DNA of 64,000 bases from positions 27,204 to 91,203 of the forward strand of contig JAFVEF010000047.1 of assembly GCA_017478105.1 (NCBI GenBank), given 5' to 3'. The notes below the pieces were generated by a model. That model ran no database searches. It was given only the letters and a program-made list of their open reading frames with translations, and was not told where the DNA came from. The position numbers were made by a program, and so were the translations under genes. Positions 1-64,000 of this stretch are shown one piece after another; position 1 is the first letter of the stretch; every line of letters begins with the position of its first letter. This DNA comes from Bacilli bacterium (GTDB taxonomy: Bacteria > Bacillota_I > Bacilli_A > RF39 > UBA660).

Positions 1-1113
1 ATAACCTTTCATAATATTAACATGAGCCCCATGTTTATGTAAAAAATTATTAATCTTAGTTTCCTGATTAACAGATAAATAATCTCCCCCACTTATTATA
101 TATTTCAATTGACTCATATCAACATCATCAAACTTTTTATTACTCATCATTCCTTCCCATAAAGTAGGAACACCAAGTATAACATGTGGTTTATCATTCT
201 TCCAAATCTTATAAAATCTATTCGCATCATATTCAGGCATTAAAATAGTTTCTACTTTTAAACATAAAGGTGTATGAATACAAACCCCTAATCCAAATCC
301 ATGAAATATAGGAAGTATAGTAACAATCTTATCTTTAGGTCTAACATCAATAACATTAACAGCACTCTGTTGAGCTAAAGCATTAAAACTATAATTACTA
401 ATCATAATACCCTTAGGAGTACCAGTAGTACCACCACTATGTAATATTAGGGCAACATCATTCTTTTTCATATCACAAGAATAATCCTTAGTATAAGTAA
501 CTCCCTTTAACATAAAATCCTTATAACTCATATAATCCCTATCAAAAAAAGGTCTTTTAGTTTTAATACTTCTAGTTAAAGTATAACCAATACTTAATCC
601 TAAAGGCATACTTAATTTAGGAGATACTAATATAGTCTTATAAACTAATGTCTCAGAAATAACATCTTTAAATTTATCATAATTAAAATCAACTAAAAAT
701 AAAAATCTACTCTTATTCTCCCTTAAATAAAACTTAATCTGTTCAGGACTACTTAAAGGATGTACCATATCAGCAATAGCCCCTATTTTATTACAAGCAT
801 AAAAAGCATATAAAGCTTCAGGCATATTAGGTAAACATATAGTAACAACATCCCCCTCTTTAACACCAAAACTACGTAAAGCTCTACTACATACATTAAT
901 ATTATCAAAAAACTCATTATAACTAATTCTATTATTAAAATAATTTAATGCTATAAAATCTTTATCTTCCCCAACCTCTTCAAGTAGATAATTATAAATA
1001 GATTTATTAGTAAACTTTATTTTTCTCTCTTCTCTAGAATAATAATCCAACCATGGAGTATTATTATTTTTCTTTTTAAATAATTTAGTAAATAAATTCT
1101 TAAACAATCTCAT
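1..1113 (-). CDS. AMP-dependent synthetase/ligase (acyl-CoA ligase family), N-terminal part; gene runs off the window start
   Basis: Partial minus-strand ORF not in the supplied track, translated by hand from ATG 1113..1111 (GGAGGA 5-6 nt upstream). The product contains SGGTTGTPKG (AMP-binding P-loop) and IFHGFG motifs and is clearly paralogous to the 40766..42602 product. Confidence 0.75.
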   Translation of the reverse strand, partial: MRLFKNLFTKLFKKKNNNTPWLDYYSREERKIKFTNKSIYNYLLEEVGEDKDFIALNYFNNRISYNEFFDNINVCSRALRSFGVKEGDVVTICLPNMPEALYAFYACNKIGAIADMVHPLSSPEQIKFYLRENKSRFLFLVDFNYDKFKDVISETLVYKTILVSPKLSMPLGLSIGYTLTRSIKTKRPFFDRDYMSYKDFMLKGVTYTKDYSCDMKKNDVALILHSGGTTGTPKGIMISNYSFNALAQQSAVNVIDVRPKDKIVTILPIFHGFGLGVCIHTPLCLKVETILMPEYDANRFYKIWKNDKPHVILGVPTLWEGMMSNKKFDDVDMSQLKYIISGGDYLSVNQETKINNFLHKHGAHVNIMKGY

Positions 1114-1180
1114 ATTATCCTCCAATACCCTACTAATAATTCTACTATTATAAATGAAAAATAGCAAACAATATTAATAA

Positions 1181-1204
1181 AGAAAAATTGACTAAATTAG
1201 TCAA
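1181..1204 (-). terminator. intrinsic terminator after 1205..2809 gene
   Basis: Inverted repeat ttgactaa-att-tagtcaa directly 3' of the stop, followed by T-run on minus strand. Confidence 0.4.
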
Positions 1205-2809
1205 TTATTCAATAACAACTTCTACTACGTTGATAACATCACTATTCTTTTTATAACGAACAAGGATTGAATTACCATCACTAATAAATGGAAGTTTATT
1301 TTTATCTACTTTAATACTTACTCTATATTTATAACCTTCATCATCATTAAAATAATAATAAGTATTTCCATCAATTAATACTGTTTTCAAATTATTAACT
1401 CTAACAGCTTTTTCTATTAAATCAGTAACAACATCTTCTCCTACTTCGTTTAAATAATTTTCACTAGCTTTTTTAATACCTTCACTACTATCAGTAACAA
1501 CTACTTTTTGATAATCAACAACATCCACAAAAGCATACATCTTAACTAAACCAGCATCATCTTTTAAACTAACTAAATAAGTAGGTCTACCATTAAGATT
1601 TATAAGTAATGGGAAAGTAGAATTATATCTCATTTGTTGAACTTGTCCCTTAGCAGACTCCATCGCACTATATTCTTCAGCTCCTGCGACATTATAAAAT
1701 TTAGTCTCTTTAGTACGCATATTTGTAAGAATAAAACCAATATTAGACTCATCACTAATAACAGAAGTAATTCCGGTATATAAATAAATATCATTATCTT
1801 GAGCCAAATAATTATAACCACTTGTAGTTTCTACAACACCTTTTTGTGTAATAATAGAATTCAAGAAACCATTTTTATAACGACCCCAATCAGAAACTTG
1901 CTCTAAAACTAAATCAGCTTCATAAACATGATCAACCCAAGTTGGTACTTTATCAACTGGATAATACTTACTCTTACCATTAACAGGATTAAATATAACA
2001 ACACCTTGAATATCACGTCTTAAACCAACACCAACAAACTTAGTAACAGAAGCTATCCAATAAGGATTACCTTCATTATCAATTTCAAAATTTACACTAT
2101 CAAAATAAAATGTTGGATAAGAAAATTGTAATTTACGATATAAATTTTCATTAAAATATGCACTAGGAGCATACTTCATACCTTTATCTAATTTAATAAG
2201 TTTAGCACTTCCATTAGTAGAATTAACTGTAATATACCCCTTAATTCCTTTTCCTCTATTAGTAATCCATTTAACTAAACTACTATATTCCAAAGGAGTA
2301 ACACGAACAATCTCATTTAAATAATTAATTTGTGTATATTGATCACTAACATCAAATTGAGAAACTAACTCACTCATTTGACCCATAGTTCTATCACCAA
2401 TCTTTAGTGAAGAATCTCTATCAAGTAATGGTAATTTATTAAAATCAACTTCTTTAATCTCAGTAGAAAAATCACCATCTACAACATTAATTCTTTTATA
2501 ATATTGACGTGAATTAAACAAAGGTGACAATATAAAATTAATAATGATAATTCCAAGTAAAATAACTGGAATTAATACTAAAGAAAATACTCCTTTAATA
2601 CTAAGAGTTTCACCCTTCTTATTAAATAATTTACTTATTCCATTTCCAACACAAACAATAGAATATACCAAACTAAATACAAATATAATACTCATGACAA
2701 ACATCCAAAAACCAAAACTATGAATATTTAAACATGGATACATCAAGTAATAAACAACTAGAGAATATAAAACGGTAGTAATTAAACAAGTTAATAAACC
2801 TTTTTTCAT
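1205..2809 (-). CDS. integral membrane protein with four N-terminal TM helices and large extracytoplasmic domain, function unknown
   Basis: 535-aa ORF with a hydrophobic N-terminal ~100 aa followed by a long soluble domain. Start moved to the second in-frame ATG, which sits 9 nt after AGGAG. Confidence 0.5.
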   Translation of the reverse strand: MKKGLLTCLITTVLYSLVVYYLMYPCLNIHSFGFWMFVMSIIFVFSLVYSIVCVGNGISKLFNKKGETLSIKGVFSLVLIPVILLGIIIINFILSPLFNSRQYYKRINVVDGDFSTEIKEVDFNKLPLLDRDSSLKIGDRTMGQMSELVSQFDVSDQYTQINYLNEIVRVTPLEYSSLVKWITNRGKGIKGYITVNSTNGSAKLIKLDKGMKYAPSAYFNENLYRKLQFSYPTFYFDSVNFEIDNEGNPYWIASVTKFVGVGLRRDIQGVVIFNPVNGKSKYYPVDKVPTWVDHVYEADLVLEQVSDWGRYKNGFLNSIITQKGVVETTSGYNYLAQDNDIYLYTGITSVISDESNIGFILTNMRTKETKFYNVAGAEEYSAMESAKGQVQQMRYNSTFPLLINLNGRPTYLVSLKDDAGLVKMYAFVDVVDYQKVVVTDSSEGIKKASENYLNEVGEDVVTDLIEKAVRVNNLKTVLIDGNTYYYFNDDEGYKYRVSIKVDKNKLPFISDGNSILVRYKKNSDVINVVEVVIE

Positions 2810-2896
2810 AATAATCATCTCCTAAAATCATTATATCATTATAAAAGAAAAGAACATAGTCTTTTCTTTTATGTTTTATAAATTTAGAATAAATCT

Positions 2897-4342
2897 TTAT
2901 TTCTTTCCAAACAAATTATTTAATAAACCCTTAGTTCTAACTAAAGAATATAAGCCACAATTTGGTTCAATTAAACTAATACAAGTATTAAGAATATAAT
3001 TAGTCTCTCCTGGAACTAAAACATATTTACTTCTAGGATATCTATAATCAAAGAAAAATATAGGTATTTGCATCTCATAATCAATTGTAACTAATTCATT
3101 ATTATAATCAGCTAAAGGTAAAGTCTTCTTAAGTCCATATAAACTACTAATAATTAAAGAATATTTGTTTTGACACACACCACCAATATTTCCTAATACA
3201 ACATCTATATGACTTAACTGATTCTTTAAATCATTAATCGTTTTAGATACATCCATATGATAATCAAATATAATTAAATCATAACCACCATTTTCAATTA
3301 TATTAACTATATTATTCATATCTTCATAGAATCCATCAACTATTTTCATAAAACTAATATTTGGACTGTTTTTATAAACTAAACCATTCGCAAAAAAATT
3401 AACTAAACTAATATTTTCTTCTTTAGAAATAATTAAAGCTTTTTTATTATACTTACTAAGTAAATTAGCAAGAGAATAATCATAACCTATACTTTGACTA
3501 AAATAAGGAATATTTATCTTACTATCTAATTGTATTAATGAAAAAATAGGAATTACAGGATTATCTACTTTAAATACCTCTTTCCAATTATAATAAAATC
3601 CATCAATAAATTTATCATAAGAAGTTCTTTTAGTATTAAAAAACATAAATACATCATCTTTCGTAAAAAAGCACTCATTAGTAACACAGAATCCTTCAAC
3701 CATACTAGGCTTTACATTAGCATCTCTTAAAAAATTAAACTTCTTTTCAGTATCAGTCCATCTTTCACATGTACAATAAAAGAACATTTTCTTATTAAAA
3801 TCTAATTCTTTTCTATCAAGATTTTCACTGAAGTATTCCTTACCTATAATAAAACCAATTCTTACATTACTAAAAATATGATATTTAATATAATTAGTAA
3901 TCTTAATAATACTAGCATAATCACTTGTAGTTTGTTGAGTAAGAAGTAAATGTAAATATACTTTTTTATTACTTAAATCAAACTTTGATAAAAATTCATT
4001 TACCTCTTCAATTATCCCTTCAGAAGTAGGTTCAATAAAAATATGAAATTTACCATCATTACTTTTTAATAAATTAGAAATAGAATGATAACAAGGATTA
4101 TTAACAATACTATCATTAACTATATTATTTTTAATATAATCAAATTCTATATTATTAGTATCCCCTAAAAAGAATCTTTGATAAGCTTCACGATACTCTA
4201 ATGATGAAGTAACTGCAGTAGTAAAAAAACTAGTTTCCTTTATTCTTGAGAGTCTTGGCATACATTGATCGATAGAAATACTATAACTACCTCTTTTTTC
4301 AATACCTAAACCATTTATTAAAAACAAGATACACTTATTCAT
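2897..4342 (-). CDS. alkaline-phosphatase/metalloenzyme-superfamily-like protein (weak resemblance to cofactor-independent phosphoglycerate/phosphopentomutases), likely divergent
   Basis: N-terminal ILFLINGLG... and C-terminal DLIIFDYHMD...GNIGGV resemble metalloenzyme-domain mutases, but the GNSEVGH catalytic-Ser motif is absent. Confidence 0.3.
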   Translation of the reverse strand: MNKCILFLINGLGIEKRGSYSISIDQCMPRLSRIKETSFFTTAVTSSLEYREAYQRFFLGDTNNIEFDYIKNNIVNDSIVNNPCYHSISNLLKSNDGKFHIFIEPTSEGIIEEVNEFLSKFDLSNKKVYLHLLLTQQTTSDYASIIKITNYIKYHIFSNVRIGFIIGKEYFSENLDRKELDFNKKMFFYCTCERWTDTEKKFNFLRDANVKPSMVEGFCVTNECFFTKDDVFMFFNTKRTSYDKFIDGFYYNWKEVFKVDNPVIPIFSLIQLDSKINIPYFSQSIGYDYSLANLLSKYNKKALIISKEENISLVNFFANGLVYKNSPNISFMKIVDGFYEDMNNIVNIIENGGYDLIIFDYHMDVSKTINDLKNQLSHIDVVLGNIGGVCQNKYSLIISSLYGLKKTLPLADYNNELVTIDYEMQIPIFFFDYRYPRSKYVLVPGETNYILNTCISLIEPNCGLYSLVRTKGLLNNLFGKK

Positions 4343-4383
4343 ACTATCACCAATTATAGTTTACAACAAATTCAAATTCTTAT

Positions 4384-4418
4384 AAATAAAAAAACGTAAA
4401 AAATAATAATTTTACGTT
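4384..4418 (-). terminator. intrinsic terminator after map
   Basis: aacgtaaaa/ttttacgtt 9-bp stem overlapping the stop, with T-run on minus strand. Confidence 0.55.
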
Positions 4419-5172
4419 AATCTAATCTAGGAGTTAATACTTCATAACCATCTTCAGTAACTAAAACAGTATGTTCATAATGAGCAGCTGGGCTATCATC
4501 TTGAGTAACTACTGTCCATTCATCATCAAGTAAATATACATCTCTTTTTCCAAAAGTAAGCATAGGTTCAATACATATTACCATTCCAGGTTTTAATCTA
4601 GGACCAGTATTTGGAATACCAAAGTTAGGTACTTCTGGATCTTCATGCATTTCTTTCCCAATACCATGCCCACATAATTCACGAACAACACCTAAATTAT
4701 GTTCTTCAGCATATGTTTGTACAGCATTTGATATATCACCTATTCTATTACCAGGTTTAACCATCTTTAACCCTTCTAATAATGCTTTTTCAGTATGTTC
4801 CATCAAATATTTCTTATCAGAATCAACTTCACCTACAGCATATGTCCAAGCCGCATCTCCTTGATAACCTTTATATCCAATAACCACATCAATAGTTATA
4901 ATATCTCCGTCTTTTAAAATATCTTCTTTATGAGGAATACCATGTACTACTACACTATTAATACTAGTACATAACGCATTTGGATATCCTTCAAATCCCT
5001 TACAAGTAGGAACCGCATCATTATCTAAAATAAACTTCTCACAAAGTTGATCTAGTTCATAAGTAGAAATACCTGCTTTAATATAAGGTTTAATAAATTG
5101 ATGCATCTTAGATACTAACATACCAGCATGCCTCATTAATTCAATTTCACGTTCACTTTTTATAGTAATCAT
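4417..5172 (-). CDS. map: methionine aminopeptidase type I
   Basis: Full-length MetAP-I with metal-ligand context (D..D..H..E..E pattern, HGIGKEMHEDP). Start placed at MITIK, 5 nt after GGAGG. Confidence 0.9.
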   Translation of the reverse strand: MITIKSEREIELMRHAGMLVSKMHQFIKPYIKAGISTYELDQLCEKFILDNDAVPTCKGFEGYPNALCTSINSVVVHGIPHKEDILKDGDIITIDVVIGYKGYQGDAAWTYAVGEVDSDKKYLMEHTEKALLEGLKMVKPGNRIGDISNAVQTYAEEHNLGVVRELCGHGIGKEMHEDPEVPNFGIPNTGPRLKPGMVICIEPMLTFGKRDVYLLDDEWTVVTQDDSPAAHYEHTVLVTEDGYEVLTPRLD

Positions 5173-5236
5173 ATTAACCTCCAAAACAACACACTAATTA
5201 TAATATAAAATCTAAAAAAAAGAAAGAGAAACATCT

Positions 5237-6784
5237 CTAACTTCCCTTAACAACAAATACTAATCCAGCTGGCTTATCACTACTAGCATTTAATCTATCA
5301 CAATCAGCTTGAGTTTTTCCATAACCAGTCGTAGCAGCCGCTCCTGAAAACATCCATTTAGTATCAGTTACATTACTAGTATCAAAGCTAGAAAGATCTA
5401 ATGTAGGAATTTTAGTACTATAAAACATTGAATTCATTCTAGTCACATTTCTTGTATCAAAACTACTAACATCTAATGATGAAGCATTACAAAAAGCAAA
5501 CATAAAACTCATATCAGTTACATTACTAGTATCAAAACCAGTTAAATTAATTGTTGTAGCCATACTCCAATAAAACATATCACTCATATTAGTAACCTTA
5601 TTTGTATTAAAACCACTTAAATCTAATGATTGCATCATACTTTCAGCAAACATAGCATCCATATTAGTTACATTGCTCGTGTCAAAACTACTCAAATCCA
5701 AAGAAGTTAATAAACTGCCCTCAAACATATATGACATATCTTCAACATTACTTGTATCAAAATTATCCAAATTTAAACTTGTTAATTTATTATAGTAAAA
5801 CATACCAGACATATTAGTAACATTAGATGTTTCAAAATTACTTAAATCTAAAGTTGTTATTTCAGCTTCATCAAACATCCAACTCATATTGATTACATTG
5901 CTTGTATCAAAACTACTTAAATCAATTGATGTAGCTTTACTTTCATAAAAAGTTCCACTCATAGATACAATTGGTTTATTATTAATTGATGAACATAGAA
6001 CACTATTTACAGAATCAGTTGCATCTTTATCAGTTAATATAACTCCCCAACCCAAATCACTTATATCAACAGTAACTCCACGATTACTCCATTCTTTCAT
6101 ATATACATAAGTATACTGTCCATTTACATACTCTGCACCAGGTACTAGTTCACCATTGAAGGTACATGGATTATCTCCTACATAATCATACATTATTGGT
6201 ACATTATCCCATACTTCTTTATACTTATTAGCTTGTACTGATTCTATTGTAATATCTAATTCATAGGTTGCTCCATCATAACCATCTCCAGTAGATTCAC
6301 ATGAATAAACATTATTATTAGTTGTACATGTAATATCTCCTTCAACATTTGAATTATAAGTGACACTTTTAATTAAAGAAGAAGTCTCATCTCCTGGAGC
6401 TAATTCCTCCAAATAGTAATAATAATCATCTTTTTTTAACCAATCACTTTCATTATCAAAATTAATAATTGCCACTTTCTCATTATTATATTCCAAAGCA
6501 AGTGGATTATTATTTTTACTAGTCCAAGACTCATCAAGTTTTACTCTAACCCTAACAGGAATAGTTCCCTCATTCTTAGTAACAATTCTTTTCTCTGTTT
6601 CTTCTCCTGGAAGCCAATTAGTTGGTGAAGTAAAAGTCTCCCTAGTAACAGTTTTATAAGTACCACTTAAAAATAAGTTTTCAAATACTTCATTATTAGA
6701 AAAATAAGCAAATACTCCAGATATTATAAATACAAGAGCTAAACAAAATAAAAATAAAATACTTTTCTTATTTTTAATTTTCAT
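5237..6784 (-). CDS. secreted surface protein: SipW-cognate-type signal peptide + camelysin/TasA-like N-domain fused to DUF285 (BspA-like 26-residue) repeats
   Basis: N-terminal KKS-hydrophobic-FAYFSNNEVFENLF...GTY matches the camelysin/TasA leader (GTFAFFSDKEVS.N.F..GTLDL). Mid region has NW.PGE and NEGTIPVRVRV beta-sandwich motifs. C-terminal half has about 9 repeats of DLSxFDTSNVTNMSxMF. Start at ATG preceded by TAGGTGAGTAGG. Confidence 0.7.
   Translation of the reverse strand: MKIKNKKSILFLFCLALVFIISGVFAYFSNNEVFENLFLSGTYKTVTRETFTSPTNWLPGEETEKRIVTKNEGTIPVRVRVKLDESWTSKNNNPLALEYNNEKVAIINFDNESDWLKKDDYYYYLEELAPGDETSSLIKSVTYNSNVEGDITCTTNNNVYSCESTGDGYDGATYELDITIESVQANKYKEVWDNVPIMYDYVGDNPCTFNGELVPGAEYVNGQYTYVYMKEWSNRGVTVDISDLGWGVILTDKDATDSVNSVLCSSINNKPIVSMSGTFYESKATSIDLSSFDTSNVINMSWMFDEAEITTLDLSNFETSNVTNMSGMFYYNKLTSLNLDNFDTSNVEDMSYMFEGSLLTSLDLSSFDTSNVTNMDAMFAESMMQSLDLSGFNTNKVTNMSDMFYWSMATTINLTGFDTSNVTDMSFMFAFCNASSLDVSSFDTRNVTRMNSMFYSTKIPTLDLSSFDTSNVTDTKWMFSGAAATTGYGKTQADCDRLNASSDKPAGLVFVVKGS
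5281..5935 (-). repeat. tandem ~78-bp (26-codon) DUF285 repeat array inside CDS
   Basis: Reiterated DLSSFDTSNVTNM...MF units are visible in the translation, with matching reiterated ttgtatcaaaa(ct)ta... DNA motifs. Confidence 0.7.
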
Positions 6785-6813
6785 CCTACTCACCTACTAT
6801 AAAAAATATACCA

Positions 6814-6848
6814 CAAAAAATAAAAAAAACAAAGAATAATCTTTGTTT
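6814..6848 (-). terminator. intrinsic terminator after small ORF/recD2 transcription unit
   Basis: aaacaaag-aataat-ctttgttt hairpin overlapping the stop, followed by a long T-run on minus strand. Confidence 0.55.
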
Positions 6849-7011
6849 AAAAATCAGTATTATCTAATTTATTATACATTGACTTATTAGCTTCCATAGC
6901 CATATCCTTCATCATACACATAACATTAGGATGCTTCTTTAAATACATAAAACCAAATACACCCATTCCACCTAACATAGAAGCTAATAATAAACTATTC
7001 ATTTTTTTCAA
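6847..7011 (-). CDS. small hydrophobic Met-rich peptide (~54 aa), hypothetical
   Basis: Hand-translated: (M)KKMNSLLLASMLGGMGVFGFMYLKKHPNVMCMMKDMAMEANKSMYNKLDNTDF. TTG start lies 5 nt after GGTGA and the terminator follows immediately. Below the length cutoff of the supplied track. Confidence 0.3.
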   Translation of the reverse strand: MKKMNSLLLASMLGGMGVFGFMYLKKHPNVMCMMKDMAMEANKSMYNKLDNTDF

Positions 7012-7047
7012 ATAATTCACCTCTAAAAGTAGTATGAACTAATAATC

Positions 7048-9228
7048 TCAATCTATACCATTAATAAAATATTCTTTTATAGTAGTTCTTCTAGTATCCT
7101 CAATATCATTATATGCAGCCATTTTTAAAGCTTCAAAGTCACCAACTAAATATAATTTTTCCCTACATCTAGTAACTGCAGTATAAATAAGTTTTTGATA
7201 TAACATCTTCTTATAAGCTTTAACTAAAGGAATAACTACTACATCAAACTCAGACCCTTGAGATTTATGAATACTAATGGAATAAGCTAATTTAAAATTA
7301 TGAAAACTACTAGGAGTATACTTAACAATATTTCCATTAAAATCAATCATAATTTCTTTTTTATTCCCCGTAACAACTCTATCAATTATCCCAATATCTC
7401 CATTATAAACATTATCATCAGGCATATTAGAAAGTTGTATTACTTTATCATTATCTCTAAAAGAAAAATCTCCTATTTTTATTTCTCTTAATAAACCAGT
7501 TTTTGGATTATATATATTTTGTATAACTTTATTAATCGCATCAATTCCATTAATTCCTTTATACATAGGCGCAAGTATTTGAAAATCATTATAATTATAA
7601 TCTTTATAAGTAGTACTTATTTCACATATATTATTTAATACTTCACTATCATTACATTCTATAAAAGTTAAATCACTATTTTTATTAAAAATATCTTTAG
7701 AAATACACTTATTTCTAATATCATAAGCTAAACTAATAATATTAGAATCTTCTCCTTGTCTATATAACTCTTTTAAAAATACAACCTCAAGCATCCCACA
7801 ATCAATTAAATCATGTAAAACATCTCCTGCTCCAACAGAAGGTAATTGATGATCATCACCTACTAAAACAATACGACAATTACTAGAAATACCTTTTAAT
7901 AAACTAGCCATTAAATAAGTATCTACCATACTAGCTTCATCTAAAATAATAAGTTCAACTTTACTTTTATGATACTCATTAACCATAAAAGTATTACTCT
8001 CTTTATTCCATTTTAAAAATCTATGAATAGTACTTGCTCTCATACCAGTAGCTTCACTCATTCTTTTACTAGCTCTTCCTGTAGGAGCAAGTAATGCTAT
8101 CTTTTCATCTAACTTTTCATAACTTATTTTCTCCATTATTCTAAATAACTCTACAATACCCCTCATAATTGTCGTTTTACCAGTACCAGGACCACCAGTT
8201 ATAATTAAAAAATCTCGTAAATAACTTTTCTTTATAGCTTCCTTTTGTAAATCATTATACTTAATTTCAAAAAAAGATTCTAATTCACTTATCTTATCAT
8301 CAATATTCTTACAAACTTTCTCTTTATTATTATTTAACATTCTAATTCTTTTAACAATAAAACACTCACTATCATACATATCTTTTAAATAATATCTATC
8401 ATTCTTAATAACAATTTTTAAATCTTTTTCTAAATTAGAAAATATATCATCCCTACTTATAGAACAACCAAGTACTTTTGGAAGTAAAAACAATATCTCT
8501 TCACGACTATAATAACAATGTCCAAAAGTATTACTAATTTCCCTCATAATATAAATAATAGAGGCATCTACTCTTCTAGGATCATCTTTCACATAACCAT
8601 TTTTTAAAGCAATTGTATCTATCTTTTTATAATTCATATCAACAATATCATCTATTAAAGAATAAATATTATTTAAAACAACATCTTTAGTTTTACTTTT
8701 ATAAGTATTATAAATAATCATAGAATCTCTAGTAGAAAAACCATATTCACTTAAAAACATAATTATTTCATAACTACTTTCATATTCTAATAATTTATTA
8801 TGTAATATATCTATATCTTTCTTAGTAATTTTAGGAATTAATATTAAATTACTAGGATTCTCTAGTATTATTTTCAATGTATCTTTACCAAGTACATCTA
8901 CAATACTTTTAGCCTTACGTTCTCCAATTCCTTTAAACAAACCACTACTTAAAAACTCTACAATAGAATCTTTTTCTTCTGGTACAACTCTTTCAAAACT
9001 ATCTACTTGAAATTGTTCTCCATATTTCTGATGATTAATAAGCTTACCATTAAAAATATAATTATCAAAAGTATTAAGTTCGTGAAAATAACCAGTAAAA
9101 GTAATTGTTCTACCAATATAATCAGAAAGATTCTCACAATTTGTATCACTAACTTTAAATAATCCAATATAATAACCTTTAGATTCATAAATACTACGTA
9201 TATAATTACCTTTAATATAATCTGCCAT
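7048..9228 (-). CDS. recD2: ATP-dependent RecD2-type SF1B DNA helicase
   Basis: N-terminal HhH/RecD2-like region, Walker A GGPGTGKTT, Walker B ILDEASMVD, VGDDHQLPSVGAG, and C-terminal SH3-like region; 726 aa. Confidence 0.88.
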   Translation of the reverse strand: MADYIKGNYIRSIYESKGYYIGLFKVSDTNCENLSDYIGRTITFTGYFHELNTFDNYIFNGKLINHQKYGEQFQVDSFERVVPEEKDSIVEFLSSGLFKGIGERKAKSIVDVLGKDTLKIILENPSNLILIPKITKKDIDILHNKLLEYESSYEIIMFLSEYGFSTRDSMIIYNTYKSKTKDVVLNNIYSLIDDIVDMNYKKIDTIALKNGYVKDDPRRVDASIIYIMREISNTFGHCYYSREEILFLLPKVLGCSISRDDIFSNLEKDLKIVIKNDRYYLKDMYDSECFIVKRIRMLNNNKEKVCKNIDDKISELESFFEIKYNDLQKEAIKKSYLRDFLIITGGPGTGKTTIMRGIVELFRIMEKISYEKLDEKIALLAPTGRASKRMSEATGMRASTIHRFLKWNKESNTFMVNEYHKSKVELIILDEASMVDTYLMASLLKGISSNCRIVLVGDDHQLPSVGAGDVLHDLIDCGMLEVVFLKELYRQGEDSNIISLAYDIRNKCISKDIFNKNSDLTFIECNDSEVLNNICEISTTYKDYNYNDFQILAPMYKGINGIDAINKVIQNIYNPKTGLLREIKIGDFSFRDNDKVIQLSNMPDDNVYNGDIGIIDRVVTGNKKEIMIDFNGNIVKYTPSSFHNFKLAYSISIHKSQGSEFDVVVIPLVKAYKKMLYQKLIYTAVTRCREKLYLVGDFEALKMAAYNDIEDTRRTTIKEYFINGID

Positions 9229-9254
9229 TTAATCACCACCTAACTTTTATTATA

Positions 9255-9287
9255 ACAAAAAAATTAGAATTAATTTTCTAATTTTTT
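9255..9287 (-). terminator. intrinsic terminator after 9270..11054 gene
   Basis: aaattagaa/ttctaattt stem spanning the stop codon, then T-run on minus strand. Confidence 0.45.
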
Positions 9288-11054
9288 TCTAACACTCTTA
9301 ATCATAAAATAAACAAGTAATAATAAACCACATATTATATTTCTATTAAAATCATTATCATAAATAGTAAATGTTTCAGGATTAATATATGCTTTATCAA
9401 TATAAGTTACTTTAATAAAAACATCTTTATCAATCATTTTAAATGAATAATAATCTCCATCTTTAGTATATTCAATATCTAATTTATTATCATCTTCATC
9501 AAAGAATTCAATTTTTAATACATCTTTACCATCTACTTGTTTTACTTTAAACTTAACATCTTCAGAAGTAAAGTAATAATCTAAAAGATCTAAACATTCA
9601 TCTCCACTAACAATATATTTAGGAAGTTCTAAAAATTCTACTTCAACTAAAACATTCTCTCCAGGCATAGTAAATGTATATAAATCATTTTCTAATGTAG
9701 GAGTAATTGCTAACTCATCACCATTATTATTTAAAAGTTTAATAGATTTAACACTAAATCCTCTATCCGGTTTTACTCTAAAACTAGCTATTTGATCTTC
9801 TTCAATAGAATTAACATCTATCTCTACATGAGAATCATTAGATGTTACGTCATAGAAATCTTTAATAACTCTATAATTAGTTTCAACGTAAACATCATAT
9901 AAAGGCATACTAAATTGATATTTTGTATCACTAATTTTAGTTAAAGGAATATCAACCTCTTCATGATTTGAATTATATAACTTAAATTCAGTAAACATAT
10001 AACCATCACGATCTTTAGCACTTATTTCAACAGTATCCCCTACTTCACTTTCTAAAACATTACTAGAAGAATAAGAATCATTATTAATCATATATTGTTT
10101 TTCAACTTCAATTATATAAGGATTGTTTCTACTTCCATCACCAAAATAATAATTAGCTGTATTTCTTAATGCAACCATTGGTCTAATACCAGCATTATAA
10201 GTAAATGTATACATATTTAACATACCCTTAGAATTAGGATACATATTTTTAGTAAGGGTATAAGGTGTCATAGACCAATAAGAATAAGAAATATTAACAA
10301 AAACACTAGTTTGTGTCTTTTTCAAAACTTCTCCAGCATATGTAACTTCATCAGCATTAATAATTCCAGTTGGATAAGTTAATTTACCATTTCCAAATGC
10401 CTTATTAACAGTATAACTATCACTATCTTCACAACTTAAATCAGGATGTCCTTCTTCAAGTCTAGTTCTAGCAATAAAATTATTTTCAGCATCCATCCTT
10501 CTATCATTACACCATACCGTATCTTCTAATTCACGAGTATAATCAGTCATATTATCTTTGTACCAATTATCTAGATATGTCTTCGCAACACTATCTTTTT
10601 CAACATCATCTTCTAAATAAGTCCATCCATACTTAGGACTAGAATTAGTATCATTATATTGACTCTTACCGATTGCTAGAGCCTCTTTTTCATTACTACA
10701 AGAATTATTATCCCATACACCAGCGTATAATAATTTAATACCACCAGTTTTAGTTGTACGAATAATTCTCCAACAAAATCCTGCATAAACGACATGATTA
10801 TTATCAATATCTCCTCTAAAATAAAGAATAGGGAACTTATCACTAGCACTACTACCAATCTTATATAAACCCTTACCATTAGTATCACTAGATGTTTCTA
10901 AAAAATCAATTCCCGTATCAGACGCTACAAACTCACTAGCTTTATTATCTAAAACGGAATTAGAGTTCAAAGTATCATATAAATTCTTAGCATAAACATT
11001 ATTAATCCAAAAAAAAGAAAATACTCCAAATAATAATAAATAAATCTTCTTCAT
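9270..11054 (-). CDS. exported Cys/Tyr-rich surface protein, short paralog of the large family (shared CW.IIRTT.TGG core and G.RP...L module), C-terminal TM anchor
   Basis: Signal peptide MKKIYLLLFGVFSFFWINNVYA. Core FCWRIIRTTKTGGIKLLYAG, VWCNDRR, YWSMTPY, GIRPMVALRN. Then Ig-like repeats and a C-terminal hydrophobic helix plus KSVRKKLEN. Confidence 0.6.
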   Translation of the reverse strand: MKKIYLLLFGVFSFFWINNVYAKNLYDTLNSNSVLDNKASEFVASDTGIDFLETSSDTNGKGLYKIGSSASDKFPILYFRGDIDNNHVVYAGFCWRIIRTTKTGGIKLLYAGVWDNNSCSNEKEALAIGKSQYNDTNSSPKYGWTYLEDDVEKDSVAKTYLDNWYKDNMTDYTRELEDTVWCNDRRMDAENNFIARTRLEEGHPDLSCEDSDSYTVNKAFGNGKLTYPTGIINADEVTYAGEVLKKTQTSVFVNISYSYWSMTPYTLTKNMYPNSKGMLNMYTFTYNAGIRPMVALRNTANYYFGDGSRNNPYIIEVEKQYMINNDSYSSSNVLESEVGDTVEISAKDRDGYMFTEFKLYNSNHEEVDIPLTKISDTKYQFSMPLYDVYVETNYRVIKDFYDVTSNDSHVEIDVNSIEEDQIASFRVKPDRGFSVKSIKLLNNNGDELAITPTLENDLYTFTMPGENVLVEVEFLELPKYIVSGDECLDLLDYYFTSEDVKFKVKQVDGKDVLKIEFFDEDDNKLDIEYTKDGDYYSFKMIDKDVFIKVTYIDKAYINPETFTIYDNDFNRNIICGLLLLVYFMIKSVRKKLEN

Positions 11055-11149
11055 AAAACACCCTCCAGTAATATTATTACCCTATTATTATGTTTTATCC
11101 AATATTATTTACCCTATATAAATATATACCAAATATAAAAATAAGTCAA

Positions 11150-11176
11150 ACTAAAAACAGACTAAAAAGTCTGTTT
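11150..11176 (-). terminator. intrinsic terminator after methylthiotransferase gene
   Basis: aaacagact-aaaa-agtctgttt GC-containing hairpin overlapping the stop. Confidence 0.5.
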
Positions 11177-12446
11177 ATTCTGCTATACAAAAAGGATATT
11201 CTAAAGAATTAATTCTACATTTAACAATACTATTATGAGGATATTCTCCCTTTATTTTAACGTGTAAATAATTCCCAGTATGTCCAATACTATAACCATC
11301 TTTATATTCTTCTACAAGTACTGATACTTCTCTACCAATAAACTTTTTCATATAATTAATTTCTAATTCACAAGATACTTCAACCAACTCTCTAGATCTT
11401 TGTTTTTTAGTAGCTTGATCAATCTTATTATCCATTCTAGAAGATGCAGTACCACGTCTTTCACTATAAGGAAAAACATGTAATTTAGAAAACTCTAACT
11501 TGCGACAAGTATCAATAGTTTTTAAAAATAATTCATTACTTTCTCCAGGAAATCCTACTATAACATCAGTACTAATCGCAATTTCTGGTCTAATACTTCT
11601 AATTTCTTCTATCTTTTTAAAGAAATAATCTAAATCATATTTTCTATTCATTGCTTTTAATATTTCATCACTACCAGCTTGTATAGGTATATGTAAATGA
11701 TCAACAAGTACATTAGAATTTCTTAATACATCTAAAACATCACTATTTAATTCAGTTGCTTCAATTGATGATATTCTAAGTCTTTCAAGTCCTTCAATTT
11801 TAACAAGTTCTCTTAATAAATCCGCAAAACTATAGTCTAAATCAACACCATAACTACCAGTATGAATACCAGTTAAAACAACCTCTTTATACCCATTTTT
11901 AACTAGATCTTTAACTTCCTTTATAACCTCATTAAAATCCTTACTACGACACTTACCCCTAACAAAAGGTATAATACAGTAACTACAAAAGTTATCACAA
12001 CCATCTTGTATCTTAACAAAAGCCCTAGTTCTACCTGGGAAAGTATCTATGTACATATCTTCAAATTGCTTTATACGTCCTGTATATTCCAACTTCATTA
12101 CATCTTTATTTTTAAAATACTCATCAAGTAATTCAACTATTCTACTTTTATCTTTATTACCTATCATGATATCTAAACCATCCTCATGATAATCAAAATT
12201 AGCTGCGATAAAACAACCCATCGCCACAACACAAGCATTAGGATTTTTCTTAATAGCTTGTCTAATCATTTTACGAGATTTACTATCACTATTATTAGTA
12301 ACCGTACAAGTATTAATTATATAAACGTCACAGATATCATCAAAATCCTTAATAACATATCCATTTTCTTTTAATTTATTAATTACAAATTCACTCTCAT
12401 AAGTATTAACTTTACAACCCAAAGTCATTACTCCAACACTTCTCAT
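11175..12446 (-). CDS. radical-SAM methylthiotransferase, MiaB/RimO/MtaB family (MtaB-like)
   Basis: MTTase N-domain (TLGCKVNTYESE), radical-SAM CDNFCSYC cluster, and TRAM-like C-terminus. Start trimmed to the MRSVGVMTLGC.. Met. Confidence 0.8.
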   Translation of the reverse strand: MRSVGVMTLGCKVNTYESEFVINKLKENGYVIKDFDDICDVYIINTCTVTNNSDSKSRKMIRQAIKKNPNACVVAMGCFIAANFDYHEDGLDIMIGNKDKSRIVELLDEYFKNKDVMKLEYTGRIKQFEDMYIDTFPGRTRAFVKIQDGCDNFCSYCIIPFVRGKCRSKDFNEVIKEVKDLVKNGYKEVVLTGIHTGSYGVDLDYSFADLLRELVKIEGLERLRISSIEATELNSDVLDVLRNSNVLVDHLHIPIQAGSDEILKAMNRKYDLDYFFKKIEEIRSIRPEIAISTDVIVGFPGESNELFLKTIDTCRKLEFSKLHVFPYSERRGTASSRMDNKIDQATKKQRSRELVEVSCELEINYMKKFIGREVSVLVEEYKDGYSIGHTGNYLHVKIKGEYPHNSIVKCRINSLEYPFCIAE

Positions 12447-12453
12447 TTTATCA

Positions 12454-13122
12454 CTATCTCTCTTTATATTTTTGATACCAATCATTTAAATACTCTTTAC
12501 CAGATTCATAGTATTCCTTAGCTTTTTCTTTACCTGAATCTATATATGGTTTATAAGTATCATAAACTTCTTTCATATCGTTAATTCCTTCATTAAAACT
12601 TTCTACTTCTTCATTATAATCTTCTTCACCAGTATAATCTTTATATTTATTTAAAATACTATTTTTTAAATCAATAACCATATCTTTAATATCTAAAGCT
12701 CCTTCTTTTAAATCTTCTTTATAATTAGGAACTTTATCTTCTATTTTAGAATCAATCTTAGTATAAATATCTAATATTTTTTCTTTAATATCATCTTTTA
12801 ATTCAGAAAAAGTTTTTCCTTTAATTTCTCCTCCATAAAAGATAAAATCAGTTAAAGTAATAAATGTATTTCTAAGTAAATGTTCATCTTTTTCACTAAC
12901 TTCTTTCTTAGAAACAATATCATTTACTTTAGAATAAGTATTATCAATATAATCAACTAATTCACTATCACTAGATACTTTCTTATTATCAATTAAACTT
13001 TCTTTTCTAACAACTTCAATAGCCTCAGTTTCTTTTGATTTTTCATTATCACTACCAAAATTAATAGTTATAGAACAACCACATAATAATAAACATAAAA
13101 CTATTATTAAATACTTCTTCAT
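12454..13122 (-). CDS. lipoprotein, hypothetical
   Basis: Signal peptide with lipobox LLLCGC. Lys/Glu-rich helical mature part. GAGGTGG RBS. Confidence 0.6.
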   Translation of the reverse strand: MKKYLIIVLCLLLCGCSITINFGSDNEKSKETEAIEVVRKESLIDNKKVSSDSELVDYIDNTYSKVNDIVSKKEVSEKDEHLLRNTFITLTDFIFYGGEIKGKTFSELKDDIKEKILDIYTKIDSKIEDKVPNYKEDLKEGALDIKDMVIDLKNSILNKYKDYTGEEDYNEEVESFNEGINDMKEVYDTYKPYIDSGKEKAKEYYESGKEYLNDWYQKYKER

Positions 13123-13152
13123 AATACCACCTCAATCGAGCAAAATTATATC

Positions 13153-13185
13153 ATAAAAAGAAAAAGAAGTAAATTATTTACTTCT
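13153..13185 (-). terminator. intrinsic terminator after 1122-aa surface protein gene
   Basis: agaagtaaa-tta-tttacttct hairpin at the stop, then T-run. Nearly the same hairpin terminates the paralog at 57350. Confidence 0.6.
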
Positions 13186-16100
13186 AATCTCCACTAGTAT
13201 CAACTACATATGGATCTGCCATAGACCCTGTTCCAGATAAATATTTAATACCCGGTTTTAGAGAGATTGCTGGACGGACGCCCATCGAACTGAAAACGTA
13301 GCTATTGCCACCTATGCTACCAGTGGTGTTAACCTTCCATACGTCAGCGTCGCCGTAGTCAAAATAGTAAGGTGAAACAAACCAGTAACTTTGTCCCGTT
13401 TTTCGAGCATTACTATTATTTAAAAGGTTCATATCGCGATAAGACATTAAACCAACTTTATATGTTAATTTTGCTTTATTATTACTTACACTAAATTTGT
13501 CTGTATCATTTGTGCAACTTAAACCACTTGCCCCATAAAAATACATATATGTCGTAGTATTTCCTCCGTTTGGATTCCATCCATTTACATCAGCACTACT
13601 TTGACTTCTATCATTACAATATATTGTATCTTCTATATAGTCATCATAATTTTTTAATAAATATTGCTTATACCATGCATCTATTCCACTTTTTATCGTT
13701 GAATTGGTTGTGTTTACGTTATCACCATATAACATTTCATGTTTGGCATCTTCTATACTTTTACCATTACTAATATTTATATAGTATGGCGTTGTTTCAC
13801 TTATGTAATAAATATAAGATATGGTTGTACATTCACCCGTTTCATTCCAACATGTATAATGTGCATTGTTTATACTTGTTTTATTAGTACTATCATTGAT
13901 ATTCCAGAAACTTATAGATGTATCGTTATCTAACACATACTTACTTCCATCCCAAGTAAATCCTTTTGCATATTTATAATTATTTGCTACCTCAATATAA
14001 TTTACTGCCGAATTTGAAGTTTCAGTTATATACCATAAATCACTACATGTATCATTTACAGCATTCTTACATACATATTTATTTTTTACATTACTATAAC
14101 TTGTATACCAATCTTTTCTTTCTATTGTTGTTGGGTTATTTATTGTATAAGTACCATCTCCATTATCAATATAACTATCTCCGTATATATAAGTATAATT
14201 GAAGTCAGATAAAGTATGGTTTCCACTATTAGTTAATTGAATATAGTAATAAGTACTATTATTTACTGCTGCAATGTATTGAACAGAACTATTAGTATTA
14301 GTTTGATCAGTATTTCTAAATGTATATTTTCCAACTAAGTTAGGATAATCTGTTGTCGCAGATACTTGATATGGATTATCTAAGTTATATCTATTTGCTA
14401 CTGGGTTTCCCCAAGTTACAGAATCGCCATACCAGTAAGTTGTTCGAAGCGACGAACGTGATAACATAGTTTCACCTGAAATCATTGTTTTAGTATAATG
14501 TGGATAAACTGTATTATACATATATCCTACATAAGCTGGTGAATTAGACTTTGGATTAAATTGTAGTGTTCCAAATTGTGAATAATTTGAACTAGAATTC
14601 AATGGTATTACATAAGCATTTGATGTATTATAATATGATTCTACTAAATATAGAGTTGTACAGGTTCCATCAACACTTGTATTTTTACAAGTATATTTTC
14701 CAATTAATGTTGGACCTGTTGTATCATTCCATGTAGTTTGTTCTGTTGTACCACTAACTTTAAATGTTTTATTAGTACTATCATAAGTATAATCTGTTCC
14801 ATACCAATAATTAGATGCAAGATTCTGAATTGTACTTGATGCATATCCTACATGTGTTTCTCTGGTGTTAAGACACTGATTGTTTTCTACTTCTCCATTA
14901 TAAATCATCTTCACTCCGCCGGTATCTGTTGTTCTAATCATTTGCCAACATTGCCCCGCAAATATAACATTATTCTTATCAAGTACTTGATTTCCTTCTG
15001 AATCATTTTTTGCATACCAATGATATATATCTTTAGATGGTTCCTCTGTAAATGAATCATGGTGGTTTTCTGTATACTTACGAGCTAATCCACCATTTTC
15101 AGTTTCTTCTTTTAAAACGTTATATAGCTTAGGAACTTCATAAATTGTTCCATCCATAGTTTTAGTAATACCTTGTTTGGTCCAAGTACCTCTAATATTT
15201 ATATCATAATTAGGCATTACGAATACTTGATCATTTATATAATTAACATCCTCATCTACTTCATATCCTTTAAATAAATAACCATTACAAGATAATTCAT
15301 CACTTTTTTTAGTGACATTACTATATGCCTTATAATTCTCACTTGTAAAATTTGTAATAGAACAACCACTTGGAGCATTAGCAAAATAATTAACTGTATA
15401 ACTATCTTTCAATACTGGAGTATCTGTTGTAGAAGAAGTAGCTTCAGTTTCATCTTCTATTTTAGAAGTACTTGTTAGTGATGAATTTAGTGGATAATAA
15501 TCACTAGAAACACCATTCTTTAATGAAACAACAATATTCAAAGTTTCACTACTTCCTGTTACAAGTCCTGATAAATTCCAACTAACTTTATTACTTTCTA
15601 AATTAACTTCACCGTTAGATGTACTAATATCATTTATAGTATCAACTTGAAAATAAGAATTGTTTATAAAATCATTAATAATAAGATTTTCATATGTTTT
15701 TGGATTTAAAGCTGCATTAAACAAAACATTATCTAAAGAATCCATAGTACTAATTAATTGTCTATCACTAACTCTAACAATTTCATCTTTTAAAGTACTA
15801 CCCATCTCATATTGAATACCAACAATTTCTAAATAAGAATACTTGTCTTTTAAAATAGCATAAGTTCCAACTTCCGCCGGAGTATCTTCTCCAGGACAAC
15901 CATCAGTTAAAAATAAAGCCACTAAATCAGTATTTTCCCTCTCACCGTAAGAAGAAAGTAATGAATCTAATTGTAGTAAACCAGAATTATAATTAGTACC
16001 ACCTGTCGTAGTAATACCATCAATTATATTTATAATATCAGTAGAATTATTACTAAACTCAGATAATAAAGTTGCCATACTATTAAAACTAATAATACTA

Positions 16101-16552
16101 ACTCTATTATTAGAATCAGATAATAATGAAGATACTAGTTCCCTTGAATCATTTTTTACTTGATCTAATTTTTCTCCATTCATAGATCCAGAATTATCAA
16201 TAATTAAAATTATATCTTTTTTATGATTACTAGAACTCTTAACTTTAGTTTTTAAATCTAAAGTTATTTCAGCCTTATTAGCACCTATCCATTTAGCAGA
16301 CTTATCTATTTTAAATCCACCTGGAGTAGAATAATTACCATTTAAAGTAACACTTTTAACTTCTTCAGTATAAACACCTGCGAAAGCAAGTATTTTCTTA
16401 TATGATTTTTTTAATATACCTTTAGGCATAAAAATAGATATACTAATTAATAATATAATTAAAGAAGTAATAAATAATCTCTTTTTAGATGAACTAATAA
16501 TATTAACTAATTTGCCTCTTTTAAAGAATGTTTTAATTCTATGTTTTAACAC
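13184..16552 (-). CDS. large exported surface protein: N-terminal von Willebrand factor A domain + conserved paralog-family core and C-terminal YW.SP...GVRPAISL module
   Basis: VWA MIDAS context DNSGSM...T(G)GTNY...TDG. Core LYNVLKEETENGGLARKYT...CWQMIRTTDTGGVKMIYNGE shared with the 711- and 762-aa paralogs. GTG start 7 nt after TAGGTGA. Confidence 0.75.
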   Translation of the reverse strand: MLKHRIKTFFKRGKLVNIISSSKKRLFITSLIILLISISIFMPKGILKKSYKKILAFAGVYTEEVKSVTLNGNYSTPGGFKIDKSAKWIGANKAEITLDLKTKVKSSSNHKKDIILIIDNSGSMNGEKLDQVKNDSRELVSSLLSDSNNRVSIISFNSMATLLSEFSNNSTDIINIIDGITTTGGTNYNSGLLQLDSLLSSYGERENTDLVALFLTDGCPGEDTPAEVGTYAILKDKYSYLEIVGIQYEMGSTLKDEIVRVSDRQLISTMDSLDNVLFNAALNPKTYENLIINDFINNSYFQVDTINDISTSNGEVNLESNKVSWNLSGLVTGSSETLNIVVSLKNGVSSDYYPLNSSLTSTSKIEDETEATSSTTDTPVLKDSYTVNYFANAPSGCSITNFTSENYKAYSNVTKKSDELSCNGYLFKGYEVDEDVNYINDQVFVMPNYDINIRGTWTKQGITKTMDGTIYEVPKLYNVLKEETENGGLARKYTENHHDSFTEEPSKDIYHWYAKNDSEGNQVLDKNNVIFAGQCWQMIRTTDTGGVKMIYNGEVENNQCLNTRETHVGYASSTIQNLASNYWYGTDYTYDSTNKTFKVSGTTEQTTWNDTTGPTLIGKYTCKNTSVDGTCTTLYLVESYYNTSNAYVIPLNSSSNYSQFGTLQFNPKSNSPAYVGYMYNTVYPHYTKTMISGETMLSRSSLRTTYWYGDSVTWGNPVANRYNLDNPYQVSATTDYPNLVGKYTFRNTDQTNTNSSVQYIAAVNNSTYYYIQLTNSGNHTLSDFNYTYIYGDSYIDNGDGTYTINNPTTIERKDWYTSYSNVKNKYVCKNAVNDTCSDLWYITETSNSAVNYIEVANNYKYAKGFTWDGSKYVLDNDTSISFWNINDSTNKTSINNAHYTCWNETGECTTISYIYYISETTPYYINISNGKSIEDAKHEMLYGDNVNTTNSTIKSGIDAWYKQYLLKNYDDYIEDTIYCNDRSQSSADVNGWNPNGGNTTTYMYFYGASGLSCTNDTDKFSVSNNKAKLTYKVGLMSYRDMNLLNNSNARKTGQSYWFVSPYYFDYGDADVWKVNTTGSIGGNSYVFSSMGVRPAISLKPGIKYLSGTGSMADPYVVDTSGD

Positions 16553-16605
16553 TATTAATCACCTACCTTACTATATAAAATTTTATCACAAATAAATAAC
16601 TCATT

Positions 16606-16633
16606 CAATAAAAAAAGAACCATTTAGTTCTTT
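16606..16633 (-). terminator. putative intrinsic terminator
   Basis: aaagaac-cattta-gttcttt hairpin over the stop codon. Weak T-run. Confidence 0.35.
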
Positions 16634-17553
16634 AATTTATCTTGTAAATCTTTTAAAGACATAATAAACTCATTAGATTTATTTATCTCTTTATCAAACT
16701 TATCATAATTAGCAGTATTTTCAAGTTCTAACTCTCTTTTATCTATACCATATATAGGAGATATAAAAGGAGTATTTTTAAATCTCTTAATATTATTATC
16801 TTTAACAGTATTAAAATCATCCATTACCATTACTTCAGAAACATTTTCAATTAACTCTTCTTTAGGTACAACATTCTCGATGATAAATGGCTCATCATAA
16901 TGAGTTATAACCCCACCTGCTTGAGTAGCTAACTCTTCTAAACTAATTGGCGCAGTATCATCATCTATATATTGAGTTTTCTCATTACTATCATATAAAC
17001 TCTTACCCTTTTCAAGTAACTCATCTAAACTAATAATTGCATCTTCTTCCTGTTTCTCTTCAAAAGAATTAATAGTATCACTATAATTTTCTTCTTCGAT
17101 AACAATCTCTTCTTTATATTCTTCTTGTTCTTTTTCTCTTTCTTGTTGTTCTAATGCTTCTCTGATCTTTTTTAATTCAAGTCTAGCAGTCTCACGATCA
17201 GGTTCAATAGTTGTATAAAGTAACTCTTCTTCCTCTTTTTTAGGCTCATTCGTTTCAATCTTAATATCTAACTCTCGAGTATTATCAAGCATCTCACTAA
17301 CGGCACTATCACCAGTCTTAATTTCTAATACTGGTTCTTCATAATACTCTTCTGTATTATCTTCTTCTATTTTAGCTTTTGCTTTTACTTTCTTAACTAA
17401 CTTATTTAACTCACGAGTATTATGTCTTCTTTTTCTAAAAACACTACCCTTTTCTACCAAATAAATAATTAAAGACAAAAAACAAGCTAAAAATAATATT
17501 ATATAAATAATTATTACCTCTTTTGACGTTAAAAACATTATTAAATCACTCAT
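16624..17553 (-). CDS. membrane-anchored acidic coiled-coil protein, hypothetical
   Basis: Single N-terminal TM helix followed by an extremely E/K-rich helical region. Start set at MSDLIMF, 6 nt after AGAGGTG. Confidence 0.5.
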   Translation of the reverse strand: MSDLIMFLTSKEVIIIYIILFLACFLSLIIYLVEKGSVFRKRRHNTRELNKLVKKVKAKAKIEEDNTEEYYEEPVLEIKTGDSAVSEMLDNTRELDIKIETNEPKKEEEELLYTTIEPDRETARLELKKIREALEQQEREKEQEEYKEEIVIEEENYSDTINSFEEKQEEDAIISLDELLEKGKSLYDSNEKTQYIDDDTAPISLEELATQAGGVITHYDEPFIIENVVPKEELIENVSEVMVMDDFNTVKDNNIKRFKNTPFISPIYGIDKRELELENTANYDKFDKEINKSNEFIMSLKDLQDKLKN

Positions 17554-17767
17554 TTGGTACACCTCTACTTTAAGTTTATCACAAAAATAAAATCTATAAA
17601 GTACAAATAAATAATTACTTTATAAATTTACATTTATATTTACACTAATAAAACACTTGTTTGACACGATGTAGACATCTTTAAGAAAATAACTCTAAAC
17701 ATATAAATCATAACACAAATAATAATAGAATGATATATTTTTTTTGCTTTTTTCATAAATTTTTAAT

Positions 17768-19051
17768 ATGAAAGAAAAACTATTTAAAACAACAATTATA
17801 TTACTAATAGGAGGCTTACTTACAAAACTATTAGGTATGCTTATAAAAATATCTCTCGCAAGAACAATATCTCCTAAAGCATTAGGTCTATATATGATGA
17901 TTCTTCCTACATTTAATTTAGTAATTCAACTAAGTCAATTATCTCTACCTCTAGCTATATCTAAAATAGTATCTGAAGGTGATAAAAATTCTAAGAAATT
18001 ATATTTTTCAGTAATACCAATACTTATAATTACAAATATTTTAGTAATTGGAATAATACTAATATTTGGAAGATTAATCTCAATAAATCTACTCCATGAA
18101 GAAAAACTAATACCAGCAATATATTCTTTATCGGCAGTAATACCTTTTATCACAATATCTAGTATATGTAGAAGTTATTTTTTTGCTAAACAAAAAATGA
18201 TACCTCATGTAACATCAAACATAATAGAAAATATAGTAAGATTATTACTTATATTATTAATACTCCCCAAATTAGATTTTTTATCTTTAAAATATAAATT
18301 AGTATTCTTAATATTATCAAATATAATAAGTGAATTAATTTCTACAATTATATTACTAATTAATTTACCTAAAAATATAACTATAAAAAAAGAAGATCTA
18401 ATACCTAATAAAAATTATATAAAAGAAAGTCTATCTTTAAGTATTCCAAATACTACAGATAGATTAGTTGGAAGTATTGCCTATTTCTTAGAACCTATCA
18501 TTTTAACAAAACATTTATTAAAAAATTATTCAAAGTCTTGGATTACACAAGAATATGGTATATTTACAGGTTTTGTAATGCCTCTACTCTTATTACCTTC
18601 TTTCTTTACAATCGCTATTTCTAATGCCCTACTCCCAGAAATATCAAAAGATTATTATAATAAATTATATAAAACTGTAAAAAGAAAAATTAAAACATCA
18701 GTACTAATATCTTTTCTAATAGGATTAATACCTACACTATTCTTTATAATAAAACCAACAATACCTCTAAAATTACTATATAAAACAACTAAAGGAACAA
18801 ACTATATAAGACTCCTTGCTCCAATATGTTTAATAGAATATTTAAATTCTCCTATATCTTCTAGTTTAATAGCTATGGGAAAATCTAAAGAATGTTTAAA
18901 GATTAGTATAATATCCTCTACTCTAAGATTAATTACTCTATCAATATTATCTAACTTTAAAATTGGTTTTATTTCACTAATATTATCTATATCAATAGAT
19001 GTTATTACAGATTTTATTCTAGGAATAAAAGAAATAAATAAACATTTATAA
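17768..19051 (+). CDS. MOP-superfamily flippase (polysaccharide biosynthesis / MurJ-SpoVB-like) membrane protein
   Basis: About 12 predicted TM helices with the typical Wzx/MurJ-like N-terminus; 427 aa. Confidence 0.55.
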   Translation: MKEKLFKTTIILLIGGLLTKLLGMLIKISLARTISPKALGLYMMILPTFNLVIQLSQLSLPLAISKIVSEGDKNSKKLYFSVIPILIITNILVIGIILIFGRLISINLLHEEKLIPAIYSLSAVIPFITISSICRSYFFAKQKMIPHVTSNIIENIVRLLLILLILPKLDFLSLKYKLVFLILSNIISELISTIILLINLPKNITIKKEDLIPNKNYIKESLSLSIPNTTDRLVGSIAYFLEPIILTKHLLKNYSKSWITQEYGIFTGFVMPLLLLPSFFTIAISNALLPEISKDYYNKLYKTVKRKIKTSVLISFLIGLIPTLFFIIKPTIPLKLLYKTTKGTNYIRLLAPICLIEYLNSPISSSLIAMGKSKECLKISIISSTLRLITLSILSNFKIGFISLILSISIDVITDFILGIKEINKHL

Positions 19052-19054
19052 AAT

Positions 19055-19084
19055 TTCACGAAAAATACATAAATATTGTATAAT
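19055..19084 (+). promoter_or_regulatory. sigma-A-like promoter for response regulator/kinase operon
   Basis: Extended -10 TGTATAAT at 19077..19084 with TTCACG-like -35 at 17-bp spacing, then GGAGG RBS. Confidence 0.45.
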
Positions 19085-19102
19085 ATGTAAATGGAGGTCT
19101 AT

Positions 19103-19759
19103 ATGAAAATATTAGTAATAGATGATGAAGAAAAAATAAGAAAAGTAATTAGAGAATATCTAGAAGTAGAAAAATATGAAGTAGATGAAGCCGAAAACGG
19201 AAGTATTGCTTATAATAAAATATTAAATAATAATTATGATTTACTAGTTTTAGATATAATGATGCCTAATATGGATGGCTATACTCTACTAAAAGAATTA
19301 AAGAATAAAATACCTACAATAATATTATCTGCTAGAAGTGATGAATTTGATAAATTACAAGGATTTGATTTAGGAATAGATGATTATTTAACAAAACCAT
19401 TCTCACCAAAAGAATTAATCGCAAGAGTAAAAGCTATTCTAAATAGAACATATAAAAAAGAAGATAAATATACTTATAAAACACTAGAATTAGATTATTT
19501 AGCTCATACTTTAAAAATAGATAAAAAACTAGTAAATATAACTCCAAAAGAATATGATATTTTAACCTATTTAATAAGTAATAAAAATATTGCTATTTCA
19601 AGAGAACAATTATTATCTAAAATATGGGGATATGATTATTTTGGAGATGATAGAACTATTGATACTCATATAAAAATGTTAAGAAATAATCTAGGTAAAT
19701 ATAGAAATAATATAGTTACTGTAAGAAGTTTAGGATATAAATATGTTGAAGAAGAATAA
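19103..19759 (+). CDS. OmpR-family two-component response regulator
   Basis: REC domain (DD..D54-like LVLDIMMP, K) plus winged-helix trans_reg_C C-terminus. Start at MKILVIDDEE, 5 nt after GGAGG. Confidence 0.9.
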   Translation: MKILVIDDEEKIRKVIREYLEVEKYEVDEAENGSIAYNKILNNNYDLLVLDIMMPNMDGYTLLKELKNKIPTIILSARSDEFDKLQGFDLGIDDYLTKPFSPKELIARVKAILNRTYKKEDKYTYKTLELDYLAHTLKIDKKLVNITPKEYDILTYLISNKNIAISREQLLSKIWGYDYFGDDRTIDTHIKMLRNNLGKYRNNIVTVRSLGYKYVEEE

Positions 19760-21122
19760 TATAAATAAAGAAATATTAAAATATTTTATAATATTTTCTC
19801 TAATAATATTATTTCTATTATGGATACTTCAAATATTATTATTTAAAACATTTTATAAGTATCAAAAAATATCTGATATAAAAACATCATCTAAACTAAT
19901 AAAAAATAGTATTAATACTAATAATTATGAAGAAGTTCTAAATAAAATAGCCTTTGATAATAGTGTTTGTATAGAAATGAATAATAATAATTATGATTTA
20001 TTATATTCTTCTACTTATTTTGGTAAGGGTTGTATTTCTTCATTAGAAAAATCTTATCGATATAAATATGATTTTATAAGTAAACAAAAACAAGAAGAAA
20101 CTTATGAACTTATAAATGAAGAGTTTAATAATACTACTCTAGTACAAGCATTAAAATTAAATAATAAATATATATTTATAAATACATCTCTAGAACCATT
20201 AGATGGAATAACATCTTTAATTCAAAAACAATTAATAGTAGTATCTTTACTAATATATGTAATATCTATAGTACTAGCATATTATATATCTAATCATATA
20301 TCTGAACCAATAAAGGATATAAATAGTAAAGCTAAGAATTTAACTAAAGGAAATTATAATATTAAATTTAATGAAGATACTAAGATAAAGGAATTAGATG
20401 AACTTTCAAAAACATTAAATGAAACTACAAAAGAACTATCAAGAACAGATGAATTAAGAAGAGATTTAATGGCTAATGTATCTCATGATTTAAAAACTCC
20501 ATTAACTATGATTAAAGCTTATGCAGAGATGTCTACTGATCTACATAAAAACAATTTAGAAAAACAAAAAGAAGATATGAATACTATTATAGAAGAAACT
20601 GATAGATTAACACTTTTAGTAAATGATATATTAGAGTTATCTAAAATGGAATCTATTGATGAAAAATTAGAATTAAATAAATTTGATCTAATTAAAATGA
20701 TTAATAATATTCTAGATAAATATAAAGTATTAGAAGAAACTGAATCATATAATTTTATCTTTATTCATAAAGATATAAAATTACTAGTAGAAGCTAATGA
20801 AAATAAACTATATCAAGTAATATATAATTTAATAAATAATGCGATTAATTATACAGGAGAAGATAATACTGTAACGATAAAAGTAACTAATAAAGATAAA
20901 ATAAAAGTAGAAATAATAGATACTGGTAAAGGTATAAAAGAAGAAGATATTCCTTATATTTGGGATAAGTATTATAAGAATAAAAAGAAACATAAAAGAA
21001 ATTTAATTGGTACAGGACTAGGACTAAGTATCGTTAAAAAGATATTAGAAGAACATAATTATAATTATGGAGTAAAATCTTCATCAAAAGGAACAAACTT
21101 CTACTTTGAAATAGATAAATAA
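19743..21122 (+). CDS. sensor histidine kinase (two TM helices, HisKA H-box SHDLKTPL, HATPase_c)
   Basis: Overlaps the regulator gene end. Carries H-box, N-box NAINYT and G-boxes DTGKGI / GTGLGLSI. Confidence 0.9.
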   Translation: MLKKNNINKEILKYFIIFSLIILFLLWILQILLFKTFYKYQKISDIKTSSKLIKNSINTNNYEEVLNKIAFDNSVCIEMNNNNYDLLYSSTYFGKGCISSLEKSYRYKYDFISKQKQEETYELINEEFNNTTLVQALKLNNKYIFINTSLEPLDGITSLIQKQLIVVSLLIYVISIVLAYYISNHISEPIKDINSKAKNLTKGNYNIKFNEDTKIKELDELSKTLNETTKELSRTDELRRDLMANVSHDLKTPLTMIKAYAEMSTDLHKNNLEKQKEDMNTIIEETDRLTLLVNDILELSKMESIDEKLELNKFDLIKMINNILDKYKVLEETESYNFIFIHKDIKLLVEANENKLYQVIYNLINNAINYTGEDNTVTIKVTNKDKIKVEIIDTGKGIKEEDIPYIWDKYYKNKKKHKRNLIGTGLGLSIVKKILEEHNYNYGVKSSSKGTNFYFEIDK

Positions 21123-21149
21123 AAGACACATCACAATTGATGTGTCTTT
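21122..21149. terminator. bidirectional intrinsic terminator between convergent kinase and surface-protein genes
   Basis: Perfect 12-bp stem aaagacacatca-caat-tgatgtgtcttt flanked by A/T runs. Confidence 0.7.
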
Positions 21150-21169
21150 AATATTACAAATTTTACTAT

Positions 21170-23275
21170 TTAATTAGTATCAACCACATAAGGATGTTCC
21201 ATAAAACCATCACCAGATAAATACACAGTTCCAGGTTTTAGTGAAACTGCCGGACGAAGACCCTGTGAAAAATAAATGCCATCGTTACTCAAGTGCCCAC
21301 TTGAAGTCACAACACAACTGTAAGCGTAGTATATGATGTTGAAAAAGTAAGGTGAAGCAAGCCAATAATATCGTCCCGCTTTTCGAACATTATCATTATT
21401 TAAAATATTAATTTCAGAACTTGACATCAATCCAACTTTATAAGTTAATTTTGCTTTATTATTGGATACACTAAATTTATCTGTTGTATTTGTACAACTT
21501 AAATCACTTGAAACATTATAATTTTTAAATTGAAGATATGTATTTGTCATACCGCCATCAGGATTCCATCCTCCAAGAGAACTGATTGATCTATCGTTGC
21601 AGAATATAGTATCTTCTAAGTAATCACTATAATCTTCTAATAAATAATGCTTATACCAGGCATCTACTCCACTTTTCATCGTTGAATTTACCTGATTAAC
21701 GCCATCATCGTACAGCATCTCATTAACTGCATCTTCAACACTTTTACCATTAGTAATGTTTATATAGTATGGCTTAGTTCCACTCATGTAATAAATATAA
21801 GATATGGTTGTACATTCACCTGTATCATTCCAACATGTATAATGCGCATTGTTTATACTTGTTTTATTAGTTTCATTCCAATCAAAGAAAGTTGTAGAAG
21901 TATCATTATTTAATACATATTTACTTCCATCCCAAGTGAATCCTTTTGCATATTTATAATTCTTTGAACTACTTATATATGTCATCGACGTATTTGATGT
22001 TGCAGTAGTATACCATAAGTAACTACATGTATCATTCACTGCATTCTTACATACATATTTATTTGCTCCCACACTACTATAGCTTGTATACCAGTCTTTT
22101 CTTTCTATTGTTGTTGGATTATTAATCGTATATGTACCGTCTCCATTATCGGTGAAACTATCTCCATAAGTATAAGTGTAGTTAAAATCAGACAATGTAT
22201 GATTTCCAGAATTAGATAGTGTAATATAATACATGGTCGAATTGTTTACTGCCACTATATAATACACATTACTATTAGTATAAGTTTGTGTTGCATTTCT
22301 AAAAGTATATTTACCTACTAAACTTGGATAATTTGCTGTGGAAGTAACCTGGTCTGGATTATCTAAGTTATATCTATTGGCAGTTGGACTTCCCCAAGTT
22401 ACAGAATCTGCATACCAGTATGATGTTGATAGTGAATTACTTGAAAACATCACTTCAGTTGAAGTCATTGATTTTGAATTGCTTGTATAAACAGTATTAT
22501 ACATATATCCTACATGTGCGGGTGAAGGAGCACTGGCATTAAATTCTAAAGTTCCAAATTGAGAATAATGTGAATTAGAGTTTATTGCTATTACATTAGT
22601 GTTTGGAGCATTATAAGAATCTATTAAAACTATTGCCGCACAAGAATCATCAATATTTTCACTTTTACATGTATATTTTCCAACTAATCCTGACGCAGTT
22701 GAATCACTCATTGTCGCCTTTTCAGTAGTTCCACTAACTTTAAATGTTTGAGTTGAACTATCATAAGTATAATCTGTTCCATACCAATAAGGGCCAACAA
22801 TATATTCAGAGTTTAATCCAGAATATCCTGGATGAGTACCTCTTGTATTAAGACACTGATTGTTTTCAGCTTCCCCATTGTAGATCATTTTTACTCCACC
22901 AGTATCGGTTGTTCTAATCATTTGCCAACAATGATCTGCAAATATAACATTATTCTTATCTAGTATTTGTGTACCTTGTGTATCGTTAGTTGCATACCAA
23001 TGATATATATCTTTAGAAGGAGCATCTGTAAATGAATCATGATGTGCACCTGTATACTTCGTAGCTAATCCTCCTGTTTCTGCTTCTTTTGCTAAAACAT
23101 TATATAAAGTCTTTTCATAATACTTTTTAACATTTAAATTACCATTTATATTTAAATTAGTAGAAAGTGTAGAATATCCAATAGATAGAAACATAAAAAG
23201 TACTAAAATTATATTTAGTACCAATCTCTTATTAAGTAGTTGTCTTTTCTTAACAATTCTTCTCATCTTTTTCAT
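21170..23275 (-). CDS. large exported Cys/Tyr/Asn/Thr-rich surface protein (paralog family member)
   Basis: N-terminal ~150 aa are about 90% identical to the 57350..59638 product, including the signal/anchor KKRQL..LVLFMFLSIGYSTLSTNLNING. C-terminal YYWLASP...GLRPAVSLKPG. Start at MKKMRR, 5 nt after GGTAGGT. Confidence 0.75.
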   Translation of the reverse strand: MKKMRRIVKKRQLLNKRLVLNIILVLFMFLSIGYSTLSTNLNINGNLNVKKYYEKTLYNVLAKEAETGGLATKYTGAHHDSFTDAPSKDIYHWYATNDTQGTQILDKNNVIFADHCWQMIRTTDTGGVKMIYNGEAENNQCLNTRGTHPGYSGLNSEYIVGPYWYGTDYTYDSSTQTFKVSGTTEKATMSDSTASGLVGKYTCKSENIDDSCAAIVLIDSYNAPNTNVIAINSNSHYSQFGTLEFNASAPSPAHVGYMYNTVYTSNSKSMTSTEVMFSSNSLSTSYWYADSVTWGSPTANRYNLDNPDQVTSTANYPSLVGKYTFRNATQTYTNSNVYYIVAVNNSTMYYITLSNSGNHTLSDFNYTYTYGDSFTDNGDGTYTINNPTTIERKDWYTSYSSVGANKYVCKNAVNDTCSYLWYTTATSNTSMTYISSSKNYKYAKGFTWDGSKYVLNNDTSTTFFDWNETNKTSINNAHYTCWNDTGECTTISYIYYMSGTKPYYINITNGKSVEDAVNEMLYDDGVNQVNSTMKSGVDAWYKHYLLEDYSDYLEDTIFCNDRSISSLGGWNPDGGMTNTYLQFKNYNVSSDLSCTNTTDKFSVSNNKAKLTYKVGLMSSSEINILNNDNVRKAGRYYWLASPYFFNIIYYAYSCVVTSSGHLSNDGIYFSQGLRPAVSLKPGTVYLSGDGFMEHPYVVDTN

Positions 23276-23328
23276 ACTATACCTACCATATGAATTATAT
23301 ATCAAAATTAAAAGAAATGCAAATAAAC

Positions 23329-23799
23329 TTACATCTCTTTTATACCTTCTTTTATATCATGAATAACACATTCTAAGAACTCTTTTTCTTCTAAACATAT
23401 TACCCCACTTTGATAATACTTATAATCACTTTCTATTAAATCTTTTAAATCTTTTTGATTAATTACCTTAGTATCAACCCATTTATCTTTATCAACATCA
23501 GAAAAATATATATGATTTGGATTATATATAATTTCTTCTAAAGATCCTAACACATAATAAATAGGATTTTCTACTTCTTTTTTCTTACTTAGTACTTGAA
23601 TTATTTCTTCATACTTATTCTTTTTCTTCCCCATAACTTTAAAATTACTATTACTTTTATACTTATGTTTATTAATATATTTATCTAATTTATCTAAATA
23701 TTTTTCTGCTTCTTCAGAAGTCTTAATATGATGTTTTGTATAATAACCATAATACTTTCTACCTAATTCCCCTCTTAATAACTTCCTTTTAAAAACCAT
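23329..23799 (-). CDS. basic hypothetical protein co-transcribed downstream of the HelD-like helicase
   Basis: 156-aa Lys/Tyr-rich ORF 12 nt after the helicase stop. No recognisable motif. Confidence 0.4.
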   Translation of the reverse strand: MVFKRKLLRGELGRKYYGYYTKHHIKTSEEAEKYLDKLDKYINKHKYKSNSNFKVMGKKKNKYEEIIQVLSKKKEVENPIYYVLGSLEEIIYNPNHIYFSDVDKDKWVDTKVINQKDLKDLIESDYKYYQSGVICLEEKEFLECVIHDIKEGIKEM

Positions 23800-23811
23800 A
23801 TAATCCTCCTA

Positions 23812-25845
23812 CTAATTATATATAACTAATTCATGTTGACACCTAGTACATGCAACATATAATAAATTTCTTTCATTATTCTTATAACTATTATCTCTAT
23901 TATTATAAATAATAACACTATCAAACTCTAATCCTTTAGATACATAAGCTGGTATTATTATTAAATCTTTATTAAAAGACTTAGTATTATAATCTACTAA
24001 AGAAATATTAAAACTATCTTTTAATAAATCATATAACTCTAAAGCTTCCCTATCATCTTTAGTAATAATAGCTAAACTTTTATAATTACTAACTAATCTT
24101 TTAATATCTTCACACATTCTATCCTTTACATTTAAAACACCTTTTCTTATAATTACAGGTTTATTAGTATTTCTTCTAATCGCATTAACATGTTTTAAAT
24201 TAAGAATTTTATTTGTATAATCTATTATTTCTGGAGAAGATCTATAAGTCTTTAATAATTCTAAATACTTAGTATCCCCCTTAAATAAACTACATAAATC
24301 TTTTAAAGAATCATAACTATAATATGGATTAATATTTTGATTAATATCTCCAAGTATAGTAAACTCTGCTTTTTTAAATATATTAGTAATTATAATATAT
24401 TGAAGCTTATTATAATCTTGTGCTTCATCAATTACTACTTGTCTAATACTAGATTCATATAAAAAACCACCTAATTTACCCTTTAAATATGCCAGTATTA
24501 AACTATCTTCATAATTAATATAATCTTTATATAAACTATTATGTATTATTTTACTATCAACAGTATATTTAAAATAATCACTATTATAAAAATCTTCAAG
24601 TATTTTTACATAATCCTTTTCAAAGTTACTATTCTTATATAATAATTTTAAGTATGTTTTAACTCTACTTAATTTACCTTTATAATTATTAGAACATATT
24701 TTTTCAGCAATCTCATCTACTCTTTCAAATAAAGGTAATCTAGAATATTTTTCATGTAATAATTCATTTAAATAATCTTTATCAATTAGATTTTTTTCTC
24801 CTTCAGTAAATGAAAAAGTAAATTTACAATTAGAAACATAATTATCAATATAATTATCTAAGTCATTAATAATTTCATCACTTTGTTTATATCTAACTAA
24901 CTCTGGATCTATTTCTTTATAAGAATAAAATCTAGATACAAAATCTGTAAATGATTCAACACTTTTATATTCATCTATAAAACAAGATAAATAATCTGCA
25001 AAAGTAGTTTGTAATGTATTAGCTTCTCCTAGTGAAGGAAGTACATCTGAAATATAATCAGTAAATATATTATTAGGAGAAAATATTAAAATATTATTAC
25101 TAGTTAAATTTTTCATTCTATAAAGTAAGAAGGCAATTCTATGAAGAGCTACTGTCGTTTTACCACTACCAGCAATCCCTTGAACAACAATATTATTGTC
25201 CTCTAAATTTCTAATTACTTTATTTTGTTCTTGCTGAATAGTATTAACAACATTTTTCATTCTTTCAGAAGATTCCCTAGCCAGTACTTCTTGTAATACT
25301 TCATCATCTATATTTAGAGAATTATCAAATACTCCAACTAACTTACCATCTTCTATTTTATATTGCCTTTTTCGCTTTAAAGTACCTAATACTTTACCTC
25401 CAGGAGCATCATAACTACAAGGACCAGTTTCATAGTCATAAAATAAACTACATATTGGACTTCTCCAATCATATAATATATTATTTGAATCAGTATCTTT
25501 TAAATAAGTTAAAGACATATATATATTATAAATAGAATTTTCATCATCTTTAAATACTATACTAGCAAAATAAGGTTTATCTTTTACTTTCCTTAAACTA
25601 TTAAAATATCTTTGTTTTTGAAAAAACTTATCTGCTTCAAGTGAAGTTGCTGCCATAACTTGCATTGATTCACCATCATCAAAACTAGAAGCATTTTCCC
25701 ACATCATTTTTTTAAATTCAACTAAATCTTCTTCACCTTTATTAACATCTACTCCAAGAGAGTCTAATGTATTAGTTAATAATTTATTAACTTTATTTAA
25801 TATTTTTTGTTCTTTTAAAAACTCTACATCACCAATAGACATCAT
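23812..25845 (-). CDS. UvrD/Rep-superfamily helicase, HelD (helicase IV)-like
   Basis: Walker A VVQGIAGSGKTTVALHRIAFLLY and C-terminal LLYVACTRCQHEL are typical of HelD. Long N-terminal helical region. True start probably at the MMSIGD Mets (GGTGA RBS) rather than the track's upstream Met. Confidence 0.65.
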   Translation of the reverse strand: MMSIGDVEFLKEQKILNKVNKLLTNTLDSLGVDVNKGEEDLVEFKKMMWENASSFDDGESMQVMAATSLEADKFFQKQRYFNSLRKVKDKPYFASIVFKDDENSIYNIYMSLTYLKDTDSNNILYDWRSPICSLFYDYETGPCSYDAPGGKVLGTLKRKRQYKIEDGKLVGVFDNSLNIDDEVLQEVLARESSERMKNVVNTIQQEQNKVIRNLEDNNIVVQGIAGSGKTTVALHRIAFLLYRMKNLTSNNILIFSPNNIFTDYISDVLPSLGEANTLQTTFADYLSCFIDEYKSVESFTDFVSRFYSYKEIDPELVRYKQSDEIINDLDNYIDNYVSNCKFTFSFTEGEKNLIDKDYLNELLHEKYSRLPLFERVDEIAEKICSNNYKGKLSRVKTYLKLLYKNSNFEKDYVKILEDFYNSDYFKYTVDSKIIHNSLYKDYINYEDSLILAYLKGKLGGFLYESSIRQVVIDEAQDYNKLQYIIITNIFKKAEFTILGDINQNINPYYSYDSLKDLCSLFKGDTKYLELLKTYRSSPEIIDYTNKILNLKHVNAIRRNTNKPVIIRKGVLNVKDRMCEDIKRLVSNYKSLAIITKDDREALELYDLLKDSFNISLVDYNTKSFNKDLIIIPAYVSKGLEFDSVIIYNNRDNSYKNNERNLLYVACTRCQHELVIYN

Positions 25846-25904
25846 ATCACCATCTAACAATATAATGATACCACACATTGTAAAACAAGTGACAAAAAAC
25901 AACT

Positions 25905-25967
25905 CTACTTAACGTCAAATAAAAAAGATAAAGAAAACAAAGCTATAATAACTTTCTTATTATTCAT
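25905..25967 (-). pseudogene. relic 5' fragment of a secreted-protein gene: family RBS + 20-codon signal-peptide stub ending in TAG
   Basis: ATAGTAGGTGATTAGGATG differs by 1 nt from the leader of the DUF285 gene at 6784. It encodes MNNKKVIIALFSLSFLFDVK then a stop, out of frame with the helicase. Confidence 0.4.
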
Positions 25968-26004
25968 CCTAATCACCTACTATATAAATAATAACATAAA
26001 AAAA

Positions 26005-26043
26005 TTAGTTTAAAATAAAAAATCATAACAATTAGTTATGATT
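26005..26043 (-). terminator. intrinsic terminator after 26032..26589 gene
   Basis: aatcataac-aatta-gttatgatt hairpin spanning the stop, then T-run on minus strand. Confidence 0.55.
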
Positions 26044-26589
26044 TATATATAAACTACTAAATATATATTTTTCAAATTGAATATATTTCATCGAATAAGA
26101 AAATCTAAACTTTTCTATAGAATCAGGTATATCATCAACAGTAATATCCCTCTTATATGAAACTCTAACTCTAATAGTTTTAGATTCATTCGCAAATAAT
26201 ACTTGATTAGGAAGTATCTCTTCTCCATCACTATAAGTAACACTATAATCTAAATAACTAGGTAAATTAGTAATTAATTCTCCGTTTAACTTACTAATAG
26301 TTGAATCAATCATTCCATCTATTGTCCCAGAATTTACTACATCAACTAAAAATTCATATGTATCTCCAGGTATAGTAAAATAAAGATCATAATTAACTAC
26401 ATTATTATCATTACTAATAGAAGAAGAACCATTATTACTACCATCTATTACTCTTAAATTATCAAAGTGAATATCCCATTTAGGATTATTAATAACAGAT
26501 GAACCAACTACATTTATAGAAGTACTCATATTAGCATATCCAACCGTTATAAAACTAAGTATTAAAACAATTACAAACAAATATTTTTT
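26032..26589 (-). CDS. small secreted protein (~185 aa), possibly a TasA/camelysin-fold minor component
   Basis: Signal peptide MKKYLFVIVLILSFITVGYA, 6 nt after AGGGGAG RBS. Weak ...PGDTYEF..N.GTIDG similarity to the TasA beta-sandwich. Immediately downstream of the DUF285 gene. Confidence 0.4.
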   Translation of the reverse strand, partial: KKYLFVIVLILSFITVGYANMSTSINVVGSSVINNPKWDIHFDNLRVIDGSNNGSSSISNDNNVVNYDLYFTIPGDTYEFLVDVVNSGTIDGMIDSTISKLNGELITNLPSYLDYSVTYSDGEEILPNQVLFANESKTIRVRVSYKRDITVDDIPDSIEKFRFSYSMKYIQFEKYIFSSLYINHN

Positions 26590-26672
26590 CATAATAATCT
26601 CCCCTGGTACGATATACAATAACATATAAATAAAAAATATACAATAAAAAAGGATGACTAATGTCATCCAAA

Positions 26673-28286
26673 CTATTTAACAACAAATGTCAAACCTGAT
26701 GTTTTCCACTTACTCGAATTAAATCTATCACAGTCAGCCTGAGTTTTACCATAACCTATTGTTGCTTCAGCATTACAAAACATCAAATCCATATTAGTAA
26801 CATTACTAGTATCAAAACTGCTTAAATCTAAAGTAGTTGCTTTACTTCCATTAAACATACTATACATATTAGTTACGTTGCTAGTATTAAAACTACTTAA
26901 GTCTATTGATGTTGCTTTACTATAAGAAAACATATTACTCATACTAACAACATTACTGGTATTAAAACTACTTATATTTAAAGTAGCTGCATTACTACCA
27001 TAAAACATATAATCCATATTAGTTACACTACTGGTATCAAAAGTACTTAAGTCTAGTGTGGTTGCTTTGCTACTATTAAAAAAATAACTCATATCAATAA
27101 CATTTGATGTATCAAAACTACTTAAATTTATACTAGTTGCATTGCTATATTCAAACAAAGAGTGCATATCGGTAACATTTGAAGTATCAAAACCACTTAA
27201 ACTTATATTAGTCGCTTTACTCCAAGAAAACATATGACTAATATTAGTAACATTTGAAGTATCAAAATTACTCAAGTCCAGATTATTAACTTCACTACTT
27301 GAAAACATACCATTCATATTAGTAACTTTTGAAGTATCAAAAGCACTTAGATCAAGGCTTGTTGCTTTAATCCCAGAAAACATTGCTGCCATTTCTGTAA
27401 CATTTGAAGTATCAAAGTAGCTTAAATCTATACTACTGGCTTTGCTATAACTGAACATATAAAGCATTGAAACAATCGGTTTATTATTTATACTACTACA
27501 CAATGTTGTAGTAACTGGTTCAGTCGATTCTTTATCAGTTAGAGCAACACCCCAACCATCATCAGTGATGTTTCTCCAATCTACATAATCTTTCTCTTGT
27601 CTATATCTATAAGTATACTGTCCATTTACATATTCTGCCCCTGGTATTAATTCACCATCAAATGTACATGGATTATCTCCAACATAATCATACATTATTG
27701 GAACATTTTCCCATACCTTATCATACTTATTAGCCTGAACAGTTTCTGTTGTTATATTTAATCGATAAGTTGCCCCATCATAACCATTCCCAGTAGATTC
27801 ACAAGTATTTACTCCATTTTCAAATGTACAAATAACATCTGCCTCAACATTAGGATTAAACGTAACACTTTTAAGTAAAGATTCAGTACTCTCCCCTGGT
27901 GCTAGTTCTTTTGTATAGTAATAATATTCATCTTTATAAAGCCAATCATTTTGATTATCTAAATTAATTATCGCAACTTTTTCATTATTATATTCTAATG
28001 ATAATGTCTCATTATTTCTACTTGTCCATGATTCATCTAATTTAACCCTAACACGTACAGGAATAGTTCCTTCATTTTTAGTTGTTATTGTTTTTGGTGT
28101 TTCATCACCAGGAGTCCAATTAGTTGGACTTTGAAATACTTCTCTTGTAACAGTTTTATAAATTCCTGCTGAAAAAATATTTTCAAATGTATCAGTAGAT
28201 AACAAATATGCAAAAGATCCCAAAACTAAGAAAACTACAAAAACTAAAACAATAAATATTAAACTTTTCTTATTCTTTAATTTCAC
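26673..28286 (-). CDS. secreted surface protein: SipW-cognate-type signal + camelysin/TasA-like N-domain + DUF285 repeats (paralog of 5237..6784)
   Basis: GTG start after AGGTGA. N-terminus (M)KLKNKKS...SFAYLLSTDTFENIF...GIYKT. About 9 DLSxFDTSNVTNM..MF repeats. N-domain nearly identical to the paralog. Confidence 0.7.
   Translation of the reverse strand: MKLKNKKSLIFIVLVFVVFLVLGSFAYLLSTDTFENIFSAGIYKTVTREVFQSPTNWTPGDETPKTITTKNEGTIPVRVRVKLDESWTSRNNETLSLEYNNEKVAIINLDNQNDWLYKDEYYYYTKELAPGESTESLLKSVTFNPNVEADVICTFENGVNTCESTGNGYDGATYRLNITTETVQANKYDKVWENVPIMYDYVGDNPCTFDGELIPGAEYVNGQYTYRYRQEKDYVDWRNITDDGWGVALTDKESTEPVTTTLCSSINNKPIVSMLYMFSYSKASSIDLSYFDTSNVTEMAAMFSGIKATSLDLSAFDTSKVTNMNGMFSSSEVNNLDLSNFDTSNVTNISHMFSWSKATNISLSGFDTSNVTDMHSLFEYSNATSINLSSFDTSNVIDMSYFFNSSKATTLDLSTFDTSSVTNMDYMFYGSNAATLNISSFNTSNVVSMSNMFSYSKATSIDLSSFNTSNVTNMYSMFNGSKATTLDLSSFDTSNVTNMDLMFCNAEATIGYGKTQADCDRFNSSKWKTSGLTFVVK
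26726..27440 (-). repeat. tandem 26-codon DUF285 repeat array inside CDS
   Basis: Reiterated protein and DNA units, as in 5281..5935. Confidence 0.7.
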
Positions 28287-28325
28287 ATTATCACCTACTT
28301 TAATAACTAACTTAGTAAAATATAA

Positions 28326-29705
28326 CTATTTATTATATTTCTCAATATAAGATAAAAACTCTTCCTTTAATTCATTCAATCTTTCTTCACTTTTAGCTTC
28401 AAATCTAGCAGTAATATTAGGACCAGTATTAGAACAACGTACTAAAGCCCATCCATCATCAAAATCAACTCTTAATCCATCAATATCATTATATTTATAT
28501 CCTTTTTCATCAAGCAATTTTTTAATATTATCAATAACAGTAAATTTAATATTATCTAAAGATTTAAATTTTAATTCTTCAGTAGAATAATAATGATTAA
28601 TTCCTTCTAATAATTCTTCAACACTTTTAGAAGTTTTAGAAAGAATTTCAAGTAATCTAAGACCTGCATACATTCCACTATCAAAGCCTTTCCATCTATC
28701 TCTAAAATAAACATGTCCTGATAACTCACCACCAAATGGTAAATCTTCTTCTCTAACTTTAGCTTTAGTGTAAGAGTTTCCAGTTCTATAACATATACCT
28801 TCTCCACCAAGTTTTTCTATTTCATCACTCAAACTCTTAGAACACTTAACATCATATAAAAACTTCTTATTACTAACTTTATCAATAATATCTCTAATAA
28901 TAATAATCATATAAATATCTGTCGGTATAAATTTTGCGGTATTAGATACTACTCCTAATCTATCACCATCACCATCGAAAGAAATCCCAACATCAGCACC
29001 AACTTCAAGAACCTTTTCTTTTAACTGTCTTAAATTATCTTCAATACAAGGATCAGGATGATGATTAGGAAAAGTCCCATCATTTTCTTCATTTATAATA
29101 ATTAAATCTATTGGAAACTGTTCATAAATACTTCTGCAAAAACTACTACAAGCCCCATTAGCAGGATCAACAACAACCTTTACCCTTCTCTTTCCAAATT
29201 TTAATCCTTTTAAAAATTCTAATTTATAATCATTAAATATATCATAAGAATCAATATATCCTTCTCCACTTAAGAAATCACCTCTTATTAATTCTTCTAA
29301 AAAATCTTGTATTTCTTGACCCTTACAATTACCAGACTCATCAAAAGCAAACTTAAACCCATTATCATCTTTAGGATTATGACTAGCAGTAACCATTACT
29401 CCACTAGGAATACCTAACTTTATACAAGCAAAATAATACATTGGAGTAGTACATAAACCTAAAGTAATAATATCTACCCCAGTCTCTTTAATACCAGTAA
29501 TTAAAGCTTCATATAAAGAAGGAGAAGATAATCTATTATCATGTCCAACTACACATTTATTATAACCCAATCTTTTTATATGACTTCCAAATCCCAATCC
29601 TACCGTATAAGCAGTATCACAATCTAATTCACTAGGATATACTCCTCTAATATCATAACCCCTAAAAATATTTCTATTTAAATCACTCTTATAATTATAA
29701 TTCAT
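28326..29705 (-). CDS. alpha-D-phosphohexomutase (phosphoglucomutase/phosphomannomutase/GlmM family)
   Basis: Active-site TASHNP, metal loop DGDGDR, sugar-binding GELSGH, phosphate-binding RCSNTGP. Confidence 0.85.
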   Translation of the reverse strand: MNYNYKSDLNRNIFRGYDIRGVYPSELDCDTAYTVGLGFGSHIKRLGYNKCVVGHDNRLSSPSLYEALITGIKETGVDIITLGLCTTPMYYFACIKLGIPSGVMVTASHNPKDDNGFKFAFDESGNCKGQEIQDFLEELIRGDFLSGEGYIDSYDIFNDYKLEFLKGLKFGKRRVKVVVDPANGACSSFCRSIYEQFPIDLIIINEENDGTFPNHHPDPCIEDNLRQLKEKVLEVGADVGISFDGDGDRLGVVSNTAKFIPTDIYMIIIIRDIIDKVSNKKFLYDVKCSKSLSDEIEKLGGEGICYRTGNSYTKAKVREEDLPFGGELSGHVYFRDRWKGFDSGMYAGLRLLEILSKTSKSVEELLEGINHYYSTEELKFKSLDNIKFTVIDNIKKLLDEKGYKYNDIDGLRVDFDDGWALVRCSNTGPNITARFEAKSEERLNELKEEFLSYIEKYNK

Positions 29706-29757
29706 AAAAATACTCTCCTACTATATAAATAGTACCATTTAAATGTATTTTTATCAA

Positions 29758-29786
29758 TCAAAAAAAAAGAAGAATTACTTCTTCTA
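29758..29786 (-). terminator. intrinsic terminator after ZIP transporter gene
   Basis: agaagaa-ttac-ttcttct hairpin at the stop, 8-T run on minus strand. Confidence 0.5.
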
Positions 29787-30557
29787 ACCTATAAACATTG
29801 ATATTAATAAAATTACTGCTCCTAAACAAATCCCCATATAAGTCATTTTTTTATCTTTAGTATCTTTAATTCTAGGGAATAACTCATCAACAACAATAAA
29901 TACAAGCATACCTAAAGTCATTGATAATAAACCGCCTAAAACAACTGGATTAATAATTCTTAAATCAAATAAGTACATAATAACTCCACCTAAGAATGTC
30001 GATAAAGAAACTAAAATAATTAATATCCAAGCCATTTTTTTATTAGAATGACTATGGAAAAAGCTACTAGATAAAACCATTCCCAAAGGAATATTATGAA
30101 AACCAACACCCAAAGCTAAACTCATAGCTAAAGATGGATCTGCTAAACTACTAGAGTAAACAGCTGCTCCTTCAATAACATTATGAATAATTAAAGCAAC
30201 TGTTGTAACTAATCCAATATGAGTTAAATTATGACTCTTTTCTTCTTTATTTAATTTTTCATGATGAGATGCATAATGTTCATGATGATGAGGAACTACT
30301 CCATCTAACATTTTTAAAATATAAAAACCTAGTACTGAAAAGAATAAAAATACATAGCAATACTTAATACCTAAATTTTCTATTATTTCAGGAACTAAAT
30401 CACATACTATTAAACCAACAATAACTCCAAAAGCAAGACCTACAGAAAAATTAATAATTTTATCTTTACTTTTAAAAAACAACGATACTAAAGCACCAAT
30501 TAAAATAAAAATACCTAAAACAAAAGTAGTAATTAAACCAACTTCATTATGTAACAT
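29784..30557 (-). CDS. ZIP-family divalent metal transporter (ZupT-like)
   Basis: 8 TM helices, His-rich loop HHHEHYASHHE, conserved HN..EG signature. Confidence 0.75.
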   Translation of the reverse strand: MLHNEVGLITTFVLGIFILIGALVSLFFKSKDKIINFSVGLAFGVIVGLIVCDLVPEIIENLGIKYCYVFLFFSVLGFYILKMLDGVVPHHHEHYASHHEKLNKEEKSHNLTHIGLVTTVALIIHNVIEGAAVYSSSLADPSLAMSLALGVGFHNIPLGMVLSSSFFHSHSNKKMAWILIILVSLSTFLGGVIMYLFDLRIINPVVLGGLLSMTLGMLVFIVVDELFPRIKDTKDKKMTYMGICLGAVILLISMFIG

Positions 30558-30565
30558 AAAATCAC

Positions 30566-31087
30566 CTATCCTATAATAAATTTTAATAAACCAAATGATA
30601 TAAACATCATTATAATACTAGCCATAAATATACCAATCATTGTAGCTAAAAAAGCTTTCTTTCTATCCATTTCCAAAACAGCTGCAATTAAACATCCTGT
30701 CCAAGCACCAGTTCCAGGAAGAGGTACTCCTACAAATAAAACTAAACCCCAGAATCCATATTCTTCTATTTGTTTTTTATGTTTCATTACTTTTTTATCT
30801 AACCATAATGCTACATTACTAATCTTTTTACTTTTACTATTTCTCATCCAATTAAGAACAGAATTAATAAGCCATAAAATAAATGGTACTGGAATAATAT
30901 TACCAATAATAGAAATAATATAACTTCTAACTGGATCAAGTCCCATAAAACTTGCCGCAAGTAATCCACCACGTAATTCTAAAATTGGCATTAAAGAAAT
31001 AATAAATACAATCAATTCTTTTCCAAAAGGAAGAGCTTTTAATCCTCCAAATAATCCTATAAATATACCAACTAATTTTTCCATCAA
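30566..31087 (-). CDS. small polytopic membrane protein (COG2426-like, putative small export protein)
   Basis: 173 aa with 4 TM helices and a central KKQIEEYG loop. Family assignment is by recollection only. Confidence 0.4.
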   Translation of the reverse strand: MMEKLVGIFIGLFGGLKALPFGKELIVFIISLMPILELRGGLLAASFMGLDPVRSYIISIIGNIIPVPFILWLINSVLNWMRNSKSKKISNVALWLDKKVMKHKKQIEEYGFWGLVLFVGVPLPGTGAWTGCLIAAVLEMDRKKAFLATMIGIFMASIIMMFISFGLLKFIIG

Positions 31088-31092
31088 ATCAC

Positions 31093-32709
31093 CTAATTTT
31101 CAAGTATTTCCATGATAATAGGTACAACGTGTTTTTTACGAGAAACACATCCTTCAATAAATGCACCTTCACTCATATCTTTTTGATAAGCAAGGCCCAT
31201 TAGTCCATCAGCTTTTCTATTATATAAAACATAACTACCATTCTTAATAATATCAGTTATATATAAAGCTACTAATTGATAATTATTTACTTCTGCTACT
31301 CTATCTAACACATCGATATAATCATCTAATTCTTTCTTAATATCAGAAAAATCCATTGTAAAGAATTGTCCTATTGCAAAACTCTTTCCATTAACAGTAA
31401 ATAACTTATAATCATTATATAAAACATCTTCTTTATCCATACCTTTTAAAGAAGTACCAGCCTTTAAAAGATTTAATCCATATTCTTGATAATCAACTCC
31501 AGCTATTTTAGATAATTTTTCAACTATCTCTCTATCTTTAGGAGTTGTAGTAGGACTTTTTAAAATTAATGTATCAGATAAAATACCTGATAATAATACA
31601 CCTGCTATACTCTTAGGAATTTCTACTTTTCTTTCTTCAAATAATATCGAAATAATTGTACAAGTTGATCCAACACTCATATTTCGAAAATTAATTGGAT
31701 AATTAGTAGTAATACTACCTAAATTATGATGATCATACATTTCTACAATTTCTGCTTCATCAATACCATCTACACTCTGTAGTTTTTCATTATGATCAAC
31801 AAGTATAACTTTTTTAGGACTTTTCTCAGATAAATCAGTTATTTTTAAAAGACCTAAACATCTATTTTTCTTATCAACAACAGGATAATTAGTATGTCTT
31901 AATTTATTATTAATATCTACTATATCAGATACATAATCTGTTTCAATAAAATAAGTAGGTTTATCTATTTCAATCATTGTTTTAACAAAATTAGAAAGAC
32001 AAACTAGTCTTGATACATGATAACTATCATATGGAGTTCTAATTATATTAACATTATTTTTTCTCGCAAGTTCAATGTGTTCTTCTTTAATATAAGAATC
32101 TCCTGACAAAATAATTAATTCTACTCCAGATTCTACAGCATACTCTATAACACTATGTCTATCTCCAATAATTAAAATACTATTTTTTTCAAAAGTTACA
32201 TTAGAAAGTATAGTACTACTACGATAAGCTGCAACCATTACTTTTCCATCTATTTCATCATCAGCTCGACATATTTCTTCTGCTTTTAATACTTTTAATA
32301 AATTATCATAAGAAGTAACTAATTCTTCAATATTTTCATTAATCAAAATATGAGATAAATTCTTAATAGTAACTAACCCTTTTAATTTATTACTATTATC
32401 AACAACAGGAATACCAGTCAATTCTTCTTTAAGCATCTTTTGATATGCATCATATATACTAGCATTCTCATCTATATAAAATCCTTTATGATATTGAACA
32501 TCTTTTAATTGTAATTTAACATCATTTAAATACTTAGGTTCTTTAATATTAAAATATTCTAAAGCATAACTAGATTCTTTATTAAGTCTACCTAATACTC
32601 TAGCCTCAGTATTCTCACCTAACTTATTTTTTAAATAAGAAAGACCAATCGCAGACATCACAGAATCACTATCAGGTTTACGATGACCAAAAATAAAAGT
32701 CTTATTCAT
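31093..32709 (-). CDS. ppaC: CBS-domain-containing family II (DHH-DHHA2) manganese-dependent inorganic pyrophosphatase
   Basis: N-terminal IFGHRKPDSDSVMSAIGL is the DHH family II PPase signature. Central paired CBS and DRTGG-like insert. C-terminal DHHA2. About 540 aa, as in clostridial CBS-PPases. Confidence 0.8.
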   Translation of the reverse strand: MNKTFIFGHRKPDSDSVMSAIGLSYLKNKLGENTEARVLGRLNKESSYALEYFNIKEPKYLNDVKLQLKDVQYHKGFYIDENASIYDAYQKMLKEELTGIPVVDNSNKLKGLVTIKNLSHILINENIEELVTSYDNLLKVLKAEEICRADDEIDGKVMVAAYRSSTILSNVTFEKNSILIIGDRHSVIEYAVESGVELIILSGDSYIKEEHIELARKNNVNIIRTPYDSYHVSRLVCLSNFVKTMIEIDKPTYFIETDYVSDIVDINNKLRHTNYPVVDKKNRCLGLLKITDLSEKSPKKVILVDHNEKLQSVDGIDEAEIVEMYDHHNLGSITTNYPINFRNMSVGSTCTIISILFEERKVEIPKSIAGVLLSGILSDTLILKSPTTTPKDREIVEKLSKIAGVDYQEYGLNLLKAGTSLKGMDKEDVLYNDYKLFTVNGKSFAIGQFFTMDFSDIKKELDDYIDVLDRVAEVNNYQLVALYITDIIKNGSYVLYNRKADGLMGLAYQKDMSEGAFIEGCVSRKKHVVPIIMEILEN

Positions 32710-32945
32710 TTTATCCCTCTCTTCTTTTAATAAAGTATATCACAAGAAACCAATAATTAAAAGAAGTTTAACTCAATAAACTTCCCTTTACTACATTAGA
32801 AGAACTATACTTAGTAGCAATAATATTATCTATATTAGTAACTGAACTTCTATAATTTACTCTTATAGAACTTCTACTTATAGTGACAGCAACATAAAAT
32901 GCCTCAGTATAACTAGCAGGATTATTATATAAAAAAAATAAGAGC

Positions 32946-34253
32946 TTAAACAAGCTCTTTTAAAATATTTTCTAATTCCATTTTTTCTTCTAAAGAAGTT
33001 TCTTCAACATTATTATCTTGATTAAACCAAGAAGGAATATCAGAAGAATTCTTTTTCTTATTATTTACTACTTTATTATCTTTCTTCTTATGAGTTTTCT
33101 TATATTCTTTTTCAGTTAATTTCATTGCATCTTCAACAGTCTCAATACCAAGTCTTTTCCATTGCCCTGCAATAGTCTCAACATAACTCTTTGTTAATAG
33201 CTGATTATTAGTCTTTAAAACATAACTAATTAGTACATTCACAACACCTGGATTTAATTTTTGATCTATTAAAAGATTTTCAATTAATCTTTTATCTCTA
33301 TCAGTAGGTTCTGCTCCATTATATTTAGCTCTTAATAATTGATATGGAGTAATATTTTCAAATGTATAAACCATCTTTGCCCACTTAGAATTATCTCCCT
33401 TAGGTTTCTTTAAAAACTCAGGTTGTCTATTATATATTAATGTAGGTAAATTACCATAATTATCAAACTTATAATAATCACGACAACTCTTTCTAAGTAA
33501 AGCCTTATCAATCATACCCTTTTCATTAATACTATTTCTAACTAAACCTTGTAAATCCAAAGTATCTAAATCATATACAAAACTTAATTGTTTAATTAAC
33601 TCCTTAGTATCTTCATTAAAACATTTATCACTAATTTGTCCTTTAGGAATAGTCTCCATTATAACATTAAAATCTATATCTTTACTTAAAATAATATTAT
33701 TAGATTCTCTTCTTTGAATATCTTCTTCTATTTCTAATTCATTACCTCTAACACTTTTAAATACTTGATCAAAACTACAAGTAATATCTTCAAAATCTTT
33801 TAAATTAATTCTTGGTATTTTAAAATAATTAAGTACTTTTTCATACTCCTTTTTACCAAGATTATTATATAAAACAATATTTAATATAGGATGATTAAAA
33901 AATTCATTATAAGAAATTGGAGAATATAAACAATATACATATTGATTAATACTATCTTTTTTTAAATAAGTTTTTAAAAGTCCTATAGCTTCTAATTTTT
34001 CTCTTGCTTCTAATATATCTTTTAATCCTAGTTGCATAGTTGCCATTAAATGATGATGAGTAACTTCATTGCTTAATAATAATGATTTATCTAAATCATC
34101 TAACAAAGTATAATATAAACTAACTGCTGAATACCCTATAATTGGTTGGTATAAAATAGAAATTATTTTTTTATCAGTATCAGTTATTATACTTTTATTA
34201 ATAACAGTATAAGTATCTGCTGGTAAAACACTAATCATTTTAATCACCACCAC
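32946..34253 (-). CDS. replication initiation and membrane attachment protein (Firmicutes DnaB/DnaD family)
   Basis: N-terminal LYQPIIGYSAVSLYYTLL resembles B. subtilis DnaB. C-terminal DnaD-like (DDBH2) region ...AGQWKRLGIETVEDA. Confidence 0.55.
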   Translation of the reverse strand: MVVIKMISVLPADTYTVINKSIITDTDKKIISILYQPIIGYSAVSLYYTLLDDLDKSLLLSNEVTHHHLMATMQLGLKDILEAREKLEAIGLLKTYLKKDSINQYVYCLYSPISYNEFFNHPILNIVLYNNLGKKEYEKVLNYFKIPRINLKDFEDITCSFDQVFKSVRGNELEIEEDIQRRESNNIILSKDIDFNVIMETIPKGQISDKCFNEDTKELIKQLSFVYDLDTLDLQGLVRNSINEKGMIDKALLRKSCRDYYKFDNYGNLPTLIYNRQPEFLKKPKGDNSKWAKMVYTFENITPYQLLRAKYNGAEPTDRDKRLIENLLIDQKLNPGVVNVLISYVLKTNNQLLTKSYVETIAGQWKRLGIETVEDAMKLTEKEYKKTHKKKDNKVVNNKKKNSSDIPSWFNQDNNVEETSLEEKMELENILKELV

Positions 34254-34280
34254 CTATATTATTACAAAAAAAAACTAGTT

Positions 34281-35048
34281 TTACAACAGTTTTATAAAAT
34301 CTAAAACTTGATTAAAACTAATTCCCATAAAAAATACTAACGTAAGTCCCAGAAGAAGAAAAGGTCCAAAAGGAATAATTCTTTTCCCTCTACTATATAG
34401 TAAAAATAATGATATAGGTAACGCTAAAACAGAAGAAATAAATATAACTAATAATCCTACTACAGGATGAAGAAGTATTCCAAAAACAAACATCATTTTA
34501 ATATCTCCTCCACCTAATGATTCTTTCTTAAATAAATAATTACCCATAAGCATAATTAAATACATAATTCCAAATAAACATAAACCACTAAATATTTTTA
34601 AAAGACAAGTACTAACTCCATACTGTAATGCCGCTATAACTAAGAAATATCCTGAAAAAAATATAAGTACTTCATCAGGTATAATTAAATAAGTTATATC
34701 AGAAACAGATATTATAGATAACATTGATACAATACCAATAGCTATAAATAAATCATAACTAAAGCCAAAAACAAAATAAGAAAGAGCAAATAAAACCCCA
34801 GTAAAAAACTCCATTGAAGTAGATAAACTATCAATAGATGCTCCACAATATCGGCACTTCTTACCAAGTAAATAATAAGAAACGATTGGAATCATATCAA
34901 ACAAAGATAAAGTATGATGACAATGATCACAATAACTTCTACTCTTTATACAATCTTCTCCTTTAGGAAGTCTAAGACCAACTACTGTATAAAAAGAACC
35001 CATTAAAGTACCTAAAATAAAAAAGATAATTATATATAATATTTCCAT
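34281..35048 (-). CDS. prepilin peptidase (A24 family; PilD/ComC-like)
   Basis: Zn-ribbon CDHCHHTL...CRYCG, IPDEV and GGGDIKMM catalytic aspartate motifs, multiple TM helices. Confidence 0.85.
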   Translation of the reverse strand: MEILYIIIFFILGTLMGSFYTVVGLRLPKGEDCIKSRSYCDHCHHTLSLFDMIPIVSYYLLGKKCRYCGASIDSLSTSMEFFTGVLFALSYFVFGFSYDLFIAIGIVSMLSIISVSDITYLIIPDEVLIFFSGYFLVIAALQYGVSTCLLKIFSGLCLFGIMYLIMLMGNYLFKKESLGGGDIKMMFVFGILLHPVVGLLVIFISSVLALPISLFLLYSRGKRIIPFGPFLLLGLTLVFFMGISFNQVLDFIKLL

Positions 35049-35070
35049 ATAAATAATTACCTCCTTTTTA

Positions 35071-36522
35071 TTATTTAATTTGACTATAAATAGAAAACAT
35101 TGGTTGAATAATAGAAACTAATATAATACCAACAACTACTGCTAAGAAACAAATCAAAATTGGTTCAACTAAACTCTTCATTTGATCAATAACATTTTTA
35201 TGTAACATTTGAAAGTGATCAGCAACTTTTTCCATCATTTGACCAAGTTGTCCAGTAGTTTCACCAGTAACAATCATTTCATAAGCAACAACAGGAATAG
35301 CCCATTGTCCTTTAAAAGCAGATGATATAGAATCTCCCTTACCAAGATTTTCTAATGTCTGATTAATTATTTTTTTATAAACTTCATTATTAGTTATTTT
35401 AGATAATATTTCCATACTATCAGTAATAAAAACACCATGATTTAATAATGAAGCAAATGTTTTTGTAAAATTAGCAATTTCATTATATATTATTATATCT
35501 TTAGCAACAGGTATATGCATAAGAATTATTTGAACAGTTTCTCTAAATTTTTGAACTTTTTTATATAACTGCATAAAGATAAATACAACAACAAAAATAA
35601 CAAGTAATACATAATACCAATAATTAGTTAAAAAACCACTTACATTTAATATTGCCATAGTAAGAGCAGGCATTTCAGCTCCGTTTTCTTTAAACATTGA
35701 AGAAAACTGAGGAACTAAATAAGTAAGCATAAATACTAATACTCCTATCGCGATAGTTAATACAACAACTGGATATGTCATAGCAGATTTCATTTGTTTT
35801 CTAGTTTGATCCATTGAAGTATAATACTCACTCATATCATCCAATATTGATGGTAAATCACCAGTCATTTCAGCTGTCTTTACCATGTTTATTAAAAGCT
35901 TAGGATATACTTTATCCTGCATTAACATCGCATCAGATAAACTTTCTCCTTTTAGTAATTGATAAACTAATTGATTAAAACTTTTCTTCAAATTAGGCTT
36001 CTTAGTTTGTTTCGCAAGTATTTTAACTGAATCAGCTAAAGGAATACCTGATTTTATATATGTAGACAATTGTGTAAGAGAAAAAGATAAATCTCCTGCA
36101 CCAATATTATGATTAGCCCCAATGTCTATATCAAATTTATCACGTTGTTTAATACTTAATACTTGATAATTTAAACTTAATAAGAAATTTCTAACATCAT
36201 TTTCACTTTCTGCTTCAAAAGTACCTTGTTCTTTTTTACCATTATCATTAATAACAGTATAGCGAAAATCAATTAATGGTCTTTTGATTTTCTCACGATG
36301 TTCAGTTGCTAAAGATTTATCAGAAACTTCATTAGGGATAGTAGTAGCATTCAAAGAAGTATTAGGTTGACTAGATCCAACTGCTCCAGGCATTATATTA
36401 TTATAATTAACAGGATCTTTTGGTAATGCATCACTAGCACTAACAACACTATTCTGAGGATTTTGAACATTATTATCAACTATATTTTGTTTATTATCAT
36501 CTTTTTTCTTTTTAAATAACAT
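35071..36522 (-). CDS. type II secretion / type IV pilus / competence platform protein (GspF/PilC/ComGB family) with low-complexity N-terminal extension
   Basis: Two T2SSF domains, 3 TM segments, and a Gln/Asn/Ser-rich N-terminal ~120 aa. Confidence 0.8.
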   Translation of the reverse strand: MLFKKKKDDNKQNIVDNNVQNPQNSVVSASDALPKDPVNYNNIMPGAVGSSQPNTSLNATTIPNEVSDKSLATEHREKIKRPLIDFRYTVINDNGKKEQGTFEAESENDVRNFLLSLNYQVLSIKQRDKFDIDIGANHNIGAGDLSFSLTQLSTYIKSGIPLADSVKILAKQTKKPNLKKSFNQLVYQLLKGESLSDAMLMQDKVYPKLLINMVKTAEMTGDLPSILDDMSEYYTSMDQTRKQMKSAMTYPVVVLTIAIGVLVFMLTYLVPQFSSMFKENGAEMPALTMAILNVSGFLTNYWYYVLLVIFVVVFIFMQLYKKVQKFRETVQIILMHIPVAKDIIIYNEIANFTKTFASLLNHGVFITDSMEILSKITNNEVYKKIINQTLENLGKGDSISSAFKGQWAIPVVAYEMIVTGETTGQLGQMMEKVADHFQMLHKNVIDQMKSLVEPILICFLAVVVGIILVSIIQPMFSIYSQIK

Positions 36523-36587
36523 ACAAATCCTCCTCTCTACCCTTATAATTATTCTATCACAGCTTCAAATAAAATTAAATAACTAAT

Positions 36588-36616
36588 TTAAACATTTTAA
36601 TTACTTTACATATACT
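36588..36616 (+). promoter_or_regulatory. candidate sigma-A promoter for the isolated plus-strand small gene
   Basis: TTAAAC, 17-bp spacer, then TATACT. AGAGGTGA RBS 4 nt before ATG at 36633. Confidence 0.35.
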
Positions 36617-36632
36617 AAACTAGAGGTGAATT

Positions 36633-36903
36633 ATGTATCCTTATGCAAATACTAGTTTAATTACAAGAGCACTAAGTATGTTTAAAAACTTAAAATGGAC
36701 AGAATTCTTAGATGGAACTCAAAAAACATTAGGAGTTATCAATCAAGCAATACCAATCGTATATCAAGTAAAACCCTTAGTAAATAATACTAAGACTCTC
36801 TTTAAAATAGCAAGTGCTATAAATACTCCAAATACTAATCAAAATAATAGAAAAATAATAAAAGAAAAAGAAGTTTCTAATAACTCCCCTATATTTTATT
36901 TAT

Positions 36904-36905
<2 letters not shown>
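36633..36905 (+). CDS. small hypothetical protein (90 aa), only plus-strand gene in a ~40-kb minus-strand run
   Basis: Strong RBS, own promoter candidate, perfect bidirectional terminator immediately after the stop. No recognisable motif (not a pilin: no GFTLIE). Confidence 0.45.
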
Positions 36906-38049
<1,144 letters not shown>

Positions 38050-39075
38050 CTAATATATAAACATAGCATCCCCAAAAGAGAAAAACCTATATTTTTCATC
38101 TACTGCTACCTTATAAGCATTTAAAATATTTTCTCTACCACATAAAGCACTAACTAACATTACTAAAGTTGATTTTGGAAGATGAAAATTAGTAATTAAA
38201 CAATCAATACCTAAAAACTTATATCCTGGGTATATAAATATATCAGTCCATCCACTACACTCTCTAAATTCATTATATAAAGAATATATAGTTTCTAAAG
38301 TTCTAGTACTAGTAGTACCAACAGCAATTATCCTACCACCAGATTTTTTAGTATTGTTTAAAACATCACTAACTTCACGACTCATATGATAAAACTCACT
38401 ATGCATTTTATGTTTTTCAATATCAGTAACATTAACCGGTCTAAATGTTCCAAGCCCAACATGAAGTGTTATATAACAAATATTAACACCTTTATTTTTA
38501 ATCTTTTCAAGTAATTCTTTAGTAAAATGTAACCCAGCTGTAGGTGCAGCAGCACTTCCTACTTCTTTCGCATATACTGTTTGATATCTAGACTGATCTT
38601 CTAATTTTTCATGAATATAAGGAGGAAGAGGCATAGTACCAAGTTCATCTAATATTTCCATAAGTATCCCTGAATACATTAATTCAAAATGTCTAATACC
38701 AGAATCAAAAACACCAACACACTTAGCTTTTAATTTACCATCTCCAAAAGAAACAATTGTACCCTCTCTTATTCTTCTAGCTGGTTTTGCTAAACACTCC
38801 CAAGTATCACCATTAATATTTTTAAGTAATAGAACTTCCACCACGGCATTAGTCTCTTCTTTTAAACCAACTAATCTGGCCGGAAGTACCTTAGTATCAT
38901 TTAACACTAAAGTATCCCCTTCATTTAAATAATCACATATATCTGAAAAGACTTTATGTTCTATTTCACCTGTTTCTTTATTAAGTACCATAAGTCTTGA
39001 AGCATCACGAACAGCAAGTGGTGTTTGGGCAATTAACTCTTCTGGCAAATAATAATCAAAATCTTCAGTCTTCAT
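38050..39075 (-). CDS. queA: S-adenosylmethionine:tRNA ribosyltransferase-isomerase
   Basis: Conserved QueA across its length ([17 protein letters not shown]... LHFT..LL). Canonical tgt-queA-ruvB-ruvA synteny. Confidence 0.92.
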
Positions 39076-39093
39076 AATTCCACCCCAATCAAA

Positions 39094-39113
39094 AACACTG
39101 ACTAATCAGTGTT
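39094..39113 (-). terminator. putative terminator/attenuator between ruvB and queA
   Basis: aacactga-ctaa-tcagtgtt hairpin. Short T-run. Confidence 0.4.
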
Positions 39114-39129
39114 AATTTTCTATATTATA

Positions 39130-40137
39130 TTATTTTTTAGGCTTTTTTTCAAGACCTAATACTTCATAAGCTTTATCGGTCGCAACTCTACCACGAGCTG
39201 TTCTTTTTAAAAGCCCCATTTGTAATAAATATGGTTCATAGACATCTTCAATAGTAGTTACTTCCTCACCAATAGAAGAAGATAATGCCTCAACTCCAAC
39301 AGGCCCACCATTAAATTTAGTAATTATAGCTGAAAGAAGTTCTCTATCCGTATTATCCAGTCCCAAATTATCAACATGAAGTCTATCTAATGCTTCTTTA
39401 GTGATTTCTAAAGTAATAGTTCCATCACCTACTACCATCGCAAAATCTCTAACCCTTTTAAATAATCTATTAGCAATTCTTGGTGTTCCTCTACTTCTAA
39501 GAGCCAACTCCAGTGCAGCTTCATCTGATATTGGAGCATCTAAAACACGAGATGTTCTCTTTATTATCTCAGATAATTCATCTACCGTATAAAATTGTAA
39601 CTTATTAATAATTCCAAAACGATCCCTTAATGGCGAAGATAAATCTCCAGCTCTTGTTGTTGCGCCAACTAATGTAAATGGTGGTAAATCAATTTTAATA
39701 TTACGGCTATTACCCTCACTACCAACAATAATATCTAAAGAAAAATCTTCCATCGCTGGATATAATATTTCTTCGATATATCTAGGCATTCTATGTATTT
39801 CATCAATAAATAAAACATCCCCTGGTTCTAATGAAGACAAAATAGCTGCTAAATCACCACTTTTTTCAATACTTGGTCCACTTGCTGTTTTAATATTTGT
39901 CCCAAGCTCATGAGCAATAATAAAAGCAAGGGTTGTTTTTCCAAGACCTGGAGGGCCATATAATAAAACATGGTCAAGTGCTTCATTTCTCATTTTAGCA
40001 GCTTTAACAAATACTTTAATATTTTCTTTAACATCATTCTGTCCAATATATTCATCTATACTCTCAGGTCTGATTGTATTATCTAAAGTTTTGTCATCAA
40101 ACAAATCATAATTTTTAATAATACTTTCATCTTTCAT
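39130..40137 (-). CDS. ruvB: Holliday junction branch migration ATPase RuvB
   Basis: AAA+ Walker [10 protein letters not shown], Walker B DEIH, sensor and winged-helix regions. Confidence 0.95.
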
Positions 40138-40147
40138 CTAATACCCC

Positions 40148-40711
40148 CTATTTTAATAATAATTTTAACGCATCTTTTACTTGATCTTCTATACTTAAAC
40201 TTGTATTAACACGAGCAAGTACAGGTTTTATTTCTTTTTCTTTATAACCAAGACCAATTAAAACCTCTTTTAATTCGTTTTCAGTCTCAACAACATCATC
40301 AGTTATACCAACACCAATAAACTCTAACTTTCCTTTTAAATCTAAAACAATCTGTTTTGCTAACTTATCACCAATCTTAGGAAACTTTTTAAGATATAAA
40401 ATATTTTCTCTTTCTATCGCATCCATTATACCAGTAGTTGATCCAACCGCAAGTATTGGAAGAGCCATCTTACATCCAAGTCCTTTAACACTAATTAGTT
40501 TTAAAAATAATTCCTTTTCTTCAATAGTTTTAAATCCATACAAAGCATGTTCATCTTCAGTTATCTGTTGATAAACAAATACTTTATAATCCTTACCTAT
40601 TTCAAAAGAATAAGGATTAGAAACTCTAATTAAATATCCAACACCATTATTATCTAAAACAATAGCATTATTCTTAATAGATGTAACTGCACCTTTTATA
40701 TAATCATACAT
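40148..40711 (-). CDS. ruvA: Holliday junction DNA helicase subunit RuvA
   Basis: OB-fold N-domain, HhH pairs (GLGCKMAL, GIG), C-terminal RuvB-binding domain. Start set at MYDYIKG, 5 nt after GGGTGA. Confidence 0.9.
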   Translation of the reverse strand: MYDYIKGAVTSIKNNAIVLDNNGVGYLIRVSNPYSFEIGKDYKVFVYQQITEDEHALYGFKTIEEKELFLKLISVKGLGCKMALPILAVGSTTGIMDAIERENILYLKKFPKIGDKLAKQIVLDLKGKLEFIGVGITDDVVETENELKEVLIGLGYKEKEIKPVLARVNTSLSIEDQVKDALKLLLK

Positions 40712-40742
40712 ATAATTCACCCATAATTATTATAAAACAAAT

Positions 40743-40771
40743 AAATAAGAAACACAATGTGCTTCTTATTT
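40743..40771 (-). terminator. putative terminator after acyl-CoA ligase gene
   Basis: aaataagaa...ttcttattt stem with 11-nt loop over the stop. Weak T tract. Confidence 0.3.
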
Positions 40772-42602
40772 ATCTTTTTTCATTTTATCTAATAATTCAT
40801 CACTAGTAGACTCATCTTCAACTTGTTCCAATAAAACTTCACTAGGTTCAAAACTTTTATTATTACGTTTCATCTTTTCTTCATGAATTAAGACATTATA
40901 AGCAATTTTACCAACTCTTGTCTTAGGTAAATCATATCTAAATTCATATTCATATGGCCAAGAAAAACGAGCTAAATTCTTTTCTACTAATTCTTTAATA
41001 GAATTAAGTATTTCCTCATTTGGTTCCTTATGATCTCTTAAAACAATAAATGCTTTAGGAACAGTTACTTTATATGGATGAGGTATTCCAATAACACAAC
41101 TCATTCTAACATCAGGATGAGAATCAATTACATTTTCAATATTATTTGGATAAACACAATAACCACTAGTAATAATCATTCTCTTTAGTCTACCTTTAAA
41201 ATATACAAATCCATCTTCATCCATTACACCTTGATCACCAGTATGAAGCCAAATTCTTCCATCGCGATGTTTTCTAAGTGTCTGATGAGTTTCTTTTCTA
41301 TTTCTAATATAACCATTCATAACAGTAGGTCCATGAATAACTATTTCTCCAGGAGTACCATAAGGTACTTCTTTTTCTGTACCATCTTCTACTATCTTAT
41401 AATACATATCAGGATAAGGTATACCAATACTTCCTTCTCTATAATAATTAAGTGGCGTAAAACAACTAGCAGCACAACACTCAGTTAAACCATAACCTTC
41501 ACGAATAGTAGTTGGTGAATGATGTTTAGAAAGCCAAGCATCAAATTTCTTTTTCAATTCAATAGATAAAGAATCTCCTCCAGAAATAACACAAGTTAAA
41601 TAATCTAATTTCATATGATTAAAGTTTTTATTCTGAGTCATAGCTTCAAACAAAGTTGGAACTCCAACAATAACATTAGGTTCATATTTTTTTAATATTT
41701 TATCAAAAGTCTTTGCATTAAATTGTGGAAGTAAAATACTAGTCCCTCCAAAATATTGAACACAATGAATACAAACAGATAAACCAAATCCATGGAATAT
41801 TGGCATAATTGCTAAAACTTTATCTTTATCATGTAAACATGCAACATGTTCAAAATTTTGTAATGCTGAAGCATTTAAATTAAGATTAGTAAGTTCAACA
41901 CCCTTAGGAGTACCAGTAGTACCACCCGAATACAAAATAGCCGCAACATCTTTTCCTTTAAAGTCATCATATATTTCTTTTGTATAATCTTTACCTAAAC
42001 GTAAAAAATCTTTCCAACTAATTTTAAAATTACTTGTACTATTATCATTATGTAAATAACTAATAGGATTAAAAGATATTATAGATTTAGGTACATTTGA
42101 AGCAGTATATAAAGATTTAACTAAAGGAGGCATAGACTCACTTACACTAACAGTAACAACCTTTTTTACTTTAGTTTCATGAATAATAGTATCAATTTTA
42201 CTAGCTGTAAAATCAATCGCAATTAACCACTCACTTCGAGAAATATTTAAATAATGCTTAATTTCATTTTCTGCAGATAAAGGATGTATCATAGAAGCAA
42301 TTGCCCCTATTTTATTACAAGCATAAAATGATATTATTCCTTCAGGAGTATTAGGCATACAAATAGAAACAACATCTTTGTGTCTAACACCAATAGCTTT
42401 TAAACTTCTAGCTACTTCATCTATTTGCTTTAAAAACTCATGATAAGTTTTTTTATTACCATAATAATTATAACTATAATTATTTAAATGCTTACTAGCA
42501 GTATATTCAACTAACTTATAAGCAGAAAAATTTGGATATTCCAAATGACTTTTCTCATTATCATAATACTTTCTCCAAGGAGCTTTAATACTCTTACTCA
42601 TA
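40766..42602 (-). CDS. AMP-dependent synthetase/ligase (long-chain acyl-CoA ligase family) with acidic C-terminal tail
   Basis: YSGGTTGTPKG P-loop, PIFHGFG, adenylation-domain hinge. Start trimmed to MSKSIKAPW, 4 nt after GGTGAT. Paralog of the partial gene at the window start. Confidence 0.8.
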
Positions 42603-42647
42603 TAAATCACCACGATAATAATTATACTATAAATAAAAATCAAACAC

Positions 42648-42674
42648 AAACAAAAAAAGAAGCAAAACTTCTTT
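42648..42674 (-). terminator. intrinsic terminator after Rpn-like gene
   Basis: aaagaag-caaaa-cttcttt hairpin at the stop with T-run on minus strand. Confidence 0.5.
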
Positions 42675-43659
42675 ATAGATTATTAGACAGAATATTTTCA
42701 ATTTCAGAAACATCCAAAGAAACAACTTTAGATATTAAATCAAGACTAATCTTTTCAGCATTCATTCGTTTTATAATATCTAGTTTAGTATCATTCTCTC
42801 CCTTGAAATAGCCTTCTTTCTCTCCTTTAGAATATCCTTCTTTCTCTCCTTTAGAATATCCCTCTTTCTCTCCTTTAGAATATCCCTCTTTCTCTCCTTT
42901 AGAATATCCCTCTTTCTCTCCTTTAGAAAATCCTTCCTTCTCTCCTAGAACATATCCCTCTTTTTCACCTCGATGTTTGCCCGCCAGAAATCCCTTGTGA
43001 TTTCCTAAATCATATAAAGCTAATTCTTTATCATAAGACTCTAATAAATCATCTTCCTCACTCACTTCTATTGCTTCTTCAACATATTCTTTCATCATAT
43101 CCAATCCCTCTCCTATTTTTAAGGAATCCTCAACACTAGGCAACACTAATCCCAGTAAATATTTTTCTGATTCCTCTAAGTTATGTATACCGTTAGTATA
43201 CCATTTTTTTAGAAGATTAGGAATATATATTTGTACAAATATTAATTTATTTGTTAGTTTTATATCTTCATCATTTTGAATATAATAAATATCAACTATT
43301 TTATCATTTCCTTTAAAATAAAAATTATTTATATTAAACTGAATTACCTGAACATACTCTAAATCCCTAGATCTCTTTCTTTTTCTTAAACTAGAATACA
43401 GTCTATGAGCATATTCCATATTTCTTTCTAAAATATCTATATCTCCATTATTATTAACCTCTATATTTATCTTACTACCATCTATATTCGCAATATAATC
43501 CCCTATTAAGTTTTTTTCAATATCCTTATTCTTATTAAATACATTTTTACTTAATGTTATATGTTTCAATAATTTTTCAAACGATATATCTAAATAATAA
43601 GAAATAAATAATGCTGAATACTTTAATCTATTTTCATTCAAAAACATAGTCTTCATCAT
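42673..43659 (-). CDS. Rpn/YhgA-like PD-(D/E)XK protein (recombination-promoting nuclease / putative transposase family) with C-terminal GEKEGYSK repeat tail; 5' end uncertain
   Basis: ...DGSKINIEVNNNGD...RNMEYAHRLYSSL aligns with the Rpn IEHQ...RMMRY core, with Q replaced by N. C-terminal KGEKEGYSKGEKEGYS repeats resemble the EKGIEKGIQQG tail of E. coli RpnA. The reading frame stays open upstream to 43824 past a GGAGG, but with no ATG/GTG/TTG. Confidence 0.5.
   Translation of the reverse strand: MMKTMFLNENRLKYSALFISYYLDISFEKLLKHITLSKNVFNKNKDIEKNLIGDYIANIDGSKINIEVNNNGDIDILERNMEYAHRLYSSLRKRKRSRDLEYVQVIQFNINNFYFKGNDKIVDIYYIQNDEDIKLTNKLIFVQIYIPNLLKKWYTNGIHNLEESEKYLLGLVLPSVEDSLKIGEGLDMMKEYVEEAIEVSEEDDLLESYDKELALYDLGNHKGFLAGKHRGEKEGYVLGEKEGFSKGEKEGYSKGEKEGYSKGEKEGYSKGEKEGYSKGEKEGYFKGENDTKLDIIKRMNAEKISLDLISKVVSLDVSEIENILSNNL
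42812..42960 (-). repeat. tandem array of about six 24-bp units (ccttctttctctcctttagaatat) encoding (K)GEKEGYS repeats
   Basis: Units 1-2 are identical, units 3-4 identical with 1 change, later units degenerate. In-frame 8-codon periodicity. Confidence 0.85.
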
Positions 43660-43818
43660 AGAATCAGATAATATAGATATTTTTTCTCCTTCTTTTAATT
43701 CTTCTAATACAATAGAATCATCATAGCAAACCTCCTTATCATATAATAATTTAATATCTGAATTTCTAATTTTTAATATAATTATTACCTCCTTCAGAAA
43801 AAGTTTATAACATAGAAA

Positions 43819-43850
43819 AAAACATCAAGCAAATTGATGTTTTATTAAAA
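43819..43850 (-). terminator. intrinsic terminator ~100 nt downstream of 43943..44473 gene
   Basis: aaaacatcaa-gcaaa-ttgatgtttt 10-bp stem, then T7 on minus strand. Confidence 0.5.
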
Positions 43851-43942
43851 CCAAACATATTATTATCTCAAAATTTATAATCTCCCATATAAATATCAAA
43901 ATTAAGAAATCAAAATAACAAAAAAAATAAATTTAACAAAAT

Positions 43943-44473
43943 TTATTTTTTTATCTTTCTTTTTAAATAATTCTTAGCCTGATTAATTCGATCAATAAAA
44001 CTACTTTTAAAATTAGGCATAAAAGAAGGTATAACTATTAGTAAAATCCATATACAATTAAAATAATCTCCAGAAAAAAATGCTCCTACAACTAAATATA
44101 TTAAAAATATAATAAATAATAACATTATAAGTAAAACTAATAAATTAATAATATTATTAGAATCACTTTTCTTAGTAAAACTAATATCTTTTTTATCTAT
44201 TAAAGAACTAGCTCTTTCTCTAAATAAATCATATTTCTCCTCTAATTCAGCTACACTTTTAATATCCGTTTTATAAATATCATCTCTATACATAATATTA
44301 AAGTCCTCAGTAAAACTTAAATCTACATTTAAATAATTACCAATATCCAAATCAACTGAAAAAACTTCACAAAATATCTTCAATAACTTATTTCTACATT
44401 TAGTAGATATAAAAGATGATTCATTTATAAATACTTTTAATTCTTTATTAATCTTATTTATTTTATCTGACAT
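43943..44473 (-). CDS. hypothetical membrane protein (C-terminal paired TM helices)
   Basis: 176-aa ORF with a soluble N-terminal half and a hydrophobic C-terminal half. Confidence 0.45.
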   Translation of the reverse strand: MSDKINKINKELKVFINESSFISTKCRNKLLKIFCEVFSVDLDIGNYLNVDLSFTEDFNIMYRDDIYKTDIKSVAELEEKYDLFRERASSLIDKKDISFTKKSDSNNIINLLVLLIMLLFIIFLIYLVVGAFFSGDYFNCIWILLIVIPSFMPNFKSSFIDRINQAKNYLKRKIKK

Positions 44474-44506
44474 TAATTATCACCTACAATAATTTTATCA
44501 TAGCAA

Positions 44507-44534
44507 AAGAAAAAAAAGAAGAATTATTCTTCTT
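44507..44534 (-). terminator. intrinsic terminator after yebC (including its C-terminal segment)
   Basis: aagaagaat-t-attcttctt hairpin over the TAA at 44524, then T8 run. Confidence 0.55.
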
Positions 44535-45246
44535 TTAAATTATAATATACATCTTGAACATCATCTAAATCTTCTAAAGCTTCAACTAATTTTTCTACTT
44601 TTTCTACACCCTCAGAATCAAGTTCAACTTCCATATTAGGTACATAAGTTAATTAACACTCTAAAAACTCTTTAACACCATTTTCTTCTAAACTATCACG
44701 TACCTTCGAAAAAGAAGATTGGTCAGTAGATATAAGATAAGTTTCGTCAACTTTTTCAAAGTCACTAGCTCCTGCATCTAATGCAACCATCATCATTGTA
44801 TCTTCATCATATTCTGAAGGAATGACAATAGACCCACGTCTTTCAAACATATAACTAACTGAACCATCAGTACCTAAATTACCACCTGCTTTTGTAAAAC
44901 AACTACGAACTTGTGATGCCGTACGATTACGATTATCAGTTAAGCAATCAACCATGAATGCAACACCACTTGGTCCATATCCTTCATAACGCACTGATTC
45001 ATAATTAGCTCCATCTACTCCACCAGTTGCCTTTTCAATCGCTTTTTGTATATTATCTTTAGGCATATTTTGAGCTTTAGCCTTATCAACCGCAAGTCTT
45101 AAAGCAGCATTCAAATTAGGATCAGGACTTCCACCTTTAGCCGCTACCATAATTTCTTTTGCTAACTTTTGAAATACTTTACCCCTTTGTTGATCAAGTA
45201 AACCTTTTTTTCTATGTATTGTTGCCCATTTAGAATGTCCACTCAT
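44524..45246 (-). pseudogene. yebC: YebC/PmpR-family transcriptional regulator interrupted by an in-frame TAA codon at 44653..44655
   Basis: The track ORF (197 aa) ends ...KEFLEC. The same frame continues after one TAA as [42 protein letters not shown], which is the conserved YebC C-terminus (..IP.N.VELD.E...K...LI.ALED.DDVQ.VY.N). The terminator follows the second segment. Confidence 0.6.
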
Positions 45247-45307
45247 TACAATACCTCCTCTTCATACGTATATATAATATCACATAAAAAGAAAAGAAAA
45301 AAGACAT

Positions 45308-46120
45308 TTAATCTTTTTTCATATCTTTATATATTAAAGTTTTTTCAATAATCATCTTAACACTTTGATCATTAAAAGGTTTTTCTAACATATCAACTAT
45401 TTCATATTTAAAAGCTCTATCAATAGTTTCTTTTGAAGAATCACCAGAAATAATAGAAACTGGCATCTTCTTAAGTAACTTATTTTCCTTCATATAATCA
45501 AGTACCGCAAAACCATCAACTTTAGGCATATTTAAATCAAGTAATATTGTCACAATAAAATCATTATCTTTATTAGCCTTAATTATTTTAATAGCCTCAT
45601 CACCATCATTCGCAGTACCAACATTATACTCATCACTAAAAACTCTCTTAACAAAGTTTCTAATGATATTAGAATCATCTACTACTAAAATAGTCTTTTT
45701 ATTATAAACATCAGGATTAACATCTTCTAATTGTTCAACCTCTTTTTCATCTTCACCATTCATATATTCTTGAATTAATTTAATAGTATTATTAGTTTCA
45801 AATATTAAATCATTAATATGATTAGTTACATAATATAAGTCTCCAGCTTTACTCTTCATTTCATGTTCATAAGCCAAATTAGCTAATTTCATAAAACCAA
45901 AATACTTACAATCACTTTTCATAGAATGAACAATAATAGAATAATTTTGCATATCACCCTTATTCATAAGATCTATTAAATTCTTTATCTTATTATGAAT
46001 ACCCACTAAAAATTCACCTATAGTATCATTATAAGTATTAATATCTCCAAACAATTCTAAACTCTTATCAACATCGACACCCTTATCTTTTAAAAATTGT
46101 ATACTCTTCATTCTATACAC
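45308..46120 (-). CDS. Hpt-domain / receiver-domain fusion protein (phosphorelay component)
   Basis: N-terminal HPt motif HSMKSDCKYFGF. C-terminal REC domain (ILVVDDS, D..LDLNMP, K). Confidence 0.7.
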   Translation of the reverse strand: MYRMKSIQFLKDKGVDVDKSLELFGDINTYNDTIGEFLVGIHNKIKNLIDLMNKGDMQNYSIIVHSMKSDCKYFGFMKLANLAYEHEMKSKAGDLYYVTNHINDLIFETNNTIKLIQEYMNGEDEKEVEQLEDVNPDVYNKKTILVVDDSNIIRNFVKRVFSDEYNVGTANDGDEAIKIIKANKDNDFIVTILLDLNMPKVDGFAVLDYMKENKLLKKMPVSIISGDSSKETIDRAFKYEIVDMLEKPFNDQSVKMIIEKTLIYKDMKKD

Positions 46121-46151
46121 CTCTATTATAATACTAATATAATTTTATCTA

Positions 46152-47594
46152 TTATGAATAATCATCATCATCAAAAGTAACTTCATCATTACTTTCATTA
46201 TTATTAAGAGGATTTAAATCACTATCAGGATTATCATTAATAATAACATCAGCATCTACTTCTTCAACCTTTTCAGGTGTCTCATCATAATCATCGTATT
46301 CGTCTGCTTCATCATACTCATCATTATCACTATTATTACGTTTATGATCTAAGTATGCTTTAGAACCTAGTCCAGCAGCTCCTACTGAAGTAAGACCAGC
46401 TACTATTGGAATAACATTACTTCCAGAAGCAGTTTTAGCTGTACCATGATTTTCAATTGGAATTTTTCTAGCTATTTCAGGATAAATTCCATTATCTTTA
46501 ATAACATCTTCTAAACTTACAGTACTGTCATCAATAATTTCTTCTACTGGTGAATCACTAGTAGTTGTAGAAACATATCCTTCACTACTATATCCTCCAC
46601 CTCCATGATAACTACTTTCATTTTGTGGAACAAATTTAGTAGGAGAAACTTCTTGATTAGTAGGTTCAGGTTGAGGATCAACATATACTTCATTGCCATG
46701 ATTTTCCTGTTTAGTCTCATTATGAGTCTCTTGTTTCTTTCCATTATCAGTAGGAGCAGAAGTATCCTCTTTAGCCTTCTTTGAAGTATCACTACTAGAA
46801 GAACTACTAGAATCAGATGAAGAATTACTAGAGCTAGATGAAGAACTAGAATTAGAACCAGAATCATAATTATAGTTATTTCCACCATTATTCCCATTAT
46901 CACCATTAGGATTACCACGTTGTGGCAATGTACCTTCTTCTCCTTCTTCATCACCAGGTTCCTCATTAGGATTAATTGGTTCTTCGTCTGCTTCTTCCTC
47001 TTCAGCCATTTCAGACAAAATGCCATCTTCGCTTACTGTCCCTCCAGCAAGACCAAGAAGTTTAACAAATTCATCCATATCTACAATATCAAAATTATAA
47101 TAATATTGACTATCAGTACTTTTATTATGGCTATATAAAAAATCATAGAAATCATCAATATCTTTACCTTTATCCTTACAATTTAGAAAATATGGAATTA
47201 ATCTCTGTGTTTCAAAATTATCTCTTTCTCTAAAAGACTTTTCATCGTTAAAAGATACTCCTCTAATTTGAGATAAAATTGCACTAATATCATAATGGCT
47301 TCTCTCATCATCATTAAGACTATTATATTTTTCAACTATCACCTTAACATTTTTTGCAGAAACATCAATGTAATACAATAAATCTTTAATTTTTTTTAGT
47401 TTATTTAAAAAATCAGAAGATAATTTATTACGATCTATTATTGAGGAAAAAAAGACATCACTAGAGTTATTAGATAAATTATTTATTTTTTTTTGAAAAT
47501 TAGTAATTACAATACTAATATCTTCTCTAATTTTTTTATTTGATTTTGAAGTCTCATCAAATTTTTTTGAATTAAATTCTAATTTTTCATTCAT
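46152..47594 (-). CDS. hypothetical protein: helical N-domain, Ser/Asn/Gly-rich and acidic low-complexity linker, C-terminal hydrophobic segment and poly-acidic tail
   Basis: Start set at MNEKLEF (AGGGGAG RBS). Contains ...GNNGGNNYNYDSGSNSSSSSSSS... and IPIVAGLTSVGAAGLG before DEYDEADEYDDYDE. Confidence 0.45.
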   Translation of the reverse strand: MNEKLEFNSKKFDETSKSNKKIREDISIVITNFQKKINNLSNNSSDVFFSSIIDRNKLSSDFLNKLKKIKDLLYYIDVSAKNVKVIVEKYNSLNDDERSHYDISAILSQIRGVSFNDEKSFRERDNFETQRLIPYFLNCKDKGKDIDDFYDFLYSHNKSTDSQYYYNFDIVDMDEFVKLLGLAGGTVSEDGILSEMAEEEEADEEPINPNEEPGDEEGEEGTLPQRGNPNGDNGNNGGNNYNYDSGSNSSSSSSSSNSSSDSSSSSSSDTSKKAKEDTSAPTDNGKKQETHNETKQENHGNEVYVDPQPEPTNQEVSPTKFVPQNESSYHGGGGYSSEGYVSTTTSDSPVEEIIDDSTVSLEDVIKDNGIYPEIARKIPIENHGTAKTASGSNVIPIVAGLTSVGAAGLGSKAYLDHKRNNSDNDEYDEADEYDDYDETPEKVEEVDADVIINDNPDSDLNPLNNNESNDEVTFDDDDYS

Positions 47595-47608
47595 ATATTT
47601 CCACTCCC

Positions 47609-48127
47609 CTAATACTTCCAAACACCATCAATAACTATGTATGAATAAGAATCCCTTAAACTTTCATACTGTCGTATTTTATCAATGGTGTCAGAATCAC
47701 TAATCAAATAACAATATCCATCATAAACTTTTTTATTATTTTCTAGAAGTTGTAATTTACTAACTACTTCATCATAACCAGCAGAATAATTACTATTAAA
47801 AGTGTCAATGTTATCTTTTATATCAGAAAGATTAGCAATTAAATTATCTCTTAATTTTATAGAATTGGACTCATCTATAGAAGAAAAATCCAAAACATTT
47901 GACGCATCCTTATAATCTTCACACAAAACGCAAATATTATTTCTAATATTATATATATCAGATCTAATATCAGAAAGAGAAGCCGAAAAATCTTCTAGCA
48001 TTTTTAAACTATCCGAAATATCTTTAGGAAAAATCTCATCAATATTTAAAGGTGTTATATCTTTATCAGAAACAGAATTATTAAAGCAAGGATAAACATC
48101 AAATGAATAATGATCAAGTTTTCTCAT
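47609..48127 (-). CDS. hypothetical acidic protein (172 aa), translationally coupled in the operon
   Basis: Stop/start spacing of 1-2 nt with neighbours. No recognisable motif. Confidence 0.4.
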   Translation of the reverse strand: MRKLDHYSFDVYPCFNNSVSDKDITPLNIDEIFPKDISDSLKMLEDFSASLSDIRSDIYNIRNNICVLCEDYKDASNVLDFSSIDESNSIKLRDNLIANLSDIKDNIDTFNSNYSAGYDEVVSKLQLLENNKKVYDGYCYLISDSDTIDKIRQYESLRDSYSYIVIDGVWKY

Positions 48128-48128
48128 T

Positions 48129-48398
48129 TTACCTACCCTCTTTCACTTGAAGTACTCTAACTAAGAACTTTTTAACTTCTTCATCCATTAAGCTCTCATG
48201 ACATACTTCTTTTATTTGATTAATATTAAATAATATGATTTTACGTGAATCTATTAATCCTTCTGGGAATAATACTCCACTATAATCATACTCCTCCTCT
48301 TTTCCATTCTCTTTAGGTAAATATCCTACTATCATAACTCTTTTAGTAGCGTTTTCTAACAAAACAACAGTTCCAATAGGTAAAAAGTCACCCATCAA
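48129..48398 (-). CDS. small conserved protein resembling the DUF4176 family
   Basis: MMGDFLPIGTVVLL..KRVMIVGYLP....EYDYSGVLFPEGL matches my recollection of the LPIGSVV...G..P...YDY...P.G family signature. First gene of a four-gene operon. Confidence 0.35.
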   Translation of the reverse strand: MMGDFLPIGTVVLLENATKRVMIVGYLPKENGKEEEYDYSGVLFPEGLIDSRKIILFNINQIKEVCHESLMDEEVKKFLVRVLQVKEGR

Positions 48399-48478
48399 AT
48401 CATCTCCAATCCTATTTACTCTAAAATAATAATAACATATTAGTGTAAATAAAAAAAGAAAAAAATCATAAACTTTAC

Positions 48479-48503
48479 AAAAAAAGAGCGATAATTATCG
48501 CTC
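48479..48503 (-). terminator. intrinsic terminator after 48495..49175 gene
   Basis: Perfect 9+9 palindrome gagcgataa/ttatcgctc over the stop, with T7 on minus strand. Confidence 0.6.
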
Positions 48504-49175
48504 ATTGTAAATAATAGGATATGGATCACCATATTCTTTTAAATATTTTATTTTAAGTTTACCCATACTATTCTTACTTACTCTATCTTTAGCATGAAGA
48601 ATAATATAATCTAACCATTCATCTTCATTCTCATAAAAATCAAAACAATCTCCATGAGGACCACCTTCACATAATCCTACCATAAAATCTATCCTATTTT
48701 TAGTAGCACTATTTATAATTATTTCAGCCCCATTACATGGCATAAGTCCAAAGATTAAATCACAATTACTTGTATCAGTTTTATCAGTAAACATTTCTCT
48801 TTTTAAAACCATTTTAGGCATATCTTCTTCATAAGTAGATAATCTAGGATCATAAATAGTAACTTTACCTTTACCAAGCATAGGATACATTCTTTTACCA
48901 AGTCTAGGTATTGCACCTCCACCAATCTCTATAATATTCTTATCTTCTAATGAAAAAACATCATCTAATAATTTTAAAAATCCAACATAAATATTCTTCT
49001 CTTTAGGAATTAATCCTAATTCATCAAATACTTCTCTAACAATTTCCGGACAAAACTCTTCATTAAAATCAATATCAGCAAAATTTAAAATATACATCAT
49101 TTGATTTTTATCAAATACTCCAGGATATCTGTTAAAGAAAGCAATTATCTTTTCTTTTCTGTCATTACATAACAT
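48495..49175 (-). CDS. hypothetical protein (226 aa), possible Rossmann-like fold
   Basis: Contains IIEIGGGAIP glycine-rich motif. Otherwise unassigned. Confidence 0.35.
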   Translation of the reverse strand: MLCNDRKEKIIAFFNRYPGVFDKNQMMYILNFADIDFNEEFCPEIVREVFDELGLIPKEKNIYVGFLKLLDDVFSLEDKNIIEIGGGAIPRLGKRMYPMLGKGKVTIYDPRLSTYEEDMPKMVLKREMFTDKTDTSNCDLIFGLMPCNGAEIIINSATKNRIDFMVGLCEGGPHGDCFDFYENEDEWLDYIILHAKDRVSKNSMGKLKIKYLKEYGDPYPIIYNER

Positions 49176-49242
49176 AATCCCAACCCCAAACTAATGGCAC
49201 AATTATATCACATAATCATAATTTTTTCAAGTAAAACTAGCT

Positions 49243-49944
49243 TTAATGCTTATCCTTTACCTTTATTATTACTGGATAATGATCACTTATTGGTATATCT
49301 TTAACTATTTTTTTCTCTAACAAAGTAAAATCTTCAGATATAAAAATATGATCTATTGCCCTATGATATTTACTAGATTTTAAAGTTTTATCCAATATAT
49401 CTATATGTTTTATATTTAATAATTCTAATTTAGAAATAAAATCTAAGAATAATTCTTTATTAGTTTTTAAATTAAAATCCCCCATTAAAATAATAGGATT
49501 TTTATCCTTAGATATAATCTTTAATATCCTTTTCAATTGTCTTTTCTTTACAAATAGATTTCGCACTTCTAAATGTGTATTATAAATAGAAATAATTCTA
49601 TTTTTATCTTCTATTTCTACTTTAGTAAGTATTCTCTTAGTAATAGATGGTAAAAATGGTAAATAATATGTTTTATATGATATTATATTTTTCTTAGTAA
49701 TTATAGGATTCTTTTCATTAAATCTTTTAAATAAATATCTAAAATGTAATCTATAACCACCTACACAATTATAATTTTTCATACAAAGGTAATCATTTAA
49801 GTCTCTATCAAGAGTTCTATATACTTCCTGTAAGCCTAATATATCAATATCATTTTTTCTTAAATATTTATATATAATATCCGTTTTTTCTTTTGAATAT
49901 TTAAAATAATCATTTTGAATATTAAATGTACTAATAGTAAGCAT
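49243..49944 (-). CDS. endonuclease/exonuclease/phosphatase (EEP) family protein
   Basis: N-terminal ...TFNIQN...LGLQEV, central ILMGDFN, C-terminal SDHYPV motifs. Start overlaps the obg stop. Confidence 0.75.
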   Translation of the reverse strand: MLTISTFNIQNDYFKYSKEKTDIIYKYLRKNDIDILGLQEVYRTLDRDLNDYLCMKNYNCVGGYRLHFRYLFKRFNEKNPIITKKNIISYKTYYLPFLPSITKRILTKVEIEDKNRIISIYNTHLEVRNLFVKKRQLKRILKIISKDKNPIILMGDFNLKTNKELFLDFISKLELLNIKHIDILDKTLKSSKYHRAIDHIFISEDFTLLEKKIVKDIPISDHYPVIIKVKDKH

Positions 49945-51215
49945 TAATCTTTAAAATCAAAGTAAAAATCTAATATTCTTACTTGATCTCCTTCCTTAGC
50001 TCCCATTTCTCTTAACTTATCATCAATACCAAGTCTTCTAAGTTTTTTCGCAAATCTATAAATTGCTTCATCACTAGAAAATTTAGTCATCTTAAATATT
50101 CTCTCAACTTCTTTACCAGATATTACGTAAATATCATCTTCTTTAGTAATAGTAAATGGTTCTTCTTTTTTAAATTTATATAGAACATGTCCTTCTAATT
50201 GATCATCATTATATAACGGAGTATATGGAAAACTTTCTAATACTTCATCTAATCTATCAACTACTTTTTGTAATCCTTTATTTTGTGATGCACTTACTTC
50301 AAATATTTCTAATTTTACTTTCTTTTTGAAATTAGCAAGATTTTCTTCTGACCCTTCTAAATCCATTTTATTAGCAACAACAATCATTGGTTTATCTAGT
50401 AATGCTTTATTAAATGCTTCTAATTCTTTATTTATTAAAACAAAGTCTTCATAAGGATCTCTTCCTTCACTACCACTCATATCAACAACATGACATATTA
50501 CTCTTGTTCTTTCGATATGTTTTAAAAACTTATCTCCTAAGCCTTCACCTAAGCTAGCACCTTCAATTAAACCAGGTAAATCCGCCATTACAAAACTATT
50601 TCCCCTACTACTTTTACAAACACCTAAATTAGGAGTTAGAGTTGTAAAGTGATAAGCAGCTATCTTTGGTTTTGACCTAGAAACACAAGAAATAATTGTA
50701 CTTTTACCAACACTAGAAAGTCCAACTAATCCAACATCCGCAAGTAGTTTAACCTCTACTTTTAGATTTCTTTTTTCCCCTTCTTCTCCTTTTTCTGAAA
50801 AATTAGGGCAAGTATTAGTTTGCGTTTTAAATGCCGTATTTCCTCTTCCACCACGTCCTCCATGGGCAATTATCTCTTCTTGTCCTTCACGTGATAAATC
50901 ACAAATAACTAATCCTGTATCAACATCAGTAACAACAGTCCCAAGTGGAACTTTAACAACCAAAGGTTCTGCACCTCTTCCATGTTGATTTTTACCTTTA
51001 CCATTTTCACCATTAGCACCTTTAATTGCTTTTTGATAGCGTAAATCAAGCAATGTATGAAGTCCCATATCTACTCTAAATATAATATCAGCTCCATGTC
51101 CTCCATTACCACCAAAAGGTCCACCCATCTCAACAAATTTTTCACGACGAAAAGCAAGACAACCATCTCCACCGTTGCCTGCTTCTACCTTTAATAAAAC
51201 CTCATCAACAAACAT
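49944..51215 (-). CDS. obg: GTPase Obg/CgtA
   Basis: Obg fold N-domain (Gly-rich GGNGGHGADI), G-domain G1 GLSSVGKST / G3 DLPGLIEGA / G4 NKMD, and C-terminal OCT domain. Confidence 0.95.
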   Translation of the reverse strand: MFVDEVLLKVEAGNGGDGCLAFRREKFVEMGGPFGGNGGHGADIIFRVDMGLHTLLDLRYQKAIKGANGENGKGKNQHGRGAEPLVVKVPLGTVVTDVDTGLVICDLSREGQEEIIAHGGRGGRGNTAFKTQTNTCPNFSEKGEEGEKRNLKVEVKLLADVGLVGLSSVGKSTIISCVSRSKPKIAAYHFTTLTPNLGVCKSSRGNSFVMADLPGLIEGASLGEGLGDKFLKHIERTRVICHVVDMSGSEGRDPYEDFVLINKELEAFNKALLDKPMIVVANKMDLEGSEENLANFKKKVKLEIFEVSASQNKGLQKVVDRLDEVLESFPYTPLYNDDQLEGHVLYKFKKEEPFTITKEDDIYVISGKEVERIFKMTKFSSDEAIYRFAKKLRRLGIDDKLREMGAKEGDQVRILDFYFDFKD

Positions 51216-51233
51216 AAATCCCCCTCCAGTCCA

Positions 51234-52025
51234 TTAAACAGTTCTAGGATTTAAACTATTATTATTATCATTATTTAAATAATCAAAAGAATTTTTAAGC
51301 TTATTAACTATTTTCTTATTTAAATGAATTACTTCAGAACCTCTCATCAATATAGTTGAATTATGACTTTTCATCTCATTTAAAACATCTATAGAATGTT
51401 TACTCATTTTCCTTAGTGACCATTCCTGTAAGCCATATCCAACTTCTTTAACATTATCAATAATAGAATTACCTAAAGCATTTCTTTTCTCAGTAATATC
51501 ATGCATTTTATCAGCATAATACTTTGCTTTTTCTTCTTGTCTACTTAATATTCTAAGCCTACTTAAATCTCTTCTATAATCAGGATACATAATAGCATAC
51601 CCAATTTTATTAAAAAAAATCTTTGTCTTTTGTAATTTCTTTATCTTTTCTTGTTTTTTCTCTATTTTTCTATCTATTCTTTGCTTTTCTCTTCTTAGAA
51701 TTAGTTTTTCTCTTAAAGCTTTTAAATTTTTAACAGCCTCTTCTAATTCTTCAATTTTAACATCTTCCTTATTACTTATTTCATCTATTTTTTCTAAATA
51801 TCCTTCAGTAACATAATCTAATTTTCTTCTTTGATTATAATCAACATAACTTTTAAGTTTTTCACTTAAAATCTCCTTTTCTTTTTCTAAACCTCTAATA
51901 GTTATATCAACACTTCCTGCATTAAAAGCATTTAATTTTTTTTTATTTAAAGCGTTAATTCTTAAATTAATTTCATTTAATTTGTTTTTAAGAACTTGTT
52001 TATATGCTTCATCTGAACTACTCAT
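51234..52025 (-). CDS. coiled-coil hypothetical protein occupying the position spo0B holds in Bacillus (between the rpmA cluster and obg)
   Basis: 263-aa K/E/R-rich heptad sequence. No His-phosphotransfer signature recognised. Confidence 0.4.
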   Translation of the reverse strand: MSSSDEAYKQVLKNKLNEINLRINALNKKKLNAFNAGSVDITIRGLEKEKEILSEKLKSYVDYNQRRKLDYVTEGYLEKIDEISNKEDVKIEELEEAVKNLKALREKLILRREKQRIDRKIEKKQEKIKKLQKTKIFFNKIGYAIMYPDYRRDLSRLRILSRQEEKAKYYADKMHDITEKRNALGNSIIDNVKEVGYGLQEWSLRKMSKHSIDVLNEMKSHNSTILMRGSEVIHLNKKIVNKLKNSFDYLNNDNNNSLNPRTV

Positions 52026-52284
52026 AAGTATTATCCTCTTCTTCCATACAAGCCTTCTTAACGACCTCTAATTCACGAGGATCATCAATAGAATCAAGAG
52101 TATATTTATCTCCATCTTTAACTAATAAAGATATATAACATTCAATATTATCTTGATCTACTTCTTTATTCATAGTATAAAGAATATATTCCTTTGAAGG
52201 ATATGCTTTTACACCAAAAATATCTAAAACTTCAACTTCTAATTCTTTTCCATCACTATCAAAAACAACTATCTTATTATCCAT
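52018..52284 (-). CDS. DUF1292-family small acidic protein (YrzB-like)
   Basis: MDNKIVVFDSDGKELEVEVLDIFGVKAYPSKEYILY... fits the ..L.DE.G.E.EFEVLD.F..DG..Y..L pattern. Start at this Met, 6 nt after TAGGAGAA. Confidence 0.6.
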   Translation of the reverse strand: MDNKIVVFDSDGKELEVEVLDIFGVKAYPSKEYILYTMNKEVDQDNIECYISLLVKDGDKYTLDSIDDPRELEVVKKACMEEEDNTYE

Positions 52285-52358
52285 ATTAAATTCTCCTATT
52301 AAAAATATTTTATCACATGAATAATAATAAAAAAAGACCAATAATGGTCTCTTTACAT

Positions 52359-52649
52359 TTATTCACCAACTGGATATACAGAAGCTTGTTTCTTATCTCT
52401 TCCTAAACGTTCAAATTTAACTACTCCATCTACTAAAGAATATAGAGTATCATCATTTCCACGTTTAACATTGCATCCAGGAAAAACTCTTGTTCCTCTT
52501 TGACGATATATTATAGAACCAGCTGTTATGAATTCACCATCAGCTGCTTTAGCTCCTAATCTACGACCTGCAGAATCACGACCATTAGATGTTGATCCTT
52601 GCCCTTTGTGGTGAGCAAATAATTGAATATCTAACTTTAAAAATCTCAT
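52359..52649 (-). CDS. rpmA: 50S ribosomal protein L27 with N-terminal Prp-cleavable propeptide
   Basis: [11 protein letters not shown]|[15 protein letters not shown]... The extension-plus-AHKKG motif is typical of Firmicutes L27. Confidence 0.95.
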
Positions 52650-52660
52650 AATTCTCCTCC

Positions 52661-52963
52661 TTACTTAATACTTATATTATCTGGATAATTAACTTCCAGT
52701 TCTTTTAAAAGATTAATCATATTTTGAATTAGCTTTTGACAAACTAAATCATCACTTTTAACATCAATAGACATCCCTTTTTTACTAACAAGATAACTAA
52801 TATTATCTTTATTTATTAAAAGAATACCATTTACTGTAGTTGTAACTATACTACTACAAGCACTACATACAATATCTTTTCCATAATCATCATATAATGC
52901 ATGTCCAAGTATTGTTACTTTTCTATACTTATTATTCTCTTTTTTTACTTCTACTTTAATCAT
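52661..52963 (-). CDS. prp: ribosomal-processing cysteine protease Prp (YsxB/DUF464)
   Basis: [20 protein letters not shown] matches the Prp catalytic His/Cys dyad context. Sits between rplU and rpmA. Confidence 0.9.
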
Positions 52964-52965
52964 AA

Positions 52966-53268
52966 TTAACCATTAATTTTAGTAATTTTAATTTTAGTAT
53001 AAGGTTGTCTATGTCCTTGACTCAAGCGGTTAGATCTATCTTTACTCTTATATTTAAATACTTTAATCTTTTTATTCTTACCATTTTTAAGAACTTCTCC
53101 TAAAACAGTAGCATTACTAAGATAAGGATTTCCAACTTTTGAATCAATCATCAATACTTGATCAAAACTAACTACATCACCATCTTTACAATCTAGTTTT
53201 TCTACATAGATTTCAGATCCTTCAGTAACATAGTATTGTTTTCCACCGACTTTAATAACTGCGTTCAT
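52966..53268 (-). CDS. rplU: 50S ribosomal protein L21
   Basis: MNAVIKVGGKQYYV...KFKYKSKDRS..GHRQPYTKI is canonical L21. Confidence 0.95.
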   Translation of the reverse strand: MNAVIKVGGKQYYVTEGSEIYVEKLDCKDGDVVSFDQVLMIDSKVGNPYLSNATVLGEVLKNGKNKKIKVFKYKSKDRSNRLSQGHRQPYTKIKITKING

Positions 53269-53280
53269 ATATTTACCTCC

Positions 53281-53365
53281 TTTTATAAAACTTAAGACTC
53301 GCTCTTAAGGTACGTAAAGAACGTTTCTACCTTTTCAATGCGGTTTGAGCATGAGGCGTCAAACA
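53281..53365 (-). promoter_or_regulatory. structured, locally GC-rich 5' leader of the rplU-prp-rpmA operon (candidate L21-leader autoregulatory element)
   Basis: About 85 nt upstream of rplU with GC far above background (gacgcctcatgctcaaaccgcattg; cttaag-agcgagt-cttaag hairpin), ending in AAAGGAGG RBS. Confidence 0.4.
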
Positions 53366-53490
53366 AATAGATTTTATCATAATAAATAATAAAAGTCAAA
53401 CAAAACAACAAAAAAGGAATTTTAAGTAAATATTAAACATCTACCAACAACAATAATTAAAAACTCTTAGTCATAATAATACTATTTTTC

Positions 53491-53521
53491 CAAATAAAAA
53501 AGCACAATAAATATTGTGCTT
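53491..53521 (-). terminator. intrinsic terminator after 53528..54459 gene
   Basis: aagcacaata-aa-tattgtgctt 10-bp stem, then T-run on minus strand. Confidence 0.6.
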
Positions 53522-53527
53522 AAATAA

Positions 53528-54459
53528 CTAATAATTAATACAAGTGTTATTCATAGTATCAGCTGCATCTTCTACTAAGAAATCTCTTACATAGCTTTCA
53601 AAATTAGACTTAGCAACACTATCAGTAATAGGTTGTTCTCTAAATGCAATTTTTGATAAGTCACTAGAACCATAATCAAAATCATATGCACTTAAACTAG
53701 TTCCATTACTATCAATTGGAACAATAATTGTAACTGTCTCAGTACCTTTAGTATAATCTATTCTAGCATCTAAAGAATCATTTCCAGTACATGTATAAGT
53801 AATAGATAAATCACTTAACTCAACTTCATCACCAAACATAGTAATTGGAGCAGCAGCTGGATCATAATCTAATCCCCAAGCTTCTTTAAAATTATCAGCT
53901 TGAACTGTCTCTGTAGTAATAAATAATTTATAAGTACCACCTAAATATCCTGCATCACTAGAATCACAAGTATGAGTCATTCCATCTAAACTTTCATTAC
54001 AAGTAACTGTAGGTTGATATAAAGGATTAAATGTAACACTCTTTAATACTGAAGTAGTAGCTTGATTAGGAGCTAATGCATTTTTAAAATAATAATAACC
54101 ATCACTATAAACCCAATCATCTTGATTATCTAAATCAATTAAAGAAACTAAATTACCATTATAACTTAAATCTAATTGAGTACCACTTTCATTTTTCCAT
54201 TCTTCTCTAAATTTAACTCTAACTCTAACAGACATAGTTCCTTTATTAGTAGTAACTATAGTTTTAGGAGTTACATCTCCAGGAGCCCAATTAGTAGGAC
54301 TTTCAAATGCCTCAGTAGTTTGAGTTTTATATTTACCAGCATTAAATACGTTTTCAAAAGTATCAGTAGATTGTAAATAAGCAATTGTTACTCCAATAAG
54401 TACAACTACAAATACCGCAATTATCGCAACTAATGATTTTTTATTTTTTAATTTCACTA
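53528..54459 (-). CDS. secreted protein with SipW-cognate-type signal peptide and camelysin/TasA-like domain (no DUF285 repeats; distinct C-terminal domain)
   Basis: GTG start 7 nt after AGGAAG gives (M)KLKNKKSLVAIIAVFVVVLIGVTIAYLQSTDTFENVFNAGKYKT...NWAPGD...NKGTMSVRVRV, paralogous to the two DUF285 fusion proteins. Confidence 0.65.
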
Positions 54460-54555
54460 TAACACTTCCTATTCTATTAATTATTATAAACAAATATATT
54501 AAATAAAACAATAAAATAAATAAAAAAATGATATTGCTTGTCAATATCATTTACA

Positions 54556-56337
54556 CTATTTACTTAATTTATGCGTAATAGTATCATAATCTTCTATAGA
54601 ATAACCATTATTATCAAATATAGAATTATATAAACTATTACCATCATTAATAAGATTATTTATCTTTCTTTTAGAAAGAATAACATTCCCTATCTTATAA
54701 GTTCTACTAGTATTAGAATAACTATCTAATAAATCTTTATTTAAAATAGCTTCATCCATAATAATATTACTATTAGGTAAATAATTACTTATTTCATTAT
54801 CTTCTACTATAAATTTATCATTTTCTAATACTTTTATTACTGAATCAATAGAATCAAACTCAACGCCTAAAGCTTTAAGTAATTTAATCCTATCATAATT
54901 ATTATAATTAAGTAATCTTACATCTTCTTCAAAATATTTTTCTAATCCAAGTTCTAATAAAGTATCTATCTTATTATTTAATTCACTATCATTAAAGAAT
55001 TTAATATCCATAGTATTTTTTAAAGAACCAATTAAGTTATAATCTAATAATATATCAATAGTATTTTTATTTATATCATTATCTTGTAATAAAATATAAC
55101 TATTATTTCTAAATATATAAGGATTAATGTCATTACTTTGAAAATAATTAATATTATTAACTACTCTATTTAATTTATCATTATTTCTAAATATATCTAA
55201 ATTATTATTTATAAAATCTTTATTAATTATACCTCTAAATACATATTCTTTAATACTATCTACAATATCTACACTAGTATTTTTTAAAATATTCATTATT
55301 ACATCATCACTTAAATTAATCTTTTTAAGTAAATCAATTATTCTTTCAAAATCATCTATATTTAAATATTCAAATACACTTAAATTTCCATCATAAGAAA
55401 TATTATATTTATTAAGTATATATATAATACTAGAGTATTTTTCATTACTATATTTAGATATATCATTATTTAACATCTCTAAGTATTTACAATTCTTTTC
55501 ATAAACATATAGTAATAACTCTTTTTTTAATTCTTCATCATCTACATAAGATATTAAGTCTTTATAATCAGTTATTTCTAAATCATCACATACTTTTAAA
55601 AACTTATCTTTTGTATATTTTAAAGTCTTTTTTCTAGTAACAAAAGCTTTATCATATTCTTTTTTCTTATTATCCATTTCATTTATATACTTAGGAACTA
55701 AATTAAAAGCATCTATTCCTAAACTATATACTGGAACTCTATCAATTTCTCCCTGTAATAATCTTCTTTTATCTTTATTTTTAAGGCCTGGAGTTTTATC
55801 AATATGTTTCCAAATATCTTTTAATTGATAATAAGATATATATATTTCAAGAACATATAATAAATAACTTTTATTATTCTTAAATAAATCCATAAATGTT
55901 TCCATTCCATCATAATATTCATCTACATTACCAACAGCAGCTTTAAAAGTTTTAAAAAAAGACTTATTTTTAAGATCATCACAACTTTTATTTACAATCC
56001 TAAGAGTATTTCTATTAAGAAATTGTTCAACCTTCTCAGCTGGAGCTTCAAGACCTAAATTATGCAAATCAACTAATGAATCTGTAGAAAAATACTTAAA
56101 GAAATTATACAATTTATTAATTTCTTTTAAAGATTCATCTATATCTGATTCATCATTAATTAAATGAAAGCATGTAACTAAATCTTTAATATCACAATTA
56201 ATAAAGCTAAGTCCATCTAAAGAAACAGTATTTCCAAATCTTTTTTTACAATAATAATAATTATCTGGAAAAACAAACTCTTCTTTCTTTGAATTAATTT
56301 TAGAATCAATAAGTTCTAATATTTTAAATTTATCCAA
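54556..56337 (-). CDS. hypothetical large all-helical Asn/Asp/Ile-rich protein (593 aa)
   Basis: No signal peptide. Repetitive helical composition. Overlaps the upstream gene by 8 nt (operon). Confidence 0.4.
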   Translation of the reverse strand: MDKFKILELIDSKINSKKEEFVFPDNYYYCKKRFGNTVSLDGLSFINCDIKDLVTCFHLINDESDIDESLKEINKLYNFFKYFSTDSLVDLHNLGLEAPAEKVEQFLNRNTLRIVNKSCDDLKNKSFFKTFKAAVGNVDEYYDGMETFMDLFKNNKSYLLYVLEIYISYYQLKDIWKHIDKTPGLKNKDKRRLLQGEIDRVPVYSLGIDAFNLVPKYINEMDNKKKEYDKAFVTRKKTLKYTKDKFLKVCDDLEITDYKDLISYVDDEELKKELLLYVYEKNCKYLEMLNNDISKYSNEKYSSIIYILNKYNISYDGNLSVFEYLNIDDFERIIDLLKKINLSDDVIMNILKNTSVDIVDSIKEYVFRGIINKDFINNNLDIFRNNDKLNRVVNNINYFQSNDINPYIFRNNSYILLQDNDINKNTIDILLDYNLIGSLKNTMDIKFFNDSELNNKIDTLLELGLEKYFEEDVRLLNYNNYDRIKLLKALGVEFDSIDSVIKVLENDKFIVEDNEISNYLPNSNIIMDEAILNKDLLDSYSNTSRTYKIGNVILSKRKINNLINDGNSLYNSIFDNNGYSIEDYDTITHKLSK

Positions 56338-57259
56338 TTAAACCACCCTTTTTACTATCATTATTGTTATTACTATAACTGTTTAATAAATTATATAACT
56401 CTGATACATTTTTATTATTCTCTTCAATAAACTCTTCATTATCTAAATTTTTAATTAAACTATCTTTAATATTATAGTAATCTGATACTTTTTTAATTAA
56501 CGTTTCAACATATGCTTTATCAATATCACTTTTCTTAACAAAAGCTGATATTAAAGCATAACTATCTACTCCAATTCTAGAGAAAGCTACTCTTACTTGA
56601 AATCCTTTTACCTCACTAATACTTTTTAATTTATTATTAGCTCCTGTAAATCTTTTAAAATTTTTAAAAGAACCATCTACTATAGAATTAATTAATTGTA
56701 AGAAATCTGGATAATATTCAAATGGAATATGACTTAACTCTTCTATTAAACGAATATTACCACCAGTAGTAGGTACAAGTATAATTTTATTTTTTCTCGT
56801 TTCTGAAGGATTATCAATATCAGGCTTATTACACTCATCTAATAATTTCATCTTATTAGCATGAAAATTAATAGCACTTAAATATTCTTCTCTATTATCC
56901 TCTAAAGAACATAATTCATATAATTCATGCATTTCTTTTAAAGATTCAGCTTTTAATCTAAGTATTATTTCATCATAACGATTATTAGATATATCAGGTA
57001 ATATTGATAATAAATCATCCTTTGAATAATTAATATCTAAACCATTATATAAATTAATAAATTCATCCATTTCAAGATCTTTAGTTTTATAAATATCTTT
57101 GTCGACATTAACACTCTCTTCAAAATAACTACTAGTATTTTCTTCTTTTTCAACAACAGTCTCACGTCTAGTAAGTAAATCTAATTTCTTTCTTTTTGAG
57201 TTTGCTAGAACATAATTATTTTCTATTAATTCTTGTAATTTATCTACATTTATATTCAT
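56330..57259 (-). CDS. hypothetical protein with C-terminal region weakly resembling Gp49/HigB (RelE-superfamily) toxin-like fold
   Basis: C-terminal ...KGFQVRVAFSRIGVDSYALISAFVKKSDIDKAY echoes the ..yRi.y.....ivlL..F.KKtqktp RelE/Gp49 motif. N-terminal 160 aa acidic and helical. Confidence 0.3.
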   Translation of the reverse strand: MNINVDKLQELIENNYVLANSKRKKLDLLTRRETVVEKEENTSSYFEESVNVDKDIYKTKDLEMDEFINLYNGLDINYSKDDLLSILPDISNNRYDEIILRLKAESLKEMHELYELCSLEDNREEYLSAINFHANKMKLLDECNKPDIDNPSETRKNKIILVPTTGGNIRLIEELSHIPFEYYPDFLQLINSIVDGSFKNFKRFTGANNKLKSISEVKGFQVRVAFSRIGVDSYALISAFVKKSDIDKAYVETLIKKVSDYYNIKDSLIKNLDNEEFIEENNKNVSELYNLLNSYSNNNNDSKKGGLIG

Positions 57260-57319
57260 AATACCAATCCCCTCTGATTAACGTGCTATATTATAACACA
57301 TTTTAGATGCCTTTGCAAC

Positions 57320-57351
57320 CAAAACAAAAAAAGAAGTAAAACATTACTTCT
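57320..57351 (-). terminator. intrinsic terminator after 762-aa surface protein gene
   Basis: agaagtaa-aaca-ttacttct hairpin at the stop, then long T-run. Paralogous to the terminator at 13153..13185. Confidence 0.6.
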
Positions 57352-59638
57352 AATTTCCACTAGTATCAACTATATATGGATTTGCCATAGAACCATCTCC
57401 ATCAGAATAACGGGTGCCTGGTGTCAGTGAAACTGCCGGACGTACGCCGACAGAGTTGTTGACGATGTAGTTGTTCATGTTACCGTTCGTGTCCACGTAA
57501 CGACCGCGAGCAAAGTTTTCGGTGAAATAGCGAGGCGAAGCAAGCCAATAAATTTGTCCTGTTTTTCGAGCGTTACTATTATTTAAAATGTTCGCTTCCG
57601 GACTTGACATCAATCCTACTTTATAAGTTAATTTTGCATTATTATTGCTTATACTAAATTGATTGATTGTGTTTGTACAACTTAAATCACTTGTTACACT
57701 ATATTCCTTGAATTGTAGATAATCATTTGTCATACCACCATCTGGATTCCATCCATTTAATGCTCTTATACTTCTATCATTACAGAATATTGTATCTTCT
57801 ATGTATTCATCATAATCTTCTAATAAATAATGTTTATACCATGCATCTACTCCACTTTTCATTGTAGAATTTGTGGTGTTTTTTGTCAGCATATCTTCTA
57901 GTGCTTTATCAACCATTGTAACTCCATCTTTTAATGTTATATAAACCATATAGCCAGTTCCAGTATAATAATACACATAAGCTACTGTCGCACATGTTTT
58001 GAGTCCTAGTGATACACACATATAGTGATGTGTAGAAATATTATTCATATTATTATAGTTTTCAATTTCTATTGGATCTACCAATGTATAATTGGTTCCA
58101 TCCCATGTTACACTACTACCATAATAATGATTTGGTGCATAATTATAACCTGAAGCACTAATTGAATCAATCATTCGGAGTGTTTCTTCAGTACATGTTG
58201 CATTTTCAGTATTACACGTATACTTATAATCACCATAATTACTTGAATTAATCACTAATTCATCTTTTCTTACTAACAATGAATCCGTAAGAGTTAATCC
58301 ACTTCTTGTCTTTCCAATTATTATCTTCTCACCCGCATTTATATACGTGTAGTTCATGGATGTTGTTGCTGTAGTATATCTTGGAGAAGCACATGTTGTA
58401 CTACTATCATTACAAGTATATTTATTTTTATAATTGGCAAAGTTTGTATACCAATCAGATAATGTCACATTGGTTGGATTATTAATTGTATATGTACCAT
58501 CTCCGTTGTCACGAATGGAATCTCCAAATACTATTGGTTCATAAGCAGACAATAAGTTACCACTTTGTAGTTGTTTATAATACATTGTTGTGTTATTAAC
58601 TGCCGCAATGTAATATACACCTGTATTAGTATAATTTTGAGTAGTATTTCTAAATGTATATTTTCCTACCAAATTAGGATAATCTGTTGTACCACTTACT
58701 TGGTATGGGTTTACTAATGAATATCGATTAGCAGTTAAAGTACCATAATCAATACTATCCGCATACCAGTATAATGTTCCTAAAGATCTTGATTGTAACA
58801 TAGTTTGTGTTGTTGTAAAACTTTGACTTGTTGTTCCACTTGTTGAACTATATGCATAAACATCTCCGTACATGTATCCAACATAAGTTGGTGAATTTTC
58901 ACTTGCATTAAATTGTAGTATTCCAAATTGTGAATAATTGGAACTTGAGTTTAATGGTATTACATAAGCACTAGATGTATTATTATAAGATTCAACTAAA
59001 TAAAGAGTTTCACAAATACCATTCACATCTGCTAATTTGCAAGTATATTTTCCAACCAATCCAGGTCCATTGCTCTCATTCCACATAGTTTGTTCTGTTG
59101 TACCACTAACTTTAAATGTTTCAGTTGAACTATCATATATATAATCAGTTCCATACCAATAATTTGAAGCTAGATTTTGACTCGTTCTTGCTGCATACCC
59201 TACATGTGTTCCTCTGGTATTAAGACATTTCCCGTCGTCTGCCTCTCCATTATATATCATTTTTACTCCACCAGTATCTGTTGTTCTTATCATTTGCCAA
59301 CAGTGATTGGCAAATATAACATTATTTTTATCAAGTATTTGTGTACCTTCAGTGTTATTTTTGGCATACCAGTGAAATATATCTTTAGAAGGAGCTTCTG
59401 TAAAGGAATCATGATGTTCACCTGTATACTTCTTAGCTAACCCTCCAGTTTCTGCTTCTTTTGCTAGAACGTTATAAAGAGTTGGTTCATAATACTTTTT
59501 GACATTTAAATTACCATTTATATTTAAATTAGTAGAAAGTGTTGAATATCCAATAGATAGAAACATAAAAAGTACTAATAAAATATTTAGTACTAGTTTT
59601 TTATTAAATAGTTGTCTTTTCTTAACTATCTTTTTCAT
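57350..59638 (-). CDS. large exported Cys/Tyr/Asn/Thr-rich surface protein (paralog family member)
   Basis: Signal/anchor MKKIVKKRQLFNKKLVLNILLVLFMFLSIGYSTLSTNLNING, core ...CWQMIRTTDTGGVKMIYNGE..., C-terminal IYWLASP...GVRPAVSLTPG. ATG after TATATAGTAGGTG. Confidence 0.75.
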   Translation of the reverse strand: MKKIVKKRQLFNKKLVLNILLVLFMFLSIGYSTLSTNLNINGNLNVKKYYEPTLYNVLAKEAETGGLAKKYTGEHHDSFTEAPSKDIFHWYAKNNTEGTQILDKNNVIFANHCWQMIRTTDTGGVKMIYNGEADDGKCLNTRGTHVGYAARTSQNLASNYWYGTDYIYDSSTETFKVSGTTEQTMWNESNGPGLVGKYTCKLADVNGICETLYLVESYNNTSSAYVIPLNSSSNYSQFGILQFNASENSPTYVGYMYGDVYAYSSTSGTTSQSFTTTQTMLQSRSLGTLYWYADSIDYGTLTANRYSLVNPYQVSGTTDYPNLVGKYTFRNTTQNYTNTGVYYIAAVNNTTMYYKQLQSGNLLSAYEPIVFGDSIRDNGDGTYTINNPTNVTLSDWYTNFANYKNKYTCNDSSTTCASPRYTTATTSMNYTYINAGEKIIIGKTRSGLTLTDSLLVRKDELVINSSNYGDYKYTCNTENATCTEETLRMIDSISASGYNYAPNHYYGSSVTWDGTNYTLVDPIEIENYNNMNNISTHHYMCVSLGLKTCATVAYVYYYTGTGYMVYITLKDGVTMVDKALEDMLTKNTTNSTMKSGVDAWYKHYLLEDYDEYIEDTIFCNDRSIRALNGWNPDGGMTNDYLQFKEYSVTSDLSCTNTINQFSISNNNAKLTYKVGLMSSPEANILNNSNARKTGQIYWLASPRYFTENFARGRYVDTNGNMNNYIVNNSVGVRPAVSLTPGTRYSDGDGSMANPYIVDTSGN

Positions 59639-59684
59639 TCTACACCTACTATATAAGTATAGTATAAATAAATAATATTTTCAA

Positions 59685-62600
59685 TTATATTTCTCTATAA
59701 ACTTCATCAAATATAGAGTATAAATAACACTTAACTTTTCTATTAGTTTTTTTCTCTAAATATTTTTTATATCCAAGTAATTGTTTATCATATGATAAAT
59801 CATCTATATTCTTTAATTTATAATCTATTATTTCTAAATGAGTATTACAATCTATTATTAAATCTATAATACCATGAGAATTATCATCAATAAACTCATA
59901 TTCTTTATACATTTTATTAGATAATTTATTCTTCATAAAATCACTTTTTAAGAAATTATTAATCTTTTCTTTAACTAAACCAGATACATTATATTTATCT
60001 AAATCATAATTACTAAAATTAATAGTTTCTAATATATTATGAACTAAACTACCAAATTCTAAAGTCTTATATTCATCAATATTTATTAGTTGTAATTGCT
60101 CTTTAGAATAATGTGTTTTTATAACTTCATTAGTATCTATATTCACTTCTTCTACTAATAAATTATCATTACTTTTTTCTAATTCAATATTTGTATTTTT
60201 ACTAATTAAATAATCTAAGGAACCTACTATATCTACTTCTTTTACGTATGGAAGTAATATATTATAAATACTTTTAATAATACTTAAAAAAGAATTATAT
60301 TTCTCTCTTATATATAGAGGTACAATACCAGTAACATAACTTTCTTCTTCTTGTTTAGGAATCACTATAATTATCTTTTCTCTTGCCCGAGTTAAGGCTA
60401 CATAGAAAAGTCTTATTCTTTCACTTATATCTTCTTTTAAATAATTATTTTTATAAATAGTCTTTAAGAAAGTATCTTTATAATAATTATCAACTTTAGG
60501 TAATATAAAACCATATTTATTATCATAAATTATCTTTTCTTTTAAATCCATCTTTGAAAATAAAGAAGAAAATCCCCCAAAATAACATATTGGAAATTCT
60601 AATCCCTTAGATTTATGAATAGTCATTATAGATACACTATTACTATTATCATTAAATACATTAAATTTTAAATCATAATCATTTTCAAATATACTATTCA
60701 ATATATCACAAAAATCATATATAGTTTTACCTATATTTTCATAATTAACACATAAATTATAAAAGTACTCTAATCTAATTCTAAAAGATTTAATATTAGA
60801 TAAAGTAAGTAATTTATTAGTATAATCAAAAGAATTAACTACATATAAGAAATACTCACTTAAACTATATTTATCTATATAATTAACTAATTCTAAGCAT
60901 TTCTTATATAACTCCGATTCAAATACCTCATCATTACAAATTAAATCATATATCAATGAATCATCACTATTCCAAAGAAAACTTCTAGAAATAGATGTGA
61001 AAGTATAACGAAACTCACTATCGAATCTTTTTTGTTTTATACAAATTAATAGTCTAAATAAATTTCTAATAACTAAACTATCATCATCTTTTTTAAATGA
61101 TTCATCTTTATGAATATTAATAGGTATATGTAAGTATTCAAACACTTTTTTATATAAAAGAAAATCATGGCTTTTTTCTAAAAGAATTACAAAATCTTTA
61201 TATTCTGCTTTTCTAAGTATTTTTTTATCTTTATCAAATACTAAGTAATTATCATTTATTTTATTTAAGATATCATACCCTATAATAAATGCTTCTTCTT
61301 CACTCTTAGTAAGTTTTCCTAGTTTTTCTAAATCATAAACTAATATATCCATATCATTATTCTGATTAGTTTTAAACTCTTTATCATAAGAAGTATTTCC
61401 AAATATCATTCTATGTGATTTACTATAATCTGCTCCTCCTATATCTTGATCCATTATTAAATCAAAAATAGAATTAATATTATTTAAAACTTCTCTTCTT
61501 GATCTAAAATTATTTAATAAATCTATTTTTAATCCATACTTAGGATCTTTATATAAGTTATATTTTTCCATAAATAAACTAGGATTAGCATTTCTAAATC
61601 TATAAATAGATTGTTTAATATCCCCTACCATATAAACATTATTAGAACTAATTAAAGAAATAAACTTTTCTTGTAAATCAGATGTATCTTGATACTCATC
61701 AACTAATATTTCCTTAAAACTATCTGTAAGTTCTACTCTAATATCTTCATTTTCTGATACTATCTTAATAGCTAATCTACTTATATCAGTAAATGTATAT
61801 AAATTATTATTTTTCTTATATGAATCTAGTTTTTTATCAAATTTCTTTAGTATTTCTACAATAATTTCAATATTAGAAAAAGTACTCTTATATTCTTCAA
61901 TCATCGAAGAAGTTGATTCATAAACACAATATGCTTTAATACTCTTCGCTATATCAAATATAGTTTGTTTAATTCTTTTTCCTTCTTCAGTAGAACCTTT
62001 AGGTACTCTTATACTAGCGTAATCCAAAGCTGTTAAGAAATCATCATAAGAAGATGCATTTAATAATTTAGAAAAATTATCTTCCATTTTTAATACAAAT
62101 TCGTCTTCAAAATGATTATGTAATTCTAATATTAAATCTCTAATATCTTTTTGTAGACTATAAAGTAAATCCATATATAAAGAAACATAATAATCTATTT
62201 TATCTTGTGATAATTCTAAATTACTATAATTATCTAAATAAAATTCTTTATCATATTTCAATTCTATTTTTCGATAAGCATTTAATATATCATCTTTTAG
62301 ATCTTTATCATCTTTTAGACAAAAATCTCTAATTAGCTTTAAGAATTTTTTATTAGAAAGCATATAGTATTCATCAAATATCTCATCTATTATTTTTTTC
62401 TTTTCAATATCTATAATTACTTCATCACAAACACTAATATCACTACTTATATTAGCCTCAGTATGATATTTTTTTAAAATAGAAAGTGAAAATGAATCAA
62501 AAGTACAGATATAAGCACCATCTATGTAGTTAGCCTCACTTATTATTTCTGGAGTTGAAAAAATTGCTTTTCTAATTCTATCTTTCATCTCTAAACTAGC

Positions 62601-62780
62601 AGCACTTGTAAATGTTAAAACTAATAATTCATTTACATGAATACCACTTAAAAGTTTTTGTTTAACTCTCTCAGTTAAAACAGCAGTCTTCCCACTACCA
62701 GCTCCTGCCGAAACAATTATATTTTTACCATCTTCAAAAATAGCTTGTCTCTGTTCTTCAGTAAAATGCAATTTATTCAC
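59685..62780 (-). CDS. addA: ATP-dependent helicase/nuclease subunit A (AddA/RexA; UvrD-like helicase + RecB-type nuclease)
   Basis: N-terminal FTEEQRQAIFEDGKNIIVSAGAGSGKTAVLTER, UvrD motifs, C-terminal nuclease IDLIID...IIDYKL. Overlaps addB by 8 nt. Confidence 0.85.
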   Translation of the reverse strand: MNKLHFTEEQRQAIFEDGKNIIVSAGAGSGKTAVLTERVKQKLLSGIHVNELLVLTFTSAASLEMKDRIRKAIFSTPEIISEANYIDGAYICTFDSFSLSILKKYHTEANISSDISVCDEVIIDIEKKKIIDEIFDEYYMLSNKKFLKLIRDFCLKDDKDLKDDILNAYRKIELKYDKEFYLDNYSNLELSQDKIDYYVSLYMDLLYSLQKDIRDLILELHNHFEDEFVLKMEDNFSKLLNASSYDDFLTALDYASIRVPKGSTEEGKRIKQTIFDIAKSIKAYCVYESTSSMIEEYKSTFSNIEIIVEILKKFDKKLDSYKKNNNLYTFTDISRLAIKIVSENEDIRVELTDSFKEILVDEYQDTSDLQEKFISLISSNNVYMVGDIKQSIYRFRNANPSLFMEKYNLYKDPKYGLKIDLLNNFRSRREVLNNINSIFDLIMDQDIGGADYSKSHRMIFGNTSYDKEFKTNQNNDMDILVYDLEKLGKLTKSEEEAFIIGYDILNKINDNYLVFDKDKKILRKAEYKDFVILLEKSHDFLLYKKVFEYLHIPINIHKDESFKKDDDSLVIRNLFRLLICIKQKRFDSEFRYTFTSISRSFLWNSDDSLIYDLICNDEVFESELYKKCLELVNYIDKYSLSEYFLYVVNSFDYTNKLLTLSNIKSFRIRLEYFYNLCVNYENIGKTIYDFCDILNSIFENDYDLKFNVFNDNSNSVSIMTIHKSKGLEFPICYFGGFSSLFSKMDLKEKIIYDNKYGFILPKVDNYYKDTFLKTIYKNNYLKEDISERIRLFYVALTRAREKIIIVIPKQEEESYVTGIVPLYIREKYNSFLSIIKSIYNILLPYVKEVDIVGSLDYLISKNTNIELEKSNDNLLVEEVNIDTNEVIKTHYSKEQLQLINIDEYKTLEFGSLVHNILETINFSNYDLDKYNVSGLVKEKINNFLKSDFMKNKLSNKMYKEYEFIDDNSHGIIDLIIDCNTHLEIIDYKLKNIDDLSYDKQLLGYKKYLEKKTNRKVKCYLYSIFDEVYREI

Positions 62781-64000
62781 CTCCTAAAAAAGATAAATCA
62801 TCAACTTTATCTAAATATACTTTATCCCCTTCTTTAGAAAAACATAAATCTCTATAAGTACAATACTTACAAGAAACATTTTCTAAATTATATATTTTAG
62901 GATTAATTGAAAAATCCCCACTTATTATTTCATCTCTTTTTTCTTCAATATGTTTTTTAGTAAATTTAACCATTTCATATAATGTATCATTAGAAATTAT
63001 TTTACTAAATCTAGAAAAACCTTTCTCATCACTATATTTCATACTTTTTATTAATTCACTATCATTATAAGTAGAATCAAATAATTCAAGCACTGAAACA
63101 TCATCAGTAGAATAACCATTTAAATAATATCTTTCTAGATATTTATTACTATTAACTAAATCATATTTAGGATAATCAAATAATATATTTTGATAATATA
63201 TTCCTGTAAATATTGGATTATTAAATACTTTAGAATAATGAATTAAATATAAATATACTGGTAACTGCATATGAAGACCATATTTCATAGGTTCTATATG
63301 AGTATCAATATTTCCACTTTTATAATCAATAATCGAAAAATATATATCTTCTATCTTTTTATAATACATAATCTTATCAATATACCCAATAAATTTAACA
63401 GACACATCACAAGATAAATCCACTTCAAATAGCTTTTCATAATAACTATTATCATAGGCCGTAATTAAATCTTGTTTTTTTAAAACATCTAAAAAGTCTA
63501 ATATATCTTGTTTAATTCTTAGTAATAATACTTTTTCTTTAAAGTTCAATTCTCTTTTTTCTAAATATTTATTAAACTCTACTAAAAAGTCAAAACCAGG
63601 ATGTTTATATAATGATAATATCTTATGATATAGACTACCTACAAAAGAAGAAAAAGAATCACTAAATTGATCAAGTTTTAAAACATACTTAATATAGTAT
63701 TTAAACTTACATTCATTATAAGCATTTAAAGAAGTATAACTTAGTTTTAAAGGATAATCTAAATTAGTTAAATAATGATCATGATTAATTCCCTTAAATG
63801 AATTATCATATGTGTTATAAGGGATTGTATAATGATTATTTAATAGCTCTAAAACATCGTCTTTTACTCCATAAACATAATAATCATCTAGTTTTTCTCC
63901 AAGTAAAATCTTATTATAATAATTTGAATAATTATAATTAAATTTATAATCTTTAATTACCTCTAAATTTAATTCATTTATTAAATAAGATGGATAATAA
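62773..64000 (-). CDS. addB: ATP-dependent helicase/nuclease subunit B (AddB/RexB), C-terminal part; gene continues beyond window end
   Basis: Reading frame is open on the minus strand from 62773 to the window edge (checked codon by codon; the track's 63549 start is just an internal TTG). C-terminus has the PD-(D/E)XK nuclease and Fe-S Cys cluster CKYCTYRDLC. Confidence 0.75.
   Translation of the reverse strand, partial: YYPSYLINELNLEVIKDYKFNYNYSNYYNKILLGEKLDDYYVYGVKDDVLELLNNHYTIPYNTYDNSFKGINHDHYLTNLDYPLKLSYTSLNAYNECKFKYYIKYVLKLDQFSDSFSSFVGSLYHKILSLYKHPGFDFLVEFNKYLEKRELNFKEKVLLLRIKQDILDFLDVLKKQDLITAYDNSYYEKLFEVDLSCDVSVKFIGYIDKIMYYKKIEDIYFSIIDYKSGNIDTHIEPMKYGLHMQLPVYLYLIHYSKVFNNPIFTGIYYQNILFDYPKYDLVNSNKYLERYYLNGYSTDDVSVLELFDSTYNDSELIKSMKYSDEKGFSRFSKIISNDTLYEMVKFTKKHIEEKRDEIISGDFSINPKIYNLENVSCKYCTYRDLCFSKEGDKVYLDKVDDLSFLGGE

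Follow-up and report, generated by a model that had tools for sequence, protein, structure and literature searches.

The window analysed here, a stretch of 64,000 nucleotides, contained three minus-strand genes (A, B and C) whose products shared an N-terminal part, and a small gene (D) following B (Table 1). Their source organism is an uncultured rumen bacterium. The three open reading frames given in the preliminary description proved to be real, although the boundary of C had to be moved from 54459, which was 2 nt out of frame, to 54457. The leader noted there, MK(I/L)KNKKS followed by a hydrophobic stretch and AY(F/L)xSxx(V/T)FENxFxxGxYKT, was indeed present in all three. Each protein displayed a SipW-type leader and a conserved beta-sandwich domain of about 175 residues, so that the common part amounted to about 200 residues, leader included. 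When the family profile was run against the six-frame translation of the window, A, B and C were the only matches (E 1e-79 to 5e-83), and their likeness in leader and domain is far above chance. The genes were scattered among housekeeping genes (glmM lies 39 nt upstream of B), and no anchor or assembly gene adjoined any of them in the window. Neither an LPxT[GAS] motif nor a C-terminal hydrophobic tail was found in A, B, C or D, and for lack of an LPxTG motif A, B and C were rejected as sortase substrates. The C-terminal extension of C, of about 110 residues, displayed no family match. Two other window ORFs, 21170..23275 and 57350..59638, carried only the leader and the strand of this module.

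Table 1. Coordinates of genes A to D, their parts and adjacent hairpins in the window
Feature	Positions	Strand	Size or residues	Remarks
Gene A	5237..6784	-	515 aa	ATG start, ribosome-binding site AGGTGA upstream; NCBI MBR1937041.1
A, signal peptide	6707..6784		1-26	
A, BsaA-type domain	6185..6706		27-~200	
A, C-terminal part	5240..~5977	-		8 PARCEL/DUF285 repeats and cap; a linker separates them from the BsaA-type domain
Gene D	26032..26592	-	186 aa	Secreted, second leader type (VGYANMSTSINVVG)
Terminator-like hairpin	26642..26669	-		GGATGACATTAGTCATCC, then T-run; immediately 3' of B stop codon, upstream of ribosome-binding site of D
Gene B	26673..28286	-	537 aa	GTG start; NCBI MBR1937056.1
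B, signal peptide	28209..28286		1-26	
B, BsaA-type domain	27687..28208			
B, C-terminal part	26676..~27479	-		9 PARCEL/DUF285 repeats and cap
Terminator-like hairpin	53490..53521	-		Immediately 3' of C stop codon
Gene C	53528..54457	-	309 aa	GTG start, ribosome-binding site AGGAAG upstream
C, leader and BsaA-type domain	53858..54457			
C, C-terminal extension	53531..53857		~110 residues	

The three proteins had been described as being of the TasA/camelysin type. Their placement among SipW-dependent proteins of the TasA superfamily was borne out, but the closest characterised relative was BsaA of Clostridium perfringens and not TasA or camelysin. Model TIGR04090 (BsaA family SipW-dependent biofilm matrix protein) scored A at 108.4, B at 110.6 and C at 102.3 bits, well beyond its curated whole-protein cut-off of 60 bits, and the NCBI annotation of the genome already names A and B BsaA family. 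The SipW-type signal peptide model TIGR04088 (cut-off 19) likewise matched A (21.2 bits) and C (26.6 bits); B had no separate listing under this model, and its leader aligned column by column with those of A and C. These profile matches make A, B and C paralogues within the BsaA family, itself part of the TasA superfamily of self-assembling biofilm-fibre subunits. The family is large: a profile search returned 3744 representatives at E <= 1e-10, and of 143 additional top representatives, 111 exceeded the domain of about 200 residues in length. Stand-alone members directly adjoined a short SipW-type gene in 29 of 33 reference-genome loci. In C. perfringens, BsaA measures about 23 kDa, consists of one domain and has its gene beside sipW in a sipW-bsaA-bsaB-bsaC operon. 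Like BsaA, proteins A, B and C pass the family model, carry the SipW-type leader and lack LPxTG. Unlike it, they are 309-537 aa long and encoded by dispersed genes, and their BsaA-type domain forms an N-terminal module ahead of PARCEL repeats or, in C, of an uncharacterised C-terminal domain.

A more distant relationship with TasA was apparent from profile comparison. Over the leader, the donor strand and the first strands, hhalign aligned the BsaA-type family with TasA (sequence checked against PDB entry 8AUR) at 86% probability (E 5e-6), with A26|Y27 on the TasA cleavage site A27|A28. The similarity to TasA and to Pfam Peptidase_M73 was confined to the first ~80-90 residues. Profile PF12389 (Peptidase_M73; cut-off 22.5) scored A at 28.0 and C at 21.4 bits and left B unmatched, both matches spanning only positions 2-91 of its 196; it was matched at E <= 1e-3 by 64 of 97 family representatives. 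An AlphaFold2 model of the BsaA-type domain displayed an all-beta core (pLDDT 82.9), and in the monomer model residues 31-39, the putative donor strand, fell below pLDDT 50, residues 28-38 of BsaA being likewise disordered in the monomer model (Kivimaki et al., PMC11580942). When the domain model was compared with the PDB by Foldseek, TasA was not among the top 50 hits, and only weak generic matches to Ig-like or pilin folds were recorded (Ena2A, AfaE/DraE and EcpA, TM-score <= 0.33). A profile search of PDB sequences with the BsaA-type domain gave no significant match. The TasA kinship expected at the outset was recovered by hhalign over the N-terminal stretch and not by Foldseek as a fold, and the family of A, B and C is, as judged from these alignments, distantly related to TasA. 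It has in common with TasA of B. subtilis and CalY of B. cereus (PF12389; PDB 5OF1, 8AUR) the leader, a cleavage site predicted at the same position, a presumed need for a SipW-type peptidase, and a donor strand followed by a 'PGD...K...N.G' strand; the donor-strand-exchange assembly of their fibres is the model mechanism here.

Fusion to DUF285 repeats was announced for two of the three proteins, and A and B did carry this repeat domain, which is typical of adhesins, whereas C had none. Both Pfam PF03382 (A 165.4, B 200.2 bits) and TIGR02167 (A 184.2, B 186.8 bits) matched above cut-off, and the arrays, of 8 units in A and 9 in B, kept an exact 25-residue period. In this regularity, in the signature FDTSNVTxMxxMF and in the usual C-terminal cap, A and B resemble the DUF285/PARCEL surface proteins of mycoplasma, Listeria and Lactococcus. 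Known members of this group are attached as lipoproteins or through cell-wall anchor domains. A and B have neither lipobox nor LPxTG, and their attachment module is the BsaA-type domain. A lactococcal surface protein that contains DUF285, and has a C-terminal anchor/MucBP domain, contributes to binding of mucin and polystyrene (PMC5071367). The fusion, presented as unusual, is undescribed in the searchable literature, but it cannot be called rare: DUF285 was present in 17 of the 97 long family representatives, and others displayed DUF6273, LRR_5, Flg_new or cohesin. A, B and C represent a form of the known BsaA/TasA system that recurs but is undescribed.

In BsaA, mutagenesis has shown an intermolecular isopeptide lock involving N35, K74 and E56. 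A, B and C each have N36, E49 and K65, and the triad, with N or D at position 36, is near-invariant in the family. In an alignment of B with 143 independent representatives, the N-E-K combination occurred in 134 of the 144 sequences, and all three sequences without K65 also had E49 replaced. Across another alignment of 113 sequences, position 36 was occupied by N 87 times and by D 25 times, while E49 was kept in 107 and K65 in 110. The N-to-E spacing is 13 in A, B and C versus 21 in BsaA, and correspondence was mapped through two intermediates. The hhalign alignment put E49 on TasA E50 and K65 on TasA K68, and the E-to-K spacing of TasA is 18, as from E56 to K74 of BsaA. An Enterococcus plasmid gene labelled BsaA family by NCBI, located in one gene cluster with a signal peptidase I gene, displayed N, E 13 residues after it and K another 16 residues after E, which is the spacing of A, B and C. 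N36, E49 and K65 are thus probably the equivalents of BsaA N35, E56 and K74. TasA itself has no triad Asn (A37 aligns with N36) and no isopeptide bond, and unlike A, B and C it has no passenger domain.

The preliminary description found no sipW in the 64 kb and placed the peptidase elsewhere, and both statements held. A tblastn search with a SipW-type query from a related contig and a six-frame scan for the catalytic motif were empty over the window, and the next 10 kb outside it, past position 1, had no sipW either. A SipW-type peptidase of 377 aa (MBR1936917.1, P0113) was found outside the window, matching TIGR02228, the model of ER/archaeal-type signal peptidase I, with 75.6 bits (cut-off 51.85). 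Its accession number precedes those of the window proteins (MBR1937038 to MBR1937078) by about 120, it shares five samples with the contigs of the window, and the GC content of its locus, 26%, is similar to that of the window. From the binned assembly, accession order and sample co-occurrence, it very probably belongs to the same genome, in a separate operon. The genome is thus very probably not devoid of a SipW-type peptidase, a lack that the preliminary description had held to speak against its proposal. Two other SipW candidates, P0146 and P0126, occurred in other samples and were set aside as belonging to other organisms. P0113 displayed an additional polytopic N-terminal domain of about 240 residues and scored 54.4 bits with the Bacillus SipW equivalog model NF046067, below its cut-off of 190; TIGR02228 classes it as a SipW-type peptidase, and it is not an orthologue of Bacillus SipW. 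A, B and C resemble BsaA in that the genome very probably encodes a SipW-type peptidase, and differ in that this peptidase is long, polytopic and located in an operon other than theirs. That operon encodes four secreted proteins of about 195 aa, which form a second family, and a DUF5305 membrane protein. The main substrates of the peptidase may be these small secreted proteins, of another family than A, B and C.

Gene D, at first taken as a small secreted gene co-transcribed with B, was confirmed as a gene, 3 nt longer than the proposed end at 26589: its ATG at 26592 agrees with the public gene call. Co-transcription is doubtful since a terminator-like hairpin lies directly behind the B stop codon. 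D was rejected as a BsaA-type protein and is a divergent paralogue of the four proteins of the sipW operon; this second family is unannotated. The predicted structure of D is a beta-sandwich, for which the TasA fibre ranked fifth in a structure search (TM 0.37, E 0.012), too weak a match for fold assignment, and the alignment of the second family against TasA by hhalign was not significant. Against the BsaA-type family, hhalign gave 78% probability (E 1.8e-5) in the leader region, where both display a common 'AY' end, and no significant similarity past the leader. In other genomes, D-type N-terminal modules continue into the very junction sequence found ahead of DUF285 in A and B (P0496).

With somewhat better than even confidence, we favour a reading in which A, B and C are processed by SipW, polymerise by donor-strand exchange and become covalently locked, each subunit displaying an adhesin-like domain. 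The predicted cleavage, polymerisation and isopeptide bond would then proceed as follows. The pre-proteins would be exported by Sec and retained in the membrane through the leader, until the SipW-type peptidase cuts after Ala26, the position aligned with TasA A27|A28. The released strand from Y27 to about G41, with F-E-N-x-F as its core and predicted to be disordered in the monomer as in BsaA, would enter the beta-sheet of a neighbour. An isopeptide bond, with Glu49 as the catalytic residue, would then link Asn36 of the donor strand to Lys65 of the acceptor, as in BsaA. The outcome would be a covalent surface fibre with a repeat domain of adhesin role on every subunit, and mixed A/B/C fibres would be possible because the donor strands of all three are nearly identical. 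A passenger of about 300 residues per subunit, far larger than the FAST tag of about 14 kDa, might hamper assembly. BsaA fused to FAST was secreted and surface-exposed, C-terminal cargo thus being tolerated (PMC11580942).

The size of the passenger domains is also an argument for reading A, B and C as monomeric surface or secreted adhesins, in which the BsaA-type domain would be a secretion or stalk module and an uncleaved or late-cleaved leader the tether. Non-polymerising behaviour has been reported for BsaB, a paralogue of BsaA, BsaA oligomers are themselves membrane-anchored, and the lack of adjoining anchor or assembly genes fits as well. Yet the non-polymerising paralogues are without the N-E-K triad (Kivimaki et al., PMC11580942), which A, B and C retain. 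Furthermore, the rare sequences that deviate have lost E49 and K65 jointly, and few stretches of the family are as well conserved as the donor-strand motif F-E-N-x-F. We consider the monomeric reading rather unlikely; were it correct, the proteins would be a case of ordinary domain shuffling among surface proteins.

The content of the sipW operon, with its four second-family proteins and DUF5305 membrane protein, raises the question of whether the main fibre consists of second-leader proteins of about 195 aa (including D), which A, B and C would only join or decorate. The position of D next to B, the 'AY' leader end common to both families and the junction found in P0496 agree with this. The donor strands are nevertheless unlike (YxxSTDTFENxF versus YAALSxTLxVT), so that cross-complementation between the families is not expected, and the families are without significant similarity past the leader. 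Moreover, in most genomes the locus holds nothing beyond a stand-alone BsaA-type gene and a sipW of its own, which is consistent with BsaA-type fibres formed without the second family. An accessory role of A, B and C thus appears distinctly improbable. That they are camelysin-type (Peptidase_M73) metalloproteases, as the above-threshold PF12389 score of A could suggest, is hardly credible and was rejected: HExxH is absent from all of them, the match covers the leader and first strands only, with none for B and a sub-threshold one for C, and the name Peptidase_M73 itself is regarded as a probable mistake, CalY having been taken for a peptidase (PMC11580942).

The favoured covalent fibre would be comparable to the sortase-assembled pili of Gram-positive bacteria with their tip adhesins, in that both present adhesins on a covalent fibre and the Lys-Asn isopeptide chemistry of the pili is predicted for A, B and C. 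It would differ in that A, B and C have no sortase signal, that the predicted bond would arise autocatalytically once donor-strand exchange has taken place, and that the adhesin domain would sit on every subunit and not at the tip alone. The fibres of TasA and BsaA type known so far are matrix scaffolds made of single-domain subunits. If subunits with large passengers do polymerise and lock, they would represent a third Gram-positive route to adhesive fibres, beside sortase and type IV pili, and a natural template for display scaffolds built on isopeptide locking. A wider proposal, which we advance tentatively as possible though somewhat doubtful, is that the BsaA-type domain, and perhaps the D-type one, provides a large group of uncultured gut Bacilli with an interchangeable handle that polymerises by itself, locks covalently and could turn any passenger, whether PARCEL, DUF6273, LRR_5, Flg_new or cohesin, into a sortase-independent adhesin fibre. 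The leader-and-strand proteins (21170..23275 and 57350..59638) would then be caps or tip adhesins, and the long polytopic SipW an assembly platform. BsaA-type passenger proteins appear to be common in never-cultured Bacilli of the ruminant and human gut.

The three minus-strand genes of the window that code for a SipW-type leader followed by a BsaA-type N-terminal domain (A, B and C) were confirmed as real ORFs, as was their common leader. Only two minor coordinate corrections were needed with respect to the preliminary description: an end of C at 54459 is 2 nt out of frame, and the ATG of D, the small secreted-protein gene adjoining B, lies at 26592 rather than 26589. Its interpretation was likewise right in the main points, but had to be corrected on four: which family is closest, how rare the fusion is, whether B and D share an operon, and what kind of protein D encodes. 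The N-terminal ~200 residues of A, B and C were 46-69% identical, and a family profile search in the six-frame translation of the window returned these three only (E ~1e-80), without a fourth BsaA-type copy. A and B further carry 8 and 9 repeats, respectively, each of exactly 25 residues (165-200 bits for Pfam DUF285; 184-187 bits for NCBIfam TIGR02167, the PARCEL repeat), while C displays in their place a ~110-residue tail without family match. HExxH and LPxTG motifs and C-terminal membrane anchors were absent from A, B, C and D. The window's proteins are MBR1937038 to MBR1937078 of the 'Bacilli bacterium' assembled genome, A and B bearing the BsaA family name already in the NCBI annotation, and the window was 99.99% identical to contigs of ruminant-gut metagenomes from one study (label XIEF21-1).

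Features in the window, on L004 (the contig reaching beyond window position 1) and on L026 (the P0113 locus)
Feature	Position	Strand	Characteristics
A	5237..6784	minus	515 aa; ATG start; ribosome-binding site AGGTGA
Secreted protein	9270..11054	minus	594 aa; divergent InlB B-repeat (Flg_new_2); C-terminal hydrophobic tail
VWA protein	13184..16552	minus	1122 aa; VWA_2 near N-terminus (53.5 bits)
Paralogue	21170..23275	minus	701 aa; second leader + strand, no D-type acceptor domain
D	26032..26592	minus	186 aa; ATG start; matches public gene call
B	26673..28286	minus	537 aa; GTG start; 39 nt after glmM
Prepilin peptidase (Peptidase_A24)	34281..35048	minus	
PilC/GspF-type platform protein	35071..36522	minus	
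Protein with six tandem KGEKEGYS repeats	42673..43659	minus	
Protein	46152..47621	minus	489 aa
C	53528..54457	minus	309 aa; GTG start; AGGAAG before start
Paralogue	57350..59638	minus	762 aa; second leader + strand, no D-type acceptor domain; DUF6273 C-terminus
Coat_F (spore coat protein F)	L004 17866..18114		~6.7 kb beyond window position 1
sipW operon	L026 2556..7326		same genome, very probably; outside window
P0113	L026 6193..7326		SipW-type peptidase

All three proteins passed NCBIfam TIGR04090 ('BsaA family SipW-dependent biofilm matrix protein') with 102-111 bits for a cut-off of 60 bits, and A and C also passed TIGR04088, the SipW-type signal peptide model. With Pfam PF12389 (TasA/camelysin), A scored above and C just under the cut-off and B gave no match, the similarity being confined to the leader and first strands. 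In hhalign, a profile built from 48 family N-domains matched TasA (in the sequence of PDB entry 8AUR) with 86% probability and an E of 5e-6, over ~80 residues only. The AlphaFold2 model of B residues 1-215 (pLDDT 82.9) displayed a signal helix and an all-beta core, with a low-confidence segment at residues 31-39. Foldseek matches of this model in the PDB were weak and concerned other fibre or pilin subunits (Ena2A, AfaE/DraE, EcpA), TasA being absent from the top 50; the TasA/camelysin fold proposed earlier was not recovered by this fold search, the profile similarity covering only the ~80 residues mentioned. A, B and C can therefore be placed firmly in the BsaA family. The earlier assignment held for SipW dependence and for a relation to TasA, but the closest family is BsaA rather than TasA/camelysin, and the TasA link is a remote homology limited to the N-terminal third, 'remote homology' being also the literature's description (PMC11580942).

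As previously noted, no SipW-type gene occurred in the 64 kb of the window, nor in the next 10 kb outside position 1 of the window. A related organism's contig encoded a 376-aa SipW-type signal peptidase (77.9 bits on TIGR02228); its homologues, 375-385 aa long, make up a family of >200 proteins. Outside the window, peptidase P0113 (MBR1936917.1; 75.6 bits on TIGR02228, above the cut-off of 51.85) is numbered ~120 accessions ahead of the window proteins, was present in 5 samples that also contain the window's contigs, and its locus has, like the window, a GC content of 26%. The dedicated peptidase therefore exists and very probably belongs to the same genome, encoded elsewhere as had been predicted. 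It lies in an operon of its own, after three genes for ~195-aa secreted proteins, one for a DUF5305 membrane protein and one for a further ~195-aa protein, in this order, and ahead of a GH25 lysozyme-like gene. Across the sipW operons (L026, L012, L020 and L003), three to six ~195-aa secreted proteins accompanied the DUF5305 protein; they share conserved cysteines and the leader G(I/V)AYAALSxTLx(V/I)T, and had no Pfam or NCBIfam match above cut-off. The peptidases of this lineage display a conserved polytopic N-terminal domain of ~240 residues, without known family, fused to the catalytic domain. In other reference genomes, BsaA-type genes stand beside short peptidases (~160-180 aa).

BsaA secretion requires SipW, and its polymers resist SDS and formic acid (PMC7395162). 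Its N-terminal residues 28-38 were modelled as inserting into the neighbouring subunit; an intermolecular isopeptide lock is supported by the loss of oligomers on mutation of N35, K74 or E56, and BsaA fused at its C-terminus to FAST remained secreted and surface-exposed (PMC11580942). In our family, A26|Y27 coincides in the hhalign alignment with the TasA cleavage site A27|A28, and the core F-E-N-x-F falls within the segment disordered in the B monomer model. Position 36 is Asn in 87/113 and Asp in 25/113 sequences; E49 and K65 are conserved in 107/113 and 110/113. Among 144 aligned sequences, made up of B and 143 independent representatives, 134 showed the combination N-E-K, and the three devoid of K65 had E49 replaced as well. 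E49 and K65 align with TasA E50 and K68, whose spacing of 18 is that of BsaA E56-K74. An NCBI-labelled BsaA-family gene of an Enterococcus plasmid, with a signal peptidase I gene in the same cluster, displays the same spacing as A, B and C (N, +13 E, +16 K). This indirect but consistent evidence suggests that N36/E49/K65 correspond to the BsaA triad. The published BsaA work, the conserved features and the triad mapping make a fibre mechanism plausible: A, B and C would be exported by Sec, cut after A26 by the SipW-type peptidase, joined by donor-strand exchange and locked through an N36-K65 isopeptide bond, with E49 as putative catalyst, each subunit displaying its C-terminal domain. A, B and C differ very little in their donor strands, so that mixed fibres may be possible.

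A and B are BsaA-type subunits with adhesin-like passenger domains, within a family itself already known. Proteins with DUF285 are either secreted or located at the cell surface. Because a lactococcal member contributes to mucin and polystyrene adhesion (PMC5071367), the repeat domain of A and B would plausibly act as an adhesin. The DUF285 fusion is real, but not as unusual as formerly thought. An exhaustive profile search returned 9391 cluster representatives at E <=1e-3, 3744 at <=1e-10 and 555 at <=1e-30, the BsaA-type domain being N-terminal in all of the top 150. Among 143 representatives newly returned, 111 exceeded 260 aa; a Pfam scan of 97 long ones revealed DUF285 (17), DUF6273 (5), LRR_5 (2), Flg_new (2), cohesin (1) and Flg_new_2 (1). 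In reference genomes, a stand-alone ~205-aa gene directly adjoined a short SipW-type gene at 29/33 loci. Among these genomes, the nearest relative was the assembled genome RGIG4816, which resembles the window in having dispersed copies with long C-terminal extensions and no adjacent sipW. The literature searched did not mention DUF285 together with TasA or SipW. Thus, the BsaA-DUF285 architecture recurs across metagenomes and has already received automatic annotation, but seems to have been neither described nor studied.

D had been described as co-transcribed behind B and as a possible minor subunit. Yet, a terminator-like hairpin (7 pairs, then a T-run) directly follows the B stop codon and D has its own ribosome-binding site (GGGGAG); obligatory co-transcription is therefore doubtful. 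D matched no Pfam or NCBIfam family and is rather a divergent member of the second, ~195-aa sipW-operon family (19-27% identity; phmmer 1e-10 with the gene that directly precedes sipW in this genome), with which it shares a second leader type, (I/V)(A/G)Y(A/S)xLSxxLx(I/V). The second family resembled the BsaA-type one significantly in the leader region only (78% probability), and hhalign gave no significant similarity between it and TasA. The D model (pLDDT 80.7) is a beta-sandwich whose longest alignment was with TasA fibre 8AUR, although weak (rank 5, TM 0.37, E 0.012). Some D homologues (P0496) display the junction sequence found ahead of DUF285 in A and B, which suggests that two distinct N-terminal modules combine with one common passenger set. 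The second leader, a hydrophobic stretch followed by SIGYSTLSTNLNINGNLNV, occurs in D and in the 701-aa and 762-aa paralogues, and is not covered by any family model. By analogy with TapA, these paralogues may serve as cap or tip subunits that contribute a strand only.

The VWA protein is reminiscent of BsaC, the VWA protein of the C. perfringens bsa operon, and part of its gene (13361..15126) shares 77-79% DNA identity with that of the 701-aa paralogue (21170..23305). In C. perfringens, the export of BsaC and BsaA oligomers was reported to be aided by type IV pilus genes; the Peptidase_A24 and PilC/GspF-type genes of the window have neither an ATPase nor a pilin gene beside them. The Coat_F gene hints that this uncultured member of the class Bacilli may form spores. 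One metagenomic assembly from this population has a 481-aa window gene (2897..4342) split into ORFs of 194 and 268 aa (L004 8468..9913), which is due to a frameshift variant or else to misassembly. The window is densely set with surface-protein genes, among them that of the 594-aa protein, one region of which is similar to the DUF6273 paralogues; the 489-aa protein displays low-complexity Ser/Asn/Asp-rich stretches.

Follow-up and report, generated by a model that had tools for sequence, protein, structure and literature searches.

GC-rich patches in three paralogous surface-protein genes of an uncultured Bacilli bacterium: probable frozen variable regions of a DGR

The gene for a 1122-aa surface protein of this Bacilli bacterium carries a GC-rich, adenine-poor patch of rare codons at its 3' end, and equivalent patches are present in two paralogous genes. 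We conclude that these patches are probably variable regions (VRs) that were written by a diversity-generating retroelement (DGR), in which a reverse transcriptase renews the sequence of a ligand-binding loop, and that are now frozen and decaying toward AT; our estimate of the probability of this reading is about two in three. An earlier note on the 64-kb stretch of DNA analysed here (the window) had proposed a DGR-like region at which the shift in composition could reflect targeted mutagenesis. The origin part of this proposal is supported by homology of the patches to the VRs and template repeats (TRs) of related genomes and by adenine-biased differences from the template. Current targeted mutagenesis of the patches, however, is not supported, because no TR or reverse transcriptase (RT) was found in the window, in the 10 kb to its left or after the third gene, where relatives have them, 27% of the non-adenine positions in the first of the three genes are changed, and the VRs are invariant. 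The footprint is one of a known kind and does not point to a new kind of system, and on this reading a known mechanism accounts for a striking compositional island.

Results

A family of surface proteins with a hypervariable C-terminal stretch

The three genes that carry a patch are as follows.

13184..16552, minus strand, P1, the 1122-aa surface protein (MBR1937047.1, 'VWA domain-containing protein [Bacilli bacterium]')
21170..23305, minus strand, P2, 701-711 aa, a paralog that lacks a VWA domain (the 701-aa gene call is MBR1937052.1)
57350..59638, minus strand, P3, 762 aa, the paralog closest to DGR-adjacent target genes elsewhere

P1 begins with an N-terminal hydrophobic segment and a VWA domain (matching Pfam VWA/VWA_2), is rich in repeats through its middle part and ends in a DUF6273 (C-type-lectin-like) domain. 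The match to DUF6273 scores 27.3 bits (cut-off 23.5) over residues 148-236 of the C-terminal 259 aa, and the VR falls inside the matched region, ahead of the GVRPA motif. P3 scores 26.2 bits against the same cut-off, while the DUF6273-like C-terminal domain of P2 falls under it at 20.8 bits. In the literature (PMC10743442), DUF6273 is a C-type-lectin-like domain that DGRs target and whose VR is located at its end. The VWA/DUF6273 proteins are probably ligand-binding surface adhesins of uncultured ruminant-gut Bacilli.

As had been noted before, the patch coincides with a hypervariable stretch: DNA identity between the paralogs is 49-54% inside it but 74-81% in the 300 nt upstream and in the downstream flank. 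The stretches had also been described as unrelated in sequence and identical in length; in fact they encode 29, 29 and 28 aa, and all three align to one template sequence. Across the wider homolog family hypervariability is confined exactly to the VR, which sits between conserved flanks and has residues given by NNC codons. A homolog search with the C-terminus of P3 returned no variant closer than 85% and no swarm of P3 alleles.

Composition and codon usage of the patches

The mean GC content of the window is 26.0%, and against this background the GC-rich segment seen earlier in P1 is borne out, with 51.7% GC at 13261-13320 and 46.6% at 13255-13400. When the window was scanned in 100-nt windows, only two regions exceeded 50% GC, and these were the P3 patch (57349-57583, maximum 56%), which is the top GC peak, and the P1 patch (13210-13410, maximum 53%), which is the second. 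The P2 patch (21226-21330) has 45% GC and is among only six regions that lie more than 3 SD over the mean. Adenine is indeed scarce, making up 20-25% of the coding strand in the P1 patch versus 39% elsewhere in the gene, and the atypical codons GGC GTC CGT CCA GCA and GAC GCT GAC were verified there. Between the YW..SP and GVRPA motifs, C-ending codons account for 45% of codons in P1, 34.5% in P2 and 61% in P3, versus 4.5%, 6.8% and 6.9%, respectively, in the rest of each gene.

The window also holds an internal control, and a further run of rare codons that had been reported as a second patch.

10179..10280, minus strand, YW..P...G.RP stretch of a fourth, distant DUF6273-like domain, in gene 9270-11054
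14395..14462, minus strand, run of about five rare codons in P1, outside the VR

The control stretch is without the DGR signature, having 28% GC, 3% C-ending codons and both Lys and Met codons, and it follows that GC-rich codons are not needed by the domain as such. Regarding the second patch, the rare-codon run CGT TCG TCG CTT CGA is present as claimed but the GC shift is much weaker: 14440-14470 has 42% GC, a maximum of 50% is reached in 60-nt windows (at 14395-14462), and in 100-nt windows the GC content does not exceed 40%. We rejected this run as a VR- or TR-related segment; it has no similarity to the TR, and the paralogs use AT-rich codons at this point.

Complete DGRs in related genomes

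The order target-VR, TR, avd, RT is found in five related gut and rumen MAGs, which come from a one-genome-per-species collection. It is full in L002, L006, L007/L009 and L010, and TR, avd and RT are present in L008. The L002 locus serves as an example.

L002, VR at 10627-10746 and TR at 11061-11180, then a 121-aa avd-like ORF and a 500-aa RT with an RVT_1 domain

IGAMTSQ and YMDD motifs could be read by eye from the protein sequence of the L002 RT, and the RT of these relatives has an additional C-terminal MutS-domain-I-like region; it is a member of a 240-member protein cluster, none of which could be traced to the source samples in the records consulted. The 121-aa ORF, which has no Pfam match, is Avd by position and is termed avd-like here; the copies in L006, L007, L008 and L010 are 92.6-93.4% identical to that of L002. 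In the cognate VR/TR pairs of L002, L010 and L009/L007, 21-25 of the 42 TR adenines differ but none of about 76 other bases does so; the L006 pair was left unscored since a 3-nt insertion precluded a gap-free alignment. L005, L016 and L017 have remote VRs in which the signature is fresh although no TR lies beside them, and that of L005 matches the conserved TR perfectly at non-adenine positions.

The cassette is highly conserved across five MAGs (RT 96.6-98% identical, TR 1-3 nt different), whereas the target genes are only 50-82% identical. The amino-acid identity of P3 is 82% to L010 and 79-81% to L002. The AAC-rich template resides in genomes that are equally AT-rich (26-33% GC). The TR core has no match in IMG/VR viral contigs, and therefore a phage origin of the cassette is unsupported. 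VR and TR of the relatives share a GC-rich 3' boundary, GGCGTGCGTCCGGCA, after which they diverge (G/A TTTC A/C); an IMH-type homing signal would be expected at this boundary.

The patches compared with the relatives' template

Alignment with the TR of the relatives delimited the following segments.

13263..13384, minus strand, P1 VR-type segment, from TGG TTT GTT TCA CCT to GCA ATC TC, aligned to the TR over its full length
13283-13369, minus strand, P1 hypervariable core within the VR segment, from SP to GVRPA
13263..13282, minus strand, 3' end of the P1 segment, GGC GTC CGT CCA GCA ATC TC, homologous to the 3' boundary of the relatives' VR and TR
21243..21364, minus strand, P2 VR-type segment, the most decayed of the three
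57429..57547, minus strand, P3 VR, an almost intact DGR variable region

Scored against the relatives' conserved TR (L006/L007), used as a proxy for the cognate template, P3 is changed at 16 of 40 adenines and at just 3 of 79 other bases (C>A, C>T and G>A; p = 1e-6), P2 at 22/40 and 19/79 (p = 9e-4), and P1 at 18/40 and 21/79 (27%), where the bias is marginal (Fisher p = 0.036). The non-adenine changes of the window VRs are mostly C>T and G>A, with 14 of 19 being of these types in P2 and 10 of 21 in P1, which also has one extra codon. The 3' boundary of P3 has one change from that of the relatives (GTA), the P1 boundary GGCGTCCGTCCAGCAATCTC has three (G>C, G>A and T>C), and in P2 it reads GGTCTTCGTCCGGCA. 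Seven AAC triplets are present in a 162-nt stretch around the P3 VR.

Identity of P1 and P2 to the TR at non-adenine positions is 73-76%, equal to the 74-81% identity of the paralogs' flanks, and this fits VRs that have been frozen since the genes diverged. We infer that a DGR once wrote P1 and P2, which have since diverged along with their genes. The 27% non-adenine divergence of P1 could equally reflect a diverged TR of its own, and the three non-adenine differences of P3 could be present in this genome's own TR.

When GC content and C-ending codons are considered together, a decay series can be seen that runs from the fresh VRs of the relatives (55-65% GC, 64-75% C-ending codons) through P3, P1 and P2 to the control domain; the GC content of the window VRs is 48% for P3, 46-50% for P1 and 37-41% for P2.

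Search for a template repeat, RT and avd

The search for a cassette covered about 76 kb; the contig to which the window belongs has 167 kb, and the MAG is incomplete. The GenBank assembly with the records MBR1937047.1 and MBR1937052.1 uses IJ842_ locus tags, and its contig is the same as ENA ERZ27256838 k141_581718. A scan of the window that tolerated adenine mismatches gave A-rich chance matches only, and strict IUPAC patterns (VR base or A) for P1 and P3 matched only the VRs themselves within the window; no TR was present in the 10 kb to the left either. There was no Pfam match to RVT_1 in 30 window ORFs, which included most of those of at least 250 aa. Likewise, tblastn with the RT of the relatives gave no match in the window (best E = 3.1) or in the 10 kb to the left, and tblastn with the L002 121-aa avd-like protein gave none in the window or in L140, which covers those 10 kb.

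The place that the cassette occupies in the relatives could be located directly after P3.

57260..57349, minus strand, 90-nt spacer between the P3 stop codon and the gene at 56330-57259, which adjoins it

At the same place the relatives have about 240 nt and then TR, avd and RT, and this cassette is absent here. Synteny between the loci is partial: in L002, L007 and L008 the RT is followed downstream by a homolog of the 340-aa protein that is encoded here at 53528-54550. We infer that the rest of this genome lacks the cassette as well; however, as the relatives have remote VRs without an adjacent TR, its presence elsewhere in the genome is possible.

Invariance of the VRs among strain variants

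The earlier note had named invariance of these segments in population data as a refutation of its idea, and as far as public assemblies show, the VRs are indeed invariant in strain variants that have SNPs elsewhere. The data are consensus assemblies of one study, from five or six samples, in which minority variants are invisible and a clone is possibly shared; across five to six assemblies the strain SNPs all lie outside the VRs and none lies inside. Both L001 and L018 carry the P1 VR unchanged, and L018 has 4 SNPs in 7.4 kb elsewhere; in the protein variants P0257 and P0259 every departure from P1 and P2 falls outside the VRs, with the P2 VR unchanged in P0259 in spite of 2 aa changes elsewhere. 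L011, L014 and L142 all have the same P3 VR, although 6 to 9 SNPs occur close by, and in L142 nine SNPs (57666-57806) fall within 140 nt upstream of it. The contigs of several assemblies break at or near the P3 VR (57422, 57521, 57596 and 57650), which could result from hidden heterogeneity or from the paralog repeats.

Discussion

How the patches could have arisen

A route to the patches can be proposed from what is established for DGRs in general and can be seen in the relatives, starting with transcription of an AAC-codon-rich TR. A dedicated RT acting with Avd would have copied this TR while misincorporating opposite adenines, and the resulting cDNA would have overwritten the VR in the ligand-binding C-terminal DUF6273 domain of the surface protein. 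In doing so the VR would take over the GC-rich scaffold and the NNC codons of the TR and lose adenines; in a genome of 26% GC, a TR-derived scaffold produces a GC-rich, A-poor island of rare codons. Writing would then have stopped in this genome, where the cassette is absent after the P3 ortholog, and the three VRs would be decaying toward AT, P3 least, then P1, and P2 most.

Alternative explanations

The competing account that deserves most weight is that the DGR is live, with an RT and one or more TRs located elsewhere in the genome that diversify P1, P2 and P3 in trans. The remote VRs of L005, L016 and L017, fresh though no TR adjoins them, set a precedent for this, P3 departs from the conserved TR at just 3 non-adenine positions and still has the GC-rich 3' boundary, assemblies fragment around its VR, and the roughly 76 kb that were searched are a small part of the MAG. 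However, P1 and P2 mismatch the conserved TR at 24-27% of non-adenine positions and would each require a separate, diverged template, although the TR hardly differs among five relatives. Moreover, variable codons read AAG and ATG in P1 and GAA in P3, and these would require AAG or AAA template codons, which are able to mutate to stops. Taken with the invariance of all three VRs among strain variants that differ elsewhere, and with the lack of the cassette at the syntenic place, this makes live diversification unlikely in our judgement. A bolder form of it is that a cassette elsewhere may fire rarely, using separate diverged templates for each paralog.

Import of a cassette from a higher-GC donor by recombination or horizontal transfer, such that the composition would be that of the donor, had been raised in the earlier note and found no support. 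The shift is local and sharply bounded, as import would predict, and the 96.6-98% conservation of the relatives' cassette hints at a mobile element. The shift is, however, codon-periodic, consisting of third-position C and NNC codons rather than a general rise in GC; the same 85-nt stretch is affected in three paralogs with ordinary flanks, and the segment aligns to an AAC-rich template that belongs to relatives with 26-33% GC. We consider import very improbable, and we hold a similarly low opinion of ordinary selection on amino acids or codons (a Gly/Ser/Tyr-rich binding loop, or translational tuning) in which no retroelement takes part. The loop is certainly rich in G, S, Y, D and N, and GC-richer runs do occur elsewhere, at 51082-51194 in the Obg gene (49944-51215) and at 52514-52619, but these and the other GC peaks in the window are lower than the P3 and P1 patches. 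The synonymous choice is itself unusual, with TAC/GAC/GGC/AGC in place of the T- and A-ending codons of the genome, and the fourth DUF6273-like domain keeps its motifs at 28% GC and 3% C-ending codons. Least probable of all is the structured cis element that the earlier note had also suggested, here taken as an RNA or DNA element within the coding sequence such as a regulatory hairpin or attenuator. There is a weak terminator-like hairpin at 13298-13311, and DGR targets can have a hairpin near the VR end, as in the Bordetella phage DGR. Against this, the folding energy of the patch is unremarkable (-37.6 compared with -34.5 +/- 4.0 kcal/mol for shuffles, z = -0.79), 12800-14800 gave no Rfam match at E <= 1, a meaningful terminator was not seen, and paralogs and homologs vary freely in the patch.

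Implications

If the patches are frozen VRs, then GC islands in AT-rich genomes flag DGR targets even where the retroelement is outside the available sequence or has been lost, and the signature to seek in this family is a GC-rich patch of C-ending codons between YW..SP and GVRPA. The paralog series would also show the fate of hypermutated binding sites once diversification stops, namely that the loops are retained as fixed sequences that drift to the composition of the genome. A further-reaching, and to our minds doubtful, proposal is that these genomes amount to a 'DGR-loss' experiment, in which the cassette is mobile or has been regained and lost repeatedly, the VRs are kept as fixed functional loops, and the signature decays in a clock-like manner from P3 to P1 to P2. 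A near-identical cassette in five MAGs whose targets are 50-82% identical would be explained by such mobility or by repeated gain and loss. Were the proposal true, decay of the signature would allow the loss of the DGR and the successive duplications of its targets to be dated.

Comparison with known systems

The prototype DGR is that of Bordetella phage BPP-1 (Mtd VR, TR, Avd and bRT), in which the IMH lies at a GC-rich 3' boundary. The system described here has in common with it a C-terminal VR in a predicted lectin-fold, receptor-binding domain, adenine-specific mutagenesis from an AAC-rich TR and, in the relatives, the GC-rich 3' boundary of VR and TR; the likeness is one of architecture, and the RT of the relatives differs in its extra C-terminal MutS-domain-I-like region. 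With the DUF6273/C-type-lectin-fold targets of other DGRs ('tentaclins', Mtd-like) it shares the C-terminal DUF6273 VR, the NNC/AAC codons, a TR-avd-RT cassette beside the orthologous targets of the relatives, and template differences that are restricted to or biased toward adenine. In contrast to the phage 'tentaclins' and Mtd-like proteins, however, the targets here are cellular surface proteins (VWA plus repeats) and not phage tail proteins, the hosts are AT-rich Bacilli/Erysipelotrichaceae-like gut MAGs, and in this genome the VRs show no variation and the search revealed neither a TR nor an RT.

Multi-target DGRs, for example those of Treponema and Legionella, act in trans on remote VRs, and in such systems every VR matches one TR at all non-adenine positions. 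Paralogous targets scattered over tens of kb, and the remote VRs of the relatives, are shared features, but P1 and P2 depart from this pattern through their mismatches to the TR at 24-27% of non-adenine positions. DGR targets are known to persist in some genomes that have no DGR, as noted for Toutatisvirus phages (bioRxiv 10.1101/2024.10.15.618418). Like those orphan targets, the genes described here persist, together with their VR-shaped segments, with no visible cassette; they differ in that they form a chromosomal family of three paralogs with graded compositional decay (P3, P1, P2).

GC-rich islands at the ends of three paralogous genes

The earlier note had described a GC-rich, adenine-poor patch of rare codons at a hypervariable stretch of the surface-protein gene P1, and this description was borne out. 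The genes concerned are as follows.

13184-16552, minus strand: P1, encoding a 1122-aa protein
21170-23305: P2, paralog of P1
57350-59638: P3, paralog of P1

Mean GC content of the window is 26.0%, and within the last ~120 codons of P1 there is a sharply bounded island that reaches 51.7% at 13261-13320 and 46.6% at 13255-13400. When the 64 kb were scanned in 100-nt windows, only six regions exceeded the mean by more than 3 SD; the two highest peaks are 57349-57583 (56%) and 13210-13410 (53%), 21226-21330 (45%) is another of the six, and these three are the equivalent stretch in P3, P1 and P2, respectively. Between the YW..SP and G(V/L)RPA motifs, DNA identity among the paralogs is 49-54%, against 74-81% in the adjoining flanks, coding-strand adenine falls from 38-40% elsewhere to 25-29%, and C-ending codons, 4.5-6.9% elsewhere (4.5% in P1), make up 45% in P1, 34.5% in P2 and 61% in P3. 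The three stretches had been taken to be identical in length and unrelated in sequence; they are in fact 29, 29 and 28 aa long, and all align to one template (see below).

A 'second patch' at 14440-14470 does contain rare codons, but is a minor run of five that has no counterpart in the paralogs. The codons CGT TCG TCG CTT CGA follow one another within 14395-14462, where P2 and P3 have AT-rich codons; this run reaches 50% GC solely in its best 60-nt window, is unrelated to the template and is unexplained. A similar hairpin-plus-T-run (GAAGTAA..TTACTTC TTTTT) directly follows the stop codons of P1 and P3 (13150-13183; 57316-57349), so that their paralogy reaches beyond the coding sequence; the 3' flanks of P2 and of the retroelement-linked relatives are unlike these.

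Protein family and genomic context

P1 (NCBI MBR1937047.1, from a 'Bacilli bacterium' MAG) comprises a hydrophobic N-terminal segment, a VWA domain and a C-terminal DUF6273 domain, the last of which scores 27.3 bits in a scan of the final 259 aa alone (cut-off 23.5); P3 scores 26.2 bits and P2, at 20.8, falls just under. A database search with these 259 aa gave 127 homologs, mostly fragments on short contigs, of which 61 carry YWLxSP, then ~28 hypervariable residues, then GVRPA-VSL.PG..Y.DGDGSMANPY. The hypervariable stretch has fixed positions (F3, A8, V13, G17, M19, V24 and often G10 and R/W11), and the remainder draw on the residues that NNC codons can encode (N, S, Y, D, G, A, V, F, I, T, H, C, R and L). 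The stretches differ even between homologs with identical C-terminal tails (e.g. P0003, P0030, P0035, P0041 and P0043).

The window occupies ~100739-164738 on a contig of 167 kb that stems from a metagenome study of the ruminant gut, and the neighbouring genes are housekeeping ones (helicases, a MiaB-like radical SAM enzyme, tgt, queA, ruvB, obg, ribosomal proteins). Several other features were observed. Further family members are present: the gene at 9270-11054 encodes a protein of 594 aa whose distant DUF6273-like domain (motif at 10179-10280) is unremarkable in composition and precedes Flg_new_2-type repeats, and ~8 kb to the left of the window a 765-aa gene (L140:19856-21605, on a contig of another assembly) starts with sequence resembling the region that precedes the C-terminal domain of P1. 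Two DUF285 paralogs (5237-6793 and 26673-28286) contain arrays of a 75-nt (25-aa) tandem repeat at 5347-6021 and 26702-27526, in which a 225-nt reference copy matches at 7 and 9 overlapping registers. An ORF matching the PD-(D/E)XK transposase family (42673-43659) contains a 24-nt tandem repeat array at 42767-42994, a local GC peak in which seven 84-nt registers overlap and show 65-93% identity to the reference copy. The 481-aa ORF at 2897-4342 is intact in the window and two assemblies (L140, L141) and is called as two genes (194 and 268 aa) in the SAMN15829994 assembly (L139, L001), reflecting either strain-level disruption or a sequencing difference.

A complete retroelement in relatives

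On the contig that encodes homolog P0030 (L002), a VWA/DUF6273 target gene is followed by a repeat of 120 nt lying 434 nt beyond the target's variable stretch, an avd-like ORF of 121 aa, named for its position, and a 500-aa reverse transcriptase (RT) with an RVT_1 domain and, by reading of the sequence, IGAMTSQ and YMDD motifs. The RT (L002:11722-13224) has a C-terminal extension with a weak match to MutS domain I at residues 357-399 (MutS_I, PF01624, E = 7e-5), a Pfam hit also precomputed for many database homologs of the relatives' RT. The repeat is a template (TR) with 18 AAC codons: TGG CTT GCT TCG CCT AAC TAT TTC AAC AAC AAC AAC GCT AAC GGT CGT AAC GTG AAC ACG AAC GGT AAC ATG AAC AAC AAC AAC GTC AAC AAC AC. 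AAC GG. GTG CGT CC. GCA.

The scaffold GCT NNC GGT CGT NNC GTG NNC ACG NNC GGT NNC ATG (NNC)4 GTC (NNC)2 was sought in a collection that represents each species by one genome. This gave six loci, and the MAGs concerned come from rumen and gut and are labelled Erysipelotrichaceae, Tenericutes or Clostridia; five of the loci, on four contigs, represent variable regions (VRs), TRs or both, and L005 has a VR only. Three VR/TR pairs aligned cleanly, and in each of them the differences fall on template adenines only, at 21-25 of 42, with agreement at all of the ~76 other positions; the pair of L006 has a 3-nt insertion and was left out of this ungapped scoring. Such adenine-only differences are the defining signature of a diversity-generating retroelement (DGR).

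The cassette of TR, avd and RT was located at L002:11061-13224, L006:4109-6253, L007:5645-7801, L008:502-2646 and L010:2120-4281. Among these five genomes the TR differs by 1-3 nt, the RTs are 96.6-98% and the avd-like proteins 92.6-93.4% identical in amino acids, and the adjoining target proteins are 50-82% identical to the paralogs of the window. A near-identical cassette beside divergent targets suggests that the cassette either moves horizontally or is very strongly constrained; no match to the TR core was found among IMG/VR viral contigs. 'Remote' targets with fresh VRs (57-65% GC, 64-75% C-ending codons) and no TR in the retrieved DNA were seen at L005:3244-3666, L016:1371-2663 and L017:10001-11266. 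The VR of L005 agrees with the conserved TR at every non-adenine position, and a TGG scaffold variant in L016 and L017 implies a putative second TR lineage.

Comparison of the window segments with the template

The relatives' conserved TR served as the reference for P1-P3, and changes at adenines and at other positions were compared by Fisher test.

Table. Differences from the relatives' TR, and composition
Region; adenines changed; other positions changed; Fisher p; GC; C-ending codons
Fresh VRs of relatives; n/a; n/a; n/a; 55-65%; 64-75%
P3, 57429-57547; 16/40; 3/79 (C>A, C>T, G>A); 1e-6; 48%; 61%
P1, 13263-13384; 18/40; 21/79 (8 C>T, 2 G>A); 0.036; 46%; 45%
P2, 21243-21364; 22/40; 19/79 (10 C>T, 4 G>A); 9e-4; 37%; 34.5%
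Fourth DUF6273-like domain, 10179-10280 (gene 9270-11054); n/a; n/a; n/a; 28%; 3%

It can be seen that the P3 segment is unmistakably a VR written by a DGR, and seven AAC triplets are left in the 162 nt around it. Each of its three non-adenine changes introduces A or T; two are synonymous and the third creates GAA, which would need a template AAA, mutable to stop, so that the changes are more simply explained by drift toward A/T after the last homing event. The P1 segment is one codon longer than the template. Non-adenine identity to the template in P1 and P2 (73-76%) equals the identity between their flanks and those of the other paralogs (74-81%), indicating that the scaffold diverged along with the gene, with excess divergence at template adenines. 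NNC>NNT changes are always synonymous, and the ACT, GGT, AAT and AGT codons of P1 are thus explained by drift biased toward AT while the protein stayed under purifying selection.

The table also bears on explanations that would not invoke a DGR. Selection on codons or amino acids is contradicted by the fourth domain, an internal control that keeps the motifs at ordinary composition with no sign of DGR writing, showing that the fold does not require GC-rich codons. Import from a GC-rich donor, raised in the earlier note, does not account for the third-position C periodicity, for islands that recur at the equivalent stretch of all three paralogs, or for the homology with a template borne by equally AT-rich relatives. 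A structured RNA element, also raised there, is not supported, since the patch has a fold z-score of -0.79 and no Rfam match.

Machinery not found nearby, and VRs invariant among strains

The 64-kb window yielded no template, and a scan of 30 window ORFs revealed no RVT_1 domain. With the relatives' RT and avd as queries, tblastn gave no match in the window or in the 10 kb that precede it on the left; on the right, 2.4 kb of contig remain beyond the window. The DGR-adjacent targets have their closest relative in P3 (82% to that of L010), and the 340-aa protein encoded at 53528-54550 has a homolog downstream of the RT in L002, L007 and L008. Despite these partly matching surroundings, only 90 nt separate the P3 stop codon from the next gene.

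Strains were compared through consensus assemblies from one study. Three contigs carry an identical P1. In L018, which comes from a different sample, 4 SNPs occur over 7.4 kb, all of them outside the P1 VR, and the changes in the protein variants P0257 (1 aa) and P0259 (2 aa) likewise lie elsewhere than in the VRs. The P3 VR is identical in L011, L014 and L142, although L014 has 6 differences at 57915-57952 and L142 carries, immediately upstream of the VR, 9 SNPs at 57666-57806. These clusters (6 in 38 nt and 9 in 140 nt) stand beside a single SNP in the rest of 14 kb; at 57666-57806 the variant bases match P2 at 4 of 9 sites and P1 at 4 of 9, which hints at gene conversion among the paralogs. 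In five independent assemblies (two Logan, three ENA) contigs start or end at or beside the P3 VR, at 57422 (twice), 57521, 57596 and 57650, and these breaks could reflect either paralog repeats or hidden VR heterogeneity.

VRs that are invariant while SNPs occur elsewhere argue against ongoing mutagenesis, as the earlier note itself had reasoned for invariant segments. Of its proposal of DGR-like mutagenesis, the origin stands, given the adenine-biased differences from the relatives' TR, and the continuing activity is not supported. A live DGR acting from elsewhere in the genome would be compatible with the remote fresh VRs of this family (L005, L016, L017), with a search that covered the window and 10 kb of a MAG most of which lies outside them, and with heterogeneity hidden at the P3 breaks. 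Against it stand the invariance of the P1-P3 VRs and the machinery's absence from the DNA searched, including the place after P3 where relatives have the cassette, and we consider it unlikely for P1 and somewhat less so for P3. The P1 patch is very probably a DGR variable region by origin, and it is probably no longer diversified; for the two together, a DGR-written VR that is now a frozen relic in this genome, we estimate a probability of about 0.68.

Comparison with known systems

Published work has independently placed DUF6273 among the C-type-lectin-like targets of DGRs, with a VR that lies at the end of the domain, and genomes are known in which targets persist without a DGR (PMC10743442; bioRxiv 10.1101/2024.10.15.618418). 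A structure search gave no confirmation of the C-type-lectin fold for the DUF6273-like domain. The main value of the present case is diagnostic, in that GC-rich islands betray DGR targets from sequence alone, and the series P3, P1, P2 illustrates decay after a DGR. The P1 VR belongs to a kind of system that is already well known; what carries it here is a family of cellular proteins, probably surface adhesins, in uncultured Bacilli of the ruminant gut.

Follow-up and report, generated by a model that had tools for sequence, protein, structure and literature searches.

Four closely packed genes, here called g1 to g4, lie on the minus strand at positions 45308-48398 of a 64,000-nucleotide stretch of DNA from a Bacilli bacterium (hereafter the window), and they raise the question of whether the four form a single system or combine genes of separate standing. 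A sequence-only reading had proposed the first: one dedicated system of a small DUF4176-like protein, an acidic protein, a low-complexity cargo-like protein and a fused His-phosphotransfer (Hpt) and receiver (REC) protein, the last of which would sense or regulate secretion of the cargo. We arrive at a different partition, favored with modest confidence, in which g1, g2 and g3 form an effector cassette in the style of type VII secretion (T7SSb) and g4 is an unrelated backbone gene.

All four proposed open reading frames were found, with starts as called on public contigs encoding identical proteins. From 5′ to 3′ on the minus strand, g1 (48129..48395, ATG at 48395) encodes a small DUF4176 protein of 88 aa, g2 (47609..48127, ATG at 48127) an acidic, all-helical protein of 172 aa, g3 (46152..47594, ATG at 47594, RBS GGGGAG) the predicted effector of 480 aa and g4 (45308..46111, ATG at 46111, RBS AGAGGTG) the Hpt-REC protein of 267 aa. 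The genes are tightly spaced, as had been described, although the range of 1-30 nt given for the gaps was slightly low (1, 14 and 40 nt). The 5′ boundary of the unit is the intrinsic terminator of an upstream 226-aa gene (48486..48503, minus strand), a GC-rich 7-bp stem with 4 GC pairs followed by a T-run (folding z = −5.2), and between it and g1 lies a leader with the presumed promoter region (48396..48485, minus strand), in which no sigma-70 consensus promoter was found. At the other end an AU-rich hairpin with a U-tract, read from the sequence, overlaps the g4 stop codon (45286..45320, minus strand); its 10-bp hairpin (45296-45320) has an MFE of −16.7 kcal/mol and z = −5.2 against shuffled sequence, was not picked up by a consensus terminator scan and is likely a weak intrinsic terminator. 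Strong terminators had been claimed on both sides, which overstates the downstream one. The 40-nt g3-g4 spacer is unstructured and contains no terminator.

The suspected DUF4176 identity of g1 is confirmed by an end-to-end match to Pfam PF13780 (87.9 bits, the cut-off being 25; E = 4.7e-25; all 74 model positions covered), and residues 1-73 also match PDB 9DCS (E = 2.2e-6), the small DUF4176 protein MQE10_09270 required for the stability of TelD. Members of the DUF4176 family are experimentally characterized T7SSb toxin-specific chaperones whose clients are disordered amphipathic helices (PMC12478183), which upholds the tie between DUF4176 proteins and type VII cargo drawn by the sequence-only reading. 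At 88 aa, g1 falls into the small class (70-130 aa; PMC12478183); small DUF4176 proteins are required for T7SSb toxin stability and have been proposed to shield membrane-inserting helices, their binding partner being not yet identified (PMC12478183). Like the known small chaperones (Ltc/Lcp; MQE10_09270 for TelD, LcpE for TelE), g1 shares its operon with a protein in which a hydrophobic helix is combined with a disordered region, the typical client type, and on the grounds of homology and this same-operon linkage we predict that g1 is an effector-specific chaperone of g3. The setting differs in two ways: published small DUF4176 genes mostly adjoin DUF443 immunity genes and rarely a toxin, whereas the client is adjacent in 70% of loci of the family described below; and, unlike the known clients of small DUF4176 proteins, g3 lacks a Pfam LXG domain.

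The g3 protein consists of a helical N-domain (approximately residues 1-200), a low-complexity linker (approximately residues 201-335) that is 74% S/N/G/T/P/D/E, a conserved C-terminal module (approximately residues 335-425; 46320..46592, minus strand; defined by profile; hereafter the C-module) and a poly-acidic C-terminal tail of 65 aa with a net charge of −24 (46155..46349, minus strand). No signal peptide can be read from the sequence of its N-terminus. The C-module contains an HGGGGYS motif, a SLEDVIK...YPEIARKIP pre-helix motif, a Gly/Ala-rich hydrophobic helix and then KRNN. The helix, VIPIVAGLTSVGAAGLGSKAYL (residues 394-415; 46350..46415, minus strand), is rich in small residues and was modelled as helical in a family representative; it is the most hydrophobic 19-residue window of g3, yet marginal (Kyte-Doolittle 1.35), and its flanks carry a charge of 0 on the N-terminal side and, on the C-terminal side, +1 over the first 6 residues and then −4 over 15. 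The low complexity, hydrophobic segment and poly-acidic tail attributed to g3 are all present, as is the acidity attributed to the 172-aa g2 (net charge −14). The profiles named as a check had been DUF4176, LXG and WXG100: the first recovers g1, and the Pfam profiles of the other two match neither g2 nor g3 (E<=1 for g3), nor 6 close relatives or 60 family members of g3. Six aligned g3-type N-domains share no conserved LxG where helix 1 turns into helix 2 (the sole invariant column is I86), a profile of the N-domain retrieved generic coiled coils and no LXG structure from the PDB, and an AF2 model of a construct joining g2 and the g3 N-domain was unusable (pLDDT 40).

The C-module defines a family of its own. 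Its profile finds 381 cluster representatives at E<=1e-3, 213 of them at E<=1e-10 (clusters at 50% identity), and the family, which has no Pfam domain, is undescribed and widespread, with nearly all of its members in uncultured Bacilli of gut and rumen. Seven residues (P, G, A, G, G, K and D) are invariant among 60 members, the first four being at i+4 spacing and followed by GxK, and the helix presents a face of the form PxxxGxxx(A/V)xxxGxG, whose central residue is A or V, not G; in g3 of the window, V stands in place of the A. Coupling to DUF4176 is a property of the family: of 40 metagenomic loci, 28 have a DUF4176 gene that follows the C-module gene at a distance of 9-20 nt, whatever the type of N-domain. 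The window departs from this order, its DUF4176 gene standing upstream of g3 with g2 in between, a point that counts against the effector cassette.

Relatives of g3 also have neighbors of type VII character. In one operon (L052) the first genes are a WXG100 gene (33.9 bits, the cut-off being 27.3) and another that is WXG100-like. At a second locus (L020) a FtsK/SpoIIIE (EssC-type) ATPase of ~1,520 aa precedes a short ORF at the YukD position, which matches nothing in Pfam, a pair of DUF4176 genes and a protein whose N-domain is that of the main branch of the family; a third (L022) has the same EssC-type ATPase, here too with a short ORF at the YukD position and a related DUF4176 gene nearby, and again a protein with the main-branch N-domain. 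At L026 this N-domain is fused to an ADP-ribosyltransferase toxin, with an ADP-ribosylglycohydrolase gene one gene downstream, and the C-module therefore occupies the position usually taken by a toxin domain. These loci are to be set beside the absence of an EssC-type ORF from the flanks (within 10 kb) of all 43 metagenomic family loci (0/43) and of EssC, EsaA, EssB and WXG100 genes from the 64-kb window. A confident model of the main-branch N-domain gave no significant PDB match, and the C-module profile matched no solved T7SS toxin among all PDB sequences.

How the locus varies within the species was seen by DNA comparison with another locus, L009. The two are ~96% identical down to 48107, then cease to match at all, and resume that identity at 46706; this delimits a hypervariable cassette (46707..48106, minus strand) made up of g2 and residues 1-296 of g3. 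Cassette proteins are only ~25% identical between alleles, as against 90% for the C-terminal 184 aa of g3; outside the cassette, g1 (94-98% among alleles), the C-module and g4 keep 90-100% identity. There are at least three cassette alleles within the species (the third is L074), some of them naturally fused. Of the cargo layout claimed for g3, the helical N-terminus and long linker stand, and the variable C-terminus does not: since g2 and the N-domain vary while the C-terminus is constant, the polarity is the opposite of that assumed. The layout of LXG toxins, a variable C-terminus followed by an immunity gene, was considered for g3 and rejected on the conservation of its C-terminus; no immunity-like gene is found in the g1-g4 operon, the gene after g3 being g4.

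These boundaries suggest that g2 and the g3 N-domain are exchanged together between strains, through recombination at two conserved flanks, the DUF4176 gene on one side and the C-module on the other. L009 holds a second DUF4176 copy (5561-5940) that matches window positions 48485-48105 at 89%, so that in this alternative allele the leader (48396..48485) is duplicated along with the gene, and a displaced partial gene without the C-module (A_313) lies upstream of the present full-length gene. Recombination at conserved flanks and a displaced partial gene recall polymorphic toxin loci with their displaced ‘orphan’ modules, of which this locus would be a mirror: the variable, displaced part is the N-domain with its partner, and the constant part is the C-module with its chaperone.

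The partner just named is g2, which we predict from its sequence and position to be a partner or targeting factor of the g3 N-domain. It has no match in Pfam, the LXG, WXG100 and Lap families included; neither g2 nor its homologues match DUF3130 or a related Lap family, the sole trace being DUF5344 (E = 0.51) in L019_211, and a g2 family profile retrieves generic coiled coils only from the PDB. Its positional homologues share an N-terminal M.K[LI]..YS, and a DF.S[IM]D motif (FxxxD, F81-D85) is invariant in a three-sequence alignment and recurs in L025 as DFISIDD; in a six-sequence alignment FxxxD is not invariant, and a 5-residue motif is weak evidence alone. We infer the pairing of g2 with the g3 N-domain because the two co-vary as one cassette, g2-like and g3-like domains are naturally fused in P0042 and P0044, and FxxxD recurs in most positional homologues of g2. 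A resemblance to the Lap targeting factors that pair with LXG domains (Lap1/DUF3130, Lap2/DUF3958, Lap3/Lap4) follows from the same features: g2 is likewise small and helical, is encoded just upstream of the effector, co-varies with the effector N-domain and has an FxxxD resembling the motif required in Lap1 (LapD1). The differences are that one 172-aa protein stands in place of two of ~100 aa, that it matches no Pfam family, that its counterpart is fused to the effector in some alleles and that FxxxD would sit in the turn between the two long helices of g2 according to a low-confidence AF2 model.

Whether g4 belongs with these genes decides the fate of the four-gene system. Its REC domain is clear (PF00072, E = 1.6e-21), and the Hpt half of the claimed fusion, at 20.3 bits, falls under the Pfam cut-off of 24.6, although several orthologues at ~75% identity are annotated with PF01627. 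Across 20 orthologues there is no change at H62 (in an HSMKS motif), D145, D146, D192, S222 or K244, and g4 has the canonical HxxKS phospho-histidine motif and all REC catalytic residues of Hpt-REC phosphorelay proteins; it differs from these in having neither an output domain nor an adjacent kinase, and in belonging to a lineage-specific, highly conserved family (72-80% identity across >100 clusters). The kinase at 19743-21122, which had been taken for an orphan and a candidate donor, is no orphan: the gene of an OmpR-type response regulator (19091-19759) overlaps its start. For a single system speak the short, terminator-free g3-g4 spacer and the order DUF4176-g2-g3-response regulator, which all three alleles retain and a second species (L025) shares. 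Against it, four further species (L027-L030) have a g4 orthologue (72-80% identical) at the corresponding Obg...YebC site, without cassette or DUF4176 gene and behind unrelated genes of 354-783 aa; cassettes lack the Hpt-REC gene at L019, at L026 and at 42 of 43 metagenomic loci; and g4 is 100% identical between strains whose cassettes are ~25% identical. Orthologous operons lacking the Hpt-REC gene, which had been named in advance as evidence against the four-gene system, thus exist. A dedicated system of this kind is highly improbable, and g4 is part of the chromosomal backbone of the lineage and lies outside the cassette system. It is probably co-transcribed with the cassette, and would be read through from it only because the cassette fills the slot upstream. 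In annotation, the Hpt-REC gene should not be counted in a secretion system.

For g1 to g3, the reading that we favor takes g3 as the effector: its helical N-domain is hypervariable, its linker long and disordered, and its C-module, which would insert into membranes, conserved. The g2 protein would bind the N-domain, the pair probably making up the bundle that targets g3 for secretion, in the manner of Lap proteins and LXG domains, and g1, as cognate chaperone, would most likely shield the amphipathic or hydrophobic C-module in the cytoplasm of the producer until export through a T7SS, after which the C-module would insert into a membrane. Its most likely role there would be to perturb the membrane as a toxin element of glycine-zipper-like type, comparable to those of TelE, EsxX, TspA and TelD; alternatively, it may act as an anchor in the producer's own membrane. 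The overall layout of g3 is that of the membrane-depolarizing LXG toxins TelE and EsxX/TspA (S. aureus): TelE of S. gallolyticus has a helical targeting domain (1-195), a DUF4176-bound middle, a glycine-rich helix (458-480 of 514) and a short tail, and while its variants differ between isolates, the C-terminal zipper is kept, just as the C-module is the conserved part of g3. The marginal hydrophobicity of the g3 helix and its invariant small residues at i+4 spacing suit a membrane-active toxin of the zipper kind more than a simple anchor. The likeness is one of layout: the C-module profile detects no homology to these toxins in the PDB, g3 has no LXG domain, its motif is PxxxGxxx(A/V)xxxGxG in place of GxxxGxxxG, and its linker is much longer and is followed by the 65-aa acidic tail. 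The operon also lacks a DUF5085 or DUF443 immunity gene and a 6-TM partner; the lack of an immunity-like gene is unusual for a toxin and counts against reading g3 as an effector toxin.

That absence suits a possible, if doubtful, alternative in which the T7SS exports g3 and its C-terminal helix holds it in the producer membrane for display at the surface, g4 again being unrelated. KRNN would serve as stop-transfer signal, leaving the acidic tail intracellular; the linker, rich in S/T/P/N, would span the cell wall, g1 would chaperone the anchor region before export, and the N-domain with g2 would form a strain-specific head (an adhesin, a recognition element or a decoy under diversifying selection). 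Display accords with the variation of N-domain and g2 between near-identical strains over a conserved C-terminus, with a linker composition like that of wall-spanning regions and with the missing signal peptide, which would make a non-Sec export route necessary. It sits less well with a hydrophobic segment that is marginal as a stable anchor, with flanking charges that leave the topology unsettled, with the place of the C-module at the toxin position of a polymorphic-toxin-like architecture in the main branch, and with small residues whose i+4 spacing suggests helix oligomerization over simple anchoring. Those same flanking charges would permit an N-in, C-out topology, as expected if no T7SS were involved and g3 were a tail-anchored protein whose helical N-domain acts as a cytoplasmic scaffold, DUF4176 being a general holdase for tail-anchor insertion. 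The 64-kb window without T7SS core genes, the family loci without an EssC-type gene within 10 kb and the lack of LXG, WXG100 or Lap matches in g2, g3 and the g3 relatives are consistent with this account, which we nevertheless judge unlikely: relatives share operons with WXG100 genes or adjoin EssC and the short ORF at the YukD position, they have an N-domain in common with an ADP-ribosyltransferase toxin and its ADP-ribosylglycohydrolase neighbor gene, and all DUF4176 proteins characterized to date serve T7SSb substrates.

If display were true, the locus would exemplify type VII-dependent presentation of variable surface proteins, a mirror of polymorphic toxin loci that is not itself a toxin, and would supply the long-sought client of small DUF4176 proteins. 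The broader proposal that the C-module proteins make up a large class of T7SSb substrates not described before, anchored in the producer membrane, chaperoned by small DUF4176 proteins and swapping their heads along with the g2 partner, is a speculative one that we think improbable. The coupling of the C-module to small DUF4176 proteins in ~70% of loci makes it a concrete and testable candidate for the client region of these chaperones, and the C-module may be an unrecognized type VII secretion effector domain. The mirrored cassette exchange, finally, leads one to ask what kind of selection favors variation in targeting or head domains.

The window has a G+C content of about 26% and carries nearly all of its genes on the minus strand, and the four-gene run claimed by the sequence-only reading is present there as consecutive ORFs filling 45308-48398. 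Proteins of identical sequence recur in two NCBI MAGs that bear the label 'Bacilli bacterium' and on 16-24 public contigs assembled from ruminant gut metagenomes, and the likely starts were taken from gene calls on contigs encoding identical proteins: g1 (ATG 48395, minus strand, 88 aa), g2 (ATG 48127, minus strand, 172 aa, acidic), g3 (ATG 47594, minus strand, 480 aa, the predicted effector) and g4 (ATG 46111, minus strand, 267 aa, the Hpt-REC protein). The spacings between successive genes are 1, 14 and 40 nt, and a purine-rich ribosome-binding site precedes every start. The upstream 226-aa gene is terminated by a GC-rich hairpin with a T-run (48486-48503), and an AU-rich 10-bp hairpin followed by a U-tract (45296-45320) overlaps the g4 stop codon ahead of YebC. 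Compared with shuffled sequence, both flanking hairpins fold at z about -5.2, whereas the g3-g4 spacer, at z=-0.7, has no structure; of the strong terminators proposed on both sides, the upstream one therefore stands, and the downstream hairpin is real although "strong" was generous. An Rfam scan of 43500-50000 gave no credible RNA element. It is probable that g4 is co-transcribed with the g1-g2-g3 cassette.

The first gene of the run, g1, encodes a full-length DUF4176 protein (PF13780, 87.9 bits), so that the Pfam profile search bears out the earlier description of it as DUF4176-like, and it matches 9DCS, the crystal structure of a TelD-stabilising small DUF4176 protein (E=2e-6). [quoted passage not shown] The toxin TelE, which has a glycine-zipper helix at its C-terminus, is stabilised in its middle and C-terminal parts by its DUF4176 protein.

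Neither g2 nor g3 matches a family in Pfam or NCBIfam, and the LXG, Lap or WXG100 membership entertained for them failed in every sequence test (Pfam on both proteins and on relatives, and PDB-sequence profiles). g3 begins with a helical N-domain, continues with ~170 aa of low-complexity linker and one small-residue-rich hydrophobic segment (residues 394-415, Kyte-Doolittle 1.35), and ends in an acidic tail of 65 aa with a net charge of -24. A word-indexed homology search with the g3 N-domain returned no match; its cluster is represented by a fragment of 75 aa. Profiles of g2, of the g3 N-domain and of the conserved C-terminal module of g3 (the C-module) found generic coiled coils or small TM subunits only among PDB sequences, and in the same comparison homology of the C-module to solved T7SS toxins was not detectable. 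An AF2 model of g2 joined to g3(1-215), in the manner of natural fusions, reached a pLDDT of 39.9, at which secondary structure alone is usable.

The organization of the cassette becomes clearer from contigs that encode an identical g4 and carry alternative alleles of the locus. In L009 and similar contigs the order is DUF4176, 162 aa, 313 aa, DUF4176, 680 aa and g4, and in L074 it is DUF4176, 659 aa and g4; in the 680-aa and 659-aa proteins a g2-like and a g3-like part are naturally fused. Window and L009 DNA are ~96% identical down to 48107, which lies 20 nt into g2, and from 46706, at g3 residue 296, onward, and between these two points no window DNA aligns to L009. The last 184 residues of g3 are 90% identical to the L009 680-aa protein and the first 296 just 25%, while across alleles g1 is 94-98% and g4 100% identical. 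Since the N-domain is swapped and the C-terminus kept, g2 plus the g3 N-domain is the variable unit, which reverses the "variable C-terminus" claimed earlier for g3. The L009 313-aa protein is a g3-type N-domain lacking the C-terminus (E=4e-6) and resembles a 5' remnant that has been displaced. The sequences of g2-like proteins have diverged too far for BLAST and have an N-terminal M.K[LI]..YS in common; the motif DF.S[IM]D (FxxxD) is invariant in a three-sequence alignment and recurs in the g2-like protein of L025, a locus of another species (DFISIDD), but is not invariant in a six-sequence alignment (A6). A functional FxxxD motif is present in Lap1 targeting factors.

The Hpt-REC protein behaves differently. 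Its REC domain is clear (E=1.6e-21) and its Hpt domain, at 20.3 bits, lies under the Pfam cut-off of 24.6; several orthologues at 72-80% identity carry PF01627, and 20 orthologues show no variation at the predicted phospho-His H62 (HSMKS) or at any of the REC catalytic residues. Four further species (L027-L030) have a g4 orthologue between Obg or a ~230-aa protein and YebC, and have no DUF4176 there; the orthologue is preceded by unrelated proteins of 354-783 aa ending ...LVFIKK. A cassette occupies this slot only in the window's species and in L025 (DUF4176, 226 aa, 414 aa, response regulator, YebC), and cassettes occur elsewhere without such a regulator in L019, L026 and 42 of 43 metagenomic loci. 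Judged by this distribution, g4 is a backbone gene and no component of the cassette, and the proposed four-gene system is unsupported. Nor is the kinase at 19743-21122 (plus strand; HisKA/HATPase_c) an orphan: it forms an ordinary two-component pair with the OmpR-type regulator whose gene (19091-19759, plus strand; REC plus Trans_reg_C) overlaps its start, and for this reason it was rejected as the partner of g4.

In species without the cassette, the place ahead of the Hpt-REC gene is taken by a further variable-size gene family, namely the 354-783-aa proteins (L027 5037-6935, L029 5002-6936, L028 3412-6919 and L030 5823-6917), which have no Pfam domain and share the C-terminus ...DCYY.G...GD.Y...VE.S...LVFIKK. 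Farther upstream in the window (49944-53268, minus strand) the order is L21, Prp, L27, DUF1292, a 263-aa protein and Obg, which resembles the B. subtilis rplU-ysxB-rpmA-spo0B-obg region; the domain-less 263-aa protein stands at the would-be Spo0B position, with the highly conserved Hpt-REC gene a few genes downstream. That the host is a spore-former is suggested by a YqfQ-like spore gene in the window and by CotZ and SpoVIF in relatives. From this gene position and the spore genes one could imagine the Hpt-REC protein as a sporulation phosphorelay component, which is pure speculation. The 226-aa protein divided from the cassette by the terminator (48495-49175, minus strand) has no Pfam domain, carries an EIGGG..PRLGKR motif and is conserved beside Obg throughout the lineage. 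Between it and Obg is an endonuclease/exonuclease/phosphatase-family gene (49243-49944, minus strand) of 233 aa, just 153 aa on contig scaffold_147 (L002/L011), a case of gene decay or variation at strain level. An Rpn/PDDEXK_2-family protein with a tandem (K)GEKEGYS repeat (window 42673-43659, minus strand; L009 10316-11440; L010; L017) is polymorphic in repeat number, with lengths of 328, 350, 358 and 374 aa in different strains.

The C-module defines a family of its own. Its profile (HGGGYS ... SLxDxxKG..Y.KIP ... VIPIxAGLxxxxAAGxGxKAYxDxK) retrieves 381 cluster representatives at E<=1e-3, nearly all of them unnamed metagenomic proteins, which are mostly ~800 aa long and carry the module C-terminally. 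Among 60 members, Pfam finds no domain in common, and P, G, A and G (i+4 spacing), followed by G, K and D, are invariant. Forty-three metagenomic loci were fetched with the profile, and of the 40 C-module genes whose loci extend far enough downstream, 28 are followed by a DUF4176 gene after 9-20 nt, regardless of N-terminal domain; by gene linkage, the C-module is thus the element to which DUF4176 is coupled. A main branch, 95 of 152 members, has in common a ~300-aa N-terminal domain; profile-profile probabilities of 23% for the g3 N-domain and 13% for g2 led us not to accept homology to it. The AF2 model of a main-branch representative is confident over residues 20-410, and Foldseek against the PDB gave nothing significant (best E=0.016, TM<0.15). 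Main-branch members mostly end ...EKYxARxNEELADLQ (A3 consensus), which could be a second recognition signal; g3 lacks that motif and ends ...TFDDDDYS.

Several relatives carry hallmarks of T7SSb beside this family. In Clostridium sp. CAG:417 (L020), a ~1,520-aa FtsK/SpoIIIE (EssC-type) ATPase is followed by a short ORF in YukD position that lacks a Pfam match, two DUF4176 genes and a protein with the main-branch N-domain; a 645-aa protein in another EssC locus (L022) carries the same domain, and the L052 operon begins with a WXG100 gene above the Pfam threshold and a second just under it. In L026 (388-3995) the domain is borne by an 810-aa ADP-ribosyltransferase toxin. A 101-aa ORF lies between the toxin gene and, downstream, an ADP-ribosylglycohydrolase gene whose product is likely the immunity protein; in a locus of this same kind, the arrangement has the appearance of a polymorphic toxin-immunity pair. 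From DUF4176 adjacency, EssC-type and WXG100 neighbours and the toxin-borne N-domain, we infer that the C-module family comprises putative T7SSb substrates. The closest cassette of another species, in a rumen Erysipelotrichaceae MAG (L019), runs two ~95-aa helical proteins, DUF4176, g2-like 211 aa, g3-like 603 aa and a second mini-pair. This mini-pair (4303-5531, 3' of the 603-aa effector) comprises a 171-aa helical and a 234-aa protein without a DUF4176 of their own; the 234-aa protein has a comparable Gly/Ala-rich helix plus an acidic tail (C-module HMM E=2e-4). The pair may serve as a second effector or as an immunity-like decoy.

No T7SS core genes were found within the 64-kb window. The weak match of a 176-aa membrane protein (43943-44473) to EssA (E=0.011) was discounted: it is below threshold, and the gene is a backbone gene, also present in L028 and L030, both without the cassette.

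What the C-module does admits two readings. The placement of the module at the toxin position, its marginal hydrophobicity and its invariant i+4 small residues favour a membrane-perturbing, glycine-zipper-like element. A serious rival is that g3 is a self-anchoring surface-display protein, for which speak the hypervariable N-domains, a linker that looks wall-spanning and the absence of an immunity gene from the operon. In the proposed mechanism, g2 would bind the g3 N-domain in the fashion of Lap on LXG and supply the export motif, g1 would keep the conserved amphipathic/hydrophobic C-module held in the cytoplasm, T7SSb would export the complex, and the C-module would then insert into a membrane. 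Overall, g1-g2-g3 is a T7SSb-style cassette of predicted chaperone, partner and effector built on an undescribed C-terminal module, in which the polymorphism is mirrored, and the Hpt-REC gene beside it is an unrelated conserved neighbour.

Follow-up and report, generated by a model that had tools for sequence, protein, structure and literature searches.

A gene for a protein of 762 aa (paralog C; MBR1937087.1, IJ842_05270) occupies positions 57350..59638 of the minus strand of the window, the 64-kb stretch of DNA that was analysed as a whole, as given by the ORF list and its translation. The predicted protein has an N-terminal hydrophobic signal or anchor, a Cys- and Tyr-rich centre and a C-terminal DUF6273 domain, and is a 100% match to family protein P0001. 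Two further members of the family are encoded on the same strand: paralog A (13184..16552; 1122 aa), which carries a VWA domain (Pfam) and a DUF6273-like C-terminus, and paralog B (21170..23305; 711 aa), the annotated product of which (IJ842_05090, P0090) is 701 aa in length. The original prediction had described paralog C as the third of three paralogs; all three are real, and a fourth (P0034) lies elsewhere in the same MAG, on a separate contig.

The 3′ part of the paralog C gene contains a patch of unusual composition. The GC content is 26.0% for the window, 50.0% for positions 57405–57560 and 58.3% for positions 57411–57470, close to the value of about 58% first reported for the last of these, and the minus-strand codon string quoted at that time is the exact sequence of residues 703–735 of the 762 aa ORF (57350–59638). 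The patch had also been described as dense in AAC codons where the genome prefers AAT, and this is borne out: its 28 codons include seven AAC and no AAT, against 14 AAC and 60 AAT in the remainder of the gene, while the window-wide ratio AAC/(AAC+AAT) is 7%. Codons ending in C (NNC) make up just 2.9% of the 19,559 codons of the window, and the mean number of NNC codons per 33-codon sliding window is 0.94 (sd 1.4; all ORFs, 17,959 sliding windows). The top three of the 17,959 are homologous patches in the three paralogs, with 18/33 NNC codons in paralog C (57434–57532), 15/33 in paralog A (13262–13360) and 10/33 in paralog B (21251–21349), and the fourth-ranked holds only 6, so that the enrichment in these three patches is far beyond chance. 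The paralog C patch was correctly ranked first among the three anomalies, because the copies in A and B are decayed (see below).

A static module, either acquired horizontally or constrained in its amino acids (a G/R/P/A-rich motif), could in principle give rise to a patch of this kind without any retroelement. The GVRPAVSL motif requires some GC-rich codons, and the patch forms a sharply delimited island in composition. However, amino acid content is insufficient as a cause because the synonymous choices are themselves skewed: AAC is used over AAT (7:0), CGT or CGC is used and not AGA, and TAC is used and not TAT.

In diversity-generating retroelements (DGRs), a template repeat (TR) is transcribed and copied by a reverse transcriptase (RT) that misincorporates opposite template adenines, and the mutagenised cDNA overwrites a variable repeat (VR) with which the target gene ends 3′. 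When GTDB genomes were searched with a pattern of the patch carrying N at putative A-derived sites, six loci were matched. Loci L004, L006 and L008, from related rumen MAGs, each have two copies of the repeat about 432 bp apart, and the downstream copy is non-coding and AAC-rich (WLASPNYFNNNNANGRNVNTNGNMNNNNVNNTNGVRPA), representing the TR. The 115 nt sequence of this TR (type 1, TR1) is TGGCTTGCTTCGCCTAACTATTTCAACAACAACAACGCTAACGGTCGTAACGTGAACACGAACGGTAACATGAACAACAACAACGTCAACAACACTAACGGCGTGCGTCCGGCA. The order of elements in the relatives is the target gene with its VR, the TR, a small basic ORF, and an RVT_1 reverse transcriptase. The RT lies beside TR1 and also beside a second type of TR (TR2), with RVT_1 E-values of 1e-18 to 1e-19, and carries IGAMTSQ and YMDD motifs; the RT that accompanies TR1 is 498 aa long and is represented by P0121. 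About 150 aa extend the RT at its C-terminus and match MutS_I weakly. The small ORFs between TR and RT are 118–140 aa in length, and those of 118–121 aa have pI values of 9.0–9.25 and overlap the start of the RT gene, the position expected for Avd. Searches of the small ORF against Pfam and NCBIfam gave no match, even at E-values up to 10, and no Avd/PF05635 signature.

Two other interpretations of these loci were considered and rejected. A remote target appeared to lie 11 kb from its TR at L005/L007, but these loci abut, and with a VR–TR distance of 433 bp they form an ordinary cassette. The identity of the TR across five loci suggested a mobile cassette, but the flanks are equally conserved (92–100%), and since they are conserved as strongly as the TR, the five loci simply come from close relatives. 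A scan of IMG/VR with the VR/TR pattern gave no match, and so provided no support for a phage-borne cassette.

The patch in paralog C aligns collinearly with the TR1 of L004, L006 and L008 over 115 nt (57434..57548, minus strand), with substitutions ranging over 57443–57532 and the end of the repeat lying 82 nt from the stop codon. In the cognate VR/TR pairs of the relatives the differences are confined to adenines, with 23/38 A sites and 0/77 non-A sites changed in L006, 19/39 and 0/76 in L008, and 22/45 and 0/72 in the TR2 pair of L009, while the active VR of L004 differs from its own TR at 2/76 non-A sites. Compared with TR1, which is a TR from other species and not its cognate, the paralog C repeat is changed at 15/39 A sites and at 3/75 (75–76) non-A sites (Fisher p = 4e-6), which supplies the count of adenine-specific substitutions that the original prediction had called for. 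The match is specific to TR1, because comparison with TR2 gives 13/71 non-A changes. In the VR/TR alignments the scaffold nucleotides are invariant and the variable sites are exactly the adenines of the TR.

The three non-A differences between paralog C and TR1 (C>A, C>T and G>A) are all GC to AT, and one of them gives a Glu that is unreachable from AAC by A-mutagenesis. A lineage-specific variant TR, with A at the deviant sites of paralog C and of family protein P0008 (AAA, ACA, GGA, GTA, CCA), was considered as their source and rejected, as all TRs recovered from GTDB genomes and from a scan of JGI metagenomes were canonical. Paralog C and P0008 have no deviant sites in common.

The adenine specificity of the differences, together with an island that coincides base for base with the TR homology within a gene that is otherwise of ordinary composition (about 30% GC in the flanking sequence), means that a static module is effectively refuted. 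We conclude with high confidence that the patch is the VR of a DGR target gene, a confidence that applies to its origin and not to present-day activity. The original prediction had left open whether it was a template or a variable repeat; its coding status and the substitutions that it already bears identify it as a VR, not a TR.

Sequence elements at the 3′ end of the repeat point in the same direction. The VR and TR share a GC-rich block (GGCGTACGTCCGGCA, 57434–57448), which is directly followed in paralog C by a VR-specific flank of 19 nt (GTTTCACTGACACCAGGCA, 57415–57433). Comparison of the 3′ flanks of L002, L004, L006, L007, L008, L022 and the window showed that this flank is identical to those of active, cassette-linked VRs, and is unlike the corresponding flank of the TR (ATTTCCAACTCACACA). 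By analogy with known DGRs, the region 57415..57448 (minus strand) may function as an IMH.

If the patch has been rewritten by homing, then close relatives might be expected to differ mainly within it. Between P0001 (paralog C) and its ortholog P0272 (IJ715_04270), which come from different MAGs but belong to the same 90% cluster, there are 25 residue differences: 18 fall among the 28 residues of the patch (703–730) and seven elsewhere, including six in the tail after the patch. Outside the patch they are about 99% identical, and every residue of the P0272 patch is reachable from TR1 by A-only changes. A patch that is fully rewritten and consistent with the TR, in proteins otherwise so similar, argues that homing has been very recent in this lineage. 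Similarly, 9 of the 22 differences between P0008 and P0009 are inside the patch, and in the cassette-linked cluster c3 nearly every member, at 90% identity or more, has its own patch. Hypervariability among close relatives is therefore restricted to the VR, but there are counter-examples. The patches of P0018 and P0021 are identical or nearly so, a single identical patch is found in all five members (5/5) of cluster c5, which are non-VWA orthologs, and most of cluster c1 is likewise identical or nearly so. Four members of the cluster containing paralog C also have an identical patch, which carries little weight because at least one belongs to the same strain (99.94% identity). Across the family, 29 of the 57 distinct patches have no residue that lies beyond A-only mutagenesis of TR1, and a further 14 have one such residue, compared with 6–14 unreachable residues in shuffled controls.

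Differences of this type could also arise by recombination or gene conversion among paralogs, in the manner of cassette-style antigenic variation, with the patch being the most exchanged segment. Each genome has at least four paralogs; P0032 matches paralog C exactly over its C-terminal three quarters but has diverged towards the N-terminus, a hint of mosaicism; the patches of cluster members vary in length between 26 and 31 residues; and the six tail differences between P0001 and P0272 lie beyond the patch. The scaffold nucleotides are invariant and the variable sites lie exactly at TR adenines, however, and no paralog in the window could have donated the patch of paralog C. A-only mutagenesis fully explains 29 of the 57 patches. 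We consider gene conversion very improbable and DGR homing the far better account of the variation.

The original prediction had proposed a search for a template and an RT gene; as described above, related genomes contain a TR with an RVT_1 RT behind it, but neither is present in the 64-kb window. Blastn-short, an A-tolerant ungapped scan and blastn with the TR region revealed no TR-like copy in the window, where the best non-self candidates had at least 35 non-A mismatches. No RT was found there either: a six-frame scan for YxDD and G..SQ motifs gave three YxDD matches, none in an RT context, tblastn of the window with the RT and small ORF of the relatives gave nothing below E 0.8, and Pfam searches of the ORFs across the window detected no RT or Avd. 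The source MAG comes from BioSample SAMN15829994, with SAMN15829995 as a sister metagenome, and none of the RT homologs could be traced to the MAG or its sample; P0148 and P0187 lie on contigs that belong to other samples. Because the TR, the Avd-like ORF and the RT are absent from the window, paralog C would be a remote target that a cassette elsewhere services in trans, or else a recently orphaned VR, and we lean slightly towards the former.

An orphaned VR would have been written by a DGR whose cassette has since been lost or inactivated, and would now be static and decaying toward AT. This variant of the DGR explanation is a serious contender, although we judge it somewhat less probable than its opposite. 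Inactivation of cassettes does occur, as 15 contigs from relatives carry split RT genes (326 + 88 aa); no TR, Avd or RT could be traced to the source MAG; the c5 patch is unchanged among its members; and the three non-A changes of paralog C all run in the direction expected of decay. On the other hand, the number of those changes (3/75) is comparable to that of the active VR of L004 (2/76), the IMH-like flank is intact, and the rewritten patch of P0272 indicates very recent homing in this lineage. The 64 kb of the window are only part of a 167-kb contig and the MAG is incomplete, and at L003 a perfect VR is followed by no cassette over the next 3.3 kb.

Decayed VRs, which also favour the orphan reading, are demonstrably present in the same genome. 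The VR of paralog A (13268..13384, minus strand) retains the 15 NNC codons given above but differs from TR1 at 18–20 non-A sites, mostly GC to AT, its 3′ flank has diverged, and at least seven of its residues are unreachable by A-only changes. Paralog A also has the architecture of the cassette-linked targets of relatives, yet no cassette lies downstream of it, which again favours orphaning. In paralog B (VR at 21248..21364, minus strand) there are 19 non-A differences from TR1, 15 of them GC to AT, and in P0034 there are 37. With 18, 19 and 37 non-A changes respectively, most of which are GC to AT, A, B and P0034 form a series of progressively decayed VRs.

The original prediction had also raised the question of the fold adopted by the C-terminal domain. 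Residues 652–739 of paralog C match Pfam DUF6273 (PF19789; E-value 4.4e-5; profile positions 88–171 of 172), a partial match that is just above the gathering threshold (23.9 bits, cut-off 23.5). The target protein of L008 also passes this threshold and several homologs carry precomputed PF19789 annotations, while paralogs A and B fall below it. An AF2 model of residues 541–762 (pLDDT 85.6) places the VR region in predicted beta strands (model residues 157–185, pLDDT about 90); a model of residues 590–762 was poor (pLDDT 63) because the domain was truncated. DUF6273 is a published C-type-lectin-like DGR target domain (PMC10743442, PMC11792537), found in targets of the Faecalibacterium prophages Lelie, CP11, Roos and Pioen (PMC11792537) and in the tentaclins of phages nd4/nd12 (PMC10743442). 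In the published targets the VR is at the C-terminus of the domain (PMC11792537, PMC10743442). Paralog C resembles these phage targets in having the same Pfam domain with the VR at its C-terminal end, an AAC-rich TR in its relatives, and adenine-specific substitutions, and its predicted beta strands are consistent with the beta-hairpin description of DUF6273 targets. Unlike the phage targets, the proteins described here are large and chromosomal (700–1270 aa), some with a VWA domain, and their hosts are uncultured, low-GC rumen Bacilli or Erysipelotrichales-like bacteria in which the genes lie in housekeeping neighbourhoods and not in prophages.

The cassettes of the relatives are organised like that of Bordetella phage BPP-1 (mtd VR, TR, avd, brt). 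In both, the target gene carries its VR at the 3′ end, a GC-rich block closes the VR/TR homology before the sequences diverge (as in IMH and IMH*), and the RT carries (I/L)GxxxSQ and YMDD motifs. They differ from BPP-1 in the lack of a detectable Avd signature in the small ORF, in the extension of the RT, and in the cellular, chromosomal setting, and the window itself contains no cassette. Multiple or remote DGR targets have reportedly been observed in Treponema denticola, Legionella and Bacteroides, and are said to feature in the surveys of Wu et al. 2018 and Roux et al. 2021. The present family is similar in having several paralogous targets per genome, some of which are not beside a cassette (e.g., L003), and differs in that paralog C is only a candidate for servicing in trans, with no TR or RT found in the window or traced to the source MAG.

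DGRs are a well-known kind of system, and the mechanism envisaged here involves no departure from their known biology. Homing would rewrite the ligand-binding face of the C-type-lectin-like DUF6273 domain on a secreted or surface protein. The compositional anomaly would arise because AAC codons in the TR become NNC codons in the VR, and because the scaffold codons appear purged of adenines, with CGT in place of AGA, GTG or GTC in place of GTA, CCG in place of CCA, and ACG in place of ACA. Each homing event would then stamp a C-ending codon set of about 52% GC into a genome in which C-ending codons are rare. On this reading the VR of paralog C is well preserved and was written from a type 1 TR, and those of paralogs A and B and the fourth copy are older, no longer overwritten and drifting back to AT.

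A purely compositional cue, namely a short stretch of adenine-poor codons ending in C within an AT-rich genome, is able to flag DGR VRs from raw sequence even when the TR and RT lie elsewhere. It has led here to a large family of predicted surface proteins, diversified by DGRs, in rumen Bacilli that are uncultured and have small genomes. For such bacteria variable adhesins may be important in attaching to hosts, particles or partner cells. The graded decay of the sister copies illustrates the fate of a VR after homing stops. It is conceivable, though we think it unlikely, that this one genome displays the full life cycle of a VR, from fresh (C, with no nearby cassette) through half-decayed (A and B) to fully decayed (P0034), with the codon footprint serving as a clock. 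If so, the NNC-rich, adenine-free footprint could be used in an extremely AT-biased genome to date the last rewriting of each target, and could reveal past DGR activity without a TR or RT. A bolder version would have paralog C serviced in trans far more slowly than the cassette-adjacent VWA targets, with distance or flank sequence tuning the diversification rates of the paralogs.

A terminator-like hairpin (AGAAGTAA-TGTT-TTACTTCT, followed by a T-run; 57332..57351, minus strand) overlaps the stop codon of paralog C and probably terminates the target transcript; a role as a DGR target-recognition hairpin would be speculative. The DNA fold of the surrounding region (57290–57425) is not exceptional overall (z = -1.6), and the same hairpin motif is found downstream of paralog A.

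Paralog C is an ORF of 762 aa on the minus strand (57350–59638), and the flagged span is located near its 3′ end. The GC content of about 58% claimed for 57411–57470 was measured at 58.3%, against 26% for the window, and the minus-strand codon string quoted in the original prediction matches the sequence. The anomaly at the C-terminal patch is real and exceeds the earlier description: codons ending in C make up 2.9% of the 19,559 window codons and AAC 7% of window-wide Asn codons, whereas 18 of the 33 codons in the patch of C are NNC. For the homologous patches in paralogs A (13184–16552) and B (21170–23305) the counts are 15 and 10; these three rank highest among 17,959 sliding windows, and the one after them has 6. 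AAC:AAT is 7:0 in the 28-residue patch of C, versus 14:60 in the remaining gene.

The window, a bacterial chromosome segment, has nearly every gene on the minus strand. Besides a two-component system, type IV pilus-type genes and genes for DUF285 surface proteins, it encodes housekeeping functions (AddAB, RecD2, RuvAB, Tgt/QueA, and Obg with ribosomal proteins L21/L27). Throughout the window the GC skew has strongly negative values (about −0.2 to −0.5 per kb; weaker dips near 14–15, 22–23 and 58–59 kb); the one exception is 19–21 kb, where it is positive and the two-component system lies on the plus strand. The skew thus follows the coding strand, with no visible switch of the kind expected at a replication origin.

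Over 135 nt, C and the DNA of its homolog P0008 differ at 28 sites, all of them positions where a common template could carry adenine, and at 20 of the 28 one of the two copies has A. A search pattern with N at these variable sites was run on GTDB species genomes, where six loci matched, and on IMG/VR, where none did. Three loci (L004, L006 and L008) each hold a pair of repeat copies, about 432 bp from one another. The one upstream forms the 3′ end of a VWA...DUF6273 target gene, i.e., a variable repeat (VR), and the one downstream is a non-coding template repeat (TR) with AAC at every variable codon. The TR is followed by a basic ORF of 118–140 aa (pI 9.0–9.25; no family match) and then by a reverse transcriptase (RT) gene (L004:4760–6256; L006:1147–2643) encoding a 498 aa RVT_1 protein with the motifs IGAMTSQ and YMDD. 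Both the noncoding template copy and the RT proposed as a check were thus found, in related genomes. One such cassette is divided between L005 and L007, and a further one of the same layout (L022) comes from a JGI metagenome. Cognate VR/TR pairs display the textbook pattern of a diversity-generating retroelement (DGR): 23/38 adenines and 0/77 other sites are changed in L006, 19/39 and 0/76 in L008 (both TR type 1, TR1), and 22/45 and 0/72 in L009 (type 2, TR2).

At the C-terminus the cassette RTs are extended by about 150 aa, which give a weak Pfam MutS_I match (E 7e-5; 23.4 bits, cut-off 20.6); a MutS_I-like extension, likewise weak, has been reported before in a few DGR RTs (PMC5758913). TR2-type cassettes lie about 2 kb upstream of chromosomal mutS. 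The RT is broken into ORFs of 326 and 88 aa in L019 (10001–11318) and L020, and in 15 contigs in all; these cassettes are apparently inactivated. VR and TR are not always equally long: the VR of L004 (L004:3703–3830) has a codon more than the TR, and patch lengths of 26–31 residues are seen inside 90% clusters (P0275, P0280, P0282–P0284, P0294). This is beyond simple adenine mutagenesis, and may reflect other TR variants, TR2 being longer by one codon, or homing indels.

The VR of paralog C (57434–57548, minus strand) is collinear with TR1 of the relatives. Relative to this template, which comes from another species, the changes are concentrated at adenines (15/39, versus 3/75 at other sites; Fisher p = 4e-6), a count that had been proposed as a check; TR2 does not fit (13/71 non-A changes). 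Each of the three non-A changes runs from GC to AT (C>A, C>T and G>A), and one yields Glu, which is unobtainable by A-mutagenesis of AAC. The VR ends in a GC-rich block common to the TR, GGCGTACGTCCGGCA, followed by GTTTCACTGACACCAGGCA, which is the same as the flank of active VRs and differs from the TR flank, an arrangement that looks IMH/IMH*-like (IMH being the 3′ end element of the VR). A DGR origin of the patch is very probable.

Three comparisons speak for recent rewriting. The ortholog of C in another MAG (P0272, IJ715_04270; same 90% cluster) differs from it at 25 residues, 18 of them within 703–730, and changes at the adenines of TR1 suffice to yield every residue of its patch. Of the 57 distinct patches that have the length of TR1, 29 lack any residue beyond the reach of such changes and 14 contain a single one, compared with 6–14 in shuffled controls. 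In cassette-linked VWA-type targets, the patch differs in almost every member of at least 90% identity. On the other side, the exact patch of C is shared by four members of its cluster, at least one being the same strain (L021, 99.94% over 16.6 kb), and a related non-VWA cluster (c5) is monomorphic, so targets not adjacent to a cassette appear to be rewritten less often. The chances that the VR of C is still serviced in its source genome are roughly even.

Neither a TR-like copy nor an RT or Avd-like ORF (Pfam included) was found within the 64 kb window, and none of the RT homologs could be traced to the source MAG. Paralog A has the architecture of a cassette-linked target, yet housekeeping genes lie directly downstream. 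A VR with no cassette nearby is likewise seen in L003 (1–3666), which comes from a related MAG, of an uncultured Tenericutes (CAMYYH010000007.1). This VR matches TR1 perfectly outside the adenines (21 A changes, 0 non-A), and directly after it come another paralog, whose patch has decayed, and then a PolC-like gene. The 3.3 kb downstream of this VR contain no TR, small ORF or RT, and a genome-wide pattern scan of its species-representative assembly found no TR1 elsewhere. Known DGRs include some with more than one target or with remote targets.

Judged by sequence, C, A, B and a fourth paralog on another contig of the same MAG form a VR decay series. This fourth copy (P0034, IJ842_04960; 765 aa) lies at L001:10001–12298 on a 153 kb contig. 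Non-A changes versus TR1, the comparison template being that of other species, number 3, 18, 19 and 37, of which 3, 11, 15 and 27 are GC to AT, and NNC content drops in the same order. The VR flanks of A and B have diverged. The P0034 patch is fully decayed (37% GC, 4/49 NNC codons), with YWLASP degenerated to YFLLAT. A decay series inside one genome is of modest added interest.

Hypothetical protein IJ842_05270, from the MAG of an uncultured "Bacilli bacterium", is identical to the ORF of C, whose homologs number more than 1,000 and come chiefly from ruminant gut assemblies. The C-terminus of C gives a Pfam match to DUF6273. An invariant scaffold (YWLASP..F....A.GR.V...G.M....V....GVRPAVSL) is common to the homologs, with N/S/Y/G/D/T/A/V/I/F/H/C/L/R at the positions between. 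If the N-terminal signal region is set aside, no segment of the protein varies more than the patch. An AF2 model of residues 541–762 is confident (pLDDT 85.6) and places the VR region in predicted beta strands. As to the C-type-lectin or Ig-like fold suggested originally, CD23 C-type lectin domains rank first in Foldseek searches of PDB, but the matches are not significant (E about 1); against BFVD, phage DUF6273 proteins were matched (E 0.01–0.06).

In characterised DGRs such as that of BPP-1, reverse transcription of the TR RNA introduces errors at adenines specifically, and the VR is then replaced by the cDNA. By analogy, TR RNA would here be copied with adenine-specific errors and the cDNA would take the place of the VR, diversifying the binding face of the DUF6273 domain on a secreted or anchored protein. 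The anomalous composition would be a by-product, because variable AAC codons turn into NNC, selection favours adenine-free scaffold codons, and homing repeatedly overwrites the AT-biased drift of the host. Once homing stops, the patch would decay, as with A, B and P0034. DGRs and AAC-rich TRs are documented, as are DUF6273 targets whose VR lies at the C-terminus of the domain (PMC11792537, PMC10743442); the system of C is a known type in an under-studied host group, and its VR is detectable from codon composition alone.

The DGR-target paralogs have a conserved hydrophobic N-terminal leader, ...LVLFMFLSIGYSTLSTNLNINGNL, and neighbouring genes have Peptidase_M73 (camelysin/TasA-like) profile matches at their N-termini (N-termini considered: 57350–59638, 21170–23305, 53528–54550 and 5237–6793). 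Together these suggest a set of surface proteins with a common export signal, possibly SipW-type. A prepilin peptidase and a T2SS-F gene are found at 34281–36522.

The window has other repeats. Two arrays of 75 nt tandem repeats (5347–6021 and 26702–27526; 7 and 9 copies, 60–76% identity) sit inside paralogous DUF285 proteins (ORFs 5237–6793 and 26673–28286), and their flanks (6093–6392 and 27595–27894) are 79% identical. A 24 nt tandem repeat (42767–42994; at least 7 copies, up to 93% identity) lies within an ORF (42673–43659) whose N-terminal part matches PD-(D/E)XK_2, a transposase-like nuclease, and on the coding strand would give a repeated octapeptide of the G-Y-S-K-G-E-K-E type.
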